Source of the DNA: Eubacteriales bacterium
GTDB taxonomy: Bacteria; Bacillota; Clostridia; Oscillospirales; CAG-272
Length of the DNA stretch: 60,006 nucleotides
Direction: 5' to 3'
Assembly: GCA_045644125.1 (NCBI GenBank)
Contig: JAZRGJ010000224.1
Location: 1-60,006, forward strand
Shown here: positions 1-60,006 of the stretch, piece by piece
How positions within the stretch are numbered: the stretch's first letter is position 1
How the letters are laid out: every line of letters begins with the position of its first letter
Made by a program: the position numbers and the translations under genes
Notes under the pieces: generated by a model
What the model was told of the DNA's origin: nothing
Database searches by the model: none
What the model saw: only the letters and a program-made list of their open reading frames with translations

Positions 1-80
1 AAATTCAAATTTTCTCTCGCGCGTGCGCTATGTAAGTCAGTAAGTAAGTTAGTTATAAGTTGTTTATTATGTTTATTATG

Positions 81-129
81 TCCGCCAAATTGGCGGAGCT
101 TCACCGCCAAAATGGCGGTGGGTTTTTGG
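81..129 (+). terminator. Twin GC hairpins plus T-run (intrinsic-terminator-like, REP-like palindromes)
   Basis: TCCGCCAAATTGGCGGA (81-97) and CACCGCCAAAATGGCGGTG (102-120) are perfect hairpins. The second is followed by GGTTTTTGG. They lie just beyond the thiT stop (140) on the opposite strand, so they may act bidirectionally. Confidence 0.45.
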
Positions 130-139
130 CGAAAAAAGC

Positions 140-958
140 TCACTTTCGGCCAATTTGGCGGTTGCGTATAAGGACGGCCGCCATGGAAGCTGCGAATACC
201 AAAAGAGCCGCCGCCGTAACGCAAGCAACCGCCGTCCAATTGACGCTTGAAAGAAGCCTTATATCAAACTCGCCCGACTCGGATTGGAGGCGAGAGAATA
301 TTGCAACCGTATCGAAAATAATGCCGAAAAGGAGCGAAATTCCCCCAAAAGCCACGAGCGCGGTATCGAGCTTTGACGTCCTTTCCCTTAAAGCTCTCGT
401 CGGAATTTCACGGCGGAAATCGATAACCGAGGCAAGATACGTGCCGACGAGGGCGAGAATAAGCGTGTCGGGTATCATATACGTCGCATTATAGGAAAGC
501 GAATAAAGAAGCGCCGCAGAATCGGGAATCGAGAGCCCCGCCCAAACGGTTGCGCCCGATATAACGTGGCATACGTATCTTAAAATTCCCGCAAAAACCG
601 CGCCCGAAAGAAAGGCGAGATTCTGCTTTTTGAAGCTTTTTCTGAATATTCCCGCAAGGCCGTAAACGGCAAAGGCGGCAACGTAGTCAAGAAATGCGAC
701 GGCGAGCACCGATTGCCAGGTCGTTACGTAGGAAAAGGCGGAAAGGCCGAGAAGCATTTGAACGAGAGATGCCGCAAAAGCGGAAGCGATACCCCACCCT
801 GCGCCGTGCCTATAAGCAACGACGACGATGGGAAGCATTGAGGCGAGAGTGATAGAGCCGCCTGCAGGAAGCGAGGCAAGCTGAATGAGAGATAAAACGC
901 TTGCGAAAGCAACCATGACTCCGCACTCCGTGAGCGCTAAAACCTTTGTTTTTTTCAT
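140..958 (-). CDS. thiT: ECF-transporter S component for thiamine (ThiT-like) with a C-terminal two-TM extension
   Basis: 272 aa from the ATG at 958, with an AAGGA RBS upstream. It is a polytopic membrane protein (ECGVMVAFASVLS, SITLASMLPIVVVAYRHG, several further TM segments). It sits directly downstream of a TPP riboswitch. The longer track ORF start (1018) would lie inside the riboswitch platform. Confidence 0.75.
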   Translation of the reverse strand: MKKTKVLALTECGVMVAFASVLSLIQLASLPAGGSITLASMLPIVVVAYRHGAGWGIASAFAASLVQMLLGLSAFSYVTTWQSVLAVAFLDYVAAFAVYGLAGIFRKSFKKQNLAFLSGAVFAGILRYVCHVISGATVWAGLSIPDSAALLYSLSYNATYMIPDTLILALVGTYLASVIDFRREIPTRALRERTSKLDTALVAFGGISLLFGIIFDTVAIFSRLQSESGEFDIRLLSSVNWTAVACVTAAALLVFAASMAAVLIRNRQIGRK

Positions 959-1055
959 TGAGTTTTTCCTTTCTTTAATCTGCCCTTTAAAAGCCTTGGA
1001 CGAAGTCAGCTTTCGCAAGAAAGCGCTTTAAGCTTCACGCAAAGCTTAGCGGGGC

Positions 1056-1198
1056 AACAAAAATACCGCACAGGATAGACATCCGTGCGGTAAAATAAGC
1101 TATGAAAAACTCACTTCTTCCTACGACGGCATTATCCGTATCAGGTTATAGGGTTTGGCAAAGCCATCTCAGCCACAAGAGCACCCCTGAATGAATAT
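1056..1198 (-). promoter_or_regulatory. TPP (THI-box) riboswitch with terminator expression platform
   Basis: The minus strand reads TCAGGGGTGCTCTTGTGGCTGAGATGGCTTTGCCAAACCCTATAACCTGATACGGATAATGCCGTCGTAGGAAG. This contains the conserved GGGGTGC, CTGAGA and ACCTGAT..GGATAATGCC..GGAA elements. It is followed by the hairpin ACCGCAC-N12-GTGCGGT plus ATTTTTGTT (1056-1091). Confidence 0.85.
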
Positions 1199-1274
1199 TC
1201 TGTTCGGTTAGACGTAAGAGAATCGATTTACGAAGCCTTACGACGATAGATTATAACACAAGGCGCACCCCGTG

Positions 1275-1892
1275 TCAAGCGTTTTTTTGAAAAATTATGA
1301 GAAGCGCGCCATCTTTTACGCTTATAGTGGGGGGCGTGTCACGAAATTGGTTGGAAACGCCGAGAGGAAAATCGGGCGACAGCTTCGCATTTTCAAGCTC
1401 GTACGCCGCATTTTTTATAGAAATTCCCCCAGCCTCACCGCCGAAAGCAAAGACGGAGAAATATTTTCCGCTCTCAGCCAAAGGAAGCGTTACCTCCCCG
1501 CAGGCGACGACTTTTACGTCCTCGCAAATTCCGACGAGAGTTGCCGCATAACCTTTTTTAGCTATAAAATAGAGCAAGCTGTAATTTGCGAAGCTGTGGT
1601 CGCATCTTCCGCCCATGCCGCCGTAAATCAAAAATTCACGGTAGCCGAGCCTCTCGCCCTCAAGGAATGCCAAATGCATATCCGTTTCGTCCTTTTCCGA
1701 CTTGAAGCGCAAGATTTCAACTCCGCTCGGCGAGTTTTCTATCGAATCAAGGTCGCCGACGAGAAGATTTGGGGTGATGCCTTGGCGCATCAATGAGTCG
1801 TAGCCGCCGTCTGCCGCTATGACGAAGTCCCCCTCTTTTATTTCGGGAAGCTTGGCGCACTCGCCAGCCCCAACTATGTAACAAATTCCCAT
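1275..1892 (-). CDS. thiN: Thiamine pyrophosphokinase
   Basis: Starts MGICYIVGAGE and contains VIAADGGYD and LLVGDLDSI, the typical TPK catalytic-domain motifs. The ATG at 1892 lies 1 nt after the upstream stop, with a GAGGAA RBS. Confidence 0.8.
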   Translation of the reverse strand: MGICYIVGAGECAKLPEIKEGDFVIAADGGYDSLMRQGITPNLLVGDLDSIENSPSGVEILRFKSEKDETDMHLAFLEGERLGYREFLIYGGMGGRCDHSFANYSLLYFIAKKGYAATLVGICEDVKVVACGEVTLPLAESGKYFSVFAFGGEAGGISIKNAAYELENAKLSPDFPLGVSNQFRDTPPTISVKDGALLIIFQKNA

Positions 1893-1893
1893 T

Positions 1894-3162
1894 TTAAGCT
1901 TCCTCTGAAAGCCCAAGCATTTCGTCAACCGCTCGCATAACGCCGAGCTTGCCGTAGTCGTAAGTCAAGCCGCCCTGCATAAATGCGGTGAAAGGCTCGG
2001 TTATCGGCCCGTCGCAGCTAAGCTCGTTTGTAGCTCCCGTAACGAAAGTTCCCGCCGCCATGATTTCTTCATGGGGGTAGCCGGGCATCTCACCGGGCTC
2101 GGGCACGCAATACGACTCTACGGGCGAGCCCATCTGAATACCCTTGCAGAATTTTATAAGCTTTTCCTTTGAGAAAAAGTCTATCGTTTGAACTATGTCG
2201 GTGCGCTTTTCGTCGTAGCGAGGGGATACGGAGTCAAATCCGCAAAGCTCGAGTATTCTTGCGGCGAACGCCATTGATTTCAAGGTCGCCGCAACTGCCG
2301 CAGGCGCCATAAAGAAGCCTTTGTAAAGGGATGCGAGCTGATTGAAGTTTGCGCCGAGAGTTTTGCCGACGCAAGGAGCTGTGAAGCGCTCCGCAATATC
2401 CTCGATAACGTCACGGCGGCCGACGCAATATGCGCCCGAAACGGCAAAGCCCGCGCCGAGATTTTTCATAAGAGAACCTACGAAAACGTCAGCTCCGACG
2501 TCCGTCGGCTCACGGTCCTCGGTAAATTCGCCGTAACAGTTGTCAACCATTATTATCGTTTCGGGGGACACTCTTTTAATAAGAGAACACGCCGCCTCGA
2601 TTTTATCTATAGTTAAGCTCTTGCGCCTTGAATAGCCGCGGCTTCTCTGTATTGCCGCAACACGCACGAAGCCCTCTTTAAGTCTTTTTTCAATAGCGTC
2701 AAGGTCGAAGTCGTCGCCAACAAGGTCGATTTCCTCGTATTTTACGCCGCATTTTATAAGCGAATTTCTGCTATCCCCCGCCGTTCCGATAACGCTGCGC
2801 AAGGTGTCGTATGGCTCGCCCGAAACGTAAAGGAGGGTGTCGCCGTATTTAAGAAGTCCGCCGAGAGTTACCGCAAGAGCGTGAGTGCCGGACATGAGCT
2901 GGGGGCGCACAAGGGCGTCCTCCGCGCCGAAAACACGGGCGTAAAGCTCTTCAAGCTTATCTCTTCCCGAGTCGGTGTAGCCATAGCCCGTAACCTCGAT
3001 AAAATCTGCGGTTGAAACACGACATTCCTGAAAAGCGGATAGCACCTTTGACGAGCATAAAAGCGCATTTTCGTCTATCTTTTTAAAGACCTCGCGGCAA
3101 TCCTCCTCCGCCCTTTCGGCAAGGCGCGCCGTATAGTCGCTAATTTTATATCCGTAGTACAT
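1894..3162 (-). CDS. PLP-dependent Met_gamma_lyase/aluminium-resistance family protein (YnbB-like)
   Basis: 422 aa. The segment VTGYGYTDSGRDKLEELYARVFGAEDALVRPQLMSGTHAL...GEPYDTLRSVIG matches the characteristic YnbB-family N-terminal signature. Confidence 0.75.
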   Translation of the reverse strand: MYYGYKISDYTARLAERAEEDCREVFKKIDENALLCSSKVLSAFQECRVSTADFIEVTGYGYTDSGRDKLEELYARVFGAEDALVRPQLMSGTHALAVTLGGLLKYGDTLLYVSGEPYDTLRSVIGTAGDSRNSLIKCGVKYEEIDLVGDDFDLDAIEKRLKEGFVRVAAIQRSRGYSRRKSLTIDKIEAACSLIKRVSPETIIMVDNCYGEFTEDREPTDVGADVFVGSLMKNLGAGFAVSGAYCVGRRDVIEDIAERFTAPCVGKTLGANFNQLASLYKGFFMAPAAVAATLKSMAFAARILELCGFDSVSPRYDEKRTDIVQTIDFFSKEKLIKFCKGIQMGSPVESYCVPEPGEMPGYPHEEIMAAGTFVTGATNELSCDGPITEPFTAFMQGGLTYDYGKLGVMRAVDEMLGLSEEA

Positions 3163-3177
3163 TTAAGTTTCCTTTCC

Positions 3178-3864
3178 TTATATATTTAAGAGAAGCTCGG
3201 GAAGCTCCGAGAGGTTTTTTATCTCGTAATCGGGTTTTACCGAGCCTGAAATTTCCTTATTTTTCGGGTTAAATAAGCAGGTTTTGATGCCCGCATTTTT
3301 GCCGCCCGTAACGTCCGAGGAGATACTGTCGCCGACGATTACGGTTTCGTCCTTTGAAAAGCCTTCGATACCGCCGAAAATTCTCTCGAAAAAGCGCTCG
3401 TCGGGCTTATTGAAGCCGACTATCTCCGAGATGAAAATACCGTCGAAATATTTCTCAATCGGCGAGGATTCTATTCTCGGAATCTGCACCGCCGCCGTTC
3501 CGTTTGAGGCAAGATAAAGCTTATATTTTCCGAAAAGCGCTTCGAGAAGCTCCTGCGCTCCGTCTATAAAATAATGCCCGACGGAAAGATTTTTTTCGTA
3601 AGACATACGAGCCGCAAGCGCATCGCAAGAAACGCCTATTTCGTCAAAAAGCATTTTAAAGCGCAAAACGAGAATCTGCTCGCGCGCCATTTCGCCAAGC
3701 TCGAGCTTTCGCCAAAGCGACGCGTTTATCTCGCTGTAGCGCGACGTGACAGCCTCGGTCGGCTCAACTCCCATTTCCGCAAGCGTTTTTGAAAGCGCAA
3801 TGCGCTCCGCCTTATGAAAATCGAAGATCGTATCGTCAAGGTCAAGAAGTACGTTTTTAATCAT
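3178..3864 (-). CDS. HAD-superfamily hydrolase, YjjG-like pyrimidine 5'-nucleotidase
   Basis: MIKNVLLDLDDTIFDF (HAD motif I DxDxT), SNG (motif II) and VGDSISSD (motif IV). The INASLWRKLELGE cap segment is typical of the YjjG subgroup. Confidence 0.7.
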   Translation of the reverse strand: MIKNVLLDLDDTIFDFHKAERIALSKTLAEMGVEPTEAVTSRYSEINASLWRKLELGEMAREQILVLRFKMLFDEIGVSCDALAARMSYEKNLSVGHYFIDGAQELLEALFGKYKLYLASNGTAAVQIPRIESSPIEKYFDGIFISEIVGFNKPDERFFERIFGGIEGFSKDETVIVGDSISSDVTGGKNAGIKTCLFNPKNKEISGSVKPDYEIKNLSELPELLLNI

Positions 3865-3893
3865 ATATACTCCTACTTTTTATTTACCCGTAT

Positions 3894-3922
3894 ATTTTAA
3901 CACAAAGCCGCCTTTATTGCAA
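3894..3922 (-). promoter_or_regulatory. Sigma-70-type promoter for the HAD/ynbB-like/thiN operon
   Basis: The minus strand reads TTGCAA-17 nt-TAAAAT, with a TGT extended -10, about 30 nt upstream of the AGGAG RBS and ATG at 3864. Confidence 0.55.
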
Positions 3923-3925
3923 GCC

Positions 3926-3967
3926 AAAAATTAAAAATATGCTCACGGTTTTTACGGTGAGCATATT
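3926..3967 (-). terminator. Intrinsic terminator of the LRR lipoprotein gene
   Basis: An 11-bp stem AATATGCTCAC/GTGAGCATATT (3936-3946 and 3957-3967). On the minus strand it is followed by TTTTAATTTTT. Confidence 0.8.
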
Positions 3968-3982
3968 TCGTCGGGTTATTTA

Positions 3983-6900
3983 TTACTGATTTGCCGCAAG
4001 AATAAATTCTACGACACTGCCCTCAGTGTTCCAATAGCTTGCGAGCTTTCCGGAGCTGAGCCACTCAACGTCGCCGCCGAGTTCAAAGTAAGTTACCTTG
4101 ATTACGAGCTTCAAGGACTCACGGAATGCGAAGTTAGCAACGGAAACCTTAGTCGTGATTTCAATGCTTGCAAGCTCTCTGCAATTTCTGAACGCCTCTT
4201 CGCCTATGTATTCAAGAGCGGCGGGAGCCGTGAAGCTTACGAGAGACGCGCATCCGTTGAATGCGGAGTCGCCGATTGAAGCGAGCTTTGAATCTACGGC
4301 AAAGATTACGCTTTCAAGAGCGGAGCAGCCCTGGAATGCGGAAGCGCCGATAGAGTTTATAGCGACGGGAACAGCGAAGCTCTTAAGCGCTACGCAGTTA
4401 AGGAATGCGTTTGCGGGGATTTCGGTAAGGAGCGAGCCGTCCTCAAAGGTGATAGCTTCAAGAGCGTCACAGTTATAGAATACGAATTCGCCAAGCGAGG
4501 AAAGGCTTGCGGGAAGAGCTATCGAAACGAGAGCGTCACAGTTCTTGAATGCGGAAGCGCCAAGGCTTACGAGAGCCGCATCAGCCGCCAAGCTTACGTT
4601 GACTTCACGGAGCGTAAAGCAATTTGCAAACGCAGAGTCGCCGATTGCAACAACAGACTTGGGAACGGTAAAGGATTCAAGGAAGAGACAGCTTTCGAAT
4701 GCGCCGCTTGAAATTTCGGAGAGGAGCGAGCCGTCACCGAAGCTTACCGAAGCGAGAGTCGAGCAATTCTTGAAACATTCCTCGGTAATTACGCTTACAC
4801 CGTCGGGAATTGCGATAGAGCGGAGATTTGCGCAATCCGCAAATGCGCGAGTACCGATGGATACGAGAGCGGATTCTTCGCCGAAGCTTACGGCGGCAAG
4901 GCTCTCAACACCCTCGAACGCATACGCTTCAATTGCGATTACGTAGTCGGGAATACTGATGGATTCCAAGGAGGTATTCTTAAATGCGTACTCCGAGATT
5001 ACAAAGCCCTCGGGAGCAAGCTCGCCTCTCTTGGGAAGAGTGAAGTTAAATTCCTTAAGAGATACGCAGTCTTCAAATACGCCGACTGCAACGCTTTCTA
5101 CTGAAAGAGGAAGCGTGAAGCTTTCAATGCCGGAATTCTTAAATGCGTACGCATCGATTGAAGTGAGCTTTGAGTCAGCGCCGAAGCTTACGCCCGTAAG
5201 AGCGGAGCAGCCCTGGAATGCGTTTCTGCCGATAACTTCAATCTCATCGGAAATTGCGATTTCGGAAAGTGAGATACAGCCGCTGAATATGCCGCCGCTT
5301 AACACCTTAACCGTGTCGGGAAGAGTGATATTTTCAAGAGATAAGCAATTCATGAAAGCGCCGTCTCTTATATCGGAAATAACGGAGCCGGTTTCGAAGC
5401 TTACCTCACGCACGCCGGACTCTGCGAATGCATTGTAGCCTATGTAGCTAAGCTTTGCGGGAACGGTGAAGCTTTCGAGCTTCGATGTTTTGAGGAACGC
5501 TCTGTCACCGATTTCGGTAATGTCGCTTGCGGAAATGTCAAGAGAAGTAAGGCTTGAAACGCCCTGGAATGCGTCGTTTGAGATGCCGCCGAAGCCTACG
5601 AGAACAACCTCTCTTACAGAGCTTCCGACGAATACGCCCTCGGAAAGAACGCCGTCGTTAGCATTTCCGTACGCGGAGAGCTTAACGCTTCTGAGGCTTG
5701 AGGGGATTGCGTCTTCAAATACGTAAGCGAGAGTCTTCGTGGAAACTTCCTTAGTCAAGGTTTCCGAAACGAGCTCGCCGTTTATTTCGACTTCAACCGT
5801 GTAGTTAACGGTGACGTAGTCGATTTCATCGTCGCCCGACATTGCCAAAGGCAATTCAAGGTAGGAAAGAGCCGAGCATCCGAGGAATGCGCCATTGCCG
5901 ATGCTAACGGTTGAGATAGGAAGCGTGATAGACTGAATATACTTGCAGTCAAGGAACGATGCGGGAGCAACGTATGCGCCGCCCGTTACGGTAACCGTCT
6001 TAAGACTCATGGGAGCTTCGCCGCCGAAAAGCGCTACGAAGGTTTTAACGTTATCTTCGGTAGCAATTATTTCAACGCCGTCAACGGTGATGGTTGCGCC
6101 AAGATTTGCAAGTCCTACGAAAGGAACGGTGAGGCTTTCAAGATACTCAAGTCCTTCAAATACACCCTCTGCTATCTGAGCGTCGTTAAGAAGCGTTATA
6201 TTCTTGATGCCTGCGGGAAGCGCGCCGCCGAAGATTTCTCTTGCGTCGTACTTATTTACGGTAAGGCTTTCAACAGCGGAGCAAGCCTCGAATGAGGATT
6301 CCATAGCCACGGTTGAAGAAGCAAGGCTTATTGCCTTAAGGCTTACGCAAGATGCGAAAGCGGATTTTTCTATAATGGAAAGATTTTCGTTAAAGCTTAC
6401 CGATTCAAGAGCGGAAGAAGCAAAGAATGCGCCCTCGCTTATAACGGAAAGATTGTCGGGCAACTCCAAGGAAACGATAGCCGAGCCGTAGAATGCGTTT
6501 TTGCCTATCGATTCAAGCTCGCCGTCTTTAACGAAAGCAAGCGCCGAAAGGCTGTCGTTTGAATAGAAAGCATACTCGTCAATTACGTTAAGAGATGCGG
6601 GGAAGCTTACGGATACAAGAGCGTCACAGTTTCTGAAAGCGGATTTGCCGACGTAGCTGAGAAGAGAATTTTCTTCAAAGCCGATGCAAGCGAGAGATTG
6701 GCAGTTTTCAAATGCGCCCTCGCCGACGGATTCAACGCCTGCGGGAATTACGATGCTCTCAAGAGACATACAGTTCTTAAATACGCCGTTGCCGATTGCG
6801 GAAATCTCAGCGCCGCTTGCGAATACGACGCTCTTAAGGCTTGACGCCGCATAGAAAGCGCCGTCGCCGATAATGCTGATGCTTGCGGGGAGGCTTACGT

Positions 6901-8725
6901 TAACCAAGGAAGTTCCCTCGAATGCCGCTGAGGAAATAACGGAAACTGCCGTGTCTTCAAGGTTTATCAAGTTAAGCCCGTCGCATCCGAGGAATGCGCC
7001 CTCGCCGATGATTTCAAGAGCGGCGGGAGCTTTGAAGCTTTCAATTGCGCAGCCTGCGAAAGCGAGCTTGCCAATCTCGGTGAGCTTTGCGTTTTCGGGG
7101 ATATAAACGTTTTTAAGGTTTTCAGCGGAGAAGAAAGCCTTCTCTGCGATAAGAGCGATGCTCTCGGGAAGATAAACGTCAACGACGCCCGCGCCTGCGA
7201 AAGCAGAGTTTGCAATGCTCGTTACGGGGAGCTGCTTATAAATTTCGGGAATAGCGACTACGTCGGCGGTACCGGTGTATCCCGTTACGTCGTAGCCCGC
7301 GCCGTTAAAGGTGAATTCGAGTCCGTCGCTTATTTCGACGAATTTAGCGTAGAGAACTATATCTTTACATTCGGTAATTTCAGTGATGGGATTCGTGAAA
7401 TCCTCATCGGTGTACCAAGAAATGAAGCACTTGTTATTAAAATAAAGGTTAGGAAGCTTTATGGGAAGAATGTCAACCGTGAAGCTTTCGATAAGAGCCT
7501 CGCCCTCGTGAAGCTTACCGTTGAAGTCGTAGTACGTTGCGGTGTAGCTATCCTTTTCCCAAACCGCAGAAAGCTCAAGAGAAGCGGTGTTGCCGGCTTC
7601 GATTGTCAGCTCGGAAACGGGCTCGGTCGATGCGCCGACGAGCCATCCTACGAACTTATAGCCGGGACGGGTGGGAGCTTTGATGGTGTATTCGTCGCTG
7701 ACAAGCGTCGTATAGAGGGGGTTTTCGGGAGAATTAACGCCGCCCTCGCCGAGATTGTACTTGATTTCATACTGAGTGGGAGCGAAGACTGCCGTCAAGG
7801 AAATGTTTCCGCTCGAGCCCTTTGCAACGCTGAAATCAAGAACGGGCGCGCCCTCGCCGCCGAGCTGCCAACCGAGGAAGTCGTAGTTAGCCTTCGTGAG
7901 CGCGGGGAGCGTGAAGCTCTCGGTTTCAATATTATATTTTACGGGAAGCTCTATCGCATCAGCGCCGGAAAGCTCGTAGCTTATGCCGTATTCAACGAGG
8001 CGCCAGTTAGCCGTGAGAGCGTAGTCGCCTGCGCTGCCCTTTGCGATAACGAGAGAGGTTTTGGGAGCGGATGCGCCCTCGTAAGTCCAGCCGATAAACT
8101 CATAGCCGACTTTTTCGGGGTTGGGGATAATCGCATCAGCCTCGGTCGTATATTCGGAAACCGAAGACCCAAGCTTGCCGCCCTGAAGATCGTAGCTTAT
8201 GCTATAGGTCAAAAGCTTCCAATGCGCAACGAGAGTTATATCATCCGCTACGACTCTGTTTTCAAATTTGTATTCTTCGCCAAGATAGAACCAACCTGCG
8301 AACTCGTAGCCTACCTTAACGGGATTTTCGGGTTTTGCAAGAACCGAGCCTTTCTGCACCTCAACGGACGTCGTGAAATTCGTTTTGTCGCCGCCCTTAA
8401 GGTCGAAGCTTACGGTTGCTTTATTCAAGCTGTCGTCTTTAACCCAGCTTGCGATAAGAAGCGTATCGCCCGTTATGGGAGTTGCGAAGTCCCAAAGAAC
8501 TCCGTCCTCCGTCGTCCAACCCGCAAAGTGATAACCCGAGCGAGTGGGGTTCTGGGGCGCGCTTATAGCGGTGCCCACGTTTACTGTTACGCTTGCAACG
8601 TTCGTTCCGCCGTCGGATTCAAAGTTGACGGTTGCGGTTTTTTTGCATGAAAAGAGCATCGTAACCGCCAGAACGAGAACGGCAAGAGTAAGCAAAAGGG
8701 ATAAAATTTTCTTGCTTGACTTCAT
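3983..8725 (-). CDS. Giant surface lipoprotein with Listeria-Bacteroides (Flg_new) repeats plus BspA-type leucine-rich repeats
   Basis: Starts at MKSSKKIL (ATG 8725, AGGAGG RBS) and has the lipobox LFSC. About 7 Flg_new-type repeats are present (GYHFAGW, GYEFAGW, GYEFIGW, NYDFLGW, GYKFVGW). More than 25 LRR_5-type units follow (I..xAFxxCxxLxSVxLPxS). Confidence 0.85.
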   Translation of the reverse strand: MKSSKKILSLLLTLAVLVLAVTMLFSCKKTATVNFESDGGTNVASVTVNVGTAISAPQNPTRSGYHFAGWTTEDGVLWDFATPITGDTLLIASWVKDDSLNKATVSFDLKGGDKTNFTTSVEVQKGSVLAKPENPVKVGYEFAGWFYLGEEYKFENRVVADDITLVAHWKLLTYSISYDLQGGKLGSSVSEYTTEADAIIPNPEKVGYEFIGWTYEGASAPKTSLVIAKGSAGDYALTANWRLVEYGISYELSGADAIELPVKYNIETESFTLPALTKANYDFLGWQLGGEGAPVLDFSVAKGSSGNISLTAVFAPTQYEIKYNLGEGGVNSPENPLYTTLVSDEYTIKAPTRPGYKFVGWLVGASTEPVSELTIEAGNTASLELSAVWEKDSYTATYYDFNGKLHEGEALIESFTVDILPIKLPNLYFNNKCFISWYTDEDFTNPITEITECKDIVLYAKFVEISDGLEFTFNGAGYDVTGYTGTADVVAIPEIYKQLPVTSIANSAFAGAGVVDVYLPESIALIAEKAFFSAENLKNVYIPENAKLTEIGKLAFAGCAIESFKAPAALEIIGEGAFLGCDGLNLINLEDTAVSVISSAAFEGTSLVNVSLPASISIIGDGAFYAASSLKSVVFASGAEISAIGNGVFKNCMSLESIVIPAGVESVGEGAFENCQSLACIGFEENSLLSYVGKSAFRNCDALVSVSFPASLNVIDEYAFYSNDSLSALAFVKDGELESIGKNAFYGSAIVSLELPDNLSVISEGAFFASSALESVSFNENLSIIEKSAFASCVSLKAISLASSTVAMESSFEACSAVESLTVNKYDAREIFGGALPAGIKNITLLNDAQIAEGVFEGLEYLESLTVPFVGLANLGATITVDGVEIIATEDNVKTFVALFGGEAPMSLKTVTVTGGAYVAPASFLDCKYIQSITLPISTVSIGNGAFLGCSALSYLELPLAMSGDDEIDYVTVNYTVEVEINGELVSETLTKEVSTKTLAYVFEDAIPSSLRSVKLSAYGNANDGVLSEGVFVGSSVREVVLVGFGGISNDAFQGVSSLTSLDISASDITEIGDRAFLKTSKLESFTVPAKLSYIGYNAFAESGVREVSFETGSVISDIRDGAFMNCLSLENITLPDTVKVLSGGIFSGCISLSEIAISDEIEVIGRNAFQGCSALTGVSFGADSKLTSIDAYAFKNSGIESFTLPLSVESVAVGVFEDCVSLKEFNFTLPKRGELAPEGFVISEYAFKNTSLESISIPDYVIAIEAYAFEGVESLAAVSFGEESALVSIGTRAFADCANLRSIAIPDGVSVITEECFKNCSTLASVSFGDGSLLSEISSGAFESCLFLESFTVPKSVVAIGDSAFANCFTLREVNVSLAADAALVSLGASAFKNCDALVSIALPASLSSLGEFVFYNCDALEAITFEDGSLLTEIPANAFLNCVALKSFAVPVAINSIGASAFQGCSALESVIFAVDSKLASIGDSAFNGCASLVSFTAPAALEYIGEEAFRNCRELASIEITTKVSVANFAFRESLKLVIKVTYFELGGDVEWLSSGKLASYWNTEGSVVEFILAANQ

Positions 8726-8777
8726 TTGTGCCTCCTGGTATTGTTCCCGAAAGAACATATATATTTTTATTTTTTAT

Positions 8778-8806
8778 AGTATAGCACACGCGCCCATGTT
8801 TTTCAA
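8778..8806 (-). promoter_or_regulatory. Sigma-70-type promoter of the LRR lipoprotein gene
   Basis: The minus strand reads TTGAAA-17 nt-TATACT, preceded by a TGC extended -10. This places the TSS near 8771, which favours the ATG at 8725 over the track start at 8758. Confidence 0.55.
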
Positions 8807-9054
8807 GACTTTTGCGCGCGATTTCCCCAAAGCTTTGCGATTTTTGACTTTTTACACAAAAGCGCGGCCGCTTTATTTGTTATTTTGCGAATAAAAATCT
8901 CGTGCGAGCGGTAAAATAAATATTTAAAATTTACAAAAAGTTAACAAAGTGTTATTTAGGATATAAAAGCCCGGAGCCTATTTTTTGAAAAAGCCCTTTT
9001 CTTCTTTAAAGAATTGTGATAGAATAGGGGAAAAGAGCGTTTGGAGGTAGCCTT

Positions 9055-12000
9055 ATGTATTTTAAGAAGAGTCGGGAAGCGGAGCTTTCCGAGAGCCTTT
9101 TTAAGAATCCGACGTCGGAATACCGCGCTGCGCCGTTTTGGGCGTGGAATTCACGCCTTGACGAAGAAGAGCTTGAAAGGCAGATAAAGATATTTAAGGA
9201 AATGGGCTTCGGCGGCTTCAATATGCACGTAAGGCAGGGGCTTGAGGACGAATATCTCGGAGAAAAATATCTTTCGGCGATAAAGTTTTGCGCAGAGCGC
9301 GCCGAGGCGGAAGATATGACGGCTTGGGCTTACGACGAGGACAGGTGGCCCTCGGGAGTTGCGGGCGGCAAGGTTACGAAGAGGCCAAAATTCCGCCAGA
9401 AATTTCTCAATATGTGTTTTTCCGATAAAAAAGAGCTTGCGAAAACCAAGGACGAAGCAAAAGAAACGGGCAAGCCGTTTTTCCTCGCCGCCTTTTCGCT
9501 CGATATAGACGAGCGAGGCTTTATGCGCTCCTATAAGAGAGTCGCGCGTGAAGAAAATTGCGAAAACAAGAGATATTTTTTCCTTGAACAAAGGGCGGGC
9601 GGCGAGCCTCGCTACAACGGCGAGTCATACGTTGACACGCTTAACAAGGAGGCTATCGACGAATTTATCCGCATAACTCACGAAAAGCTCAAAGAAGCCG
9701 TCGGGGATAAGTTCGGTAAGTCCATTCCCTCGATTTTCACCGACGAGCCGCAGCTTTACGGCACTCTTGCGCCGAAGTCGTCATTCCACAAAAACGACGT
9801 CGGCTACAGCTTCACCTCGGATTTTGACGAAAGCTTTAAGAAAAAATACGGCTACGATATTCTCGATTTTCTTCCCGAGCTCTTTTACGCAAGTGAGGAC
9901 ACGCGCGCATATAAAACCCGCTACGATTATTACACGCACCTCTCCGACAGATTTTCGGAGGCTTATCTTGACAATATCGGCAAGTGGTGCGAGGAAAACG
10001 GCATCGCTCTTTCGGGGCACGTTATCGGCGAAGACGCGCTTTGGGAAACCATGCTCGACAACGGCGACAATATGCGAGCCTACCGAGAAATGCAATATCC
10101 CGGAATCGACATTTTATGCGACGACGTCGTTTTCAACACTCCGATACAGTGCCGAAGCGTCGTAAGGCAATACGGCAAGGACGCTATGCTTTCCGAAATG
10201 TACGGAGTTACGGGCTGGGATTTCGATTTCAGGGGGCACAAATATCAAGGCGACTGGCAAGCGGCGCTCGGAGTTAACGTGCGAGTGCCTCATCTTGCTT
10301 GGCTCACGATGGCGGGCGAGGGCAAGCGTGACTACCCCGCTCCAATCTCTTATCAATCGCCGTGGTATCTTGAATATAAATACCTCGAGGACCATTACGC
10401 AAGGATTAACACCGTCATGACACGTGGCGCGCCCGACGTTAAAATCGCCGTGGTTTACCCCATTGACACTTACAAAATGATTTACGCTTCCCTTGCGGAA
10501 ACCAAGAATATACGTGACGAGATTGAGAATAATTACAGAGAAACTACGGAGTGGCTTCTCTCGGCGGGCTACGACTTCGACTTTTTGTCGGAAAGCCTTT
10601 TACCGAGCCTTTGCGAGCGTGGGGGAAATCCCTTGAAGCTTGGCAAAATGAGCTACACGACCGTCGTTATTTCCGACTGTATGACGCTCCGCCCGAACAC
10701 GATTAAAGTTATTGAGGAATTCAAAAAGCAGGGCGGCAAGGTGATAGTTATGGGCCGCGCGCCCGAGTTTTCCGACGCTTTGCCGAGCGAGGATGCGAAA
10801 AAAATCGCCGTGGGCGCCGCCGTTATCCCTCACTCGAAGCACGAGCTTCTCACGGCGCTCTCGGAAGAGCCGATAGCCGATATAAGACTCGATTCAGGCG
10901 AAAAGTGCGAGAGCCTTATCGCAAGCTCACGCATTGACGGAAAATATAAGTGGCTTTTCTTTGCGCATATGAAAAAGCCTCTTCTTATGCACATATCCAC
11001 CAAGGAAAGCCTTAAAATCAAGGTAAAAGGTGGGTACCGTGTTAAATTATTCGACACTATTTCGGGAGAAATACGCCCGATTGAATACAGAAATTTCGGC
11101 GATTACACCGTAATTTCGGCAACGCTTTACGACCTTGACACCCTCCTTTTAAGGCTTGAGGAAGAAGAGGGCGAAAGCTCCTACGCTCCCCCGATAAGCG
11201 AGGGCGAGTGGCAAAAGCTTGACTTTAAATTCGACGGAAAATACACGCTTTCCGACAAAAACGTACTTCTTCTTGATATGGCTCGCTATTCTATCGACGG
11301 CGGCGAGCTATCACGGCGTGAGGAGATAATGAGAATAGACGCAAAAGCGCGCGGAGCGCTCGGACTTCCCTTGCGCAAATTCAAGGTAATTCAGCCGTGG
11401 GCAGCGCCGAAGCTTGAAAACACGCATAGGGTGAAGCTCGTTTACAGCTTTACGTCGGAATGTGAAATTTCGGGCGCAAGTCTTGCGACAGAGCATCCCG
11501 AAACGCTTACGGTAACGCTTAACGGCGAGCCGATTTCAAACTCGGCGCAGGGCTTCTACGTTGACAGAGAAATAAAAACACTCCCTCTTCCCACGATAAA
11601 ATCGGGCGAAAACACGCTCACGATTGAAATGCCTTTCGGAGAGAGGGTTGACCTTGAAGCATCTTATCTTATAGGTGATTTCGGCACTCGCATTTCGGGA
11701 GATGCGGCAATCTTGACGAAAAAGCCGGAAAAGCTCTCATTCGGTGACGTTGCGCAGCAGGGATTTTCGTTCTACGGCGGCAATATTTGCTACACGGGTG
11801 AGGTCTTTCTTGAAAACGACGGTGATATTGAAATCACCCTTCCCCACTTCAAAGGCGCTATCGTCAGCGTGAAAATCGACGGCGAGCCAATCGGAAAAAT
11901 CGCATTTCAGCCGTATAAGCTTATAAAAAAAGCGCTCCAAAAAGGCAGGCACGAAATAAGCTTCACCCTTTTCGGAAACCGCTACAACACCTTTTCGGCG

Positions 12001-12159
12001 CTTCATAATCTTAACGCCGACAAGAAGCGAATTTATATCGGCCCTGACTTCTGGCGAAGCGAGGGCGAGGCATTCAGCTATGAATATCGCACGAGAATGC
12101 TCGGAATTTTGTCTATGCCCGAGCTCGCCGTGAAATTTGCCAATACCAAAAACAAATAA
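9055..12159 (+). CDS. Large cytoplasmic glycoside-hydrolase-like protein (possibly GH106-like/jelly-roll glycosidase; family uncertain)
   Basis: 1034 aa with no signal peptide. The N terminus (EYRAAPFWAWNSRLDEEELERQIKIFKEMGFGGFNMHVR) resembles the FWxWN...GxGGF opening of large TIM-barrel glycosidases. GGAGG RBS before the ATG at 9055. Confidence 0.45.
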   Translation: MYFKKSREAELSESLFKNPTSEYRAAPFWAWNSRLDEEELERQIKIFKEMGFGGFNMHVRQGLEDEYLGEKYLSAIKFCAERAEAEDMTAWAYDEDRWPSGVAGGKVTKRPKFRQKFLNMCFSDKKELAKTKDEAKETGKPFFLAAFSLDIDERGFMRSYKRVAREENCENKRYFFLEQRAGGEPRYNGESYVDTLNKEAIDEFIRITHEKLKEAVGDKFGKSIPSIFTDEPQLYGTLAPKSSFHKNDVGYSFTSDFDESFKKKYGYDILDFLPELFYASEDTRAYKTRYDYYTHLSDRFSEAYLDNIGKWCEENGIALSGHVIGEDALWETMLDNGDNMRAYREMQYPGIDILCDDVVFNTPIQCRSVVRQYGKDAMLSEMYGVTGWDFDFRGHKYQGDWQAALGVNVRVPHLAWLTMAGEGKRDYPAPISYQSPWYLEYKYLEDHYARINTVMTRGAPDVKIAVVYPIDTYKMIYASLAETKNIRDEIENNYRETTEWLLSAGYDFDFLSESLLPSLCERGGNPLKLGKMSYTTVVISDCMTLRPNTIKVIEEFKKQGGKVIVMGRAPEFSDALPSEDAKKIAVGAAVIPHSKHELLTALSEEPIADIRLDSGEKCESLIASSRIDGKYKWLFFAHMKKPLLMHISTKESLKIKVKGGYRVKLFDTISGEIRPIEYRNFGDYTVISATLYDLDTLLLRLEEEEGESSYAPPISEGEWQKLDFKFDGKYTLSDKNVLLLDMARYSIDGGELSRREEIMRIDAKARGALGLPLRKFKVIQPWAAPKLENTHRVKLVYSFTSECEISGASLATEHPETLTVTLNGEPISNSAQGFYVDREIKTLPLPTIKSGENTLTIEMPFGERVDLEASYLIGDFGTRISGDAAILTKKPEKLSFGDVAQQGFSFYGGNICYTGEVFLENDGDIEITLPHFKGAIVSVKIDGEPIGKIAFQPYKLIKKALQKGRHEISFTLFGNRYNTFSALHNLNADKKRIYIGPDFWRSEGEAFSYEYRTRMLGILSMPELAVKFANTKNK

Positions 12160-12197
12160 TTTCTTTAGGCGGAGCCGCAAGACATACTTATCAAAAT

Positions 12198-12230
12198 CAA
12201 AAAGGACGAGAATAATCTCGTCCTTTTTTC
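12198..12230. terminator. Bidirectional intrinsic terminator between convergent genes
   Basis: AAAGGACGAG-AATAAT-CTCGTCCTTT hairpin (12201-12226), flanked by an A-run upstream and TTTTC downstream. Confidence 0.8.
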
Positions 12231-12259
12231 ACGCTACCCCGTTTACAAGGTATAGTAGT

Positions 12260-12463
12260 TTATTTTTTATGATACTCAACGAACAAGTCGTTAGGAGTGC
12301 ACTCGAGAATATCACAAATCGCTTTTAGATTTTCAAATTTTATAGAAGTGGTTTCATTCTCAAGAATTTTTTTGAAATTTTGATAACTCAAGCCAAGCTG
12401 AATGTAAAGCCAATAGCGAGTTTTGCCTTTTTCCTTTAAAATTTCATCAATTCGAAAGCGCAT
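12260..12463 (-). CDS. XRE/Cro-CI family helix-turn-helix protein (67 aa)
   Basis: GKTRYWLYIQLGLSYQNFKKILENETTSIKFENLKAICDILECTPNDLF is the typical short HTH_3/HTH_26 layout. It is the last gene of the long minus-strand operon. Confidence 0.7.
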   Translation of the reverse strand: MRFRIDEILKEKGKTRYWLYIQLGLSYQNFKKILENETTSIKFENLKAICDILECTPNDLFVEYHKK

Positions 12464-12474
12464 AACGACCTCTT

Positions 12475-14097
12475 TTATTCCAGCTCCAAGCTTCCGTCGC
12501 CCGTGATTTCGGTGTTTTCAAGGAGCTTCGTTCTTTTGAGCTTGATTTTGTAGCCGTACTTTTCGTTGTTGATAACTTTAATGAATTTCGGCGGCGCGTA
12601 GGGGCAAACGTTGGGTTTTCCGTCCTCGCCTATAGCGCCGAGGGTGGTTATGGCTTCGTCCTCAACCGAGCGATAGAAATAGGGAGAGTCGGGGTTATTT
12701 TCAAATTTCTGGAAGAAGTCAACCTCACGCGCGCCCTCGAAATTAAGGTTGTCTATGACGAAGTTCGGGAAGTGAATCTGATAGCCGAAATTCCAGTTTG
12801 GAGTTCTTATGAAAGTAAGCGACTGAAGGCAGCCGTCTTTGCGAATATCGACGAAGTGACAGTCCTTTATCGTGACTGTTCCCTCCCAGGTTGAGCCGTA
12901 GTCCTCACGGAGCTGAATGGGGCTTACGTAGTTGCGGAAGTAAATTTTCGTGTTTTCCATAAGAAATTCACCGCCGCCCGTCAGACGAATGACAGCCATA
13001 TCGCAATTCTGAACTTTCGCATTCCAAACGCCCTGGTGAGCGTCAAAACGGGTTAAGGCGCAGGAGTCGTAGACAAGATTCTTACAATAGCTTGAGCCCA
13101 TAACGCCCCAGCACTTATAGGTGTTCGGGAACTGATAGTGGTCGGGAAACTCGTCTGTGAAGAAGTCTTTCTGTCTGCAGTCCTTGAAAGTGATTCTGTT
13201 GGCGTAAGTTACGTCAATATCGTACGTTCCTTGGAGATAGTGAATTCTTGACATAAAGGCAACGTTTTTGATTAAAACGTTCGAGGTATACTGAACGGCA
13301 AGCACGCCGTTATACGAGTGGCCGATAAAGGGAACTCCGTCAACAAGCTCGCCCTTTTCCTTTTGCCCCGTGATTACGTGGTCAACGTCAAGGAGCGTGG
13401 TATTAGGTCTTGTAATTCTGATGCCTCGGTTTATGGAGTGATATTGGTCAACGAGGTTAACCTCGCTTGAGCGTGAGATTATGACGGCGTTTTTAACGCT
13501 TATCGGGCGCACGTCAAGGCGGTACGCTATAACGTCCGTCAGCTTTTCAAAGGAGAACATAAGGGGCGTGTCGGGAGAAACGTTTCCCTCTTCGTCAACC
13601 TCAATTATTTCCCTTTGGGGCGTGCCGGAGTTGCGATTTCCGCCGAAGCGGATAAATTTGCGCTCGTCGTCGTTTTTTAAGTAAAGAAGCGCAGGGAAGC
13701 CTAGCCCCGTGTCAATTTTTTTAAGGGTTTCCTTGTTAAGTCCGCCCTCAGCATTTATCTTATCAAGCTTTTCTTTTGAAAGATGCTCGGCGGGATAATC
13801 GCTCTCAACGGTGAAAATATAGACGTCGTGATTTCCGCGGGGTTCGGGGCGCCACGCTATTTCTCTATCGTCAAAAATGAAGATACAGCCACGCCAGTCG
13901 GTGTCGGTTTTTACAGAAATCGTTTCCGCAATTCCGTCAACTTCCATATTGCCGATAAGATAGCATTTTCCTGCCTCGGCAACTACGGGAAGTCCCATTT
14001 CGTTTGCGTATTCGTGCGCTTTTTTTATTGCAAAAAAGTCGTTCGTAACTCCGTCGCCAACAGCGCCGAAGTCCTTATATCTTACAAAGCTTTGCAT
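12475..14097 (-). CDS. Beta-helix (pectin-lyase-fold) protein, paralog A
   Basis: ATG at 14097 (GAGG RBS 9 nt upstream); the track start at 14112 is a TTG. N terminus YKDFGAVGDGVTNDFFAIKKAHEYA. Shares the CWGVMGSSYCKN, LTRFDAHQGV, IRLTGGGE, LQLREDYGSTWEGTVT, NWNFGY..FPNFVIDN and PYAPPKFIKVINN blocks with five other ORFs. Confidence 0.7.
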   Translation of the reverse strand: MQSFVRYKDFGAVGDGVTNDFFAIKKAHEYANEMGLPVVAEAGKCYLIGNMEVDGIAETISVKTDTDWRGCIFIFDDREIAWRPEPRGNHDVYIFTVESDYPAEHLSKEKLDKINAEGGLNKETLKKIDTGLGFPALLYLKNDDERKFIRFGGNRNSGTPQREIIEVDEEGNVSPDTPLMFSFEKLTDVIAYRLDVRPISVKNAVIISRSSEVNLVDQYHSINRGIRITRPNTTLLDVDHVITGQKEKGELVDGVPFIGHSYNGVLAVQYTSNVLIKNVAFMSRIHYLQGTYDIDVTYANRITFKDCRQKDFFTDEFPDHYQFPNTYKCWGVMGSSYCKNLVYDSCALTRFDAHQGVWNAKVQNCDMAVIRLTGGGEFLMENTKIYFRNYVSPIQLREDYGSTWEGTVTIKDCHFVDIRKDGCLQSLTFIRTPNWNFGYQIHFPNFVIDNLNFEGAREVDFFQKFENNPDSPYFYRSVEDEAITTLGAIGEDGKPNVCPYAPPKFIKVINNEKYGYKIKLKRTKLLENTEITGDGSLELE

Positions 14098-14108
14098 AAG
14101 CGTTAACC

Positions 14109-15752
14109 TCAAATTTCTGTGTACTTCGGATCTCCTTCGACCTTCTTCACACCCTCGATTTTCGTATCCTTGAAGAAAGGTACGTCGGGAATGGTAAGCT
14201 CGTAGCCGTTCTTTTCGTTATTGATAACCTTAATAAATTCCGGCGGCGTATAGGGGTTTACGTTAGGCTCGCCGTACGGATCGGGAGCGCCCGCTATCGC
14301 AAGGTTTTCGTCGTAGATAGAGCGGTAATATAAGCCGCGCGCGTTTTTCTTCATTGAAAAATCCGAGAACAAGTTTACAAGAGGCTTTGCGTTTTGAATT
14401 TTGAGGTTATCTATAACTACATTCGGGAAGTAGGTCACGTAGCCGTAATCGTGGTTTGCGCTTCTCGCAACGATAACGCAGGTAAGAGCGCTGTTGCCTT
14501 TAACGTCAACTATTTCGCAGTCCTTAAGCGTGAGAGTTCCGCGCCAAGTACAGCCGTAATCCTCACGGAGCTGGAGCGTATTTCCTATATCCCAGTTGTA
14601 AATTTTCGTGTTTTCAATCAGCATATCTCCGCCGCCCGTTAAGCGAATTGAACCTATCTCACAGTTTCTTATAATTCCGTTATATACGCCCTGGTGAGCA
14701 TCGAAGCGCGTTAGTTTGCAGTTGTCGTAAATCATATTTTTGCAGGAATTCGTTCCCGCAACGCCCCACCACTGGCCAAACGAGGGCATAAGGGGATATT
14801 CGGGATCGCCCTTGAAGAAATTGTACTGGTCGCAATTTTTGAATACTATCTTATTCGACATCCAGCCGCCGATTTCATAAGTTCCCTGAAGATAATGGGC
14901 GCGGGACTGGAAGGTGCAATCCTCAAACGTAACGTTATGCGTTAAGTGCATCTGGAAAAACGAGTTATAAGAGTGGCCGATAAAGGGTACGCCGTCAACC
15001 AGTGTTCCCTTTAAAATCTCGCCCGTGATTTTATGTCTTACGTTTGTGACGCAGACGTTAGGGCGGCAAAATCTTATTCCGCGGTTTATCGAATAATATT
15101 TATCCACTATATTTACTTGACTTGCGCGCGAGATAATATTCCAGTTTTTAATCGTGAGCGTAGGCAAGTCGATTCTGTACGCGGTAATGCCCGTTACGGT
15201 TTCAAAATCGTAAAGAACGTGAGTTTTCTCGTCGATATTTCCGTCCTTATCAACTACGATAAGCTCCTTTTGACTAGAGCCGGAATTTGCGTTGTAGCCG
15301 TAGCGCTTATAGTGCATCGTATTTGAGTTCGTTACGACGAGCATTGCGGGGAAGCCCAGCCCCGTGTCAATTTTTTGGGTAACGTTTCTGATAATTCCGC
15401 CCGCCGCGTTTATCGCGGCGATATGCTCCTCGTCAACGCTTACGGGTTTATAGGGGCTTTTTACCTCGAAGGTTGCGGTGTTGTGCCTTTTATTCGCGCC
15501 CTCGCGCCAAGATATATCGCTGTCGTCAACGATTAGCGTTGCGCCGCAAAGGTCAACGTCGGTCATAACGGGAATTGATTCCGCAACTCCGTCAATCTCC
15601 GTGTCGGTGATAAGATAGGTTTTTCCGGGAGTGCCCTTTACCGAGAGCCCCGCTTCATTCGCCGCAATATGCGCGCGCTTCATTGCAAAAAAGTCGTTTG
15701 TAACACCGTCACCGACGGCGCCGAAATCCTCGTAAGTTATAAAATCTTTCAT
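14109..15752 (-). CDS. Beta-helix (pectin-lyase-fold) protein, paralog B
   Basis: MKDFITYEDFGAVGDGVTNDFF at the N terminus, plus the same conserved blocks (LTRFDAHQGVYNG, IRLTGGGD, LQLREDYGCTWRGTLT, NPYTPPEFIKVINNEKNGYE). Its start overlaps the upstream stop (ATGA). Confidence 0.7.
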   Translation of the reverse strand: MKDFITYEDFGAVGDGVTNDFFAMKRAHIAANEAGLSVKGTPGKTYLITDTEIDGVAESIPVMTDVDLCGATLIVDDSDISWREGANKRHNTATFEVKSPYKPVSVDEEHIAAINAAGGIIRNVTQKIDTGLGFPAMLVVTNSNTMHYKRYGYNANSGSSQKELIVVDKDGNIDEKTHVLYDFETVTGITAYRIDLPTLTIKNWNIISRASQVNIVDKYYSINRGIRFCRPNVCVTNVRHKITGEILKGTLVDGVPFIGHSYNSFFQMHLTHNVTFEDCTFQSRAHYLQGTYEIGGWMSNKIVFKNCDQYNFFKGDPEYPLMPSFGQWWGVAGTNSCKNMIYDNCKLTRFDAHQGVYNGIIRNCEIGSIRLTGGGDMLIENTKIYNWDIGNTLQLREDYGCTWRGTLTLKDCEIVDVKGNSALTCVIVARSANHDYGYVTYFPNVVIDNLKIQNAKPLVNLFSDFSMKKNARGLYYRSIYDENLAIAGAPDPYGEPNVNPYTPPEFIKVINNEKNGYELTIPDVPFFKDTKIEGVKKVEGDPKYTEI

Positions 15753-17755
15753 TTATTAAGTCCTCCGTTTGCAACTATGTTATAGTAAAGTTTGTTGAGT
15801 TGGCTTCTCTTAAGCGCATCTCGAAGCTCACGCTCGGGTGTGTGAGCGGCGTAGGACACGCCGTAGGTATATTCGAGCATTTTTTCGCCGAGCGCCTTTA
15901 TTTTTTCGTAAAGCTCGCCCGTGCCCGCGCGATTTTCGTAAAGCGAGTCGTAGTAATCGAGGCAAAGCGCCATAAATCCGAAGACGTCAGCGCCGTAAAC
16001 AAGGCCTCTTATATCCTCGGAGAGCCTGTCTATAATAGGCGGCGTTTTCAGCATTTTCGCAACGTCGTGCGGATTTTTTGCGGTTTTTAAGATATCGTCA
16101 CCTGCGGAGAAAATTGCATCCTCGCGAATGATTCTGAATTCACGAAGCGCTTCCCTATATTCCTTAGCCATGCCGTAGGCTATCTCGGCTGCTCGGTTGC
16201 CAAGGTGGCTCTCCGTCATAAATGGCGTGTCGGGGCGCATTCCGTCCCAAGTCATAAGCGGATCAAGAACCGAGGTGAACCAACTGCGAAGCGACTGGCA
16301 AGGAGCGCCGGCTTTCTCAATTTTTTCATAAAGAGTGGCTACCCGTGTCGCATATTTCTCGTAAAGGTCGGAGAAATATTTGCGCTTAAGCGCATCAACG
16401 TCGGCGTGTCTATCGCGCGAGAGATTATAAAGTATAAAGTCGTTAAGGCGTCTTACGCCAAGCTCCGTTACCGAAAAGTGCATATACCCCATCTCAACGG
16501 CGCCGTTTTCAATATAATAAGGAACGTCCCGTTTCATTCTTTCCGTGAAAAGAAGCGGTAAGTCCTCAAGCTTTGAAACGTTATAGTATTCGTTTATCGC
16601 TATTTTGAAGCCCGTTTTGCACCAAGCCTCAAAACACTCGCGGTAATATGAATTTCTTTCGCACGGCTCGAAGATATTATGCTCATAGCAGCGTAAAATC
16701 GGGCAGAACATTCCGTAGTCGCCCGCCTCGATTAAGTTTTCGGGTACGGGATTCAGGGGTGCGGGCATAGTGTCCGTTCCCTCATATATATCAAACGTCA
16801 AAAGAGGATTTCTCTTTATTCTTCCCTCTTTGTGCGCTCGGTTAAGCGCCCCTCTTACGTGAGAGAGGAAGCGAAGCGTTATATCACTGCCGTTTCCGAG
16901 CTTTCTGCAAGACTCGCAGGCGCAGGATTTGCCCCAGGTGTCAAAGCCCGCAAGCTCGAGTATATCGGCGTTTTTCCATTCGTTTCGGCACTTCTCTATA
17001 ACCGCCTCGGAAAGAACGTCTAAAAGCTCCACCGAGCTTACGCAGAACTGAACATCAAGTGCGTTATCGGCGGTTATCTCACCCTCGCGCTTGCCGTACC
17101 AATCGCGGTGCGCGTCAAGGTAAAGTTCGCCATTTTCGGTGCGCTTTTTGGGATCTATAATACCGCCTAAAATGTGGCCGCCCTTTTTAAGAGTTGCGCC
17201 GAGCTTACGAAGAAGCGGAACTGAATAGGCGTAGGGCGCTGAAAGCGACATTCTGTTTCTCGCCATCCAAGCGGCAATTTTGAATGACTCTTTCATAAGT
17301 CCCTCGAAGTGATATCCGCGTCCTGTTTGCATATCGTAGGAATATTCTTGCTTTTCCGGAAGAGTGATATTTTCAAGCATGGGTACGAATTCGTCTTCCG
17401 GTGAATACCAACGGAAGCCGTTTGCTTCAAGAAGCTCGTATACAGCGTAAAGCGCCGCTTTTCTCGATACGCCCCTTAAATAGACGCGTTTTCCCTCACC
17501 CGTTATTGAGAATTCTTCACCAAAGTCGCCCTCGGACTCGATAAAGACGCTAAGGTCGCCGTCCTCCTTATCGGAAACGAAAGCCTCTAGCCCTGCTTTA
17601 TTAAGCCAAGTCACAAGTTCCTCTGCGGCATAGGAAAGCGTGCATCTTTCGGCGCGGAAATCATCGGTATCAAAATCAATTTTTTCCTCCTCGTGCGCCC
17701 AGATGGTATACTTCATCTCGGCTTTTTCATACGGCAGCTTTACGGAAATTTTCAT
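15749..17755 (-). CDS. Cytoplasmic glycosidase-like TIM-barrel protein (DUF4838-like; uncertain)
   Basis: 668 aa with no signal peptide. The N-terminal alpha/beta module followed by a barrel-like region carrying the Cys cluster WGKSCACESCRKLG is reminiscent of DUF4838/GH20-like proteins. Confidence 0.4.
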   Translation of the reverse strand: MKISVKLPYEKAEMKYTIWAHEEEKIDFDTDDFRAERCTLSYAAEELVTWLNKAGLEAFVSDKEDGDLSVFIESEGDFGEEFSITGEGKRVYLRGVSRKAALYAVYELLEANGFRWYSPEDEFVPMLENITLPEKQEYSYDMQTGRGYHFEGLMKESFKIAAWMARNRMSLSAPYAYSVPLLRKLGATLKKGGHILGGIIDPKKRTENGELYLDAHRDWYGKREGEITADNALDVQFCVSSVELLDVLSEAVIEKCRNEWKNADILELAGFDTWGKSCACESCRKLGNGSDITLRFLSHVRGALNRAHKEGRIKRNPLLTFDIYEGTDTMPAPLNPVPENLIEAGDYGMFCPILRCYEHNIFEPCERNSYYRECFEAWCKTGFKIAINEYYNVSKLEDLPLLFTERMKRDVPYYIENGAVEMGYMHFSVTELGVRRLNDFILYNLSRDRHADVDALKRKYFSDLYEKYATRVATLYEKIEKAGAPCQSLRSWFTSVLDPLMTWDGMRPDTPFMTESHLGNRAAEIAYGMAKEYREALREFRIIREDAIFSAGDDILKTAKNPHDVAKMLKTPPIIDRLSEDIRGLVYGADVFGFMALCLDYYDSLYENRAGTGELYEKIKALGEKMLEYTYGVSYAAHTPERELRDALKRSQLNKLYYNIVANGGLNK

Positions 17756-17867
17756 TTTGTTCTCCTTGTCAAAAGCTCTTTTAAAGTTTGGTTTTCAAAA
17801 CTTTTAAAGCTTTTTATAAACTATAGTTTGCTTTTTAGTAAAAATATTGATTTAAGTTTGGTTATGC

Positions 17868-19466
17868 TCAAACTTTCTTCGCACCGATAATTTCGGTATC
17901 ACGGAAGAAAGGAACGTCGGGGACTATGACTTCGTAGCCGTTCTTTTCGTTATTGATAACCTTAATAAATTCGGGCGGCTGATAGGGGTTTACGTTCGGC
18001 TTGCCGTCCGTACAAATTGCGCCCTCAACTGCGATATTTTCGTCCTTTACGGAGCGGTAAAAATAATCGGAGCTTTGCTCGCTTCTTTCATAAACCAAAG
18101 GCAGCTCCTTGATGCAATCGGGAATTTTAACGTTATCTATTACGATATTCGGGAAATAGGTTTTATATCCGTAATTCCAGTTGGCGCTGTCCGCCATCAT
18201 AAACGCGCAGAAGAGTCCGCGCGCATCGTAAAACTCGGAATTTCTTACGGTAAGCGTACCGCGGAACGTTGAGCCGTAGTCCTCGCGGAGCTGAAGCGTC
18301 GTGTAGCCGGTTTGATATATCTTGCAGTTTTCGATGAGCATATCGCCGCCTCCGATAAGACGGATTGAGGATATTTCCGAATTTTTGATAGCTCCGTTCA
18401 CAACGCCCTTGTGAGCATCGTATCGCGTCATTTTACAGCCATCGTAAACCATATTTTTGCAAAAATTCGTTCCTGCAACGCCCCACCATCTGCCGAAAGA
18501 GGGGAACTCGGGATACTCGGGCAAGTGATGCGAGAAAAAGTTTCTCTGCTTGCAATTCTTTAATAAAAGATTATTGACCATGCGCGCGCCGAAATCGTAA
18601 GTGCCCTGAAGATAATAAGCTCTCGCTTGGAAAACGGAGTCTTCTACGGTGACGCCGTTTGCGTTTTCAATCTCGAGAAACTCATAGCAGTGACCGATGA
18701 AAGCCACACCGTTTTGAACTGCGCCTTTGTATATCTCGTTTATAACCTTATGCTCAATATTTCTTACAGTCACGTTTGAGCGCGAGACTCTTATGCCTCG
18801 GGAAATTCCGTGGCATTTATCAACGAGGTTTACCTGACTTGCCTTGGTGAGAACGAAAAGATTTTCAAAAACGAGCGGAGCTTCGTCTATGCGGTAAGCC
18901 TCAATTCTCGTCACCCTCTCGTAATCGAAAAGCCAGGGAGTTTTTTCGTCTATATTTCCCTCAGCGTCAACGAGTAAAAGCTCCTCTTTTGGAACACCCG
19001 AGTCCTCGTTTCCGCCGTAGCGGATATAAACCCTTTCATCGTCATTATAAACGATGAGCATTGCGGGAAAGCCGAGCCCCGTGTCAATTTTTCGGGTGCT
19101 TTTCGTTATTCCGCCCTCGGCATTTATCTTGTCTATATATTTTCGCTCTACGTCAATTTTCTCATAGGAAGATTCAACGGAAAAGATATGAGTGTTATGC
19201 CTTTTGTTTTTTCCAGGGCAATGGCAAACGTCCGTATCGTCTATAACCAAGCTTGAGCCGCAGAAATCCGTGTCCGTTTTAACAACGATGGAGCTTGCGA
19301 CTCCGTCAATCTCCGTTTCCGAAACGAGATAGGTTTTCTGAGCGCCTGCTCTTACGGGAAGCCCCATTTCGTTGGCGTACTCGTGCGCGCGCTTCATCGC
19401 GAAAAAGTCATTCGTAACTCCGTCACCAACTGCGCCGAAATCATCGTAGCATACAAATTCTTTCAT
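17868..19466 (-). CDS. Beta-helix (pectin-lyase-fold) protein, paralog C
   Basis: MKEFVCYDDFGAVGDGVTNDFFAMKRAHEYANEMGLPV at the N terminus. About three quarters identical to paralog D by eye over the first ~120 aa. All family blocks are present. Confidence 0.7.
   Translation of the reverse strand: MKEFVCYDDFGAVGDGVTNDFFAMKRAHEYANEMGLPVRAGAQKTYLVSETEIDGVASSIVVKTDTDFCGSSLVIDDTDVCHCPGKNKRHNTHIFSVESSYEKIDVERKYIDKINAEGGITKSTRKIDTGLGFPAMLIVYNDDERVYIRYGGNEDSGVPKEELLLVDAEGNIDEKTPWLFDYERVTRIEAYRIDEAPLVFENLFVLTKASQVNLVDKCHGISRGIRVSRSNVTVRNIEHKVINEIYKGAVQNGVAFIGHCYEFLEIENANGVTVEDSVFQARAYYLQGTYDFGARMVNNLLLKNCKQRNFFSHHLPEYPEFPSFGRWWGVAGTNFCKNMVYDGCKMTRYDAHKGVVNGAIKNSEISSIRLIGGGDMLIENCKIYQTGYTTLQLREDYGSTFRGTLTVRNSEFYDARGLFCAFMMADSANWNYGYKTYFPNIVIDNVKIPDCIKELPLVYERSEQSSDYFYRSVKDENIAVEGAICTDGKPNVNPYQPPEFIKVINNEKNGYEVIVPDVPFFRDTEIIGAKKV
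17904..17996 (-). repeat. 93-bp tract 100% identical to 24393-24485 (inside paralogs C and D)
   Basis: Base-by-base comparison shows GAAGAAAGGAACGTCGGGGACTATGAC...GATAGGGGTTTACGTT is identical in both genes, and identity drops on both sides. Paralog B shares a 41-bp core (14200-14240). Confidence 0.9.
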
Positions 19467-19562
19467 AAAATCACCATGCTTTAAGGGGCTCGTTTTAAGC
19501 CCGAAAATTACGTGTCTTGCGAGAAAAACATCAAAATGCGTATTTTCTCAATACCGTTGCCG

Positions 19563-21422
19563 TTATTTTCTTACCGCGCGAAGCTTTAAGGAATACGCCG
19601 AAAAGCTTTTTTTAAGCGCGAAATCTATTCCGTACTCGGAAAGCTCCTTGCCGTTCAGGATGCTTCCGTCATCCTTGACGTAGTCAAACGCCTCGTCAAC
19701 GACAGGATAAACCGTGACGGAGTCCTGCATTATTTTATCGGTAAAGACGCATATTTCGCACTCGGAAAAGTCCTCGCTTCTGTATTCAAGCGCGGTTACG
19801 TTCCCACTGTCCGTTAGCACGTGGCAAAGGGCGCTTGCATAAAAATCGCGCCTGTTTTTGAAATCTTCAATAATGCTTTTAAGAGAATTGAAACTTCCCT
19901 CGGAGAGCGAATTAAGGTCAAATGAAAGTCCTATCGGGCTTCCCGAAAGATAGCCGCGAAGATATTCCGGAGAAACTCCTACTACGTGGTCCCATACGGC
20001 GTCGGCGCAGGAAATTATCTTGTCGGAGGAGCAGCCGTAAACGGGGGTTTTATCCGTTACGGAAGCAAGCGCGCACCAGCATTCGATAAGGCGAGGAGGC
20101 ATACGCAAAAGCGTGTCCTTGTAGATGCGAAGCCCAACGTACGGGCTTTCGTTGTCGGTAGGCCAGAAGCTATCGTAAAGCGACGCCGTGTGCAAATTCA
20201 TACAAGCACCGCCCGAGCCGCAGTTTTCAAGATATATTTCGGGGAATTTTTCGCGTATCTTCAAAATAAATCTATCGTGCGCCTCTTGATATTTCGTAAA
20301 GGACGATGAGTATTTATCGTATTCAAGGTCTGCGTTGAAATCGAGCTTAATATATTCGGCGCCGTATTTTTCAATAAGCTCCGTTACCGTTTTTAATATG
20401 TAATCAAAAGCCTCGTCATTTAGGAAATCGAGGAAATACGAGTTTTTTCCGCGAAGAAAATATTCGGGATGCGCGCTAAGAACCTCGGCAAAATCGCCTG
20501 CGCACTCCGGCTCAAGCCAGAAGCCGAACTTCATACCGCGCGAGCGCACGAGCTCAGCGAATTCCTGCATTCGTCCCTCGAAGCCTATTTCAAGATTTTC
20601 GCACCAGTCGCCGCGTCCATCGTACCAGTCCTTAGTTTTTCCGAACCAGCCTGCGTCAATAACAAAATATTCCACTCCGATTTCTTTAGCTCTTTCAAGC
20701 TGTGCTTCCATATCAGAGAAATTGAATTTATCGAATTTATAAAGCCAGGAATCGAATACAACGGGAAGCGCGCGCGCAGGATACTTTTCGTTAATATAAG
20801 AATGAAGCTTATATGCGTCAAGGTCTTTCTTGTTTTTAAATTCATAGTAGATTATCTCGGAGGCATTCAGAGTTTCGCCGGGAGCTATGGGCAAAGAAAG
20901 TCCATCGGGAAGAAGCCCTATTTCAATCTCGGTATGAGACGGCGTGCCTAGGCCCGAGTAAACGCGCGATGCTCTCATCTGCCAAGCGCCCGAAACTTTC
21001 AGGTGAAAAACTACGCCTCTATCGTTTTGCTTATTCCAAAGCGCCAAAATCGGCGCCGCATCGTGCGAGCCTCTTACGCTGTTGCACCTTGAAACGATAG
21101 AAGTAACGAGTGGCGCCCACGCGCCAATGCTTTCGTTCTGCCAGCCGTTATACTGCGTATAAACCTCCCAGTCGCCTCCGTCAAGGGAGAAGCGAGAGCC
21201 AAGGGAATATATTTTTTCTTCGCATTCACTGATGTTCGTGATAGCGTCGCGCCTTGTGAAAACGCCGTACTTATGCTCTTTTATTTCTGCCGAAAGCTTT
21301 ATTTTTTCGTTCTCGAAAAGAAATCCGAAATCCGTTTTCAAGGGTGCTTGGCAAAGCTCGCCAAAACTGCCGAGAACGGCAAAAATATCAGACGCTTCTT
21401 TAGCTCTTTTGTAAACTTTCAT
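19563..21422 (-). CDS. GH36-like alpha-galactosidase family protein
   Basis: YFVIDAGWFGK, FGFWLEPE, YIKLDFNAD and ENCGSGG correspond to the melibiase/GH36 catalytic-barrel motifs. The start is taken as the ATG at 21422 (AAGGA RBS, ATGA overlap with the upstream stop). Confidence 0.65.
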   Translation of the reverse strand: MKVYKRAKEASDIFAVLGSFGELCQAPLKTDFGFLFENEKIKLSAEIKEHKYGVFTRRDAITNISECEEKIYSLGSRFSLDGGDWEVYTQYNGWQNESIGAWAPLVTSIVSRCNSVRGSHDAAPILALWNKQNDRGVVFHLKVSGAWQMRASRVYSGLGTPSHTEIEIGLLPDGLSLPIAPGETLNASEIIYYEFKNKKDLDAYKLHSYINEKYPARALPVVFDSWLYKFDKFNFSDMEAQLERAKEIGVEYFVIDAGWFGKTKDWYDGRGDWCENLEIGFEGRMQEFAELVRSRGMKFGFWLEPECAGDFAEVLSAHPEYFLRGKNSYFLDFLNDEAFDYILKTVTELIEKYGAEYIKLDFNADLEYDKYSSSFTKYQEAHDRFILKIREKFPEIYLENCGSGGACMNLHTASLYDSFWPTDNESPYVGLRIYKDTLLRMPPRLIECWCALASVTDKTPVYGCSSDKIISCADAVWDHVVGVSPEYLRGYLSGSPIGLSFDLNSLSEGSFNSLKSIIEDFKNRRDFYASALCHVLTDSGNVTALEYRSEDFSECEICVFTDKIMQDSVTVYPVVDEAFDYVKDDGSILNGKELSEYGIDFALKKSFSAYSLKLRAVRK

Positions 21423-24214
21423 ATACATTCCTTTGTTTTTTCAGGTATTATAAGTGCGTAGCATTCAGGCGAAAACGTGCCGTGAACAAGGCGCTTTACG
21501 AGTTTTTCGGAAAAGCAAAGTGCTTCCTTAGCGTCAGGGCAGCCATTGTCGTAATGCTTGCCGAGGTCAAATCTTTCAATATCAAGTCTAAAGGGCTCGC
21601 CCTTTTCCATACCAAATCTTTCCTTGTCGATAAAAAGGGTGAAAAGATAAGCCCCGTCACCGAGATTTTCTTTCGTGAAGCGGTATTTCCGAAGCTCCGC
21701 ATCTGCTTCGCTCGGGTGGATAGAGAAAGCGCTCGATGACACCGAGAACGTGAAAAAGCTTCGCCTTGAAACCGCAAATTTGAACTCGTTTTTAGAAATC
21801 CAAATAGGTGCTAAGGGGTGAAACATTCTAAATTCCGGCCTAATTATTATGTAATCGTCAGAAAGGCTTTCGGCATAGATTGAAAGCTTATAGCAGTCGG
21901 AAAGTTCCTCTATCTTCACCTCGGTCAAGCCACGCTCACCCGAGCTTTTGACAAGCGGAAGCCTTTCGTCTTTGCCTATTTTATAAACGCGCTTGCTTCC
22001 CTCTCCCGCATAAAACGCAAGGGGCACTTCACCGTTTTTTATTCTAGCCTCAACTTCGGGAAATTCCGTTTCCAAAAGCTTTTGAAGCTTCTCTATTCTC
22101 CACCTTAATTTTTCGGGGAAAATTTTATGTCCGTGCGCCTCACTGTGATAGCCTATACGGTTATCGGCCTCGCATATAGGAATAAGCCTTTCGCTGTTTG
22201 AAATTTCCTCGTTTACGATTTCACGAAGCTCGGATAAAATTGACACGGGGTTACCCTTGCCGATGCCGAGAAGCCTGCGAAGATAATAAAATCTTATTAT
22301 ATTGTATCCGCTTCTAAATATAACGGACGTCGCGCGGGCAACGGAAATCTGTTCTTTTCTTTCCGCACATCCGTAATCCTCCAAGGAGTCAAGAGAAGAG
22401 ATGCCGCGCGTCCAATGGCGCACCATCAAAGAAACGAGCTCTTCTATTTCCTCGTGAGTATGTCCGTTGCACATACATTCGCCGAGGCGGTCACCGCCGA
22501 CGGCATCAACTGCAAGCCAGGTTGACGGCATTGAACGGTCGATGGGCTTCAAATGAAGCGGAGCTACGGGGCTGTCCTGCATTGGACCGAGCCATTCAAA
22601 CGAAACGCTTACGGGGAAATTGCGATAGCCCTCTTCAAAATCGAGCCACGCGCTTGCAACGCTTTTTGCATCCTTGCCCCAATAAATTCCCGCGAGCTTT
22701 TCAAGAAATTGCTCCTTCGTTTCTTCAAAGGACAAGAAGGCAAGTTCGCCCGCCGCTTTATTCATAAGGCAGGGATAATTGCCGAAAAACCAGCATTGCA
22801 TTACGCCCTCAATGGCGTTTTCATAAAAATATTTGTATTTATCGTAAAGTATTCCCGGCACGGAAACATAAGGAACGGTTGAGATCTCGTGCGAGGAGCA
22901 TACCTGTATTTTCGCGTAGGTTTTGCGCTTCAGCCTTTTATTAAGCTCTATAGTTTTTTCAAAAAGCTCACCGGGACCACTGTACGAAAGCCAATAATCG
23001 TACGAAACTCTTTTTTTACCGAGCTGCAAGGGGCGTCCGAAGTCCTCAAAATTTTGAAGGTGGATAACGCCCTCGTCACGCTCTTCGCACGACTCTTTTA
23101 GGTCCTCGTCACTCCAATTTCTCTGCTCATACGTCCAGCTAATATATTTTGCCTCGGGGTTTACCTCGCGCATTGCATCCGCTATCGTTTTTTCAACGAA
23201 CGCAAGCGCCTTTCCTATAGTTCCGAACTTCGCCTTGCACCTTTTGCACAACAGGTGGGGGCCGTTTGACGCGCATGTTGAAAGCGACTCACCGACAGTG
23301 AGGTTTATGTAACCCGCAAGATGCGTCACCTTAGTGAAAATTTCCTTCACCGCAAAGCGAAGATATTCTACGCTCTTTTCCTGCGAGGGACAAAGCATTC
23401 TAATGGGCGCACCCTCTGCGTCATCCATCAATTCGGGATGCTTCAAAAGGTGGGGATTATCACAGGATGATGCGGGATCAACCGCAAAAAGATATATACG
23501 TATGCCGTATTTTCTGCATTTTTCAACAACGGCATTAAGCTTGCTTATGCGCTTTTCGGCATCCGCGCCATATTCTTTGGCGTAGGGATTTTTCGCAAGA
23601 TAGCGAAGCGAAGCGCCAAGCCAAAGGACGTTTATGCCATCGTGCATAAGGCGGTTAAGATAGCCGTCGGGATAATAGTCAACGTCATCTATAAGCTCGT
23701 TTTCGTTCTCCTCAATTTCCGAATGGCTTGAGGGGGTGAAATAGCATCTTGAAATTCTATCTTTTATAAAAGGCTTTCTTGAAATTTCGCCAAGAGGAAG
23801 AAAGCTTCCCGAGCGGCGCTTCATCTCGTCCTCAATAAAAACAAGAGCGCGGCGAACGCCCTCGGTGTCGCCCGAAATAACGGTGATGCCCTCTTCGTTC
23901 ACTCTAAGCGTGTACGCCTCGAAGCAAGCCAAAGGCTTTTTAAGAAAGCGCAAATAAAATCCGCCGTACGCCTTTTTTATCCCCACGGACTCCATAAATG
24001 ATAAAAAATCCTCGTACGAGGTTTTAAGAAGTCCCTCTTCGTCGGGGAACGAAAAGTCAAGCGAAAGCGAGCTTATAAAAACTTCGCCCGTCTTTTTCTC
24101 TCTTTGATTCCAAAGTGGCGGCTTTTCCGAGTGAAAAGGCAAAGAGAGGTCCTTAGCGAAAGTAATTTCCGGCAGTTTATCACAAAACTCATCGCGCAAC
24201 TGAAAATCAATCAT
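21419..24214 (-). CDS. Large cytoplasmic protein of unknown family (glycosidase-like TIM barrel suspected)
   Basis: 931 aa with no signal peptide. The segment YYPDGYLNRLMHDGINVLWLGASLRYL...YGIRIYLFAVDP looks like beta/alpha-barrel strands. Cys cluster STCASNGPHLLCKRCKAKFG. AAGAGG RBS. Confidence 0.35.
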   Translation of the reverse strand: MIDFQLRDEFCDKLPEITFAKDLSLPFHSEKPPLWNQREKKTGEVFISSLSLDFSFPDEEGLLKTSYEDFLSFMESVGIKKAYGGFYLRFLKKPLACFEAYTLRVNEEGITVISGDTEGVRRALVFIEDEMKRRSGSFLPLGEISRKPFIKDRISRCYFTPSSHSEIEENENELIDDVDYYPDGYLNRLMHDGINVLWLGASLRYLAKNPYAKEYGADAEKRISKLNAVVEKCRKYGIRIYLFAVDPASSCDNPHLLKHPELMDDAEGAPIRMLCPSQEKSVEYLRFAVKEIFTKVTHLAGYINLTVGESLSTCASNGPHLLCKRCKAKFGTIGKALAFVEKTIADAMREVNPEAKYISWTYEQRNWSDEDLKESCEERDEGVIHLQNFEDFGRPLQLGKKRVSYDYWLSYSGPGELFEKTIELNKRLKRKTYAKIQVCSSHEISTVPYVSVPGILYDKYKYFYENAIEGVMQCWFFGNYPCLMNKAAGELAFLSFEETKEQFLEKLAGIYWGKDAKSVASAWLDFEEGYRNFPVSVSFEWLGPMQDSPVAPLHLKPIDRSMPSTWLAVDAVGGDRLGECMCNGHTHEEIEELVSLMVRHWTRGISSLDSLEDYGCAERKEQISVARATSVIFRSGYNIIRFYYLRRLLGIGKGNPVSILSELREIVNEEISNSERLIPICEADNRIGYHSEAHGHKIFPEKLRWRIEKLQKLLETEFPEVEARIKNGEVPLAFYAGEGSKRVYKIGKDERLPLVKSSGERGLTEVKIEELSDCYKLSIYAESLSDDYIIIRPEFRMFHPLAPIWISKNEFKFAVSRRSFFTFSVSSSAFSIHPSEADAELRKYRFTKENLGDGAYLFTLFIDKERFGMEKGEPFRLDIERFDLGKHYDNGCPDAKEALCFSEKLVKRLVHGTFSPECYALIIPEKTKECI

Positions 24215-24356
24215 AAGAACCTCTTAAATCTTAACTTTTAAGTTTATTATAATACCAGACACGAAAAAAGTCATTATAAAATAGTAATTTTAAATTAAAC
24301 TATCGTATTTTTTGCAATATTTTATCAAAAACCGCGCAGCCGAGGAGGGCTTTTGC

Positions 24357-25967
24357 TTAGCGCTTTTTCGCGCCTTCTATGAGCGTGTCCTTGAAGAAAG
24401 GAACGTCGGGGACTATGACTTCGTAGCCGTTCTTTTCGTTATTGATAACCTTAATAAATTCGGGCGGCTGATAGGGGTTTACGTTAGGCTTGCCGTCAGC
24501 GCATATAGCGCCCTCGACCGCAATATTTTCGTCACGCACGGAGCGGTAGAAATAGCCGTACTTGTTTTCCTTCATTTCGAATTCAAAAAGCAAAGGAAGC
24601 TCTTTAAGCGTGTCGGGTATCTTAACGTTGTCTATAACTATATTCGGGAAATAGGTTTTATAGCCGTAGTTGTGGTTTGACGAGTGCATCATCATAAGCG
24701 AATTGAATGCGCCTAAGGTATCGTAAAACTCACTGTTTCTTATCGTGAGAGTTCCGCGCCAGGTGCAACCGTAGTCCTCTCTTAATTGAAGCGTCGTGTA
24801 AGTGTTCTGATAAATTTTGCAGTTTTCAATGAGCATATCGCCCGCGCCGATAAGACGGATAGAGGAAATCTCACAGTTTTTAATAGCTCCGTTGACAACG
24901 CCGCAGTGCGCGTCGTAGCGTGTCAGCTTGCAACCGTCGAAAACCATATTCTTGCAGCCGTTCGTGCCCGAAACGCCCCACCATTTGCCAAACGAGGGAA
25001 GCTCGGGGCGGTCGTAGTTGTAATGCCCGAAGAAATTCCACTGCGAGCAATTCTTAAGCAAAAGGTCGTTAACCATATAAGCCGAGAAGTCGTACGTTCC
25101 CTGAAGATAGTAAGCTCGAGCTTGGAGAACGCTGTCAATGATTTGCACGTTATGCGCGCAGCTTATCGAAAGGAAGTTGTAGCTGTGACCGACGAAGGGC
25201 ACGCCGTCCTTAAGCGCTCCTCTGTAAATCTCGTTTATAACCTTGTGCATAACATTTTTAACCACGGTATTTGAGCGAAGAATCTGAACGCCTCGTCTTA
25301 TTGAATGATATTCGTCCACAAGATTAACCTGACTTGCCTTTGTGAGAACGAAGAGATTTTCAAAAACGAGCTCGCTTGCGTCTATTCTGCGCGCCTCGAT
25401 TTTCGTCACCTTTTCGTAATTAAAGAGCCAGGAGGTTTTTTCGTCTATATTTCCCTCCGCGTCAACGACGATAAGCTCCGCCTTGGGATTTCCGTCGTTA
25501 GCGTTTCCGCCGTAGCGGATATACACCTTTTCGTCGTCGTTATATACTATGAGATGCGCGGGATAGCCGAGTCCCAAATCAAGCTTTTTCGTTTCGCCTA
25601 TTTTAATTCCGCCATCTGCGTTTATTTTATCAATATATTTTTTGTCAACCTCAACCATCTCGTACTCGCTTCTGACGGAGAAAACGGGGATGTTGTGGCG
25701 CTTGTTCTGGTCCTCGCACCACGAAATTTCCGTGTCGTCTATAACCACGGTTGAGCCGCAGAAGTTCGTGCTTGTCTTTACGACTATAGGGCTTGCAACG
25801 CCGTCAATTTCCGTTTCCGAAACGAGATAGGTTTTCTGCGCGCCCGCTCTTACGGGAAGTCCCTTTTCGTTGGCGTACTCGTGAGCCGCCTTTATAGCAA
25901 AAAAGTCGTTGGTAACACCGTCGCCAACGGCGCCGAAATCGTCATAGCATACAAATCTTTCATCCAT
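24357..25967 (-). CDS. Beta-helix (pectin-lyase-fold) protein, paralog D
   Basis: MDERFVCYDDFGAVGDGVTNDFFAIKAAHEYANEKGLPV at the N terminus, with all family blocks present. It is the first gene of the ~13.7-kb minus-strand gene string 25967->12260. Confidence 0.7.
   Translation of the reverse strand: MDERFVCYDDFGAVGDGVTNDFFAIKAAHEYANEKGLPVRAGAQKTYLVSETEIDGVASPIVVKTSTNFCGSTVVIDDTEISWCEDQNKRHNIPVFSVRSEYEMVEVDKKYIDKINADGGIKIGETKKLDLGLGYPAHLIVYNDDEKVYIRYGGNANDGNPKAELIVVDAEGNIDEKTSWLFNYEKVTKIEARRIDASELVFENLFVLTKASQVNLVDEYHSIRRGVQILRSNTVVKNVMHKVINEIYRGALKDGVPFVGHSYNFLSISCAHNVQIIDSVLQARAYYLQGTYDFSAYMVNDLLLKNCSQWNFFGHYNYDRPELPSFGKWWGVSGTNGCKNMVFDGCKLTRYDAHCGVVNGAIKNCEISSIRLIGAGDMLIENCKIYQNTYTTLQLREDYGCTWRGTLTIRNSEFYDTLGAFNSLMMMHSSNHNYGYKTYFPNIVIDNVKIPDTLKELPLLFEFEMKENKYGYFYRSVRDENIAVEGAICADGKPNVNPYQPPEFIKVINNEKNGYEVIVPDVPFFKDTLIEGAKKR
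24393..24485 (-). repeat. 93-bp tract 100% identical to 17904-17996
   Basis: See the partner entry. The tract encodes the conserved ...NPYQPPEFIKVINNEKNGYEVIVPDVPFF... segment. Confidence 0.9.
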
Positions 25968-26151
25968 TTTAAAAACCTCGCATAGTAAAAAGAAAATTTA
26001 AAGAAGCGGAAGCCGACTTTTAAAAGCGCCGCGCTCCTTCATTCCATTTTACTACGAGGGCCAAGAAAAATCAATAGAAAATCGCCACTTTGTAAATTTA
26101 TTTTTATATATTTTGAGTTTCGCTTTTGTTTACAAAATATTTAAAATCGTG

Positions 26152-26160
26152 TGTTATAAT
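26152..26160 (+). promoter_or_regulatory. Candidate extended -10 element (TGTTATAAT) for the paralog E/F operon
   Basis: TGTTATAAT at 26152-26160, with a second identical 9-mer at 26225-26233, in the 297-bp AT-rich divergent spacer. There is no good -35. Confidence 0.3.
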
Positions 26161-26264
26161 AGGTTTACAGCACTTTTTGCAATGTTTTTTGTGTAAAATG
26201 TAATTTTCTTACCACTTCCTTATTTGTTATAATTGTTATATATAAGATTTTAGGAGAAAGCTAT

Positions 26265-28217
26265 ATGGAACGTTCAGAAATTTTCGAGGCTGCAAAAAAG
26301 CGCGGCTACGTTCTCTACTCAGACTTCGGCGCTAAGGGCGACGGAATTCACGAGGACCACGAGGCTATAAGAGCGGCACACGAATTTGCCAACGAAAACG
26401 GCTTTCCCGTTAAGGCTGATTTGCAAGCGACCTATTACGTAGAAAAGAAAAGCGCCGCTGCCATTATAAAAACCGACACGGACTTCCGAGGCGCTACCTT
26501 TATTATAGACGACACCCGCTTAACGAGCGCCGATACCTGCTACACCTTTATGATAGACTCCGACGAGGAAAGCTTTTTCTTCGAGCGTGGAAGCGACGAG
26601 GTTAAAGCCTTCAACGAAATGAAGGACGAGGACGGCATAGTTATCAAGGGCATAAACCACGGCGACGAAAGAACGAGAAAATTCCCTCTCGCCCTCGGCT
26701 ACGAGGCTATGATAAGAGTTTTCGACGACGACTCCATTGCCTACAACCGCTGGGGCTACGTTGACTCCGTCGGAAGCGCTCAGGAGGAATGTTTCCTCGT
26801 TGACAAGGACGGAAATATCGATCCCTCCACCACAGCTCTTATAGATTACCGCAAAGTCACGCGTCTTCTCATACATAAAACCGAGATAAAGCCCATTACC
26901 GTAAAGAACGCAAGATTTATCGGCCTCGCAAGCCAGATGAACACAATTCTTACGGGCGGAAACCTGTCAACCGGAATCAGAGTTGCCCGTCCGCATACTA
27001 CCGTAGAAAATATCGAGCATATCATCAAAAACGAGCGCCCTCGCTCCTCTTGCGCAAGATATAATGCGGAAACGGATTTTTGGGACGACGTTACGGGCGA
27101 GGGATTTTTCTTCAGCGTAGATACGAACAAGATTTATAAAAACGGCGAGATTTACGAGGGAAAAGACGTTCTTCGCTTCCGCGGCCACACCTACACGGGC
27201 TTCATCGCTATGGGCGGAACGTACGACGTACTTATAAAGGACTGCGTTTTCCAGGCGAGAACCTATTACAACTCGGGCACGTACGACATCAGCTGCTACA
27301 ATTCAACTCACGTCGTTTTTGAAAATTGCGTACAGTCAAACTATTACGATCCGCGCCCGCGCTTCCAGGTTTACGGTGAGTCAAGCTACCCGAACCTTTC
27401 GCTTTGCTGGGGCGTTATGGGCTCGAACTACTGTAAAAATATCGACTTTATAAACTGCATACTGACTCGTTTCGACGCTCATAGGGGTGTTTACAACGGC
27501 AGAATTATCGGCGGCAAAATGGGCGTTCTCCGTCTTATCGGCGGCGGCGAATTTTTGCTTGACGGAGTTGAGATAGCGAGGGGAAACGGCGCTCCCTTGC
27601 AGCTTCGATCTGACTACGGAGGAACGTTTAACGGAACTCTCACGGTGAGAAACTGCACTTTCAAGCACCCTGCCGAATCCTCTACGGGACAAAAGCTTCC
27701 GATTGAGGCGCTTATCGATGCGCCGACGGCAAACTGGAACAACGGCTACGGAAACTATTTCCCGAACGTCGTTATAGATAACATTAAGATAGACACCGTC
27801 CAAACGGAGCTGCCTCTCGTTGCAAATTCGAAAACGGAATACAATCCGGAGGGCACGCATTACCCGATAAGAAGCTTGCTTGAACCGGTGCATGATCCCG
27901 ACGCTCCTTTCGACGTTTACTACGAAACGCGCGACAAGGAAGTTTATAAAAACCACCCCGAAAGATTCAAATTCCTTGATGGCAAGGACGTAACGCCCGA
28001 AGTTATCGAGCATAAGAACAAGACCTATACACTTATTTTCCGCGGCGTTAAAAACATAAACCCCTATCACCCCCCGAAATTCATTGAAATCAAGAATATG
28101 AAGGGCGCCCACAACGCAAACGGCGAGCCCCTCACACTTTCGCTTTTCGATTGCGATTTCTTTAAAAACACCGAAATATTTGACTGCGACTCAGTTCTTA
28201 AACGTACAGAGTCGTAA
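26265..28217 (+). CDS. Beta-helix (pectin-lyase-fold) protein, paralog E (long subfamily)
   Basis: 650 aa with no signal peptide. YSDFGAKGDGIHEDHEAIRAAHEFANENGFPV, CWGVMGSNYCKN, LTRFDAHRGVYNG, LRLIGGGE, LQLRSDYGGTFNGTLT, NWNNGYGNYFPNVVIDN and NPYHPPKFIEIKN are present. Confidence 0.7.
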   Translation: MERSEIFEAAKKRGYVLYSDFGAKGDGIHEDHEAIRAAHEFANENGFPVKADLQATYYVEKKSAAAIIKTDTDFRGATFIIDDTRLTSADTCYTFMIDSDEESFFFERGSDEVKAFNEMKDEDGIVIKGINHGDERTRKFPLALGYEAMIRVFDDDSIAYNRWGYVDSVGSAQEECFLVDKDGNIDPSTTALIDYRKVTRLLIHKTEIKPITVKNARFIGLASQMNTILTGGNLSTGIRVARPHTTVENIEHIIKNERPRSSCARYNAETDFWDDVTGEGFFFSVDTNKIYKNGEIYEGKDVLRFRGHTYTGFIAMGGTYDVLIKDCVFQARTYYNSGTYDISCYNSTHVVFENCVQSNYYDPRPRFQVYGESSYPNLSLCWGVMGSNYCKNIDFINCILTRFDAHRGVYNGRIIGGKMGVLRLIGGGEFLLDGVEIARGNGAPLQLRSDYGGTFNGTLTVRNCTFKHPAESSTGQKLPIEALIDAPTANWNNGYGNYFPNVVIDNIKIDTVQTELPLVANSKTEYNPEGTHYPIRSLLEPVHDPDAPFDVYYETRDKEVYKNHPERFKFLDGKDVTPEVIEHKNKTYTLIFRGVKNINPYHPPKFIEIKNMKGAHNANGEPLTLSLFDCDFFKNTEIFDCDSVLKRTES

Positions 28218-28231
28218 GGAAAGGAAAGATT

Positions 28232-31186
28232 ATGAAAAACATCAAGAGTATTTTAACCTTTATTCTTGCGCTGACACTCGTTTTCGCGCTTTTTGCGTGC
28301 GGAAAGAATCAACAGCCACCGGAGGGCGGCGGCACGGGCGAGGCTTGCTCTCATACCGACGACAACTCCGACTGCAAGTGCGATAAATGCAAAAAAGCTC
28401 TTTCGCACGAGGACGAGGATGAGGACGGCGTCTGCGACGTTTGCGACGAGGAGCTTGACACGGGCTCTGAAACCAAAGACGGCATAGTTCTTATCGAGGA
28501 CGAGGAGATACTTTTCCAAATCGTTCTCGGAGGCGACGTTGACCTTGAGACGAGAATCTATATTGACGGCATATCCGACATTGTTGACGAGCTCGGCGGC
28601 GAGCTTGTCGTAGTTGAAGACACAAATGGCGACGAGGCTGACGTTGAAATACTTATAGGCACCGTAACGAGCCGTGGCAAAGACTATGAATACAAGAAAA
28701 CCGACCTTGGCGTTAAGGGCTACGTTATCACGGCTTTTGACGAGAGCAAAATCGGCATCGTGGGCGGCTCTGAAAAGACGCTTCTTGAAACCGTAACGAA
28801 GTTTTTCGAGGATGAGCTCGAGCTTGACAAGAGAGCGGATGAGCTTAAGGACTACACCTTTACCGAGGACTCCGAGGTGCTCGAAATTCAGGACGACTAC
28901 AAAATCACCTCGCTTACCGTTAACGGCAACGAAATAAAAGATTACGTTATAACCAAGAACTCCGAATACAACGAAACCAACGTTGCGGCAAAGCGCTTGC
29001 AGCAAACTTTCTATGAAAAAGCGGGCATTTGGCTTGAAATAGTTGAAGAATCAAAGGCGAGCGGCAATCTTATCAAGGTCTCTTGCGTTGGCAAGGACGA
29101 AGCGGGCAACAAGGGCTTCCGCGCGACTCTTGACGGCGACGACCTCGTTTTCGAGTGCGGCTACGCTAACAAATACCCCGAAATGATAGAGGAATTTATC
29201 AATAAAACCTTCTTTATGGTAACGGGCGAGGTTGAACTTGGCGAATACACCCCCGAAAGCTACGCAAACAGAGTAAGCTATAAAGAATTCGGCGCTGTCG
29301 GCGACGGCGTAACGGACGATAGCGCAGCTATCCGCGCGGCTCACGAATTTGCTAACAAAGGCGGCCAGCTCGTCGTTGCGGAATCCAATAAAACCTATTA
29401 TATAGCAGGCCCTTGCGACACGATTTCCGTTAAGACTAACGTTGACTGGGGCGGATGCAAGTTCATTTTTGACGATACGATAGTTACCGGCTCAACGACA
29501 GCGCCCATATTCTCTATCGATCCCGATTTACCCAACTCGACGATTTCAAGCGGAGATTTCTTCAAGGCTCTCAACGCAGACCCCGACGGCGACGGCATAG
29601 TTATCTACGGTATTAACCACGGCGACGGACAGACGACAAAGCTCGGTAACGGCCTTGGCTACGCGGCGCTTCTTACAATCTACGACACGAGCTCCAATAT
29701 GTATATCCGCTGGGGCTACGTTGACGGACAGAATCACACCCAAGAAGAAATAGTTCTTATTGACAAGGACGGTAATATCGATCCCTCAACGCCTTTCCTT
29801 ATCGACTTTGAAAAGGTTACGAAAATAAAGGTTCAAAACCTTGAAAACATAGATCCCATCACTATCAAAAACGCAACCATCACAACCCGCGCGACGAAGA
29901 TTAACAAGGCGGGCAACATCACGCGTAACATCGTGGTTAACCGCGCTTACACAACCCTTGACGGTATCAAGCACGTAGTTGAGGGCGAATACGACGGCGT
30001 TAACATCGGTATGCTTGCGGGAGAAGAAAGAACCCCCTTGAAGCTTGACGAAAAGCTCGGATACTACGTTCCCGCTGACGGATATACCGCAGACCGCTAC
30101 AATATTTACGACTCAAACGGCAATAAATACACCGGAAAAGACGTAGTTCTTATGTCGGGCGTTACCTACACGGGTATTATAAACGTTTCGTTCTCCGAGG
30201 GAGTAACCGTAAAGAACTGCGAATTCCAAGCAAAAATGTACTACGGAAGCGGTACTTACGACTTAAACCTTTACAATGCGAATAACGTAAAGTTTATTGA
30301 CTGTATTCAGACGAACTTCTTCGACGAAACGAGAGGCGCAACCACCCCCAACCTTACCAGATGCTGGGGCGTTATGGGCTCAAACTACTGTAAGAATCTC
30401 TCGTTCAACGGCTGCCGTCTTACCCGTTTTGACGCTCACTGCGGCGTTTACAACGCAGAAATGATTGACTGTGAGGTCGCTCTTATAAGACTTATCGGCG
30501 GCGGTGATTTCACGCTTGACGGCACGACCTTCTACTTCCACCAGAGCGGCGCTCCCATACAGCTTCGTGAGGACTACGGCGCAACATTCAACGGCACGGT
30601 AACCATTAAGGACTGTACCATAAATTCACTCGGTGAAATGACAGGCCTCGTTTCCGCTCCTACCGCTAACTGGGATAACGGATACGACACTTATTTCCCG
30701 AACCTCGTTATCGATAATCTTCAGCTCGGAAACGCGCAGACGACCTTTAATATTCTTGCGAAAGAAACGGAAAGCTACTCGAAGTCGAACCTCTATCCTT
30801 CAAGATGCCCCGCTCTTGAAGACGTTCACGACCCCGACGCTCTTTTCACCGTTTATTACACGACGGCAAACCCGAATCTCGTTACCGAGAAGCCCGAAAA
30901 ATTCCCCTATCTTGACGGCTTTAAAAAGGTTTCAAAAGATCCCATATCACTTAAAAACGGCGAATACACCGTTGTTGATAACGGCGACGACACCTACACG
31001 GTAGTTGCTAAAGGCGCTAAGAACGTAAGACCTTACAACGCTCCCGAATTTATCGAAATCAAGAATATGACGAATTTCAAAAACGGAAAAGGCCAGTCGG
31101 TTACACTCCAGCTTTACAACTGTCCTTTCTTCGACGAAACCGAAATTATTGACGCAGATAAGGTGCTTAAGAAAGTTAAGCCCTGA
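28232..31186 (+). CDS. Surface lipoprotein with a Cys/Asp-rich linker, two alpha/beta modules and a beta-helix paralog F domain
   Basis: Lipobox LFACGK. CSHTDDNSDCKCDKCKKAL and HEDEDEDGVCDVCDEEL motifs follow. From about aa 345 (YKEFGAVGDGVTDDSAAIRAAHEFANKGG) to the end it is collinear with paralog E. Confidence 0.75.
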   Translation: MKNIKSILTFILALTLVFALFACGKNQQPPEGGGTGEACSHTDDNSDCKCDKCKKALSHEDEDEDGVCDVCDEELDTGSETKDGIVLIEDEEILFQIVLGGDVDLETRIYIDGISDIVDELGGELVVVEDTNGDEADVEILIGTVTSRGKDYEYKKTDLGVKGYVITAFDESKIGIVGGSEKTLLETVTKFFEDELELDKRADELKDYTFTEDSEVLEIQDDYKITSLTVNGNEIKDYVITKNSEYNETNVAAKRLQQTFYEKAGIWLEIVEESKASGNLIKVSCVGKDEAGNKGFRATLDGDDLVFECGYANKYPEMIEEFINKTFFMVTGEVELGEYTPESYANRVSYKEFGAVGDGVTDDSAAIRAAHEFANKGGQLVVAESNKTYYIAGPCDTISVKTNVDWGGCKFIFDDTIVTGSTTAPIFSIDPDLPNSTISSGDFFKALNADPDGDGIVIYGINHGDGQTTKLGNGLGYAALLTIYDTSSNMYIRWGYVDGQNHTQEEIVLIDKDGNIDPSTPFLIDFEKVTKIKVQNLENIDPITIKNATITTRATKINKAGNITRNIVVNRAYTTLDGIKHVVEGEYDGVNIGMLAGEERTPLKLDEKLGYYVPADGYTADRYNIYDSNGNKYTGKDVVLMSGVTYTGIINVSFSEGVTVKNCEFQAKMYYGSGTYDLNLYNANNVKFIDCIQTNFFDETRGATTPNLTRCWGVMGSNYCKNLSFNGCRLTRFDAHCGVYNAEMIDCEVALIRLIGGGDFTLDGTTFYFHQSGAPIQLREDYGATFNGTVTIKDCTINSLGEMTGLVSAPTANWDNGYDTYFPNLVIDNLQLGNAQTTFNILAKETESYSKSNLYPSRCPALEDVHDPDALFTVYYTTANPNLVTEKPEKFPYLDGFKKVSKDPISLKNGEYTVVDNGDDTYTVVAKGAKNVRPYNAPEFIEIKNMTNFKNGKGQSVTLQLYNCPFFDETEIIDADKVLKKVKP

Positions 31187-31224
31187 TAAGTGATGCCTTA
31201 AGGCATAAGAAAAATGAGCACATT

Positions 31225-31262
31225 CAAAAAAATGCTCCCCGAATTTTCGGGGAGCATTTCAC
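31225..31262. terminator. Bidirectional intrinsic terminator (strong for infB)
   Basis: A 10-bp stem ATGCTCCCCG/CGGGGAGCAT with a 6-nt loop. On the minus strand it is followed by TTTTTTT, and on the plus strand by TTCACGTTATTT. Confidence 0.85.
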
Positions 31263-31334
31263 GTTATTTATAATATTTCAGGACCGAAGGTCATTTCATT
31301 CGGCAAACTTGCCCTGCGAATTTCGTTTCACGCC

Positions 31335-34148
31335 TCAGCGCGCAACCTCTTCCATAATAAACGCTTCGAGTATATCGCCCTCTTTGATGTCGTTAAACTT
31401 CTCAAGTCCGATACCGCACTCGTAGCCGGTTGCGACCTCACGCGCGTCGTCCTTGAATCTCTTAAGGGATCCTATCTTATCCTCGAATATAACTATACCG
31501 TCACGAACGATACGGATATTTGCGTTACGGGCAATCTTACCGTCCTGAACGTAAGAGCCTGCGATCGTTCCAACGTTGGGAACACGGATAGTCTGACGGA
31601 CTTCGGCATGGCCGAGCACGACTTCTTTGTAGGTAGGCGCAAGCATACCCTTCATTGCCGCTTCAATCTCTTCGATTATTTCGTAGATTATGCGGTGGCA
31701 TCTTATATCAACGCCGTTTCTTTCGGCGGAGTCGATAGCGTTCTTATCGGGGCGCACGTTAAAGCCCGTGATAATTGCGTTGGATGCCGTTGCGAGCATA
31801 ACGTCGGATTCGGTAATTCCGCCGACGGCGCTGTGGATAACGGAAACCTTAACCTCTTCGTTTGAGAGCTTAAGAAGCGACTGCTTAACGGCTTCAACCG
31901 AGCCTGCAACGTCTGCTTTAACGATAATGTTAAGGGTTTTAACACCCTCGGCAATCTGGTTAAAGAGGTCGTCAAGGTTAACTCTTGCGTTAGCGGCAAG
32001 AATTTCCTGTCTTTGCTTTTCACGGCGCTGGTCGGCAAGGTTTTTCGCCATTCTTTCGTCTTCAACCGCATTAAGCTCGTCACCCGCCTGGGGAACGTCG
32101 TCAAGACCTACTATCTCAACGGGAACGGACGGGCCTGCCGTCTTTATCATTTTACCCTTATCGTCAACCATTGCGCGCACTCTACCGACGGCGTTACCTA
32201 CGATTACGTAGTCACCCTGGTGGAGCGTTCCGTTCTGGATAAGAACAGTTGCAACGGGGCCGCGGCCACGGTCGAGCTTCGACTCGATAACAAGACCTCT
32301 CGCGCGCTTTGCGGGATTAGCCTTAAGCTCCTTAACCTCGGCAACGAGAAGAACGCTTTCAAGAAGATCGTCAATACCCATGCCCGTGAGAGCCGAAACG
32401 GGAACGCAGATAACGTCGCCGCCCCAATCCTCGGGAACGAGCTCGTACTGAGTGAGCTGATTTAAAATATTATCGGGGTTAGCCGTGGGTTTATCCATTT
32501 TGTTGATAGCGACGATAATGTCGATACCTGCCGCTTTTGCGTGGCTTATCGCCTCAACCGTCTGGGGCATAACGCCGTCGTCTGCCGCAACTACGAGGAT
32601 TGCAATATCGGTAGACTTTGCGCCTCTCATACGCATTGCGGTGAACGCCTCGTGGCCGGGCGTATCAAGGAATGTGATGTCCTTATCGTTGATTTTTACT
32701 CTGTAAGCGCCGATTGCCTGCGTGATACCGCCTGCCTCGCCACGCGTTACGTTGGTGTGTCTTATTGCGTCGAGAATCGAGGTTTTACCGTGGTCAACGT
32801 GTCCCATAACGCAAACGACGGGAGCTCTTTCCTCAAGGTCCTCAAGGTTATCCTCTGCCTCGGTGAAGAGCTTTTCTTCAATGGTAACTACGACTTCTTT
32901 CGTTACCTTTGCGCCAAACTCGTCTGCAATGAGCTCTGCCGTGCCGTAGTCAACTACGTCGTTAAGGCCCTTCATCTCGCCCATAAGCATAAGCTTTTTG
33001 ATAACCTCGCCTGAGGTTTTCTTAAGGCGTGAAGCAAGCTCCGATACGGTGATTTCGTCGGGCACGGTGATTTCAAGCTGCTTGTTTCTAGCTCTTTCGG
33101 CTTCAAGCTTCTTGATTTTTTCCTGCGCCGCTCTTTCCTTATCCTTTGCGCTCTTCGCATTCTGGCCGCGGTTATCCTGCTTCTTAAGCTTCTGCTTCGA
33201 AGCCTTATTGTCAGTACCGTTCATTATTGCGAAGTATCTGTCGTTATAGTGGTCGTCGTACTTCGAGAGGTTGACGTCCGTTGTTCTCATATCAACTACA
33301 CGGGTTTTGCGTGTGTCGGCGGTGTATTCCGCATTGATATTTACCCCACCCTTAACGCTCGACATATCGATTGTGGGAGTGATGGTTTTAAACTGCTGCT
33401 TCTGAGCCTTTTTCTCTTCCTTTTTAGGCGCAGGCTGAGGCTTCTTTTCCTCAGGCTTCGTCGCAAGCTTCTGCTGCTTTTCAAGCTGAAGCTTCTGCGC
33501 AGGGCGAAGAGCGTTTACGTCCTTTGCGACGTCTTGCGCGGGCTTCTTGATTTCCTGCTGAGGCTTTTGCTGAAGCGTAATTTCGGGCTTCTGCTGAGGC
33601 TTCAATTCCGGCTTCTGCTGAGGCTTCTGCTGGAGCTTTCCGCCCTGACGGAATCCCTCTGCCGCGCGATTCATGCTGTCAAGCTTTTTCGCAAACGGAT
33701 TTTCCTGCGGTCTTTCGTTATAGCGCTGATATTGCGGCTTTTCGGGACGGCGAGGTTTATCCTCACGGGGCTTGTAATTCGGATTGTGATATTCCGTTTG
33801 ATTATTCTTCTTTTCCTCGGCCCTCTTTTCCTCCGCCTTGGGAGCTTCGGGCTTCTTTTCTTCCGCCTTAACGGCAGGCTTTGCCTCGGGCTTCTTCGCC
33901 TCGGGCTTCTTTGCTTCGGGCTTCTCCGCCTTTTTCTTTGGCGAAGAAATCTTTATTTTGCCGTCAAGATAGTCCTCGATATTTTTCATTGAGTGCGTCA
34001 AGGTGAGCTTGGCTATGAAAAGACCGAGCTCGTCGTCTTGCACCGTTGCGCTTGAATTTTTCTTAATATCAAGCTCCGAGAAAACCTCGATGACCGCCTT
34101 TGAGTCCATATTAAAATCTTTTGAAATCTGAGTTATTTTCTGAGCCAT
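31335..34148 (-). CDS. infB: Translation initiation factor IF-2
   Basis: [20 protein letters not shown] (G1), DTPGHEAF and NKMD are present. The N terminus is low-complexity and rich in Lys, Pro, Glu and Gln. 937 aa. Confidence 0.97.
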
Positions 34149-34187
34149 ATAAGTTACCGGTTTTCGTATAAGCGAAAACTTCCTTTC

Positions 34188-34511
34188 TTATGTTGTCGGG
34201 TTCAGCGCTTTCTTTATCTCTTCGCTAAAACCCGAATCGGTTACCGCAATTGCCATCGGCGCATAAGTCTTTCCGAGAAGCGCTCCGATTTTTTCCGCCC
34301 CTAAGGGAAGAATTGCGTACGGTATTCCGTAAAACTCACATTTTACGGTAAGCTTTTTTTTCGTGCCCTCACTTGCCGCATCGGATACCAAAACGAGCTT
34401 TGGCGAACCCTTAGCCATAGCACGACAAACTGATTCTGTACCTATAATCAGCTTTCCTGCTCTCATGGCGAAGCCAAGCATACCGAGAAGGCGCGTTTCG
34501 TTAATTGCCAA
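34188..34511 (-). CDS. ylxQ: L7Ae-family RNA-binding protein YlxQ
   Basis: LLGMLGFAMRAGKLIIGTESVCRAM...LVLVSDAASEGTKKKL. The TTG at 34511 has a GAGGAG RBS 7 nt upstream and overlaps the ylxR stop. An alternative ATG lies at 34481. Confidence 0.7.
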   Translation of the reverse strand: MAINETRLLGMLGFAMRAGKLIIGTESVCRAMAKGSPKLVLVSDAASEGTKKKLTVKCEFYGIPYAILPLGAEKIGALLGKTYAPMAIAVTDSGFSEEIKKALNPTT

Positions 34512-34785
34512 CTGCAAGCTCCTCTTCAAGACGGGTGTAAACCTCATCGGGAATCGTACATTCGAGCGAAGCCTCAAGACGTTTTTTCTGTCTTGCCTTC
34601 TTAAAGCAATCAAGCTTCTTGCAAATATATGCGCCTCGGCCTGATTTTTTGCCCGTGAAATCCACGACTATCTCACCCTCCGGCGTTCTTAAAACACGGA
34701 TAAGCTCGTTTTTGGCGAAATGCTCGCCACAGCCCGTGCAACGTCTTTCGGGAAGCTTGCGAGGCTTCAAATTTACCTCGCTCAT
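34501..34785 (-). CDS. ylxR: YlxR/DUF448 RNA-binding protein
   Basis: RRCTGCGEHFAKNELIRV...GRGAYIC. It occupies the conserved position between nusA and ylxQ, with a TAATG overlap with nusA. Confidence 0.85.
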   Translation of the reverse strand: MSEVNLKPRKLPERRCTGCGEHFAKNELIRVLRTPEGEIVVDFTGKKSGRGAYICKKLDCFKKARQKKRLEASLECTIPDEVYTRLEEELAVGN

Positions 34786-35816
34786 TACGCCTTAATATCT
34801 ATCTTGCAGCCCGTGAGTCTTGCTACGAGCTTTGCATTCTGACCTTCTCTTCCTATAGCAAGGGAGAGCTGTTCGGGCGCAACGGTTACGCGGCAGGAGC
34901 GCTCGCCGTCCATAACCACGGAGATTACAGATGCGGGAGAGAGAGCCTCCGCTACGTATTCGGGAAGATTTTCGCTGTATCTTATAATGTCTACCTTTTC
35001 ATTTCCAAGCTCGGAAAGAATTGCGGAAATTCTCATTCCGTTCTTACCGATACAAGAGCCTACCGCATCAACGTTTTCATCACGTGACATAACGGCAATC
35101 TTGCTTCTGCTTCCCGCCTCACGGGAAACGCCCTTAATGATTATCGTTCCGTCCTGAATTTCGGGAATTTCAAGCTCGAAAAGGCGCTTTACGAAATTGG
35201 GATGTATTCTTGAAAGGGTTACGATAGGTCCACGCATCTCGCCCGACTTTACCTCGGAGATGAATACCTTGATTCTGTCGCCAACCTCGTGAACCTCGCC
35301 GGGAATCTGCTCCGCCTTAAGAAGCGTTGCGTAGCCTGTTCCGGTGTCAAGAGTGAGGTTACCCGTCTGCATATCAACCTTATCAACGATAGCGGTGATG
35401 ATTTCCTCACGCTTTTCCTCGTATTCTCTCGTCTGACGCTCACGCTCCGCATCTCTTATCGCCTGAACTATCATCTGCTTTCCGGCAACTGCGGAAAGGC
35501 GTCTGAAATTCTTGGTTTTAAGCTCGGTTTCAAGCGTTCCGCCAAGCTTGTTGCGGCGGCTTATCGCCTTTGCGTCGGAAAGAGCGATTTCGGTTTTGGG
35601 ATCGAGAACCTCGCCGTCAGCAACGACCGTGCGCTGCTGATAAACTCTGAAATCCTGCTTGACGGGGTCGAGCTGAACTCTGATAACCGTCGTAGCGCCG
35701 ACTTCCTTGCGGCACGCATTTGCAAGCGCCGCTTCGATCTTTGCGATCATGTACTCTTTCGGGATGCCCTTCTCCTTTTCAAGAAGCTCAAGGGCAGAAA
35801 AGAAATCCTGATTCAT
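34785..35816 (-). CDS. nusA: Transcription termination/antitermination factor NusA
   Basis: LELLEKEKGIPKEYM at the N terminus, an S1 domain, and KH domains (GSCIGKNGMRI, AIGREGQNAKLVARLTG). Confidence 0.95.
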   Translation of the reverse strand: MNQDFFSALELLEKEKGIPKEYMIAKIEAALANACRKEVGATTVIRVQLDPVKQDFRVYQQRTVVADGEVLDPKTEIALSDAKAISRRNKLGGTLETELKTKNFRRLSAVAGKQMIVQAIRDAERERQTREYEEKREEIITAIVDKVDMQTGNLTLDTGTGYATLLKAEQIPGEVHEVGDRIKVFISEVKSGEMRGPIVTLSRIHPNFVKRLFELEIPEIQDGTIIIKGVSREAGSRSKIAVMSRDENVDAVGSCIGKNGMRISAILSELGNEKVDIIRYSENLPEYVAEALSPASVISVVMDGERSCRVTVAPEQLSLAIGREGQNAKLVARLTGCKIDIKA

Positions 35817-35845
35817 TTTTCTTTACCTCATATATATATTTTTTA

Positions 35846-36304
35846 TTACTCAAAATAAACTGTCGTGAGCTTTGCTATCTCGCTTTTTGAAAGCTCGTAA
35901 TCAATCTCACCGACGGTGACGGTTATCTTGCCGCCCTCGTATGATTTAAGCTCGCCCGTAAGGCTCTTCTGACCGTCCTTGGCTGTGAAAAGCTTCGCCT
36001 CGACCGTCTCGCCGATAGAAAGGGTGATATGCTCGTCGCTTTTAAGCTCTCTTTCAATTCCGGGAGAGGAAACCTCAAGATAATAAAAATTCTCGATAGG
36101 ATCGTGCTCGTCAAGGATAGGATCTATGGCTCTGTGCACCTTTTCGCAATCCTCGATTCCTATTCCGTCGTCGGAGTCAATGGTTATTTCAAGGTGATAG
36201 TCAGCTCCGATTTTCTGATAGCTTACGTCCCATATTCTGTAGCCGAGCTCCAAAACGGAGGGCTCGATCAACTCTCTTACGGTTTCTTTAATGCTCTTTT
36301 TCAT
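35846..36304 (-). CDS. rimP: Ribosome maturation factor RimP
   Basis: VELGYRIWDVSY...LEVSSPGIEREL. The start is set at the ATG at 36304 (AAGGAG RBS), because the promoter at 36373-36400 would leave the track start (36358) nearly leaderless. Confidence 0.85.
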   Translation of the reverse strand: MKKSIKETVRELIEPSVLELGYRIWDVSYQKIGADYHLEITIDSDDGIGIEDCEKVHRAIDPILDEHDPIENFYYLEVSSPGIERELKSDEHITLSIGETVEAKLFTAKDGQKSLTGELKSYEGGKITVTVGEIDYELSKSEIAKLTTVYFE

Positions 36305-36372
36305 ACTTCTCCTTACAACAAACGAAGAGTGACTCGCAAGCCACTCTTCATAATTCATATTAAACTATAACT

Positions 36373-36400
36373 ATTATAACATATATTTTAAAAAAATCAA
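36373..36400 (-). promoter_or_regulatory. Sigma-70 promoter of the rimP-nusA-infB operon
   Basis: The minus strand reads TTGATT-16 nt-TATAAT with a TGT extended -10 (TGTTATAAT). Confidence 0.6.
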
Positions 36401-36488
36401 GAGGTTTTTCAAAAAACTTTCAAAATGCGCCCGCGAGGGATAATTCTCATTCAAAAAGAACGGAAATTTCGCTCATACGCTTAGCAAA

Positions 36489-36689
36489 TCAGCCCCTCTT
36501 GCGCCGTCTTCTGCGCGCGATTTTTCGGTTTTTCGTCAGGCGGGCATAGCTTAGCATGAGCTTTTCAAGCTCTTCGTTTATCTCATTTCTGCGATTTTCA
36601 AGAGCCTCAAGCGCCTCAGCCTTTTCGTCCTCCGTCATAACGGAAACGTCGTCAAGGTCGTCGTATTTTCTTTTTGAAAAAAGCGGCAA
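36489..36689 (-). CDS. Small hypothetical protein (66 aa, acidic coiled-coil N terminus, RRRRRKRG tail)
   Basis: TTG start with an AAGGAGG RBS. It lies 21 nt downstream of the 970-aa ORF in the same operon. Confidence 0.5.
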   Translation of the reverse strand: MPLFSKRKYDDLDDVSVMTEDEKAEALEALENRRNEINEELEKLMLSYARLTKNRKIARRRRRKRG

Positions 36690-36710
36690 TTTTTCGCCCT
36701 CCTTAATAGA

Positions 36711-39623
36711 TTAAAGAACCGATTTTAAGTAAAGATACGCTTTTCTGAAAAACTCGTTAACGGGCGCTTCGTAGCGCAGGTAAAATACCGCAAGCGTAAC
36801 GAGGGCGGCAAGGGTTAGAAGAATCCATGCCAGCTGGAATTTCAAGCTTCTTGCAACTACGGCGTAATGCTTCGCCTTTTTCAAAAAGCGGCGGTAATCC
36901 GCAAGATAGCGCTTTATGCTCTTTCTATTCTCCGAAATTTTAAGCTTCATATCTCGCTTTGCCTCGCCTCGAGGCTTGGTTTTGCGGAGCTTGTATTTAA
37001 GAGTTGCGATAAGCATTTCGGCGTCGATTATTTTGTTCACGCATCTTGCGAGCTTTTCTTTAATATCAAGCGGCACACGCTCGCCTATAACACGCATTTC
37101 ACTACGGAAAACAGCGGAGGTTTTTCTTGCGGCGCGTCTTTTTATTTTGCGCAATCTCTGATTCAATTTTCCGTCGCCGCCGCCTCTTATATCGCCCGAA
37201 TAAAGCTTTATAAGCTGCTCGTTTATCCTCTCCCTTTCCGAGAGAAGCGCATCAAGCGACATTGCGAGCGAATCAAGCTTATCGATTTTCGAGCGCTTCG
37301 TGATTCCGAGGGAATCGGCGCTGACGAGAAGCTGGGAATAATATCTTTCGGAATCGAGCTTTTCGTATTTTAACTCACGCTTTCTTTCTTTTTTAAGCTT
37401 TCTTATTTTCTCTTTTATAGCTCGGCGCTCTCTTTCCTTTTCCCTATAGCTTGGGTTGAATGAATAGTCAAGATAATCGAGCTCCGACTCAAGATTTATT
37501 CTGAGAGCTTCGCTTCTCGTTTTGAAAAACTCCGTATTTCTTTCGATTTTTTCTCTGTATTTTAAAAGCTCTTCTCCGTTTTTTGACGGCTTTTTGCGAT
37601 TTCGTCCGACAAAGCTCGCAATCCTCTTCTCTTCCCTTTTCGCCTCGCGCAAAAAGCGAAGCTGCTCTCGCCTTTTTTCACGGCGTGAGGCCTTTTGCGA
37701 ATAGACGAATGAAAATTCCTCGCCGTCATACTGCGGTATGATAATTTCTCCCTCACCCCTATAGGCAATAAGAGCTATCGGCGTGTATTTTGCGCCCGAA
37801 GCAATTTCGCCGGGGAGCGAAAGGCTCGCTTTTTTAAAGCTTTCGCCCGTGCGCGCCTCGTAATCCGAAAGTACGGAATTATATTCGTTTATCGCATCCG
37901 TCAAAAGACGCTTGCGGTATTTTTTTTCTTTCGCAAAATCTGCGCTAACGACGGCGTAAAGCGCCATTGCGCGCAAGTCAACGATATGTTTATTCAAATT
38001 CACCGTGTCGAGAAGCGCCTTGGTTTTATCCTCTACGGAGAGCTTTTTCATTGATTTCTGCGTTTTCAAAACAGCGCGTTCAAAGTCCTTAACTCGCCCG
38101 TCGCCCTCACGCAGATATTTCAAGAGCTCCCGCCTTCCGTAGACGGAAAAATCAAGCGCCGCAACCGCCGCCTCGTCAAAAAGAGGCGCAGCGTGTGTTG
38201 AAAAATCATTTTCGTTTTGATAAATTTCATAGCCCGAAAAAAGACTTTCCATTTTGCCTCGACGGATATGCATAGCCTCGTAGGCGGCAATCGCCTTTGC
38301 GTCCTCGTAGCTCTCGGAAATCAAGCCGTAATGCTCGGCGCTCTCGTCGTAATCAACGGGAAAATCCGAAAACTCGTCCGTAAATCCGTCAAAATCCACG
38401 CTTGCGTGGTCTGCGTCGGTATATCTTTCAAACTCGGTTGCCGCATGGTCTGCATCCGTGAAATCAGGGTAAGTATGAGCCACGTGGTCGGCGTCCGTAA
38501 AATCGGAGTATGTATGCGTTACGTGGTCTGCATCCGTCATGTCAGGGTAAGTGTGCGTTACGTGGTCTGCATCCGTCATGTCGGGGTAAGTATGCGCCGC
38601 ATGGTCTGCGTCCGTCATGTCTGGGTAAGTGTGCGCCACGTGGTCTGCATCCGTAAAGTCGGGATATGTATGCGCCGCATGGTCTGCGTCCGTCATGTCG
38701 GGGTAAGTGTGCGTTACGTGGTCTGCATCCGTCATGTCGGGGTATGTATGCGCCGCATGGTCTGCGTCCGTAAACGTTTCCGGCTCAAAAGAGGCAATAT
38801 CGCCGCTTTCCTCTCCGTCCGATTCAAAGGATTCCCTATGAAAATACGGGTATCTTACGGCTCTCGGAATACTTGCGCCGATAAAAGCCGCGCCGACGGA
38901 ATCCAAAGAAATCCCGTCGTTATTCTCCGCATCAAAAGGCGCTCCCACTTCGCCGAAAGTCAAGTCTTCCGCCTCTGCGGCTTGCATTGGGCGCATAATA
39001 AAACTGCGGATTTCGGGGCTATGGCCTGCGTCTTGCGGATGGATAAACACGCGCCCGTGGAAAACGGGAACTATTTTGATATTTATTCCCGTGGGCTTTA
39101 CAAGCTTGAAACGCGCGCTTTTTGTCAACGAAACTTTACTTTCCGTGACAGTTTCCGAGGCGGTTTTTTCTGAATTTTGCGACACGCCCTCTGCCGTTTC
39201 GATATTTTCTTCCCTCGGCGCAGGAGCGCTGCTCGCATCGCAGGAATCCTCGCTTTTTTTGGAAAGGCTTAAAAGAAGCGCCTCTCTTCTCAGGCGCCTC
39301 GCTTCGATTTCATCAAGCTCTTTTTTCAAAGCAGAGAGTCGCTCGTCTTTCGCCTTGACGTCGTCATTTTCAAGCTTCTGCTTTTCTTCCTTTTCACGAG
39401 GCGAAGAAGAGCTTGCCTTGCGCTTAAGCTTATTTCTGACGCTTGCCGCATAATTCAATTCGATTATGCGCTCCTCTGCTCTCGCCTCGGCCTTGGAAAG
39501 CTCACGGGCAAAGCTCTCGCGAAGCTTTGCTTCGGCGCTTTTTGCATCATTCGACCAAGAAGAATCGGCGCCGATAAGAGAATTATTCAGTTTTTGAGTC
39601 TTATCTTCACCGATATTTGCCAA
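36711..39623 (-). CDS. Tail-anchored 970-aa coiled-coil protein with TDADHxxHTYPD(M/F) tandem repeats
   Basis: TTG start at 39623 with a GAGGAG RBS inside the CBS gene end. It has Lys/Glu/Arg-rich coiled-coil stretches and a single C-terminal TM segment (FQLAWILLTLAALVTLAVFYL). No family was recognised. Confidence 0.75.
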   Translation of the reverse strand: MANIGEDKTQKLNNSLIGADSSWSNDAKSAEAKLRESFARELSKAEARAEERIIELNYAASVRNKLKRKASSSSPREKEEKQKLENDDVKAKDERLSALKKELDEIEARRLRREALLLSLSKKSEDSCDASSAPAPREENIETAEGVSQNSEKTASETVTESKVSLTKSARFKLVKPTGINIKIVPVFHGRVFIHPQDAGHSPEIRSFIMRPMQAAEAEDLTFGEVGAPFDAENNDGISLDSVGAAFIGASIPRAVRYPYFHRESFESDGEESGDIASFEPETFTDADHAAHTYPDMTDADHVTHTYPDMTDADHAAHTYPDFTDADHVAHTYPDMTDADHAAHTYPDMTDADHVTHTYPDMTDADHVTHTYSDFTDADHVAHTYPDFTDADHAATEFERYTDADHASVDFDGFTDEFSDFPVDYDESAEHYGLISESYEDAKAIAAYEAMHIRRGKMESLFSGYEIYQNENDFSTHAAPLFDEAAVAALDFSVYGRRELLKYLREGDGRVKDFERAVLKTQKSMKKLSVEDKTKALLDTVNLNKHIVDLRAMALYAVVSADFAKEKKYRKRLLTDAINEYNSVLSDYEARTGESFKKASLSLPGEIASGAKYTPIALIAYRGEGEIIIPQYDGEEFSFVYSQKASRREKRREQLRFLREAKREEKRIASFVGRNRKKPSKNGEELLKYREKIERNTEFFKTRSEALRINLESELDYLDYSFNPSYREKERERRAIKEKIRKLKKERKRELKYEKLDSERYYSQLLVSADSLGITKRSKIDKLDSLAMSLDALLSERERINEQLIKLYSGDIRGGGDGKLNQRLRKIKRRAARKTSAVFRSEMRVIGERVPLDIKEKLARCVNKIIDAEMLIATLKYKLRKTKPRGEAKRDMKLKISENRKSIKRYLADYRRFLKKAKHYAVVARSLKFQLAWILLTLAALVTLAVFYLRYEAPVNEFFRKAYLYLKSVL
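38382..38772 (-). repeat. Ten in-frame 39-bp tandem repeats (8 near-perfect, 2 degenerate)
   Basis: The TGGTC(T/G)GC anchor recurs at 38407, 38446, 38485, 38524, 38563, 38602, 38641, 38680, 38719 and 38758, an exact 39-bp period. The repeats encode TDADH(A/V)(A/T)HTYPD(M/F). Confidence 0.95.
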
Positions 39624-39625
39624 GC

Positions 39626-40045
39626 TTACTCCTCGCTTTCTTTAGCCTTGTAGTAATTTATAAGAAAATCAAGCACGTCACGTCTTAAAACGAGCCCTAT
39701 AAAGCAATTTCTGTCGTCAACGACGGGGGCAAAGTTATGCTCCGACGCCATCTCAAGAAGCTCGTCAACGCTTGCGCTGTGAGGGAGGGGCTTAAGATGC
39801 TCTCTGTCAAGAATCTTCACAACCCGATCGCCCTCCGCCGCGCGCGCGCTGTATTTTTTATTATCAACGAAATACTTGAATATATCCTCGCTCCTGAGCG
39901 TGCCGACGTAGACGCCCTCCTCCGAAATTACGGGTATTGCGGCATAGCGATGGTAACGCATTTTTTCAAGAGCCTGACGCACGGTGCTTGTATCGTAAAT
40001 AAACTCAACCGAGCTTTTAGGTCTTATGAAGCGAAAAATATTCAT
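39626..40045 (-). CDS. CBS-domain pair protein
   Basis: 139 aa. IPVISEEGVYVGTLRSEDI and APVVDDRNCFIGLVLRRDVL are typical tandem CBS motifs. Confidence 0.8.
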   Translation of the reverse strand: MNIFRFIRPKSSVEFIYDTSTVRQALEKMRYHRYAAIPVISEEGVYVGTLRSEDIFKYFVDNKKYSARAAEGDRVVKILDREHLKPLPHSASVDELLEMASEHNFAPVVDDRNCFIGLVLRRDVLDFLINYYKAKESEE

Positions 40046-40066
40046 CGTTTTCTCCTTAAATTTTTA

Positions 40067-40909
40067 TCAAAGTCCCGAAAGAGCCGTGCCTATTACGGTC
40101 GAAAATCTTGAATTATCGGGTATTATAAAGTTCACTCCGTAATTTTCATGAAGTGAGTTAAGCTCACGGAATTTCGCCTCGCAATGCGGGAAGCGTGTTA
40201 AATTTCCCGTCAAAACTATGTTGGGAACACCCGCCTCGTGAGCGGCAAAAACGGAAACCATTCCTATAGTTTCAAAAACCATATTCAAAATTCCGAGCGC
40301 AACGTCCTCTTTCGTCGCAATATCCGAAACGTTACCGAAATTCGAAGCGGTAAGGTCACGGGAAAGACGGGTGAGATTATCGCGTGAGGTAAGGTCGCCT
40401 ATTCTTAAATCGATTTTAGAAAGGTCGCCAGTTTCGGCGTAGCTCGCTATATGCTCGATGCTTTCAGCCTGCAAAAGAAGCTTTGAGAGGCCCATGATAG
40501 TGCCGCCTCCGACTCCCGTACCGCCAAGATACTTCATCTCGCCGTTTTTCTTTGCGTGAACGAGAGCCGTTCCCGTTCCCATGCTAACGACGAGCGCCTC
40601 GTCAAGCCCCGAAAGGTAAAGGCCGCCTCTGCCTATCGAGTGAAATTCGGGCACGTGAAGACATTCAAGACCGTAAAGGTCACGCTTCACGTAAGACGAG
40701 CCGACGCCCGTCATCATAACCTTTTCAACGTCGGATATGGCGAGTCTGTTTTCGTCCGTAAACTTGCCGAAAGCTCCGTAGCACGCCGTCACGGGATCGT
40801 TTGCCCTTACGAACTGCGGCTCAATCAAGCTTATTTTTCCGTCGTTCTTTGAAAATCCTACTATTTTCGTCGTGCTCCCGCCGACGTCAATTCCTATTAC
40901 AACGCTCAT
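40067..40909 (-). CDS. coaW: Type II pantothenate kinase
   Basis: VIGIDVGGSTTKIVGF, SMGTGT and YLGGTGVGGGTIMGLSKLL form the ASKHA fold with the GGTxxGGGTxxGL signature of type II PanK. Confidence 0.7.
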   Translation of the reverse strand: MSVVIGIDVGGSTTKIVGFSKNDGKISLIEPQFVRANDPVTACYGAFGKFTDENRLAISDVEKVMMTGVGSSYVKRDLYGLECLHVPEFHSIGRGGLYLSGLDEALVVSMGTGTALVHAKKNGEMKYLGGTGVGGGTIMGLSKLLLQAESIEHIASYAETGDLSKIDLRIGDLTSRDNLTRLSRDLTASNFGNVSDIATKEDVALGILNMVFETIGMVSVFAAHEAGVPNIVLTGNLTRFPHCEAKFRELNSLHENYGVNFIIPDNSRFSTVIGTALSGL

Positions 40910-40943
40910 TTTTTCTCCTTAAATTTCAGCTGAAAGCTTATCT

Positions 40944-42551
40944 TTAAATTGAAGCCTTGCCCGTAAGCTTTTCGTAGGAAAGGCCGTATTTATCCGCAAT
41001 ATCCTTTGCGTACGACTTTCCGTCGGGCTTCATTCTGTGAATTTTAAACGATCTTTCGCCCTCTTCCATTCCCGCAACGAGAGTGTCAACCATAACGCCG
41101 CCCTCTCTTATCGAAACGAGATTTATCTCGGGCACGGACGCCGCAAGCTCGTGCAAGTGGGTTGAGAATATTCCCCTTGCGCCTATAACCGCAAAGCTCT
41201 TCAATATCTCCGAGGCGATATACGACGCCTCGTAAGCTCCCGTTGACGAAAGCGACTCGTCAAGAAGAATCAGGCTGTTTTCCGTCACGGAGTCGAAAAT
41301 CTCACGAAGACGGGCGCACTCCTCGCCAAGACGGCCCTTATCGATAGTATCGTCTGCGCCCTCGGGGAAATGCGTGAAAATTCCGTCAACGGGTGATATT
41401 TCCGCATACTCGCAAGGCACGGGAAGTCCAAGCTGGCAAAGAGCGACGGCAGCGCCGAGCGCCACGGTTATAACGGATTTGCCGCCACGGTTGGGGCCCG
41501 TTAAAACGTATATTGTCGCGCGCTCGTCAAATACGAGGTCGTTGGTTATTATTTTTTCCGTAATCGCAAGCGCAACGCGCGGATTATAAAGCGACTTGGA
41601 AACGAAAACCTTATCTTCAAGCGGGCGCACCCTCGGCATAGTGACGGAGCAGCCCTCGTGAGTTGCAAGCCGTGTTATAAGGTCGGAAGCTCTGGAGATA
41701 AACTCGATTTCGGGAAGAAGCCTTAAGAGGAAATCGGAGTTGTCTATAACGTAATCTCCGACAATCGAGCGCCAGCCCTTAACCGACGAGCGAAAAACGT
41801 CTTCGATTGCGGAATTGAAAGCGCCGACGAGCGCCTCCTGCTTATTCTCGCTCTGCCCCTTTCCGAAAGGCGAAAGCTCCGCAATGCACGTAAATGCGTC
41901 GTTTTTAAACGAAAATCTTAAAATTTTATCAAGAAGCTTTCCCGATTTAAAAGGCTCTGCGTTAATTGAGATAACGCCCGCGCTGGACGGCCTTAAATCT
42001 CTGTCAAGGTTAACGCCCACCGTAATGCTCTTTACCTCGTGCACACGGGAGGCAAGCGCCTCAAGCCTTTCGTTAAGCTCCTTATAGAAATCGGAATCGC
42101 AAAGCTCGAAAACGAAATCGGAAAGAGCGGTAAAAGCTTCGCTTTTAATTTTTTCTCTTATCGGCATGAAGCCTTCCTTAAGCGCTTCAACCGCAGAAAC
42201 GTAAAGCTCGATTTCCGTGATACTGTAAAGGTAAGATTCACCGGGATTCGAGCCCTCGGAATCGAGGCGGCGAAGCTCCACTATATCGTCAAGTATCGGA
42301 TATATTTTTGAAAGCGTTTCCTTTATCTCTTCATTCACGAGCATATCCGCAATAGCGCGCTGGCGGTATTTTATTACCTCAACGTCTTTCGTGAAGTAAT
42401 CCGTAAGAGAGCTGTTTTTAAGCTCGAAAATTTCGTTAAGTCCAAGCTCGTCGCAAACCTCTTCCGTAATCTTCGGCAAATTATTTCTGTCAGAATGAAA
42501 TATCTGGGATTCTTCATTCGGATAAAGCAAGCTTATAAATTTCTCTTTCAT
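40944..42551 (-). CDS. MutS-related ATPase (core plus domain V only, no mismatch-binding domain)
   Basis: LTGPNRGGKSV (Walker A), LILLDESLSSTG (Walker B) and FSTHLHELA are present. At 535 aa there is no room for MutS domains I and II. Confidence 0.8.
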   Translation of the reverse strand: MKEKFISLLYPNEESQIFHSDRNNLPKITEEVCDELGLNEIFELKNSSLTDYFTKDVEVIKYRQRAIADMLVNEEIKETLSKIYPILDDIVELRRLDSEGSNPGESYLYSITEIELYVSAVEALKEGFMPIREKIKSEAFTALSDFVFELCDSDFYKELNERLEALASRVHEVKSITVGVNLDRDLRPSSAGVISINAEPFKSGKLLDKILRFSFKNDAFTCIAELSPFGKGQSENKQEALVGAFNSAIEDVFRSSVKGWRSIVGDYVIDNSDFLLRLLPEIEFISRASDLITRLATHEGCSVTMPRVRPLEDKVFVSKSLYNPRVALAITEKIITNDLVFDERATIYVLTGPNRGGKSVITVALGAAVALCQLGLPVPCEYAEISPVDGIFTHFPEGADDTIDKGRLGEECARLREIFDSVTENSLILLDESLSSTGAYEASYIASEILKSFAVIGARGIFSTHLHELAASVPEINLVSIREGGVMVDTLVAGMEEGERSFKIHRMKPDGKSYAKDIADKYGLSYEKLTGKASI

Positions 42552-42584
42552 AGGGAACTCCCGTATATATATTTATTCATAATA

Positions 42585-42613
42585 ATTATAGCACAAAAGG
42601 CGCACGTGCGCAA
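42585..42613 (-). promoter_or_regulatory. Sigma-70 promoter of the mutS-like operon with an overlapping 12-bp palindrome
   Basis: The minus strand reads TTGCGC-17 nt-TATAAT (TGC extended -10). The perfect palindrome GCGCACGTGCGC (42600-42611) covers the -35. Confidence 0.55.
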
Positions 42614-42667
42614 TAGTTTTAAAATAAAATTTATTTTAGCCGCAAAGAACGCCCCTTTCGTATTGGT

Positions 42668-42775
42668 ATTTCCCCACTTTTATTCGCTATATTCACACTT
42701 TTCGGGATTTAATTCTCCACTTTCTCGAATTAAATTCAGGCGAATCAAGCTCAGATTCCCCACTTTTCCGCAATT
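42668..42775 (+). repeat. Four phased direct repeats ATTCYCCACTTTY
   Basis: The CACTTT cores start at 42675, 42696, 42718 and 42761, giving spacings of 21, 22 and 43 bp. Three copies are good (TTTCCCCACTTTT, ATTCTCCACTTTC, ATTCCCCACTTTT) and one is degenerate (ATTCACACTTTT). Confidence 0.8.
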
Positions 42776-42961
42776 TCAAAATTCGCCCGCCACGCCTCTT
42801 GTGTAAAATGCACAAAAATCGCCCGTTTTCCGCAATCTTTTTTGGAGGGGTACTATACTTACAAGCGACGGGCGGGGTGCTAAAATGGACTTACCGAGGG
42901 CAGTGAGCCGGTCGCAACCCGGGGCGGCGGCGCTCGGAATAATCGAAAGCGAGGCATTTTT

Positions 42962-43303
42962 TTGAAGAAAAAAAGCATTTACAGAAAGGATTTCCCCCAC
43001 AAGCTGTATATTTTCTTCGTAAATTACAATGAAAATACGGGAGCGCCGAGTTTCTTGAAATTCGCAAGAAGCATCGGTGTCACCACCGAAGACGTCGAAG
43101 CCTTCAGAGAGCATAAAGAATTTGACAGAGCCTACCGCGAATGTGTGGAAATCAGGAGGGATTACCTCATAGATAACGCTCTTTCCAAGAGATTCGACTC
43201 ATCATTCACTAAATTTCTTTTAACGGAAGAAAACGAAGAAAGCGACGAGCTTGACGGAAAAATCAACTTTACCCTAAAGGTGCTTGACGAAAGTGGAGCT
43301 TAA
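42962..43303 (+). CDS. terS: Terminase small subunit (gp3-packaging-like)
   Basis: APSFLKFARSIGVTTEDVEAFREHKEFDRAYRECVEIRRDYLIDNAL...FLL is the typical HTH-containing TerS layout. It has a TTG start and sits immediately upstream of terL. Confidence 0.65.
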   Translation: MKKKSIYRKDFPHKLYIFFVNYNENTGAPSFLKFARSIGVTTEDVEAFREHKEFDRAYRECVEIRRDYLIDNALSKRFDSSFTKFLLTEENEESDELDGKINFTLKVLDESGA

Positions 43304-44657
43304 AATCAGCGTAACGAAAAAGCAAAAAAGCTTTATCGACGCAAACGAAAGCGAGGTTCTTTTCGGAGGAGCGGCGGGCGGCGGAAAATCGTACGGACAG
43401 ATAGTTGACGCCCTTATTTTCGCCCTCAGATACCCCGCATCGAAGCAGCTTATATTAAGGCGCACCTTCTCGGAGCTTGACAAATCCCTGATAAGAACAA
43501 GCCTTGCCCTTTTCCCGAAAGATATTTACAGCTTCAACGCATCCACCCATACGGGAAAATTCAAAAACGCATCGATTATAGATTTCGGCTACTGCGGCAC
43601 TGAAAACGACGTCTATCAGTATCAAAGCGCAGAGTACGACCTCATCCGCTTCGATGAATTGACTCACTTCACCGAGGCGCAATATATATACCTCATCTCA
43701 CGCGTCAGGGGAGCTAACGGCTACCCTAAGCAAATCAAATCCACGACCAACCCCGGCGGCGTCGGTCACTCTTGGGTAAAAGCAAGATTTATAGATCCCT
43801 CGCCGCCCGGGGAAAGCTTCAGAGGAGAGGACGGAATGAGAAGAATTTTCATCCCCTCGTCCCTTGACGACAACCTCTTCCTTAAAGCGAAAGACCCCGC
43901 CTACCGAGAGAGGCTCGCGGCTCTGCCCGAAAGAGAAAGGCGAGCTTTGCTTTTCGGCGATTGGAATATTTTCGAGGGGCAGTATTTTACGGAATTTTCG
44001 GAAAAAGAGCACGTGTGCGCGCCATTTGAAATACCGAAGTCATGGAGGAAATACAGGGCGATAGACTACGGCCTTGACAGACTCGTTTGCCTTTGGATAG
44101 CCATTTCCCCCGAAAGAAAGGTTTACGTTTACCGTGAATTCGCAGAATCGGGGCTTCCCATAAGCCTTGCGGCGAAGGGAATCTCGGAAAGGACGCCCGT
44201 CGGCGAGGATATTTACGCAACGCTCGCCCCGCCGGACCTTTGGTCACGAAGTCAGGAGAGCGGAAGAAGCAAGGCGACTATCTTTTCCGAGTTCGGCGTA
44301 AATTTCACGAAAACCTCGAACGACAGAGAGGCAGGCTGGCTTGCGATAAAAGAGCTTTTATGCGACACGGGTCGGGGCGCGGCGCTGAAAATCTTCTCAA
44401 ATTGCCGTGAAATCATAAAATGCCTCCCCTCGCTCACCGTCGATCCCATTCGCCCGACGGACACGAGAAGCGAGCCGCACGAGCTGACTCACGCGCCCGA
44501 CGCTCTGCGAGCATTCGCCATCTTCCACACCCGCCCGGCAGAAGAAGTTTACAAGCCTAAACTTGCGCTATGGTCAAACGATATGTGGGAGGATTACGAC
44601 GCGGCGAGTGACGAGGAGAAACACTATTTAAAACGCAAATACGGAGAACCAATGTGA
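43284..44657 (+). CDS. terL: Terminase large subunit
   Basis: Walker A FGGAAGGGKS, Walker B-like LIRFDELTH, then the LLFGDW and nuclease-half motifs (AIDYG..., THAPDALR). The start is TTG at 43284 or GTG at 43293, overlapping the terS end. Confidence 0.85.
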   Translation: MTKVELKISVTKKQKSFIDANESEVLFGGAAGGGKSYGQIVDALIFALRYPASKQLILRRTFSELDKSLIRTSLALFPKDIYSFNASTHTGKFKNASIIDFGYCGTENDVYQYQSAEYDLIRFDELTHFTEAQYIYLISRVRGANGYPKQIKSTTNPGGVGHSWVKARFIDPSPPGESFRGEDGMRRIFIPSSLDDNLFLKAKDPAYRERLAALPERERRALLFGDWNIFEGQYFTEFSEKEHVCAPFEIPKSWRKYRAIDYGLDRLVCLWIAISPERKVYVYREFAESGLPISLAAKGISERTPVGEDIYATLAPPDLWSRSQESGRSKATIFSEFGVNFTKTSNDREAGWLAIKELLCDTGRGAALKIFSNCREIIKCLPSLTVDPIRPTDTRSEPHELTHAPDALRAFAIFHTRPAEEVYKPKLALWSNDMWEDYDAASDEEKHYLKRKYGEPM

Positions 44658-46405
44658 AAACAGAAAATTCAAACAAAAGGGCTCGTCTTGATTTCTTCAA
44701 AGCCTTGTACGAATCCGCAAAGCTTCACTACTCTGACGAGCTTCAGGGCTTTGATTGCAATATGAAGCAATACCGAGGCTCGCTTGAAATAGACGGCTCA
44801 AACGAAAAGGCCATCACCACGAGAAACATAAGCTATGAAATTATAGAAAGCCAGGTTTCGTCCGAAATCCCCTTGCCGAAAGCAGAGCCGTCATCCTACA
44901 GCGAAAAGCGTGACAGATGCGCAAAATCCATAGAAAGACTTCTCTATTCCTTAAGAAGCAAGCTCGATTACGAATCAATAAACGATATAGACGAGCGCTA
45001 CACTTACATTTTCGGCGGAAGCGTCTTTTACGTTGAGTGGGACGGAGCAAAAAGAGAGGGGCGCGAGAGAGGCGGAGTTAAAATTCTTTGCCTTTCGCCC
45101 AAGGATTTCATTCCCCAGCCAAACGTTACCGAAATCTCGGATATGGAGTACTTCTTCTTAAAATTCAGCGCAACCCGAGGCGAGCTTAAATCAAAATACG
45201 GAATAAGCGAGAGCGACTCGCTCCTTGCGGAATGTGAATTTGAGTCCGAGGGAAGCGAGGAATACGACACCGTTTCACTCGTGATAACATTCTATCGCGA
45301 CGAGGACGGCGACGTTGGAAAATTCGTTTTTTCGGGTGACGTTGCTCTTGAGGATTTGCCGAAATATTACTACAGAAAGCTAAAGCTTTGCAAAAGCTGC
45401 GGCGAGGACGAGCTATCTTGCAGATGCAAGAAAAAGAGCTTCGAGGTGATAAACGAAATTTACGAAAAAATCGAGGGCGGCGAGAAAAACTCCGCTACGG
45501 GCGCAGCCTTTCCCGACGCTTTAACGAGAGCCGTCAGCGAAGTTCCCTACTACGTGCCGAGGTCATTCCCCATAGTTATAAGGAAGAACACCTCGAGCGA
45601 AGGCAGGCTTTTCGGACAGTCGGATTGCGATTACATACGCCCCGAGCAGCAAGCCATAAACAAGATAGAATCCCGAATTTTGCAGAAGCTTTTGCGCGCG
45701 GGAGTTACCCCGATAGTACCCGAGGATGCGAGCATCAGCCTTAACAATTCGGTTTTCGGTCAGCTTATAAAAATTCGCCCCGGCGAAAGCGCCGCGCAAT
45801 ACGGAAAGGTTGACACGACGCCCGATATAAGCCAGGACATTGCGGAAGCCGAAAGGCTTTACGACCACTCGAAGCGAATACTCGGAATTTCCGACGCGCT
45901 TCAAGGCCTTGACAGCAAGACCGAGTCGGGCTACGCTCGCCAGCTGAAAATTTCCCAATCAAGCGGCAGACTTGAATCGAAAAGAAAGATGAAGCACAGC
46001 GCCTACGCAAAGCTTGACAGACTTATTTTCGAGCATTATCTGGCTTTTGCCGACGAGCCGCGCGACCTCGTTTACAAGGATTCTTACGGAAGGATTCACA
46101 ATACGGAATTCTCACGCCACGACTTTATAGAATACGACATTGAGGACGAGAGCTTCTATTATTACGACGCGTATCTTTTCTCAATCGACTTGAATACGGG
46201 CGCAGAATACCAAAGAGAAACCCTTTGGGAGAGAAATTTCGAGAATCTCAAAGCAGGAACTCTCGGCGACCCCGCCCTCCCCTCGACGCTGCTTCGATAC
46301 TGGCAATTTCAAGAGAGGGCGCACTACCCCTACGCAAGAGAAAACGTTGAATATTTTCTCGGCCTGATAAACGAAAGCGAGGAACGAAGCGGTGAAGTCA
46401 TATGA
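44654..46405 (+). CDS. Putative portal protein (with a Cys4 insertion)
   Basis: 583 aa. GTGA overlap with the terL stop, in the canonical position and of the canonical size for a portal. No portal motif was recognised by eye. Confidence 0.55.
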   Translation: MKTENSNKRARLDFFKALYESAKLHYSDELQGFDCNMKQYRGSLEIDGSNEKAITTRNISYEIIESQVSSEIPLPKAEPSSYSEKRDRCAKSIERLLYSLRSKLDYESINDIDERYTYIFGGSVFYVEWDGAKREGRERGGVKILCLSPKDFIPQPNVTEISDMEYFFLKFSATRGELKSKYGISESDSLLAECEFESEGSEEYDTVSLVITFYRDEDGDVGKFVFSGDVALEDLPKYYYRKLKLCKSCGEDELSCRCKKKSFEVINEIYEKIEGGEKNSATGAAFPDALTRAVSEVPYYVPRSFPIVIRKNTSSEGRLFGQSDCDYIRPEQQAINKIESRILQKLLRAGVTPIVPEDASISLNNSVFGQLIKIRPGESAAQYGKVDTTPDISQDIAEAERLYDHSKRILGISDALQGLDSKTESGYARQLKISQSSGRLESKRKMKHSAYAKLDRLIFEHYLAFADEPRDLVYKDSYGRIHNTEFSRHDFIEYDIEDESFYYYDAYLFSIDLNTGAEYQRETLWERNFENLKAGTLGDPALPSTLLRYWQFQERAHYPYARENVEYFLGLINESEERSGEVI

Positions 46406-47267
46406 AGAAATCATAAAGGACTACGTCGCCGAAAACGCAGACGTGCTTAACGAAAAATCCCCTACGAAAAGGGGCATTATCAAATTCAGCGAAGCGGTTT
46501 CGAGAGCCATTCTCGAGCGCAAAATTCGTGACACGGGGTACGGCGACCTCGCTGAAAGCTTGGCATCGGCAGGGCTTTCGGGAAGCGGATACGCCGACTA
46601 TATCAAAGGGCGGGCAGACGCAAACGTCATCGGCAAAACCAAGACTGCCTTAGATGAAAAAATGGGCGGCGACGAGATGCTCGACTACGAAATCGGCATA
46701 GAAAAAGAGCGGCTTGAAAAAAAGCGGCTCGAAGAAAAAGAAAAAGAGAAAAAGCGGCTTGAGGAGCTTGAAAAAAAGCGACTTGAAAAGGAAGAAAAGG
46801 AAAAAGCCGCCGCCGAGAAAAAGGAGGCTGAGCGCCTTGAAAAAGAGCGCAAGGAGCTTGAGAAAAACAAGAAGACCGTTTTAAGCTTCGCAAACGCAAA
46901 CAACGTAACGGATGCAAGCGTCTTATATAACTACGCTATATCGCTCGGACTTGAAGAAAGTGACGCAAAAGAGATTTCCGAGAGCGCCTCAAAAAACGTT
47001 TCGGAAAAGCTGAGAGTCAAAAACATAGAAAAAGCGCGCGAGCATATAGTGACGGAGCGCTTCACGAGAAATCAGGCCTACGCTTACGCATTAAGCCTCG
47101 GCCTTTCGGAAAGGGACGCTTTGGAGCTTGCCTACTTCGCTTACGAGATAAATCAGGACACCTCAAACATTCTCGACTACGAGGGAGTGCGTGAGCCGCC
47201 GAAAAACCAAGCGCCCCCGAAAAACGACATAAAACACAAAAATAAACTAGAAACGAAAACGGAGTAA
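46392..47267 (+). CDS. Acidic/KE-rich coiled-coil protein (scaffold-like or minor head protein)
   Basis: 291 aa. The KKRLEEKEKEKKRLEELEKKRLEKEEKEK stretch and a duplicated SLGL(E/S)E(S/R)DA segment are present. It overlaps the portal end. Confidence 0.4.
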   Translation: MKSYEEIIKDYVAENADVLNEKSPTKRGIIKFSEAVSRAILERKIRDTGYGDLAESLASAGLSGSGYADYIKGRADANVIGKTKTALDEKMGGDEMLDYEIGIEKERLEKKRLEEKEKEKKRLEELEKKRLEKEEKEKAAAEKKEAERLEKERKELEKNKKTVLSFANANNVTDASVLYNYAISLGLEESDAKEISESASKNVSEKLRVKNIEKAREHIVTERFTRNQAYAYALSLGLSERDALELAYFAYEINQDTSNILDYEGVREPPKNQAPPKNDIKHKNKLETKTE

Positions 47268-47271
47268 AAAA

Positions 47272-47409
47272 ATGAAAGAAAGAAATTATTCACCCTACGC
47301 TACCTTCTCCACGGAGAAAATCAACGCGCCGAAGCCCAAGGCAAAGGGCGAGCCCAAATCCACGAAAATCACAGGAAAGGGCGACCTTCGCGCCAAGGGT
47401 AACAAATAA
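47272..47409 (+). CDS. Small basic protein (45 aa; below the ORF-track cutoff)
   Basis: ATG at 47272 with a GGAG RBS 7 nt upstream. It encodes MKERNYSPYATFSTEKINAPKPKAKGEPKSTKITGKGDLRAKGNK. Its stop overlaps the next ATG (TAATG). Confidence 0.45.
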   Translation: MKERNYSPYATFSTEKINAPKPKAKGEPKSTKITGKGDLRAKGNK

Positions 47410-47849
47410 TGGAAGAGAGCATTCTTGATACTACTTCGCTCGAAGAAAATTCGAGCGGCGGCGACGGGGATTTCAATGAAAGCGCCGATACGTGTGTTGA
47501 AATTTCAAGCGACGGCTACGAGGAGCTTATCGAGCGCGACCTTGACGCCTTAAGAGCCGCTATCCCCGAGCTTGAAAACATAAAGGACATCTCGGAGCTT
47601 GAAAACCCCGTGCGCTACGGAGCGCTGAGAGATCTCGGCTTAAGCCCCGAGGAAGCTTACAGAGCGACGACGACGGGCAGAAAAGAGCGCCGCCCCGATA
47701 ACCGAGCGCACTTAAGAAGCTCCGTCCCGAGAGCCGTGCGCTCACCGGAGAGCAACATCTCCTACCGCGAGCTTGAAATCGCGCGTGAGATATTTTCAGG
47801 TGTCAGCGATGCGGAAATCCAAAGATTATACAGAAAAGTAACGAAATAA
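47409..47849 (+). CDS. Acidic protein, candidate scaffolding protein
   Basis: 146 aa. Highly acidic N-terminal half with a helical C terminus, lying upstream of the capsid-size ORF. Confidence 0.4.
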   Translation: MEESILDTTSLEENSSGGDGDFNESADTCVEISSDGYEELIERDLDALRAAIPELENIKDISELENPVRYGALRDLGLSPEEAYRATTTGRKERRPDNRAHLRSSVPRAVRSPESNISYRELEIAREIFSGVSDAEIQRLYRKVTK

Positions 47850-47862
47850 GAAAGGAAAACAA

Positions 47863-48300
47863 ATGTTTAAGCTTAAGAAAATTTTAAACAAACACAACAA
47901 TGCGCCCGAGTTTGAGGTGCAGAAAATGTCGTACGACGCAATCGGTGTAAAGGAGGCGGTCTATCTTTTCTCAAGCAGCGAGCTGACCTCATTCGTCGAT
48001 GAGAGCGAAGGATCGCACACCTATTATGTCTCGTATGCGAACATCGGAGAGTTTGACGACAACAGAGACGCCCTTTGCTACAGAATAACCCCCGATATGT
48101 TCTTCGAGGTAAAATGCGAAAACGGAGGCGAGATCCCCGATGTGGGAAAGAAATTCGTTCTTTACAGAAGCTTTGATAAGCAAGGCTTTTCGTCCGTACA
48201 AATCGTCAGCTCCTCGCAAAACAGCGACGGCTACGTGGTAGACGCCAGCAACTGGGACGTCAACAAGACGGTGCTCGTAAGATTCCACTGCAAACAGTGA
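47863..48300 (+). CDS. Hypothetical virion-module protein (145 aa)
   Basis: Good RBS (AAAGGAAAACAAATG). It sits between the scaffold-like and capsid-like ORFs and could be a decoration or head protein. Confidence 0.4.
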   Translation: MFKLKKILNKHNNAPEFEVQKMSYDAIGVKEAVYLFSSSELTSFVDESEGSHTYYVSYANIGEFDDNRDALCYRITPDMFFEVKCENGGEIPDVGKKFVLYRSFDKQGFSSVQIVSSSQNSDGYVVDASNWDVNKTVLVRFHCKQ

Positions 48301-48320
48301 TTTAAAAGAAAGGAAACAAG

Positions 48321-49364
48321 ATGATAATTTATTCTAAAAACCCCGAAAACCAGGGCGCATACGGCAAAATCGATACGCCCGTAAAAATGATAATAGAGCA
48401 TGAGAGCGACCTCCTCAAAAAAAGGGGCGGCATATGCGACTGGCTCTTCAACGTTGAGAAAAGCTCACGCTTCGGCGAAACCATCATAGCGGAAAACGAG
48501 TTCGACGTTTTCCAATACGCCCTCGAGGGCACGGGCGCTATGAGCGACGAAATCCGTGAAACCTCGAAGAAATTCATCGAACATATTCAGTTCATGAAGG
48601 AATTTATAATTTCCGCAGAAATGATGGAGGATGCCGTGTGGGGCATTGCGCAGGATGCAAAGCGCAGAGCCGAAAACTTCACACGCGCCTACTATAAAAC
48701 CATGAACAAGATTTGCGAAGCGGCGCTTATAAACGGAAATCGCGGCTCGGCTAAATTTGCCGGCGCAACCCTCGACCTCACCTCCCCCGACGGAGCCCCC
48801 CTCTTCTCAAGACACAACAACAACGGCACAACCCAGAGCAACCATTTTTACGGTGATATAATTTCAAGCACCGTAAATTCAAAAAGAGAAAGCTCTACTT
48901 CGGTTTTCGAAGAGGCTCTCGCAAAGCTCAGCGTTATCATGAGAAACTTCAAGGACGAAAGAGGCGAGCCCCTCGGCTACACGGCAGACACCCTCATCCT
49001 CCCCGGCAACAAGCCGAAGCTTGAATCCATAGTCAAGAAGGTTTGCGGCTCGGAAGGAGCGCTCGGAAACGGATATAACGACATAAACCTCCACTACGGA
49101 AACTGGAATATCGTTATTCTTCCCAACTGGCAGCCTGCCGACAATCGCCTTATGGTTATGTCTAGCGAGGCTAACAAAAACCTTTCGGGAAATATGTTCT
49201 TCAACAGAGTTCCCCTCACCGTTTCAAGCTGGGTGGACCACCACACCGGGAACTACGTTTGGAACGGAAGATGCAGATTCGGCGTAGGCTTTGGCTCTTA
49301 TAAGCACATTTTGCTTGCGGTTGATTCCGAATCGAACGTTTCGGGCGCAGAAAAGCTCGCCTAA
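48321..49364 (+). CDS. Putative major capsid protein
   Basis: 347 aa, the size and position typical of an HK97-fold/T7-like MCP. It is followed by a strong hairpin. The call rests on context only. Confidence 0.5.
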   Translation: MIIYSKNPENQGAYGKIDTPVKMIIEHESDLLKKRGGICDWLFNVEKSSRFGETIIAENEFDVFQYALEGTGAMSDEIRETSKKFIEHIQFMKEFIISAEMMEDAVWGIAQDAKRRAENFTRAYYKTMNKICEAALINGNRGSAKFAGATLDLTSPDGAPLFSRHNNNGTTQSNHFYGDIISSTVNSKRESSTSVFEEALAKLSVIMRNFKDERGEPLGYTADTLILPGNKPKLESIVKKVCGSEGALGNGYNDINLHYGNWNIVILPNWQPADNRLMVMSSEANKNLSGNMFFNRVPLTVSSWVDHHTGNYVWNGRCRFGVGFGSYKHILLAVDSESNVSGAEKLA

Positions 49365-49369
49365 GCGTG

Positions 49370-49392
49370 ACGGGCGGATTTTATCCGCCCGT
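49370..49392 (+). other. Stable hairpin after the capsid-like gene (attenuator/mRNA stabiliser; no U-tract)
   Basis: ACGGGCGGA-TTTTA-TCCGCCCGT, a 9-bp GC-rich stem, 6 nt after the stop codon. Confidence 0.6.
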
Positions 49393-49418
49393 TAAAACTA
49401 AACAAAGAAAGGAGAACT

Positions 49419-50261
49419 ATGACACTTAACGAATTAAAAAAAGAAGTTCTCGCGCTTACGTTTGAAACGGAGCTTGATTCGAGCGAGGCGTTCGTTTTTG
49501 CCGCAAACCGCGCCCTCTGCGAAATTCACGGCGATATAGACAGGCGCGAGTTTTTGAAAATATACAAAAGAAAGCTTGAATACATAGAGCGCTACGAGAA
49601 GCTCTCGCACGAGGGCGGAAGCGATTTTTCAATAAGCTTATCGGGCAAGGCTTTCAGCCTTACCGCATCCGGCGTAGGCAAGATTATCTTAAGCGACGCC
49701 GCCCGCCAAGAAGTAATCGATTTTTGCGGCGCAGCCACCGTAATAAAACGAAAAGTGACGGGCGGCGAGGCTCTCTTGAAATTTACGGGCGACTTTGACT
49801 ATGAAATCCATAATCTTGCGAGCTTCGGATTTTTGACGGGAGAGAGTGACTCCGACATCCCCCTTTTCGAGAGCTTTGAAAGAGTTGACGTGAAGTCGCG
49901 CGATCCCCTTTTCCTCGCTTTGCTAAGCGCGCCGAAAAACGGGCGAGGCGAGCTTATCCCCGGATTGAGAACCGAGGGCGGCTTGCTTTTTATCCCCCGT
50001 GAATACGAGGGCGAAATAAACCTTTGCTACAAGCGCTTGCCAAAAGAAATTTCCAAAGACGCCACGGATGCCGAGATCGATATTTCGCCCGAATGTTCGC
50101 ATCTTCTCGCTCTGCGATGCGCCGCTTATCTTCTCTTCGACGGAAACGAGGGGCTGGCGGAATACTATTTATCGCTATATAACAGCGCCCTCGGAGCTTT
50201 GAAGCTGACTATGAGAAAGGTGACGTCCGAAAGCTACTCCGACGTTTTGGGGTGGGCGTGA
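49419..50261 (+). CDS. Hypothetical virion protein (adaptor/tubular-A position)
   Basis: 280 aa with an AAAGGAG RBS. TGATG coupling to the following large ORF. Confidence 0.4.
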   Translation: MTLNELKKEVLALTFETELDSSEAFVFAANRALCEIHGDIDRREFLKIYKRKLEYIERYEKLSHEGGSDFSISLSGKAFSLTASGVGKIILSDAARQEVIDFCGAATVIKRKVTGGEALLKFTGDFDYEIHNLASFGFLTGESDSDIPLFESFERVDVKSRDPLFLALLSAPKNGRGELIPGLRTEGGLLFIPREYEGEINLCYKRLPKEISKDATDAEIDISPECSHLLALRCAAYLLFDGNEGLAEYYLSLYNSALGALKLTMRKVTSESYSDVLGWA

Positions 50262-52978
50262 TGGCGAGATTTAAAAAAGCGAGAGCGGGCGCAGAGTATT
50301 CGGTGAATTACTCTTCAATGGGCGGCGTAGATTTCTCTTCCCCCGACAGCATCAGCGGACGCCGCCGCTATTCTTACCTTGAAAATATGTATAGGGATTA
50401 CGACGGCGAGGGCGCAGAGCTTACGGAAAGCGTCCCCGGCTTCAGAAAAATCTTTTCCCTTGGCGAAAGGATAAACGGCTTTTATCTTCAAAGAATCAAA
50501 AAGGACGAGGAATACCTGATAATCCACGCAGGGCGCAAGCTTTACCGCGCGGCGCTTTGCGATATAGACGAGGGGCTTGAGCTTCAACCCTTAAGAACGG
50601 TAAACGACGGCAAAAGCGCGGGATTTTCTTTCGGAAAAAGCGTTTTCATTCTCGACGGCTCGAAAATTGCCCGCATTGACGAAAACGGCGCAGCGTCATT
50701 CGTCAGCGACGGCAGCGCAGCCGCTCCTTACGTCCCGACGACCTACGTAAATTCAAAGGAATACGAGCAACTAAATCTTTTGACACGGCAGTTTTTCGAG
50801 GAGTTTTACGTCGCCTTTCCCGAGGATATAGCCTACGAAACGCCGGGCCTTGAATACAGAATACTCGACAAGGATTTGAAAAAATGCGCCGTAACGGGTA
50901 TCAGTAATTCGTTTTCGGGCGACCTTTACATCCCCTCGTTTGCGAATATCGGCGGCGAGCGATACCAGGTCGAAAAAATAGACGAAATGGCGTTTGCCGA
51001 CAGTCTTGGAATAAAAACTCTCACGATTTCAGACGGAGTCCGAGAGATAGGAAAAAGGGCTTTTTCCTACGCATCAAAGCTAAGCAAGGTAACGCTTCCC
51101 GACAGCGTAAGCGAAGTTGGCGACGGCGCTTTCGAGCACTCAATTTCGCTTGTGGAAATACGGCTCGGAAAAGACCTTGTAAGCTTGGGAAAGGGCACGT
51201 TTGACGGATGCATCAATCTTGTGACTGTGAAATACGCATACGAGGCGATAGGCCTCGGAATAATCGGCTCTGCCGCCTCGATTCCCGAAAAGGCGACGGT
51301 GATTGAATATTCAAAAAACGACACTTTGAGAGCCGAGATTCCGATAAAAACGCCGACTGACACCCTCGTTGAGCTTTTGGTGGGAGAAGAGAGCGTAGAT
51401 TTCACGGAGACTTACGACGGCGATCTTATAAAGAGCGTTATCATCCCCTCCGTCGAAAAGAAAAAGCTTACGTCTGCGACGGTAAAAATACGTGGTTACG
51501 CTCACAGAACGAAATTCAATTTCAACTCCCCCGGCATCAATTTTATAAGCGGCATGGGCGGAGCTGAGCCGAGCGAGGCGATAAACAACTGTACGGTTTG
51601 CGAGTGCTTTGACGGAAGAGTTTTCCTCTCGGGAAATCCGAGCTTTCCGAATACGGTTTTTTATTCCGCAAGAGATAAAAGCGGAAACGTAAATCCCCTT
51701 TACTTCGGGGTTATGAATTACTTTAACGACGGCGTCGGGGGCTTCCCGATAAACTCCCTGCTCTCCTCGGGCGACTCGCTTGCCGTTTTCAAATCGGGAG
51801 ATGACGGCGGCGGCAGTATTTTCTATCACTCGCCGCATGAAACCGGCATTGATATTTTGCCTAAGATATACCCCGTGTCGTATATTCACTCCGGAATTTG
51901 CGCTCTCGGCGAATCAATTTCATTTTTTGACGATCCCATTTTCATCTCGGCAATAGGCGTTTTGGCGCTTGATAAAAAGGCGATAAATCTCGACAGAAGC
52001 ATCGCTTGCCGCTCGCATAACGTAAACCCAGAGCTTCTTTCGTCAAATCTTTCGAAAGCGAGCCTTGCCATTTGGTCGGGGTATCTTGTCGTACTTACCG
52101 AGGGAAAGATATTCCTTGCGGATTCAAGGGCGCTTTTCAGGCACGAAACGGGAAACACCGAATACGAGTGGTACTATCTTTCGGGCATCGGGACTTACAC
52201 GGGCGACGACTTCGCTTACGAATACATAAAAAGCGACGATCCCTTATATGAAACGCGTGAAGAGCTTATCGGAGAGAGGACGGAGTCTTGCGTTTATTCT
52301 GAGAAAAACGCCGACGGCGAGGATTGCTTTTACGTTTTGGAGGGAGGAAGAAAATACAGAGTCGGAAAAAGCGGCGAGCGCTTCGGCGGAGATTTTCACC
52401 CTGCGAGCATTGCCTTTGCAATTGATAATAAGCTCTTGTTTTTCGGCACGGAAAACGGCGACGTTTGCGTATTCAATAACGACAAGCGAGGAGTGCCGCC
52501 CGAAAGGCTCGCAGAAGCCAACGACTTTGACAGAGCGGCATACGACTCCGCAATGAAGCGAAGCATCCACCCCGACTTTTATTCATTCGACAAGCATGCG
52601 CCAAGATATGCGCTCTCAACCGTGAGCGACGACGGCGACGTGCCCGACATGACGAAGGACACGGTCAAGGGCTCTTTGGTTTTGAAATGCAAGTGCTTCG
52701 GCTCGGGCGCTTTCACGGTTGAGGTCGGCACGAATAAAAAGGGCTACCGAGAGCTTGCGAGCTTTTCGGATTCCCGCCTTGACTTTGAGGATTTCGACTT
52801 CGGAAGCCTTGCCTTTTTCGCAGAGAAGCGAGTCAATATACCGATAGCCGAAAAGGAGAGAGGCTGGGTTGACAAAACCGTTTCCGTTTATTCGGAAAAA
52901 TTCCGCTCCCCCTTTGGCGTGTATTCAATATCCTACCGCTTCCGCCCGAGAGGAAAAATCAAAAACGCAAAAATTTAG
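50261..52978 (+). CDS. Large tail/nozzle-like protein with an embedded BspA-type LRR module
   Basis: 905 aa from the ATG at 50261. Residues ~200-345 carry LRR_5 units (IDEMAFADSLGIKTLTISDGVREIGKRAFSYASKLSKVTLPDSVSEVGDGAFEHSISLVEIRL). The C-terminal ~550 aa look like repeated beta structure. Confidence 0.5.
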   Translation: MARFKKARAGAEYSVNYSSMGGVDFSSPDSISGRRRYSYLENMYRDYDGEGAELTESVPGFRKIFSLGERINGFYLQRIKKDEEYLIIHAGRKLYRAALCDIDEGLELQPLRTVNDGKSAGFSFGKSVFILDGSKIARIDENGAASFVSDGSAAAPYVPTTYVNSKEYEQLNLLTRQFFEEFYVAFPEDIAYETPGLEYRILDKDLKKCAVTGISNSFSGDLYIPSFANIGGERYQVEKIDEMAFADSLGIKTLTISDGVREIGKRAFSYASKLSKVTLPDSVSEVGDGAFEHSISLVEIRLGKDLVSLGKGTFDGCINLVTVKYAYEAIGLGIIGSAASIPEKATVIEYSKNDTLRAEIPIKTPTDTLVELLVGEESVDFTETYDGDLIKSVIIPSVEKKKLTSATVKIRGYAHRTKFNFNSPGINFISGMGGAEPSEAINNCTVCECFDGRVFLSGNPSFPNTVFYSARDKSGNVNPLYFGVMNYFNDGVGGFPINSLLSSGDSLAVFKSGDDGGGSIFYHSPHETGIDILPKIYPVSYIHSGICALGESISFFDDPIFISAIGVLALDKKAINLDRSIACRSHNVNPELLSSNLSKASLAIWSGYLVVLTEGKIFLADSRALFRHETGNTEYEWYYLSGIGTYTGDDFAYEYIKSDDPLYETREELIGERTESCVYSEKNADGEDCFYVLEGGRKYRVGKSGERFGGDFHPASIAFAIDNKLLFFGTENGDVCVFNNDKRGVPPERLAEANDFDRAAYDSAMKRSIHPDFYSFDKHAPRYALSTVSDDGDVPDMTKDTVKGSLVLKCKCFGSGAFTVEVGTNKKGYRELASFSDSRLDFEDFDFGSLAFFAEKRVNIPIAEKERGWVDKTVSVYSEKFRSPFGVYSISYRFRPRGKIKNAKI

Positions 52979-52991
52979 AAAGGAAAAACTT

Positions 52992-53378
52992 ATGCAAAGC
53001 AAAAAAATCGAGGAATCCGAAACTCTTAACCTGAAAGTTTCAGCGCTTCCGACAAGACCGACCGCCTCCTCCGCTTTCGGAGGGCGCGGCTATACCGCCG
53101 CTGAAATGAAAGCGGCGTTTGACAAATTTCCCGAATTTATTTTGGAAAAGCTCAATCTTCTTATAGACGACCTGCTTCGTGAGGGCGAGGACTCTTACGT
53201 CGGCGGCTTTCAAACGGGGATTAAAGAAAATTACAGCTTAAAAAATCTTATCGACGGAATTCTTAGCGGAGAATTTGCAAATCTTCTTAAGGTAAACGGC
53301 AAAAGCCTCGCCTCCGTTATAGCCGAGCTTGAAGACGAAATTCTCGAATTAAGAGAAAGGAGCGCGGCTGCCGGGTGA
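52992..53378 (+). CDS. Hypothetical protein (128 aa)
   Basis: ATG at 52992 with a GAAAGGAAAAA RBS. The track ORF start at 52869 lies inside the previous gene. Confidence 0.45.
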   Translation: MQSKKIEESETLNLKVSALPTRPTASSAFGGRGYTAAEMKAAFDKFPEFILEKLNLLIDDLLREGEDSYVGGFQTGIKENYSLKNLIDGILSGEFANLLKVNGKSLASVIAELEDEILELRERSAAAG

Positions 53379-53773
53379 ACGTAATTTACTACAAAAGACG
53401 CTTCGGAAAATTTGAATGCGAAAGAATTAAAATCTCGCAACCGACAAGCGAAACGGAGATTCGATTCGACGTTGAAATCGAGGGCAGCGTTTTGCTCGGT
53501 AAAACTCTTAAGAAAATCGAGGGAAAAAGCTGTATTTTTGACACTGGTAGGCTTGAAGACGGGTTTTACCGCCCATCCATCCACCTCAAAGCCTCCGTAA
53601 TCGAGCCCGAGGGATTTGAAATTTCGGGCGGAATTCCAAAGCTCGTCCCGAAAGACGACGCTTATATAAGAGAGCTTTCACGTCGCATCGACGCTCTCTT
53701 TTCGGAATGTTCCGAAATCAAAGAAAAGCTTTCGGAGCACGAAGGAAAAATCAACGGAAACCCATTATTTTAA
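53375..53773 (+). CDS. Hypothetical protein (132 aa)
   Basis: GTG start overlapping the upstream stop (GTGA). Confidence 0.4.
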   Translation: MNVIYYKRRFGKFECERIKISQPTSETEIRFDVEIEGSVLLGKTLKKIEGKSCIFDTGRLEDGFYRPSIHLKASVIEPEGFEISGGIPKLVPKDDAYIRELSRRIDALFSECSEIKEKLSEHEGKINGNPLF

Positions 53774-53787
53774 AGAAAGGAATTTTT

Positions 53788-54369
53788 ATGAAAAAGAAAA
53801 CGAAAATACTTATTGGCATAGCCTTTACGCTGACGCTTTTATCGCTCCTTGCCGTATCCTCATTCGCAAGCGAAGAGATTCAGAGCGCAGCTGAGGAGGT
53901 CGGCGTATTTGCCGAAATTTACGCCTATCTTTACGCTAACGCAGACAAAATTTTCTCACTTCTTGCCTTTATCGGCGCTCTTATTATAAGCTTCTCTTAC
54001 AAAAAGGGGCTCTTCCCTTTCGTTGAAAAGGGGCTCTCGGCTCTTGCCGCCTCCGTGAAATCCTTAAGGGAGGAAACGGAAAAAAACAAGATTGACAAAG
54101 AGAGCTTTATGGACGAGGTGGCAAAGGCGCTTTCGGAATCCGAAAACGCGTTAAATGCGAGCCTTGAAAAGCTTTCAAGCCTTGAAGCCGAGCTTGCAAA
54201 GGCGGCGCTTATCGGCAAGAAAACGGAGGAATTCCGACAGGTTTTACTTGCGGAAGTTGAAATGATATACGATATTTTCACCTCGTCCTCACTCCCGCAA
54301 TACCAAAAGGACAAGGTCGGAGAGGCTTACTTAAGAATGAAGCGCTCGCTCGACGGACAAGAGGAATAA
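53788..54369 (+). CDS. Membrane/secreted coiled-coil protein (193 aa)
   Basis: ATG at 53788 (AAAGGAA RBS). The signal-like MKKKTKILIGIAFTLTLLSLLAVSSFA is followed by a second TM segment and then a coiled coil. Confidence 0.5.
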   Translation: MKKKTKILIGIAFTLTLLSLLAVSSFASEEIQSAAEEVGVFAEIYAYLYANADKIFSLLAFIGALIISFSYKKGLFPFVEKGLSALAASVKSLREETEKNKIDKESFMDEVAKALSESENALNASLEKLSSLEAELAKAALIGKKTEEFRQVLLAEVEMIYDIFTSSSLPQYQKDKVGEAYLRMKRSLDGQEE

Positions 54370-54370
54370 A

Positions 54371-54730
54371 ATGAAACGAGGATTCAATGCGCTTATTTTA
54401 AAACTCATCGCCCTCTTTCTTTCAACGGCGCTACCGGCTCTGGCAACTCTTTCTTATTTTCCCGTTTTCAAAAAGGGCGGAGCTGCGACTGCGCTTTCGG
54501 GAATGGCGCTTCTTTTACTTCTCGTTTCCATCACTCCGCTTATAAGACTTTTCAAAAGATTTTTCGCCTCGCCGAGCGCTACGGGCGTTTGGTGCTTTAT
54601 ATTCGTCGTCTTTTTTGCGCTATCTAAAATTGCGGAAGAGATGGTTGCAATATCCCTCGTAGGATTTCTCGGCAACCTTGCGGCTTCATTCATCTGGCGA
54701 ATTTCGGAAAGAGGGCCAAATGAAGAATAA
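54371..54730 (+). CDS. Small 3-TM membrane protein (holin-like or ejection-protein-like)
   Basis: 119 aa with three hydrophobic helices and a charged C terminus (ERGPNEE). Confidence 0.45.
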   Translation: MKRGFNALILKLIALFLSTALPALATLSYFPVFKKGGAATALSGMALLLLLVSITPLIRLFKRFFASPSATGVWCFIFVVFFALSKIAEEMVAISLVGFLGNLAASFIWRISERGPNEE

Positions 54731-55550
54731 TTTTGATTCGGCAATTTTGGATTCGGGCGATTTTATAAGGCGCACGGGACTTGCCATCGTAAACAACGCC
54801 GGCCGAGCCGTAACGCTAATCACGCTTCTCGTCGTGTCGCTCGTCACCTTTACCGACTTATCCTTTGCGGGATTCGGAGCGAAAAATTTCACGGCTCTCG
54901 TTATGATAATGCTCGTCGCCTCTTATCTCATATATTTTTCAATGGAGGATACCGGCGAAAAGGCGGGCGAGGATAGCGAGGAATTCAAGGCCGCGCTTAA
55001 AAAGTACTCGCTTGCAAGAGAGAAAATTTCAGCTGACAGGGTGCAATCTCTCCGAGAATTTTGCAAGGAATATTCAAGAGCGGAGCTTGAATACAGACGA
55101 GAGAATCTCATCATGAGCTACGGCGAGAGCATGGAGGATTTTCAGCGATTCAAGGACGGCGGGTGTGAGTTTTCCGAGCGAAAGGCGAAAATTTTCAAAA
55201 AGGCGCTGAGGCTTCGGGCGGTTGAGCTTTCTCCGAAAACGCTTCTTTCAAAGGAGCACACGAAATCAAGAAGCGAGCTTGCAAACCCCGAAATTTTCAA
55301 GCTCTTAAGGCTCGCCTTAAAGCTTATACCCACAACGCTTTGTATGCTTTTAACGATAAGCATTATTCCGAGCGTGAAGAGCGGCATGAGCTTTTCCGCC
55401 GTGGTTGAGGGCATCTTAAAGCTTTCAAGCCTTCCCGTTATCGCATTCAGAGGCTACAGCGCAGGATATTTTTACGCAAGACGCTCAAAATGCCTTTGGA
55501 TAGAAACGAAAACGAGGCTGCTTGAAGCGTTTATAAAAGAAAGCGCATAG
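54720..55550 (+). CDS. 4-TM membrane protein (276 aa)
   Basis: ATG at 54720 (AGAGGG RBS), overlapping the previous gene. Two N-terminal and two C-terminal TM helices flank a charged helical domain. Confidence 0.5.
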   Translation: MKNNFDSAILDSGDFIRRTGLAIVNNAGRAVTLITLLVVSLVTFTDLSFAGFGAKNFTALVMIMLVASYLIYFSMEDTGEKAGEDSEEFKAALKKYSLAREKISADRVQSLREFCKEYSRAELEYRRENLIMSYGESMEDFQRFKDGGCEFSERKAKIFKKALRLRAVELSPKTLLSKEHTKSRSELANPEIFKLLRLALKLIPTTLCMLLTISIIPSVKSGMSFSAVVEGILKLSSLPVIAFRGYSAGYFYARRSKCLWIETKTRLLEAFIKESA

Positions 55551-55557
55551 CTTTCTT

Positions 55558-55587
55558 GAGGGCTGTCGAAAGGCGGCCCTCTTTTTT
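55558..55587 (+). terminator. Strong intrinsic terminator closing the phage-like cassette
   Basis: GAGGGCTGTC-GAAA-GGCGGCCCTC (10-bp stem including 2 G-U pairs, GNRA loop) followed by TTTTTT. Confidence 0.85.
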
Positions 55588-55607
55588 GACAATAAGCCAC
55601 CCTTTTA

Positions 55608-55636
55608 TTGACTTTAAGAGATAATTATGATAAAAT
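55608..55636 (+). promoter_or_regulatory. Sigma-70 promoter of the helicase gene
   Basis: TTGACT-17 nt-TAAAAT, 30 nt upstream of the ATG at 55666. Confidence 0.6.
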
Positions 55637-55665
55637 AAATTTATCAAAAACGAAAGGTGTGCCCG

Positions 55666-58062
55666 ATGAAATATCTTGCCGAAGAAAACACAGTTAAAAT
55701 TGGCGTAAAAGAATTCGTGTCTATCGCAAGGCGCGCCTTTTCACCCATTTCCCCGAGCGACGAAAACGAGCCCGCCCTCACCGAGCCGTCGAGGATCTCA
55801 TTCAAGCTTTTGGGCGTTGATCCCTCGAAGCGCAAGGACATTACTTGCGATTTTACGCTTGGCTCTGTCTCAGCGCGCCTTTTTGGCGAAATTTTGGTCG
55901 ATAACGACACCCGTGTCACTTTAATTTACGAAACGAGCGGCAATCCACACAAGCTCTCACGTGAAGAAATCGCTGAAGCGAGGGGCGAAGCTTATATTTT
56001 AGCCTATATGCTGAAACGCGCCGCAGGACTAAATTCCGTTTTAACGAGGACGCTTTTCGTAAGCTCCTATAACGGCGACTTTTCCGAGCATAAAGAAGAA
56101 ATAGACGAAGCTCGACTTGACGCTTTTTTTGAAAAATGCAAGAAAACTCTTGAGATATACGCAATCCCGGAAATCGAGCGTGTCAAGGAGCGCTTGCCCT
56201 CTTTGAAAAACTTGAAATTCCCATTTCCCCACGTGCGCGAGGGGCAAAACGACTTCATAAAAGCGGTCTATAAATCCATCTCACGCTCGTCAAGGCTTTA
56301 CGCATCAGCCCCCACCGGCACGGGAAAAACCGTTTCCGCAATTTACCCCGCGCTTCTTGCGTTAGGCCGTGAAAAATGCGATAAGGTTTTCTATTTCACG
56401 CCCAAGGCGACCACCGCATTTGCGGTCCACGATTGCCTTAAGCTTTTTGAATCTCAGGGCGCAAAGTGCCGAGCCGTGTCACTTTATTCAAAGGAAAAGC
56501 TCTGCAAATCAGGTCTTCTTTGCCGTGACGACAGGGATCTTTGCAAAAACGCAAAATGCAATAATATTTCCACCGCTTTAATAGCGCTTTATAAGAAAAA
56601 CATAAGCGTTGTAAAGAGCGAGGATATTAACGAGGTGGCAAAGGAATTTTCCGTTTGCCCGCACGAGCTTGCCCTATCGTATTCCGAGCTTTGCGACGTG
56701 GTTATTCTCGACCTGAACTATCTTTTCGCCCCAAAGGTTTATATAAGGCGCTACTTCACCGAGGGCGGAAACTTCGCTTTTCTTATAGACGAAGCGCACA
56801 ATTTGCCCGAAAGAGCGCGTGAGATGTTCTCCGCCGAAATATCGGAGGACGAGCTTTTATCCCCCGAAAACGAAGATATGCTTGGGGTGTTTTCGGAAAC
56901 GAAAAGCCTCGCACCAAAGCTTTCTGCGTCATTCAGAGATGCGCTCTACCCTTACTTAAAGGACGAAATACGCACGAATATCGACGGCATAGACGAGGCC
57001 GCCGCTCATCTTAAAGAGCTCCCCTCAAAGCTTTTTCCGATTTTCGAAAAGGCGCTTCTCACCCTCGACGGAGAAATAAGCTCAAACCTCCGCGCAAGCG
57101 ACGAAGAAAAAAAGCCTCGCCTTAAATTCTTGCGTGAATACAACTCAAAGCTTTCACGCTTTTACGACACGATGAATCGCTTCGACTCCTCTTACGAGAT
57201 GTTCATATTTCTTGAAAACGGAAAGATACGGGCGAAGCTTTTTGCGCTTGATCCCGGCCCGAGAATTGCCGAAAGGCTTGATCTTGGGCGCTCCGCCGTC
57301 TTTTTCTCGGGAACTTTATCTCCGCTTCACTATTACAAATCAACCCTCGGCGGCGACGGAAGCTCAGACACGCTTTCGGTTGATTCACCGTTTGACAACG
57401 GCCAGCTTGCCGCCGCAATCGTTGACAGCGTAAGCACGAGATTTTCCGAAAGAGAGGACACGCTTCTCGCCGTTGCGAGAGTTATTGCGGCAACGGTTTC
57501 CGCAAAGCGAGGAAACTATATGATATTCTCCCCCTCCTTTGCCTACTCCGAGGCGCTTTTCAACGCTTTTTCCTCAAAATATCCTAAAATACACAGCATT
57601 TTGCAAAAAAAGGATATGACGGGAGCAGAAAAAAACGCCTTTCTTGAAGAATTTTCCAAGAAAGACTCGTCGTATCTTATAGGATTTTGCGTTATGGGCG
57701 GCATCTATTCCGAGGGCGTTGACCTCGTCGGCGACAGTCTTATCGGCGCCGTAGTCGTAGGGCTCGGACTCCCCTCGCTCTCTTATGAAAGAGAGGCTAT
57801 TGCGGCGTATTACCAGGAAAAATACGAAGAGGGACGTGAATTCGCATATATTTATCCCGGAATGAACAGAGTCCTTCAAGCGGGCGGCAGAGTTATAAGA
57901 CGTGAGGACGACCGAGGTGTTATAGTTTTGGTTGACGACCGCTTCGACGACCCGATTTATAAAAAGCTCATACCGAAGCTCTGGCAAAAGGTTAAATTTA
58001 TCAAAGACCCGAAGCTTCTTCGTGAAGAGCTTGACAAATTCTGGGAAGAAACGAAAGCTTAA
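55666..58062 (+). CDS. XPD/DinG-family Fe-S DNA helicase with an N-terminal PD-(D/E)xK-like domain
   Basis: APTGTGKT (Walker A) and LIDEAHNL (DEAH box). The Cys cluster CKSGLLCRDDRDLCKNAKC...VCPHE indicates an Fe-S domain, and there is a C-terminal helicase motif VI region (QAGGRVIRREDDRGVIVLVDDRF). ATG at 55666 with an AAGGTG RBS. Confidence 0.8.
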   Translation: MKYLAEENTVKIGVKEFVSIARRAFSPISPSDENEPALTEPSRISFKLLGVDPSKRKDITCDFTLGSVSARLFGEILVDNDTRVTLIYETSGNPHKLSREEIAEARGEAYILAYMLKRAAGLNSVLTRTLFVSSYNGDFSEHKEEIDEARLDAFFEKCKKTLEIYAIPEIERVKERLPSLKNLKFPFPHVREGQNDFIKAVYKSISRSSRLYASAPTGTGKTVSAIYPALLALGREKCDKVFYFTPKATTAFAVHDCLKLFESQGAKCRAVSLYSKEKLCKSGLLCRDDRDLCKNAKCNNISTALIALYKKNISVVKSEDINEVAKEFSVCPHELALSYSELCDVVILDLNYLFAPKVYIRRYFTEGGNFAFLIDEAHNLPERAREMFSAEISEDELLSPENEDMLGVFSETKSLAPKLSASFRDALYPYLKDEIRTNIDGIDEAAAHLKELPSKLFPIFEKALLTLDGEISSNLRASDEEKKPRLKFLREYNSKLSRFYDTMNRFDSSYEMFIFLENGKIRAKLFALDPGPRIAERLDLGRSAVFFSGTLSPLHYYKSTLGGDGSSDTLSVDSPFDNGQLAAAIVDSVSTRFSEREDTLLAVARVIAATVSAKRGNYMIFSPSFAYSEALFNAFSSKYPKIHSILQKKDMTGAEKNAFLEEFSKKDSSYLIGFCVMGGIYSEGVDLVGDSLIGAVVVGLGLPSLSYEREAIAAYYQEKYEEGREFAYIYPGMNRVLQAGGRVIRREDDRGVIVLVDDRFDDPIYKKLIPKLWQKVKFIKDPKLLREELDKFWEETKA

Positions 58063-58074
58063 TATACAATAAAA

Positions 58075-58108
58075 AGCCGTGGCAAATCAAGTTCCCACGG
58101 CTTTTTTC
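58075..58108 (+). terminator. Intrinsic terminator of the helicase gene
   Basis: AGCCGTGG-N12-CCACGGCT followed by TTTTTCTTTT. It overlaps the last codons of the convergent 136-aa ORF. Confidence 0.8.
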
Positions 58109-58497
58109 TTTTCTGACATAATTCGCTTTAAAAATCTTTTTTCCCTAATCAAGTGCCCCGTTGATGCGTCAAACAAATCGGCGGCTTCACCGTAGCTTAT
58201 CTCTCCGTTTGGCAAGCGCAATTTATGCGCGCGGGTGACTAAAAGCGCCCCCTCCGTCATCTTTTCCTCCGCCGAAACGTAAACGCCAAAAGGGCGCTCG
58301 GGCTTTTTCATTTTCGAAGAAAGAGCTTCGCAGGCAGAAACGTAAGACTTGAACACCGCATCGTAAAACGCATTTATTCTTTCGGATATTTTGCTTTCGC
58401 CCTCCGAAAACGGAAGCTTCAGCTTTAAAATAAGGCAAGGCTTTCCCTCTTTAAAAAACGCCTTTACCCTTTGCTTATAAGTCAGTTTTATTTCCAT
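58087..58497 (-). CDS. Hypothetical protein (136 aa)
   Basis: An intact ORF whose ATG abuts the T-tract of the mtnN terminator, and no promoter was seen. It may be expressed only by read-through. Confidence 0.4.
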   Translation of the reverse strand: MEIKLTYKQRVKAFFKEGKPCLILKLKLPFSEGESKISERINAFYDAVFKSYVSACEALSSKMKKPERPFGVYVSAEEKMTEGALLVTRAHKLRLPNGEISYGEAADLFDASTGHLIREKRFLKRIMSEKKKAVGT

Positions 58498-58542
58498 AAA
58501 AAACCCCCTTCCGAAGCCTAGTTAAAGCTATTCGGAAAGGGG
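58498..58542 (-). terminator. Intrinsic terminator after mtnN
   Basis: The minus strand reads CCCCTTTCCGAA-N15-TTCGGAAGGGG (one bulge) followed by GTTTTTTT. Confidence 0.7.
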
Positions 58543-58553
58543 CGCTTTTATTC

Positions 58554-59246
58554 TTAATATTCTTCGATTAAAGCGAGGGTAAGATTTGCGGAATTTTCAG
58601 CCGCTATCGGCAAAAATTCCATATAGTCCATTGAAGAGGAATCGTCAGCGGAGTCGGAAATCGCCCTCACTACCGCAAAGGGCGTTTCGTTAACGAAAGC
58701 AACCTGCGCAATAGCCGCGCCCTCCATCTCGCAAACGTCTGCTCCGAACTCGGAAACTATAAAATCCTTATCGGATTTTTCGGCAATAAATTTATCGCCG
58801 GAGGCAACCGTGCCGAGCCTTGAATTTAAGGAAAGAGCCTTTGATTTTTCAAGAAGTATCTCGTTTGCGCGGCGGTCGGATTCAAAATAAATTTTGTTTA
58901 TTCCCGAAATAAGACCTTTAGGGTCGCCAAGAGGCGAGGTGTCCATATCGTGCTGCAAAAGCTTTTCCGCAATCACAACGTCAAGCGGGCGAAGTCCCTT
59001 TGAAAGCGCTCCGCCAACACCCGTATTCACGATGAGGCGGGGTGAGAATCTCGCAATCATAGCGCTTGCCGCCATTGCCGCAAAAACCTTACCGATTCCG
59101 CACTTTACAACGGCTATTTTCTTGCCGAATACCGTACCCGTGTTAAATTTTAAGCCGCAATATTCAACAGTTTCTCTGTTTTCAAGCATAGACGCAAGGC
59201 GCGCGACCTCAACATCCATAGCTCCGATAATGCCTATATCTACCAT
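58554..59246 (-). CDS. mtnN: 5'-methylthioadenosine/S-adenosylhomocysteine nucleosidase
   Basis: IGIIGAMDVEV, KCGIGKV, NTGVGGAL and EMEGAAIAQV are present. ATG at 59246 with a GGAG RBS inside the luxS end. Confidence 0.9.
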   Translation of the reverse strand: MVDIGIIGAMDVEVARLASMLENRETVEYCGLKFNTGTVFGKKIAVVKCGIGKVFAAMAASAMIARFSPRLIVNTGVGGALSKGLRPLDVVIAEKLLQHDMDTSPLGDPKGLISGINKIYFESDRRANEILLEKSKALSLNSRLGTVASGDKFIAEKSDKDFIVSEFGADVCEMEGAAIAQVAFVNETPFAVVRAISDSADDSSSMDYMEFLPIAAENSANLTLALIEEY

Positions 59247-59248
59247 TT

Positions 59249-59716
59249 TTACTCCGTTCTGTAACAAAAAGTCTGCTCGCGTGACGAAAGCGCTTTCAGA
59301 TAACGCTGCGCCTCGCGCTTTGCCGATTCAATATCAAGCTCAAGATAATTTCCGCACTCCTCACGGCTTTTTCCGAAAACGTCGCCCTCGTGGGCAATTA
59401 TTTTTTCAAGAGTTTCAAGAACGACCGACAAAACCTCGCCGTTATCGGCGTCTCTTACGAGAAGATAAAATCCCGTTCTGCAGCCCATAGGCCCGAAATA
59501 TATAACTCTTTCGCCAAGACTTGAATTTCTCACGTAGGTTGCGAACATATGCTCAACCGAGTGCATAGTCACGTTATCCATATAGTCGCCCATGTTCGGC
59601 TTTCTCGTTCTTAAATCGTAGCTCGTAACGTCGCCGTCGATTCGTGAAACGTAAATGCCCTCGTCAACGAAATCGTGGTTGACGGAAAACGACGCTATTC
59701 TTCTCACAGTTTCCAT
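59249..59716 (-). CDS. luxS: S-ribosylhomocysteine lyase
   Basis: SFSVNHDF...THSVEHMFATY (HxxEH metal site)...GPMGCRTGFY. ATG at 59716 with an AAAGGA RBS. Confidence 0.9.
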   Translation of the reverse strand: METVRRIASFSVNHDFVDEGIYVSRIDGDVTSYDLRTRKPNMGDYMDNVTMHSVEHMFATYVRNSSLGERVIYFGPMGCRTGFYLLVRDADNGEVLSVVLETLEKIIAHEGDVFGKSREECGNYLELDIESAKREAQRYLKALSSREQTFCYRTE

Positions 59717-59786
59717 TTTTATTCCTTTCGCCAAGGACGGAAAAACCGCCCGACACGTTAAATTCAAAATTACGCTATCTCGGAGA

Positions 59787-59814
59787 AATCCCCAAGGACG
59801 AGTCCTCGGGGATT
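59787..59814 (-). terminator. Hairpin downstream of glyQS (weak terminator)
   Basis: AATCCCCAAGGA-CGAG-TCCTCGGGGATT (11 paired positions, 1 mismatch). The U-tract on the minus strand is poor (TTCTCC). Confidence 0.4.
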
Positions 59815-59820
59815 CTTTAA

Positions 59821-60006
59821 TTAAAACTTCAAGCGTTCGGTAATGTAAGATTTAACCTCGGAAATAGGAATTCTTACCTGCTCCATAGAATCTCTGTCAC
59901 GAACGGTTACGCAGCCGTCGTTTTCGGTTTCAAAGTCGTAGGTAATACAGAAAGGAGTTCCGATTTCGTCCTCACGTCTGTATCTTTTACCGATAGAGCC
60001 GGTTTC
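59821..60006 (-). CDS. glyQS: Glycine--tRNA ligase, C-terminal fragment (gene continues beyond the window)
   Basis: The minus-strand translation ends ...[61 protein letters not shown]. This is the conserved anticodon-binding domain end of class II GlyRS. Confidence 0.85.

Follow-up and report, generated by a model that had tools for sequence, protein, structure and literature searches.

A cellular branch of phage depolymerase-type β-helix proteins, represented by six paralogs at one Clostridia locus, with a possible polysaccharide lyase function

A stretch of Eubacteriales DNA from an uncultured gut bacterium of the Clostridia (60,006 nucleotides, here called the window) carries six β-helix genes among genes for glycosidase-like proteins. 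What do these proteins do? Several of them lack leaders and are held in stable multi-paralog arrays, which raises the question of their site of action. The six ORFs of the original prediction were all found in the window:

12475..14097, minus strand: paralog A, 540 aa, leaderless β-helix protein; FGAVGDG cap at 14050-14070, GTYD at 13219-13230, RFDAH at 13036-13050, LREDYG at 12895-12912
14109..15752, minus strand: paralog B, 547 aa, leaderless, with its own ortholog in the strains L084 and L085; RFDAH at 14694-14708, LREDYG at 14553-14570
17868..19466, minus strand: paralog C, 532 aa, leaderless, the member used for the AF2 model; candidate triad Y290 (GTYD, 18594-18605), H352 (RYDAH, 18411-18425) and R394 (LREDYG, 18273-18290)
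24357..25967, minus strand: paralog D, 536 aa, leaderless, opening the minus-strand gene string
26265..28217, plus strand: paralog E, 650 aa, leaderless, of the E/F subfamily with insertions; RFDAH at 27468-27482, LRSDYG at 27603-27620
28232..31186, plus strand: paralog F, 984 aa, with a lipoprotein leader at aa 1-23; β-helix domain from about aa 345 (nt ~29264-31186)

The longest ORF of paralog A spans 12475-14112, with a TTG start five codons upstream of the start given above. As had been proposed, the six are paralogous. They share 35-75% identity and about 100 invariant columns, a similarity far above chance. In a MAFFT alignment of the six sequences, identity to paralog A is 36-48%. Over the core domain, C and D are 75% identical, B and C 58%, and A is 47-49% identical to B-D. 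E and F are 47% identical to each other and 35-40% identical to A-D. These six are the only matches to the family HMM in the window. All six are intact, with no loss among the invariant polar residues of the groove. Each has its own ortholog in L084 and in L085, which are related strains, and copy number varies between strains.

The motif blocks listed in the original prediction are all present, with slight departures in B, D and F. IRLIGAGD stands in paralog D, NH(D/N)YGY replaces NW in both B and D, and F reads RPYNAPEFIEIKN. Extra sequence does set E and F apart, but as several insertions and not as the single insert of about 60 aa that had been described. One of about 40-50 aa follows the HxxxxE block, and MAFFT places two more toward the C terminus. 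The first is also seen in many homologs of 570 aa. In paralog F, the leader is followed by repeats rich in Cys and Asp, then by about 320 aa of N-terminal extension and by the β-helix domain. This architecture recurs in about 40 homologs.

The pectin-lyase fold expected for these proteins is borne out by structure prediction. The AF2 model of paralog C has a pLDDT of 95.2 and a pTM of 0.93. Foldseek returned 90 PDB matches at E<=0.001, and those inspected (the best 50) are all β-helices. The K64-ORF41 lyase ranks first (E 4.6e-16, TMq 0.66), ahead of the phi297, LKA1 and AP22 tailspikes and the K1 lyase. The best viral match is the CampHawk / SPO1-type tail fibre (TMq 0.73), and further ones are the A403 tail fibre and the K64-1 K64 depolymerase. 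PF12708 (Pect-lyase_RHGA_epim), PF13229 (Beta_helix) and the GH28, GH55 and GH110 families have the right-handed β-helix and a GAxGDGxTDD-type N-terminal cap in common with the family. A Pfam scan of the paralogs gave sub-threshold matches only; the best PF12708 and PF13229 scores are 14-20 bits, against gathering cutoffs of 27 and 25.9. An NCBIfam scan gave no match, and homologs are named “hypothetical protein” in public sources.

Profile comparisons point in the same direction as the fold. PHROG tail-fibre families match the paralogs, with a best E of 5e-31 for paralog A. The family HMM matches phi18 gp096 (E 6e-61, over aa 127-556), the A403 tail fibre (E 4e-32) and K64-ORF41 (E 1e-15). 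With hhalign, the family aligns to K64-ORF41 over 380 columns (probability 96.2%, E 2.3e-9), covering residues 272-698 of that protein only. Judged from these alignments and the predicted model, the family is homologous over its whole β-helix to the receptor-binding depolymerase domains of phages. Rather than an orphan fold, it represents a cellular branch of an enzyme class already known, new to databases without being a new kind of enzyme. The original suggestion of an undescribed family therefore stands in that no curated Pfam or NCBIfam model covers it, and falls in that the enzyme class is known from phages. Literature searches for a new β-helix PL family and for the CAZy placement of K64-ORF41 found no description of the cellular family.

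K64-ORF41 (Klebsiella phage SH-KP152410, PDB 8X8M) is a capsule depolymerase and a β-elimination lyase. Its identity to the family is only about 15%, and the two have the W-G-V, R-x-D-x-H and R-x-D-(Y/F)-G blocks in common. It is a homotrimeric virion tailspike of 1017 aa with an N-terminal anchor and C-terminal domains, whereas the window proteins are chromosomally encoded single domains of about 540 aa, present as six paralogs of which five are leaderless. The closest annotated sequence relatives are tail fibres: those of SPO1-type Bacillus phages (SPO1 gp18.1, CampHawk and phi18 gp096) and of Anoxybacillus phage A403. They are 25-27% identical to the family and keep GTY, WG, K, RxDxH and RxDYG, but as virion proteins they span about 760-1030 aa and carry additional domains. 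They have been implicated in recognition of glucosylated wall teichoic acid, and we found no report of enzymatic activity for them in the literature consulted.

The catalytic residues of K64-ORF41 are Tyr528, His574 and Arg628 (PMC11652154). His574 aligns with the His of R-(F/Y)-D-A-H, which is invariant in 65 family sequences and the six paralogs, and Arg628 aligns with the Arg of L-R-(E/S)-D-Y-G, also invariant in the family. The TRFDAH and LQLREDYG blocks, which had been considered unassignable, thus correspond to mapped lyase residues. The third catalytic residue is insecure, because HMMER and hhalign set Tyr528 on a variable column. Two of three MAFFT modes (L-INS-i and E-INS-i) place it on the invariant Tyr of GTYD. 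This Tyr, located one helix turn upstream, is probably the counterpart of Tyr528, as far as alignment can tell. Residue spacing agrees with this placement: from Y to W and from W to H it is 21 and 24 residues in A403, and 22 and 24 in K64-ORF41. The Y, W-G, K, RxDxH and RxDxG residues are invariant in Clostridia, four other phyla and two phage homologs.

A model for metal-independent syn-elimination by Tyr, His and Arg is provided by the K1 lyase of Klebsiella phage NTUH-K2044-K1-1 (PDB 7W1C/7W1D), which is of a like fold class. In its triad, Tyr311 is the base, His373 is the acid and Arg397 neutralises the carboxylate (PMC8822698). Its fold match to paralog C is at TMq 0.32-0.39 and the spacing of its catalytic residues differs from that in the family. 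A comparison of the family with the K1 lyase in hhalign gave no profile signal.

The distribution of leaders bears on where the proteins act. Paralogs A-E were predicted to have no secretion signal, and their maximal ORFs agree: the conserved DFGA(V/K)GDG cap begins at residues 10-21, so there is no space for a signal peptide. Paralog F, for which a lipobox had been noted, begins MKNIKSILTFILALTLVFALFAC, a lipoprotein-type leader. An intracellular location may apply to A-E here but does not hold for the family in general. About one third of the Clostridia members are lipoproteins or bear a leader, and 62 of 122 Clostridia copies have no space for any N-terminal signal. The members sampled in other phyla all have a hydrophobic N-terminus resembling a signal peptide.

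The genes around the paralogs are as originally described:

9055..12159, plus strand: GH106-like protein (weak; α-L-rhamnosidase type), 1034 aa, leaderless; Pfam GH106 E 2e-12
12260..12463, minus strand: Cro/C1-type HTH protein, 67 aa; PF13443 HTH_26 E 2e-14
15749..17755, minus strand: DUF4838 protein, 668 aa, leaderless; Pfam PF16126 E 2.7e-12
19563..21428, minus strand: GH36-like protein (α-galactosidase type), 621 aa, leaderless; Melibiase E 1.8e-39
21419..24214, minus strand: 931-aa protein with no Pfam match; AF2 pLDDT 89.8

No TM or leader segment is predicted in the CAZyme-like neighbours or the HTH protein. The GH36-like protein matches α-galactosidases in the PDB (E 1e-31). For the 1034-aa protein, the NCBIfam GH106 match (E 1e-13) is far below the model cutoff and the PDB match to 6q2f is at E 0.002; its gene runs convergently to the minus-strand string. 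In GH163 and GH185, DUF4838 is the catalytic domain, which is related to GH20 (PMC10570127). The DUF4838 gene is conserved in L084 and L085. The nearest predicted folds of the 931-aa protein are the GH138 α-galacturonidase and GH67 α-glucuronidases (Foldseek; 6hzf at E 8e-19 and TMq 0.47-0.50, 1mqq at E 1.5e-16). PDB sequence searches with the 668-aa and 931-aa proteins gave nothing useful. The HTH gene is the last of the minus-strand string, and a 66-aa HTH_26 gene occupies the equivalent position in L084. The window contains no sensor or regulator beyond the HTH protein and no ABC, PTS or MFS sugar transporter, both as predicted. Its sole multi-TM transporter-like protein is the thiamine transporter ThiT (140-1018). 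Genes for a GH88/GH105 unsaturated-uronyl hydrolase, KduI/KduD or a sugar importer are absent from the window.

Tandem arrays of 2-8 family members are seen in MAGs of gut Clostridia, many of which are ruminant-derived. The family comprises about 1,070 clusters at 50% identity (E<=1e-30), with more than 5,800 proteins in an environmental clade. A single-copy, highly conserved clade with a secretion-type N-terminus, 51-82% identical, is found in four other phyla. In Algoriphagus, the family domain is naturally fused to a PF05426 alginate-lyase domain (E 7e-83). The locus had been taken for a glycan-type locus, and the wider survey does not support this as a property of the family. We compared neighbours by all-vs-all gene clustering at 83 loci and by Pfam enrichment among 80 non-Clostridia and 74 Clostridia neighbours. 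Transporters, CAZymes and uronate-pathway genes are not enriched, and only housekeeping synteny was seen. This locus and its counterparts in L084 and L085 have CAZyme neighbours, which about 80 other family loci lack; there, arrays are mostly alone among housekeeping genes. The family was thus ruled out as a marker of glycan-utilisation loci.

As the family matches the domain with which phage tail fibres and tailspikes cut sugar chains, the six proteins probably cleave acidic polysaccharides. In the reading that we favour, and in which we place about even confidence, the paralogs are an unannotated cellular β-helix family of phage-domain ancestry, acting as metal-independent, uronate-adjacent lyases with roles split between surface and cytoplasm. 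They would be single-domain right-handed β-helix enzymes with an ancestry in common with the catalytic receptor-binding domain of tail fibres and tailspikes. Poly- or oligosaccharides would be cut next to a uronic acid by β-elimination, in a groove that in paralog C may be lined by the invariant K337, R348, D350, H352, R394 and D396. The types A, B, C/D, E and F may be old duplicates kept across strains, probably with different glycan specificities, as among phage depolymerases. At the cell surface, an acidic heteroglycan would be depolymerised by lipoprotein F. After import, oligosaccharides would be trimmed in the cytoplasm by the leaderless A-E, with the GH138/GH67-like uronidase-type protein, the GH36-like α-galactosidase, the DUF4838 protein (GH163/GH185-type) and the GH106-like rhamnosidase as putative partners. 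The gene for the importer would lie in another part of the genome. Cleavage next to uronate fits the 931-aa neighbour, because its predicted fold resembles GH138 and GH67 uronidases, and the alginate-lyase fusion in Algoriphagus adds supporting context.

Several observations argue against parts of this lyase reading. Among them are the insecure position of Tyr528, the low identity to K64-ORF41 and the missing profile signal with the K1 lyase. Unsaturated-uronate and import genes are lacking in the window and are not enriched near the family elsewhere, and a stand-alone array among housekeeping genes has little resemblance to a catabolic locus. The phage proteins nearest to the family are implicated in recognition of wall teichoic acid of Gram-positive bacteria, which is devoid of uronic acid. 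A long-groove, endo-type β-helix is also unusual for an enzyme that trims oligosaccharides in the cytoplasm.

The same groove could belong to glycoside hydrolases, with D350 and D396 as the acid/base pair of an inverting β-helix glycosidase and the His and Arg binding substrate. These two Asp residues, invariant throughout the family and in the phage homologs, lie on the same face two helix turns apart. Many β-helix depolymerases are hydrolytic (table in PMC11652154), GH110, GH28 and GH87 are among the fold matches, and the neighbours are all GH-like with no unsaturated-uronate pathway gene nearby. We nonetheless think hydrolysis unlikely. The GH110, GH28 and GH87 matches are at TMq 0.23-0.30, compared to 0.66-0.73 for the K64-lyase and SPO1-type domains, and the invariant residues are those aligned with mutationally defined lyase residues. 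PDB sequence matches to GH55 (5m5z) and GH28 (7b8b) are restricted to the N-terminal cap (residues 4-61). With fold TM scores <=0.3 and cap-only sequence matches, assignment to GH110 or GH28 was ruled out. Uronate C5-epimerases or bifunctional epimerase/lyases of the AlgE/AlgG type would use the same C5 proton abstraction on a β-helix, and AlgE4, AlgE6 and an alginate epimerase/lyase do appear among sequence and fold matches. The catalytic region of AlgE and AlgG contains YG(F/I)DPH(D/E), and R-F-D-A-H resembles its G-F-D-P-H. The T-R-(F/Y)-D-A-H of the family keeps the D-x-H of this motif and lacks the Tyr; in AlgE, a Tyr stands five residues before the His, and the family has Thr at the equivalent position. 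The AlgE sequence matches cover only the N-terminal cap (residues 8-71), the fold TMq is 0.22-0.32, and no polymer-synthesis genes are nearby, which makes epimerisation very improbable. We hold out hardly any prospect either that the proteins are non-catalytic, whether as glycan-binding or structural proteins or as decaying tailspike fragments, even with enzymatic activity unproven for most phage tail fibre homologs such as SPO1 gp18.1. The family is widespread in cellular genomes, and the six intact copies retain their polar groove residues. Tailspike remnants, named at the outset as a case to be ruled out, were ruled out, because the genes are chromosomal, have strain orthologs for each paralog type and lie between housekeeping blocks, apart from the window prophage at ~43-53 kb. 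The virion tailspike architecture is also absent: A-E have no extra domains, and anchor and trimerisation domains are missing.

The paralogs may instead be a diversified arsenal against glycopolymers (capsule, EPS, teichoic or teichuronic acids) on the surface of the producer itself or of other bacteria. There would be no cytoplasmic catabolism, and the copies without leaders would leave the cell when it lyses or through an export route not yet recognised. Phage receptor-binding proteins that target bacterial surface glycans are the nearest relatives. L059 and L073 have arrays with 5-7 lipoprotein copies, and the family domain is fused to Flg_new and BspA-LRR surface modules in protein P0152. 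BspA-type surface protein genes adjoin arrays in the window, L002, L006 and L084. Arrays that stand alone with no transporter or downstream pathway, and copy numbers that vary by strain, are consistent with such a role. We regard it as doubtful, since half of the Clostridia copies examined have no room for a signal and leaderless GH-like genes stand between the array members in this clade, as would suit glycan processing inside the cell. One form of the arsenal proposal, which we consider rather speculative, is that uncultured gut Clostridia, many of ruminant origin, adopted the receptor-binding depolymerase module of phages as a rapidly duplicating cellular arsenal against the capsules, EPS or wall glycopolymers of neighbouring bacteria, in up to 8 copies and in lipoprotein, BspA-fused and leaderless forms, for foraging or interference. 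Such a system would parallel, in bacteria, the phages that carry several depolymerases, and would differ from ordinary plant-glycan catabolism.

If the lyase assignment is true, a sizeable cellular family would be added to carbohydrate-active enzyme annotation. Phage capsule depolymerases would then be linked to a bacterial gene pool with which specificities could be exchanged, and glycan analysis or anti-capsule work would be able to draw new depolymerase specificities from it. The conservation of the secreted clade across four phyla points to a widespread acidic glycan substrate.

Two intergenic regions of the locus have recognisable elements:

12199..12228: perfect 13-bp inverted repeat with A/T runs on its flanks, between the HTH and GH106-like genes
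25968..26264: AT-rich divergent intergenic region between D and E

A search of the intergenic regions for repeats and operators gave only AT-rich, chance-level repeats and one terminator. The repeat at 12199..12228 looks like a bidirectional terminator from its sequence. The region between D and E contains two TGTTATAAT extended -10-like sites on the plus strand, at 26152 and 26225, which are consensus matches only.

The original prediction of six collinear paralogous open reading frames, A to F, in the window was confirmed by the ORF map, translations and a MAFFT alignment.

Beta-helix paralogs (ORF map and translation)
12475-14097, minus strand, paralog A
14109-15752, minus strand, paralog B
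17868-19466, minus strand, paralog C
24357-25967, minus strand, paralog D
26265-28217, plus strand, paralog E
28232-31186, plus strand, paralog F

The paralogs are collinear across the entire ~530-aa domain, with ~100 invariant columns, and all the predicted motif blocks are present with only minor deviations. Core identities are 75% for C-D, 58% for B-C, 47-49% for A against B-D, 47% for E-F and 35-40% for E/F against A-D. The predicted division into leaderless A-E and a lipoprotein F was also found. For A-E, even the maximal ORF has the start of the conserved cap FGA(V/K)GDG at residues 10-21, which rules out a signal peptide. F opens with a lipoprotein-type leader (…LVFALFAC), after which come Cys/Asp-rich repeats, a ~320-aa extension and then the beta-helix. 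The repeat (C-x-H-x-D-x-N-x-D-G-x-C-D-x-C) is located after the lipobox, at F residues ~38-75 (window ~28343-28456), and is found at the same place in dozens of lipoprotein homologs. In the homologous database protein P0123 it weakly matches the Notch LNR domain in Pfam. The repeat suggests a small calcium- or metal-binding module.

A-F have no match in NCBIfam, and their Pfam matches to Beta_helix and PF12708 are all sub-threshold. A homolog search returned 1,881 relatives; their names are uninformative, and no Pfam domain is assigned to any of them. The AlphaFold2 model of C, calculated from a 65-sequence family alignment (A2), is one right-handed beta-helix (pLDDT 95.2, pTM 0.93). Its first-ranked Foldseek match in the PDB is the Klebsiella phage K64-ORF41 tailspike (8X8M; E 4.6e-16, TMq 0.66), followed by the Pseudomonas phi297 and LKA1 tailspikes, Acinetobacter AP22 gp54 and the K1 lyase. 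Among viral models, phage CampHawk ranks first with its SPO1-type tail fibre (TMq 0.73); K64-specific depolymerases and the Anoxybacillus A403 tail fibre are also among the best. Similar relatives were found by tblastn, which aligned ~83% of C, at 23-27% identity, with the tail fibres of SPO1-like phages and of A403 and with phi29-like tailspikes of B. cereus. The family HMM matches phi18 gp096 (E 6e-61, aa 127-556), A403 (4e-32) and K64-ORF41 (1e-15). By hhalign, family positions 8-458 correspond to K64-ORF41 residues 272-698 (96% probability, 380 columns). In PHROGs, all paralogs fall in tail-fibre families.

K64-ORF41 is listed as a lyase that acts by beta-elimination, its catalytic residues being Tyr528, His574 and Arg628 (review PMC11652154, citing Huang et al. 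2024). The translated gene (L001) has Y, H and R at these positions. TRFDAHxGV and LQLREDYG had been considered unassignable to a characterised catalytic signature; they align with the catalytic residues of K64-ORF41. In three independent alignments, His574 coincides with the H of T-R-(F/Y)-D-A-H and Arg628 with the R of L-R-(E/S)-D-Y-G. K64-ORF41, which reads R-V-D-M-H and R-G-D-F-G at these places, also has flanking residues and the W-G-V block in common with the family. The H and R motif residues, the W-G-V block, K337 and the GTYD Tyr are invariant in Clostridia, four other phyla, phi18 and A403. The match of Tyr528 is less certain than those of His574 and Arg628, as the alignment methods disagree. 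With HMMER and hhalign, Tyr528 lands on a variable family column; MAFFT L-INS-i and E-INS-i place it on the invariant GTYD Tyr (Y290 of C), and G-INS-i does not. The GTYD Tyr is supported by the Y-to-W and W-to-H spacings, which agree between A403 (21/24) and K64 (22/24). Between this Tyr and the Trp, a loop whose length varies is inserted in the cellular proteins. For the related K1 lyase, a syn-elimination that needs no metal is supported by mutagenesis and by a product complex; Tyr is the base, His is the acid and Arg neutralises the uronate carboxylate (PMC8822698). From this mechanism and the matched residues, we infer K1-lyase-type chemistry for the family, with Y290/H352/R394 of C as the candidate triad.

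The genes between and beside the paralogs are as originally described, and none encodes a hydrophobic leader.

Locus neighbours without a hydrophobic leader
Melibiase/GH36-like protein
DUF4838 protein
21419-24214, minus strand, 931-aa protein with no Pfam match
1034-aa protein, weakly GH106-like
67-aa HTH_26 protein

As predicted, no sugar transporter was found: among the multi-TM proteins of the 60 kb, ThiT alone is transporter-like. The DUF4838 domain is related to GH20 and forms the catalytic part of GH163 and GH185 enzymes; there is one cytoplasmic subfamily (PMC10570127). More than 1,200 Clostridia proteins, all named "hypothetical" and with no Pfam model, make up the family of the 931-aa protein. 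The predicted structure of the latter (pLDDT 89.8) is nearest to BP0997, the RG-II alpha-galacturonidase of GH138 (E 8e-19, TMq 0.47-0.50), and to the alpha-glucuronidases of GH67. Because this confident model resembles uronidases, the proteins may form an unclassified GH family. Considered alongside the alpha-galactosidase-type (GH36-like) and rhamnosidase-type (GH106-like) proteins, the GH138/GH67-like fold suggests that the substrate of the locus is an acidic heteroglycan with uronic acid, rhamnose, and either galactose or HexNAc. Its source could be plant pectic material, gum or a microbial polysaccharide. A perfect 13-bp stem with a 4-nt loop and flanking A and T runs, at 12199-12228 where the HTH and GH106-like genes converge, probably serves as a bidirectional terminator.

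Among 1.84 billion representatives, ~1,070 clusters (50% identity, E<=1e-30) belong to the family. Gut Clostridia MAGs, many of which come from ruminants (yak, goat, sheep, roe deer), carry it as tandem arrays with 2-8 copies at a locus. A leader is impossible in 62 of the 122 copies in these loci; ~40 are lipoproteins or signal-bearing with an F-type N-terminal extension, and lipoprotein copies reach 5-7 in some single arrays. In relatives of the window organism the arrays are located at two shared housekeeping anchors, ThiT-TPK-Met-gamma-lyase-HAD-BspA and rimP-nusA-ylxR-L7Ae-infB, often without any other accompanying genes. The DUF4838, GH106-like and HTH genes are common only to the closest relatives, L084 and L085. 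The GH36-like and 931-aa pair is a strain indel, present in the window and L085 and missing from L084. The C/D type is duplicated further, with three D-type tandem copies in L084 and L085 versus one in the window. The stretch from the BspA/ThiT block to infB differs among strains (window 9000-31300 versus L084 and L085), and the GH106-like gene of L084 is apparently broken into two ORFs, of 609 and 401 aa. Neither the clustering of all neighbours nor the two enrichment scans with Pfam identified a conserved partner, whether a CAZyme, a sugar importer, GH88/GH105 or KduI/KduD. The "glycan locus" framing is therefore not general: it belongs to the window clade, not to the family.

Members in Bacteroidota, Planctomycetota, Verrucomicrobiota and Lentisphaerota are single-copy, and every one sampled has a hydrophobic, signal-peptide-like N-terminus. 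This clade has >5,800 members, publicly named "hypothetical" or "pectate lyase superfamily", and no conserved neighbours were found around them.

Loci of the secreted clade
L047, L065, L067, L071, L058, L039 and L056, member at ~9800-11460 in most

Identity across these phyla is 51-82%, versus 29-35% to the window paralogs. Such high identity suggests one widespread substrate or horizontal transfer. Natural fusions are informative. In Algoriphagus proteins of ~900 aa, an N-terminal PF05426 alginate-lyase domain (E 7e-83 in L050; Pfam match in two of the scanned proteins) precedes the family domain. The database protein P0152 (1,630 aa) combines Flg_new and BspA-LRR (LRR_5) surface modules with the family domain in one chain.

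Algoriphagus fusion proteins
L050, 8756-11458
L064, 8756-11455
L083, 8765-11461

We consider the chance about even that A-F are cellular, monomeric Tyr/His/Arg lyases of the phage-depolymerase class. F would act at the cell surface and A-E in the cytoplasm together with the leaderless GH-like enzymes, and the sugar importer for the locus would be encoded outside the window, elsewhere in the genome. The main weaknesses of this catabolic model are that there is no unsaturated-uronate pathway and no transporter, and that arrays stand alone. Action of the arrays outside the cell or between bacteria, despite the absent leaders, is rather unlikely; it concerns the place of action and is compatible with lyase chemistry. 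We assign a similarly low probability to a hydrolase working through the invariant D350 and D396. In the Foldseek comparison with the PDB, GH110, GH28, GH87 and the AlgE epimerases reach TM values of just 0.2-0.3 against the C model. A C5-epimerase is very improbable. So is a non-catalytic protein or phage remnant. In the tree, every paralog from A to F has a separate ortholog in the L084/L085 strains, so the duplications are old and maintained.

The family is not a new kind of system, because its fold, catalytic motif and enzyme class are known from phage depolymerases. The prediction of an undescribed family stands in part: the proteins are unannotated and mostly leaderless in the window, but their motifs can be assigned and their relatives are characterised. 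For the cellular family we found no curated model in Pfam or NCBIfam and no description in the literature. The leaderless form, the stable multi-paralog arrays of gut Clostridia and the highly conserved secreted clade in other phyla appear to be undescribed too.

Several other features were found in the window. A prophage-like block at 42900-53000 contains no member of the beta-helix family. Its 908-aa protein could be the receptor-binding protein of the block.

Other features of the window
3983-8758, minus strand, 1591-aa surface protein with Flg_new repeats and ~10 BspA-type LRR_5 units, directly adjoining the locus
36711-39623, minus strand, 970-aa protein with no Pfam match and one C-terminal hydrophobic segment, adjoining rimP
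43284-44657, large terminase of the prophage-like block
44654-46405, SU10-type portal of the prophage-like block
49419-50261, SU10-type adaptor of the prophage-like block
50252-52978, 908-aa protein with BspA-type LRR_5 repeats, in the prophage-like block

Homologs of the 970-aa protein lie at the equivalent place in L004 and L005; others are present in L019 and L044. The BspA-type surface protein is paired with the family locus again in L002, L006 and L084.

Follow-up and report, generated by a model that had tools for sequence, protein, structure and literature searches.

By analogy, the closest precedent for the locus described here is FpGTA of Faecalibacterium prausnitzii, a gut Oscillospirales cluster of podovirus type and comparable size, whose particles of about 40 nm contain host DNA in lengths of about 9 kb (Borodovich et al., Nat Commun 2026; PMC12946183). 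The FpGTA operon (about 10 kb) encodes terS, terL, portal, head proteins, major capsid protein (MCP), and nozzle, lacks replication and integration genes, and is near-ubiquitous in the host genus. Our locus, a cassette in a 60-kb window (the whole stretch of DNA analysed, 60,006 nucleotides), agrees in host, gene content, missing functions, and spread, and its nozzle also matches the structure matched by the FpGTA nozzle (PDB 8eap). However, the FpGTA MCP is annotated as a member of the N4-gp56 family and a Prp-like protease is encoded between portal and MCP. Neither is detectable in the cassette, and therefore the cassette may have been domesticated independently. Fibres, RBP, holin, and endolysin are encoded by a further operon in FpGTA, whereas no lysis genes are known for the cassette, which differs further by an LRR insert in the nozzle and by three membrane proteins that end the operon. 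FpGTA is backed by particles, DNA, and proteomics; the cassette is known from genes alone and is compared by description.

The RcGTA-type (alphaproteobacterial type I) GTAs, or viriforms (Kogay et al. 2022, PMC9662315), likewise form a non-replicating head and packaging cluster with vertical inheritance, host co-evolution, purifying selection, and host-like composition, and lysis and accessory genes are expected at other loci in both cases. Unlike the cassette, RcGTA is siphovirus-like, with a tail tube and tape measure, and belongs to an unrelated phylum; both its regulation (by GafA, CtrA, and quorum sensing) and its packaging of host DNA in 4-kb lengths have been demonstrated. Candidate GTA clusters of murine-gut Coprocola (bioRxiv 10.64898/2026.07.08.737213), again compared by description, combine terS, terL, and structural genes in a core of about 14 kb that is free of integration or replication genes; they come from another host order, have VLP coverage data, and keep their lysis genes in a separate small cluster. 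PBSX of Bacillus subtilis is, like the cassette, Gram-positive, chromosomally fixed, and phage-derived. It packages host DNA and cannot propagate, as would be expected of the cassette; it differs in being 28 kb long and myovirus-like, with a contractile tail and its own lysis genes and regulators, and it kills and does not transfer.

Human-gut temperate podophages (MT836833, MT837280; metagenome loci L066, L069) share the structural module of the cassette. The order terL, portal, scaffold-size ORFs, MCP, adaptor, nozzle is the same in MT836833 (L064) and L066, whereas L069 has the MCP ahead of the portal. Their portals are 31–33% and their MCPs 27–28% identical to those of the cassette, and the weak SU10_adaptor match and a Cys-rich portal insertion are common to both. 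Unlike the cassette, they encode integrase, DNA methylase, collagen-like fibres, GH25/M23 endolysins, and holin, and their nozzles (about 620 aa) are without an LRR insert. The T7 (gp12), SU10, and P22 (gp10) tail machines have the same portal–adaptor–nozzle architecture and nozzle fold at about 10% sequence identity; the LRR insertion is present in the cassette only.

Gene content and control region of the cassette

The cassette is a 12.8-kb block whose 15 coupled ORFs occupy positions 42962–55550 of the forward strand (Table 1). Rescanning agrees with the initial annotation that the ORFs lie on one strand, are translationally coupled, and are unbroken (frame breaks in 0/15), and all of the overlaps listed there are real: 43284/43303 (terS/terL, 20 nt), GTGA at 44654, 46392/46405, TAATG at 47407–47411, TGATG at 50259–50263, GTGA at 53375, and 54720/54730. 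The start, in contrast, had been placed at 42615, after a host-operon promoter; the true start is the cassette's own promoter region (about 42799–42886) and terS (42962). Position 42615 falls within a divergent intergenic region, and the 103-aa ORF at 42495–42806 is probably spurious. At the other end, both the strong terminator, at 55558–55581, and the neighbouring helicase promoter were found; the helicase is dinG, with a promoter-like site at 55608–55636. Independent assemblies agree on the content of the cassette and, where contigs span the boundaries, on its ends, which excludes misassembly.

Table 1 Features of the cassette and its control region (window coordinates).
Feature	Position	Strand	Basis or remark
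Imperfect palindrome TTGTGTA-AAA-TGCACAA, operator-like	42799–42815	+	About 80 nt upstream of -10 box
Cassette promoter (predicted)	42841–42886	+	Consensus scan match
5′ leader hairpin	42894–42937	+	Outer stem CCGAG/CTCGG, inner stem GTCGC/GCGGC, loop AACCCGGG (YCCGGR motif); individual folds
Small terminase subunit TerS, 113 aa	42962–43303	+	phrog_3064 terminase, E = 1.8e-8
Large terminase subunit TerL, 457 aa	43284–44657	+	PF03237, E = 2.6e-9; phrog_979, E = 5e-48
Portal protein, 583 aa	44654–46405	+	phrog_156 portal, E = 1.3e-24; weak SU10_portal match
291-aa protein, scaffold-like by position	46392–47267	+	Glu/Lys-rich charged coiled coil, between portal and capsid gene
45-aa basic micro-ORF, conserved	47272–47409	+	In-frame homologues (tblastn)
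146-aa acidic protein, pI 4.6	47409–47849	+	Present in 61 loci
145-aa fast-evolving protein	47863–48300	+	Positional equivalents u2 and u24 in other species
MCP, 347 aa, HK97-fold, Phage_capsid_4 / Mu gpT-like	48321–49364	+	hhalign
Hairpin, 9 bp, G+C-rich, without T-run	49370–49392	+	Read from sequence, directly 3′ of capsid gene
Head-to-tail adaptor, 280 aa	49419–50261	+	PF24175 SU10_adaptor, E = 9e-5, below curated cutoff
Tail nozzle, 905 aa, beta-propeller, T7 gp12 / P22 gp10 / SU10 type	50261–52978	+	Predicted structure, Foldseek
128-aa soluble protein, tail or ejection accessory candidate	52992–53378	+	Kept in 55 loci, no TM segment
132-aa soluble protein	53375–53773	+	Position conserved; divergent equivalents (u3) in other species
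194-aa protein, 2 TM segments, C-terminal coiled coil	53788–54369	+	Hydropathy
119-aa basic protein, 3–4 TM segments, holin-sized	54371–54730	+	Hydropathy; kept in 39 loci
276-aa polytopic membrane protein, final cassette gene	54720–55550	+	Hydropathy
Intrinsic terminator closing the operon	55558–55590	+	10-bp stem, 7 G-C pairs, T-run

HMM matches bear out the identities proposed for terS, terL, and the portal-size ORF, and the Walker A motif of TerL (GGAAGGGKS) is present. TerS, kept in 56 loci (median identity 54%), has a conserved helix-turn-helix-like motif at its N-terminus, and sequence-specific packaging is therefore possible. TerL coverage is at least 90% in 56/58 loci, with dN/dS of 0.04–0.10 in close species pairs. 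Portal homologues (55–83% identity) are found in 63 loci, and a Cys4 cluster (C246, C249, C256, and C258) is conserved as a motif in 55 of 57 orthologues. The capsid-size ORF is a capsid protein by profile–profile homology: it aligns over its full length with the PF25209-bearing phage MCP family (hhalign probability 100%, E = 2e-39) and matches phrog_371 (E = 5e-4). The MCP is full length in 61/61 loci (dN/dS 0.015–0.10, close species pairs). The hairpin reported after its gene is found there, and is likely an mRNA-stability or attenuation element.

The 291-aa protein has no family match in Pfam, PHROGs, and NCBIfam scans and aligns only partially between species; its position suggests that it is scaffold-like. 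The 146-aa acidic protein (no match in Pfam or PHROGs) would be a head-assembly or scaffold candidate, and the 145-aa protein has no match in the family scans of the cassette. Homologues of the 45-aa micro-ORF occupy the same position in more than 12 loci (53–84% identity, tblastn), and a 48-aa ORF fills its slot in a distant relative (L126).

The 905-aa ORF had been placed in a T7/P22-type short-tail layout, and the structure search gives a nozzle fold. Its AlphaFold2 model (78-sequence alignment; pLDDT 87.6, pTM 0.79) matches proteins of cyanophage A4, T7 (gp12), Kp9, SU10, and P22 (gp10) in the PDB (Foldseek E from 4e-20 to 1e-12) and tail tubular protein B and gp10 in BFVD; as modelled, the protein is a podovirus nozzle. 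The same layout is partly supported for the 280-aa ORF, kept in 58 loci: an equally weak SU10_adaptor match is seen in its positional homologue in the distant phage contig L064, but the match lies below the curated cutoff. The portal-, capsid-, and nozzle-size ORFs are thus virion proteins. The nozzle, full length in 56/59 loci, carries a BspA-type LRR domain as an insert (about residues 220–350; LRR_5, E = 8e-17), which is kept in the aligned orthologues. A 1591-aa surface protein of the host has an LRR domain of the same family. Five small proteins follow the nozzle, three of them membrane proteins. The 128-aa protein has no match in the family scans, two TM segments are found in 35/43 orthologues of the 194-aa protein, and the 276-aa protein has a dN/dS of 0.09 (window versus locus L001).

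Consistent with what had been reported from the sequence, scanning the cassette and its flanks against Pfam, PHROGs, and NCBIfam detects no family of integrases, repressors, endolysins, or replication, tail tube, tape measure, or baseplate proteins, and no tRNA is present at the edges or elsewhere within the 60-kb window. There is likewise no att repeat at the cassette, no lysin or holin family in the cassette or window, no toxin domain in the cassette family scans, no fibre or tailspike gene in the window, and no recognisable gp14/15/16-type core protein.

The predicted promoter consists of TTTGG (42841–42845), a ATACTTAC/-35-like element (42855–42862), and the extended -10 element TGCTAAAAT (42878–42886). 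The pattern ATACTTAC-N12-17-TGnTAnAAT occurs upstream of terS in 30/56 loci, i.e. is detectable at about half of the loci only. The pattern is kept despite saturated synonymous sites between these species. In 29 of 56 loci, the exact right half of the palindrome, TGCACAA, is present in the 320 nt that precede terS, about 35 times background. CCGG-loop hairpins with stems of at least 5 bp are formed at 35% of leader CCGG sites versus 6.8% elsewhere (Fisher p = 3e-7); their stem sequences vary between species, and only 17/56 loci have a leader hairpin whose stem reaches 4 bp or more. Host control of the cassette is suggested by the promoter and operator, kept in about half of the loci, and by the leader hairpin found in a subset. 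A winged-helix gene, u23, lies near the cassette in three other species and is preceded by the same promoter motif in two.

Distribution, selection, and descent

The whole colinear cassette is found at 63 loci from 62 species-representative genomes (at least 62 species), all MAGs of gut Clostridia/Eubacteriales, as a single copy per genome; one of the 62 MAGs belongs to the GTDB Oscillospirales family CAG-272. Its chromosomal position is largely conserved. In 21 of the 27 loci that could be evaluated, the next gene downstream is dinG; the housekeeping genes on the upstream side follow one of two arrangements (mutS-like/panK/CBS/rimP/nusA or ABC-F/amino-acid ABC transporter/rluD/lspA/sepF). Several metagenome contigs with the mutS-like/panK/CBS block have no cassette beside mutS-like, and may represent the second arrangement or cassette-free lineages. 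The synteny check for a full-length prophage at the same junction in relatives, raised by the initial annotation, gives 0 in 63 related loci. Phage GenBank records are at most 33% identical to the cassette proteins; IMG/VR contains chromosomal pieces of the same cassette, some with host-gene flanks, and additionally one divergent contig (L090, 32.6 kb).

The MCP, terL, portal, and nozzle genes are full length across loci; no more than one locus has an internal stop in them. Synonymous sites are saturated in most species pairs (pS about 0.75). Where pairs are unsaturated, every cassette gene, small ones included, has a dN/dS well under 1 (0.015–0.27 overall; 0.015–0.20 in close pairs), and in the comparison of the window with L001 the ratio is 0.08–0.27 for the cassette and 0.05–0.16 for the host flanks. 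Unsaturated pairs give the same dS for the cassette (0.08–0.48) as for the ABC-F gene in its flank (0.16 and 0.43). Distances of the cassette core correlate with those of ABC-F (Mantel r = 0.71), mutS-like (0.88), panK (0.86), and nusA (0.82; p ≤ 0.0025), and composition is close to that of the host (GC 0.487 versus 0.486; GC3 0.570 versus 0.551; codon-usage correlation 0.92). Purifying selection on every gene argues against a truncation under relaxed selection and shows that the cassette genes are useful to something, the specific use not being indicated by selection.

Nature of the element

The initial conclusion that the cassette is no autonomous phage holds, on much stronger evidence than before, and agrees with the lack of mobility, replication, and lysin genes in the scans. 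The conclusion is independent of the capsid-capacity rule put forward with it (an MCP of about 350 aa and a portal of about 580 aa imply a capsid for tens of kb), which is unreliable because FpGTA particles of about 40 nm hold about 9 kb (PMC12946183). The cassette is also too intact for simple decay, given the same intact gene set, saturated synonymous sites, and low dN/dS. Among the candidates named at the outset, the GTA-like or domesticated element is upheld by conservation, purifying selection, and co-divergence with the host. It is moderately probable that the cassette derives from a podovirus and is now a domesticated operon for virion and packaging proteins that is passed on vertically, a candidate GTA-type viriform of an uncultured gut Oscillospirales lineage including CAG-272. 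A recent remnant, a misassembly, and a mobile satellite are effectively ruled out because the locus is conserved and colinear and under purifying selection, its dS and distances match those of the host, and its codons are host-like. A defective prophage intact by chance, in ongoing neutral decay or recently truncated, would fit the loss of most phage modules, but the identical gene set in 62 species with saturated synonymous sites, the full-length core structural genes, dN/dS far below 1 for all genes, and fully host-like codon usage leave this reading effectively refuted; a very recent remnant in particular is excluded because synonymous sites are saturated between species with intact genes. 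Scarcely more credible is a capsid-forming satellite (cf-PICI-like) or a small autonomous podovirus shorn of its other genes by misassembly. The length of about 13 kb and the packaging and capsid content are as in such satellites, but an integrase, primase or replication gene, regulator, and att repeat were not found and the single-copy locus is fixed and vertically inherited, which makes a satellite unlikely; moreover, the cassette encodes its own adaptor and nozzle, and the concurring assemblies count against a misassembled podovirus.

Particles of a split or helper-dependent mobile system, of which the cassette is the structural half, would preferentially package an element located elsewhere (a prophage without structural genes, a satellite, or a plasmid). 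The window is all of this genome that was examined, the helix-turn-helix-like motif of TerS permits sequence-specific packaging, and u23, with its shared promoter motif in two of three species, would suit such a system. However, the partner would need to have lasted alongside the cassette in at least 62 species, with the cassette itself fixed at its chromosomal site and co-diverging with housekeeping genes, and no partner element is present in any of the roughly 20-kb loci, so that we regard this explanation as improbable. A domesticated particle maker with a benefit other than gene transfer (a PBSX-like killer or bacteriocin, DNA release or biofilm, anti-phage decoy or interference) draws on the same conservation and selection as the GTA reading, has a Gram-positive precedent in PBSX, which packages host DNA yet kills (PMC12946183), and accords with the adhesin-type nozzle LRR shared with the host surface protein. 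It is nevertheless rather unlikely: known phage-derived bacteriocins are tail-only or, as PBSX, myovirus-like, the cassette scans show neither a toxin nor a lysin domain, and the complete terminase–portal–capsid set under strong purifying selection (as in terL) indicates that DNA packaging is the selected activity.

On the GTA-type reading, the conserved host-type promoter and the upstream operator-like palindrome, with the leader hairpin in many species, would switch the operon on, probably in some cells only. Portal, scaffold-like proteins, and HK97-fold capsid protein would form a procapsid, which TerS and TerL would load with DNA by headful packaging, and the adaptor and gp12-type nozzle would seal the head and make the short tail. 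The LRR domain inserted in the nozzle would be a cell-surface binding module, and the three conserved membrane proteins would serve DNA ejection or release. Because the locus is without replication, excision, and lysin genes, any DNA packaged would come from the chromosome and lysis would depend on genes located elsewhere; the 12.8-kb locus may also package itself. We infer particle formation, host-DNA packaging, control in a subpopulation, the receptor role of the LRR, the roles of the membrane proteins, and DNA transfer. Most likely, the cassette would be a GTA-type particle maker owned by the host, and not a dead or living virus.

Genes and gene products of the cassette

Fifteen unbroken same-strand ORFs are found in ORF scans, as the initial annotation had claimed, and the start/stop overlaps it had reported between them are recovered. 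It had placed the start of the element at 42615, which falls in the divergent intergenic region; the true start is the cassette's own promoter followed by terS. The hairpin 3′ of the 347-aa gene, the terminator closing the operon, and the promoter-like site of the helicase gene next to the end of the block are all located.

Features of the cassette, its surroundings and related loci. Positions are those of the window unless a locus handle (L and a number, a homologous locus elsewhere) precedes them.
Feature	Position	Strand	Identification or remark
Thiamine transporter with TPP riboswitch; methionine gamma-lyase family gene; large glycoside-hydrolase cluster	left of cassette		PF06838 (methionine gamma-lyase family)
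Thiamine transporter gene	140–1018		YuaJ-type
TPP riboswitch	1100–1198	−	RF00059, 67.9 bits; upstream of the transporter gene
Surface protein, 1591 aa	3983–8758	−	
Large-gene cluster	12475–31186		
infB–nusA–rimP, type II pantothenate kinase, CBS protein, mutS-like ATPase	left of cassette		
970-aa protein	36711–39623	−	adjoins rimP; no Pfam match
MutS paralogue, 535 aa	40944–42551	−	domain V only; divergently transcribed from cassette
Promoter region	42799–42937		operator-like palindrome, TTTGG box, ATACTTAC at −35, extended −10
Cassette promoter	about 42799–42886		
Cassette, 15 ORFs	42962–55550	+	
terS	42962 (start)	+	small terminase; phrog_3064, E = 1.8e-8
terL		+	large terminase; PF03237; phrog_979, E = 5e-48
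Portal		+	phrog_156, E = 1.3e-24; weak SU10_portal match
Portal Cys4 cluster	45389–45427	+	CxxC-N6-CxC, residues 246–258
291-aa protein	portal–MCP interval	+	coiled-coil
45-aa micro-ORF	47272–47409	+	basic
146-aa protein	portal–MCP interval	+	acidic
145-aa protein	portal–MCP interval	+	
347-aa protein		+	major capsid protein (MCP), HK97-type; own PHROG match weak
Hairpin	49370–49392		3′ of the 347-aa gene
280-aa protein		+	SU10_adaptor match below threshold; phage counterpart gives an equal match
905-aa protein		+	podovirus tail nozzle; predicted structure and Foldseek
Two small soluble proteins, then three membrane proteins	3′ of nozzle	+	
Terminator	55558–55581		closes the operon
Promoter-like site before the helicase gene	55608–55636		strong sigma-70-like site
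dinG (helicase gene), nucleoside phosphorylase	right of cassette		
u23, winged-helix/HTH gene	L016:1604–2100	−	
u23	L030:3875–4580	−	
u23	L032:466–1104	−	
Extra genes of group B	L010:18797–20390		
Extra genes of group B	L019:19206–20620		
Cassette of an intermediate relative	L126:4632–13673		

In hhalign, the family of the 347-aa protein can be aligned along its whole length (probability 100%, E = 2e-39) to capsid proteins encoded on gut phage contigs, which themselves match Mu gpT and pass the threshold of PF25209 (Phage_capsid_4). Therefore, the 347-aa protein is assigned as an HK97-type MCP. The AlphaFold2 model from the single sequence is poor (pLDDT 33), and the assignment was instead made by hhalign. 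Among 1.84 billion representative proteins, the MCP has 301 relatives (E ≤ 1e-3), which grade without a break down to 25% identity.

The structure of the 905-aa protein was predicted from 78 homologues (pLDDT 87.6, pTM 0.79). Its top PDB matches are cyanophage A4, T7 gp12, Kp9, SU10, and P22 gp10 (E from 4e-20 to 1e-12), and its BFVD matches are concordant with podovirus nozzles. Residues of about 220–350 make up an inserted BspA-type leucine-rich repeat (LRR) domain, which the aligned orthologues and every listed database homologue share. Profile searches against PDB sequences with the portal, MCP, and adaptor alignments gave no significant virion match, and the nozzle alignment matched solely via the LRR domain. 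A query in which MCP and nozzle were fused recovered nozzle homologues alone.

The 291-, 146-, and 145-aa ORFs have no family match in Pfam, PHROG, or NCBIfam. The micro-ORF between the scaffold-like genes keeps its sequence across both sub-lineages, and its slot in L126, a relative of 39% identity, is occupied by a 48-aa ORF. Downstream of the nozzle, the numbers of transmembrane segments in the three membrane proteins are conserved (2, 3–4, and 2–4). The Cys4 cluster of the portal is present in 55/57 orthologues, and similar ones are seen in two distantly related phage portals, those of the phage contig MT836833 (L064) and the metagenome phage locus L066. The cluster may represent a zinc-binding insertion characteristic of this lineage of portals.

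Among the neighbouring genes, the 1591-aa surface protein combines 10 BspA LRR_5 stretches with Listeria–Bacteroides repeats; its LRRs share 27–33% identity with the LRR insert of the nozzle. The 970-aa protein varies strongly among species (25–51% identity, partial coverage). The large-gene cluster encodes products of 547, 532, 931, 650, and 984 aa without Pfam match, together with a melibiase, a GH106-like match (weak, below threshold), and beta-helix and DUF4838 proteins, and is probably a polysaccharide-degradation locus.

Distribution, descent and selection

A scan for portal homologues, with one genome per GTDB species, found homologues of 55–83% identity at 63 loci in 62 assemblies, a lower bound that comes from pattern-based searching in genomes that are all MAGs. 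The hosts are without exception gut Clostridia/Eubacteriales, sampled in humans, horse, and ruminants; GTDB places one of the related genomes, UBA1740, in Oscillospirales, family CAG-272. In tblastn searches with all window proteins, the full colinear cassette is present in essentially all loci of sufficient length. dinG directly follows the last cassette gene in 21/27 evaluable loci. Upstream, one arrangement (mutS-like/panK/CBS/rimP/nusA) is found in 14 loci and the window, and another (ABC-F with an amino-acid ABC transporter, rluD, lspA, and sepF) in 32 loci; both consist of housekeeping genes. A scan with the mutS-like protein also recovered metagenome contigs without the cassette beside the mutS-like gene, and the ABC-F arrangement would look alike.

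One sub-lineage, group B, carries two to three extra genes (about 155, 380–390, and 78 aa) between the 128-aa and 132-aa genes, in L010, L019, and about 20 other loci; the window lineage is without them. They have no Pfam match and could encode accessory fibre or receptor-binding proteins.

The genes are full length in 61/61 loci for the MCP, 56/58 for terL, and 56/59 for the nozzle, and no more than one locus has an internal stop in the core structural genes. In most species pairs, synonymous sites have reached saturation (pS about 0.75). In the unsaturated pairs L036–L052 and L009–L011, dN/dS is 0.015–0.20 for every cassette gene, and cassette dS (0.08–0.26 and 0.23–0.48, respectively) equals the value for the adjacent ABC-F gene (0.16 and 0.43). 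When the window is compared with the homologous locus L001, dN/dS is 0.08–0.27 for the cassette and 0.05–0.16 for the host flanks. The combined distances of terL, portal, and MCP track the distances of the host genes ABC-F, mutS-like, panK, and nusA (Mantel r 0.71–0.88, p ≤ 0.0025). GC, GC3, and codon usage of the cassette are those of the host genes. Selection maintains the full complement of head, packaging, and short-tail genes as an operon resident in the chromosome.

The promoter region of the cassette

An imperfect palindrome, TTGTGnA-N3-TGCACAA, lies 5′ of terS; its exact right half is found in 29/56 loci, about 35 times background. The complete promoter pattern, with ATACTTAC at −35 and the extended −10 TGnTAnAAT, is found in 30/56 loci. 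These upstream elements persist although synonymous sites are saturated. Rex and CRP/FNR boxes do not fit the palindrome, the half-site spacing being one base too short, and therefore no regulator is named.

Many leaders have a hairpin with a YCCGGR loop, the stem sequences of which vary among species. The hairpin is identified from per-sequence folds and from its enrichment over other CCGG sites (Fisher p = 3e-7), although stems of 4 bp or more are seen in only 17/56 loci. RNAalifold predicted no structure on the MAFFT alignment of the leaders because the alignment is poor, and an Rfam scan gave no match near the cassette or at the leader.

In three species, u23, a winged-helix/HTH gene encoding 129–212 aa, precedes the cassette at a distance of a few kb; the window does not contain it. 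In two of the three, a promoter of the cassette type (ATACTTAC...TGnTAnAAT) also precedes u23. A dedicated regulator encoded by u23 is possible.

Viral relatives and assignment of the cassette

GenBank phages include distant relatives only (27–33% identity), on two human-faecal VLP contigs. The module order of L064 and L066 is that of the cassette, and the metagenome phage locus L069 has the MCP before the portal. Between them, the three add an integrase, a DNA methylase, collagen-like fibres, GH25/M23 lysins, and a holin. They are human-gut temperate podophages, the L069 module sitting within a 3.19-Mb genome, and look like the ancestral kind of virus. In IMG/VR, 21 contigs (L071–L091) match, mostly short chromosomal pieces of the cassette, some with the mutS-like or ABC-F gene; the database thus counts chromosomal fragments as viral genomes, which inflates virus counts and makes host links misleading. 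One of them, L090 (IMGVR_UViG_3300024269_004823, 32.6 kb), shares 60% identity in terL and 41% in the portal, has unrelated large minus-strand genes downstream, and could be a different element sharing packaging genes. Two intermediate relatives (L126 and L127; MCP 35–39% identity) have similar cassettes. In at least one of them, the nozzle has no LRR insert and an independent LRR_5 protein, more than 1030 aa long, is encoded downstream, which suggests that the LRR module is the receptor-binding part that can be exchanged. The last genes of L127, of 242, 127, and 296 aa, mirror the three membrane proteins of the window cassette.

Viriforms are defined by virion and packaging genes, vertical inheritance, and the lack of autonomous replication, integration, and excision; by packaging of quasi-random host DNA and no more than a portion of the locus that encodes them; and by production in a subpopulation under host regulation, with delivery of DNA to recipients (PMC9662315). 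In the cassette, the caudoviricete-type genes terS, terL, portal, MCP, adaptor, and nozzle are identified; the conserved neighbourhood, the Mantel correlations, a dS equal to that of the flanks, and host-like codon usage speak for vertical transmission; and replication, integration, and excision families are found neither in the cassette nor in its flanks within the 60-kb window. The promoter and operator, kept in about half of the loci, and the leader hairpin, kept in fewer, are at most indirect signs of host regulation. Judged from its genes, the cassette is a candidate that has the genomic attributes of a gene transfer agent (GTA) or viriform.

The nearest precedent, the podovirus-type GTA of Faecalibacterium prausnitzii (FpGTA), is likewise an operon with terS, terL, portal, head proteins, MCP, and nozzle (PMC12946183). 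However, its MCP is annotated as N4-gp56 family (RCH50849.1), whereas the window MCP groups with PF25209/Mu gpT-like capsids, and the window MCP and two orthologues have no N4-gp56 match in NCBIfam at E ≤ 0.1. FpGTA also encodes a Prp-like cysteine protease (RCH50850.1) between portal and MCP, which is not found in the three larger interval ORFs; family scans found no protease family among the cassette proteins. The cassette is therefore not filed as a member of the FpGTA family and, in a comparison made through family models and annotated features, is possibly an independent domestication.

An autonomous podovirus or intact prophage would carry replication, lysis, and, if temperate, lysogeny modules next to its structural genes, as L064, L066, and L069 do; such modules are absent from the window and the 63 loci. 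In accordance with the initial annotation, no integrase, repressor, replication, tail tube, tape measure, baseplate, or lysin family is found in the cassette and flanks. ARAGORN finds no tRNA in the whole window, and no related locus has a fuller prophage or extra phage modules at this locus. Fibres, receptor-binding protein, holin, and endolysin of the kind in the second FpGTA operon are not found within the 60-kb window. The window is bacterial chromosome; a large phage spanning all of it is ruled out by rimP–nusA–infB, the TPP riboswitch, and the glycoside hydrolases. A capsid-forming satellite of the cf-PICI type would be horizontally mobile, with an integrase, a replication module, and flanking att repeats; none of these is found for the cassette, and its locus is fixed and vertically inherited. 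Colinearity, intactness, selection, co-divergence, composition, and the lack of att repeats argue against a mobile satellite and exclude recent truncation, neutral decay, and misassembly, the last of which had been named as a possible refutation. Any particles may also be put to a use other than DNA transfer, or may service another element.

For the GTA candidate, the following course is proposed. Host factors would switch the cassette on, procapsids would be built, and chromosomal DNA would be loaded via TerS/TerL. Adaptor and nozzle would seal the filled heads, the nozzle LRR would attach to a cell-surface ligand, and the membrane proteins would serve ejection or release. Lysis genes would be encoded elsewhere, as in RcGTA and FpGTA, where they lie away from the structural cluster. 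Taken as a whole, it is possible rather than probable that a temperate gut podophage was domesticated anciently and independently of FpGTA, became fixed across an uncultured Oscillospirales lineage (CAG-272 and relatives), and now makes small, short-tailed particles of host DNA. A BspA LRR adhesin domain of host type within the tail nozzle would direct these to kin cells, and expression would be controlled through an RNA hairpin in the leader and an operator for a dedicated transcription factor.

GTAs are difficult to spot in genomes, and to our knowledge very few GTA gene clusters are known outside Alphaproteobacteria. The cassette suggests a recipe for recognition from sequence alone: a fixed and fully colinear locus, a dN/dS far below 1, the same dS as in the flanks, and no mobility genes. 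It also offers testable parts, namely the LRR nozzle as receptor binder, the operator and leader as switch, and the three membrane proteins. FpGTA, published in 2026, is the first podovirus-like GTA cluster, and the same study found GTA-type packaging in many gut Clostridia in which the genes could not be assigned (PMC12946183). A literature search found no description of such an element in CAG-272. The cassette is a concrete, apparently non-orthologous GTA candidate for a whole uncultured family. If the proposed reading is true, it would supply gene clusters for some of the orphan GTA-type packaging signals in VLP long-read data, and podovirus-type GTAs would be a recurrent invention of gut Clostridia.
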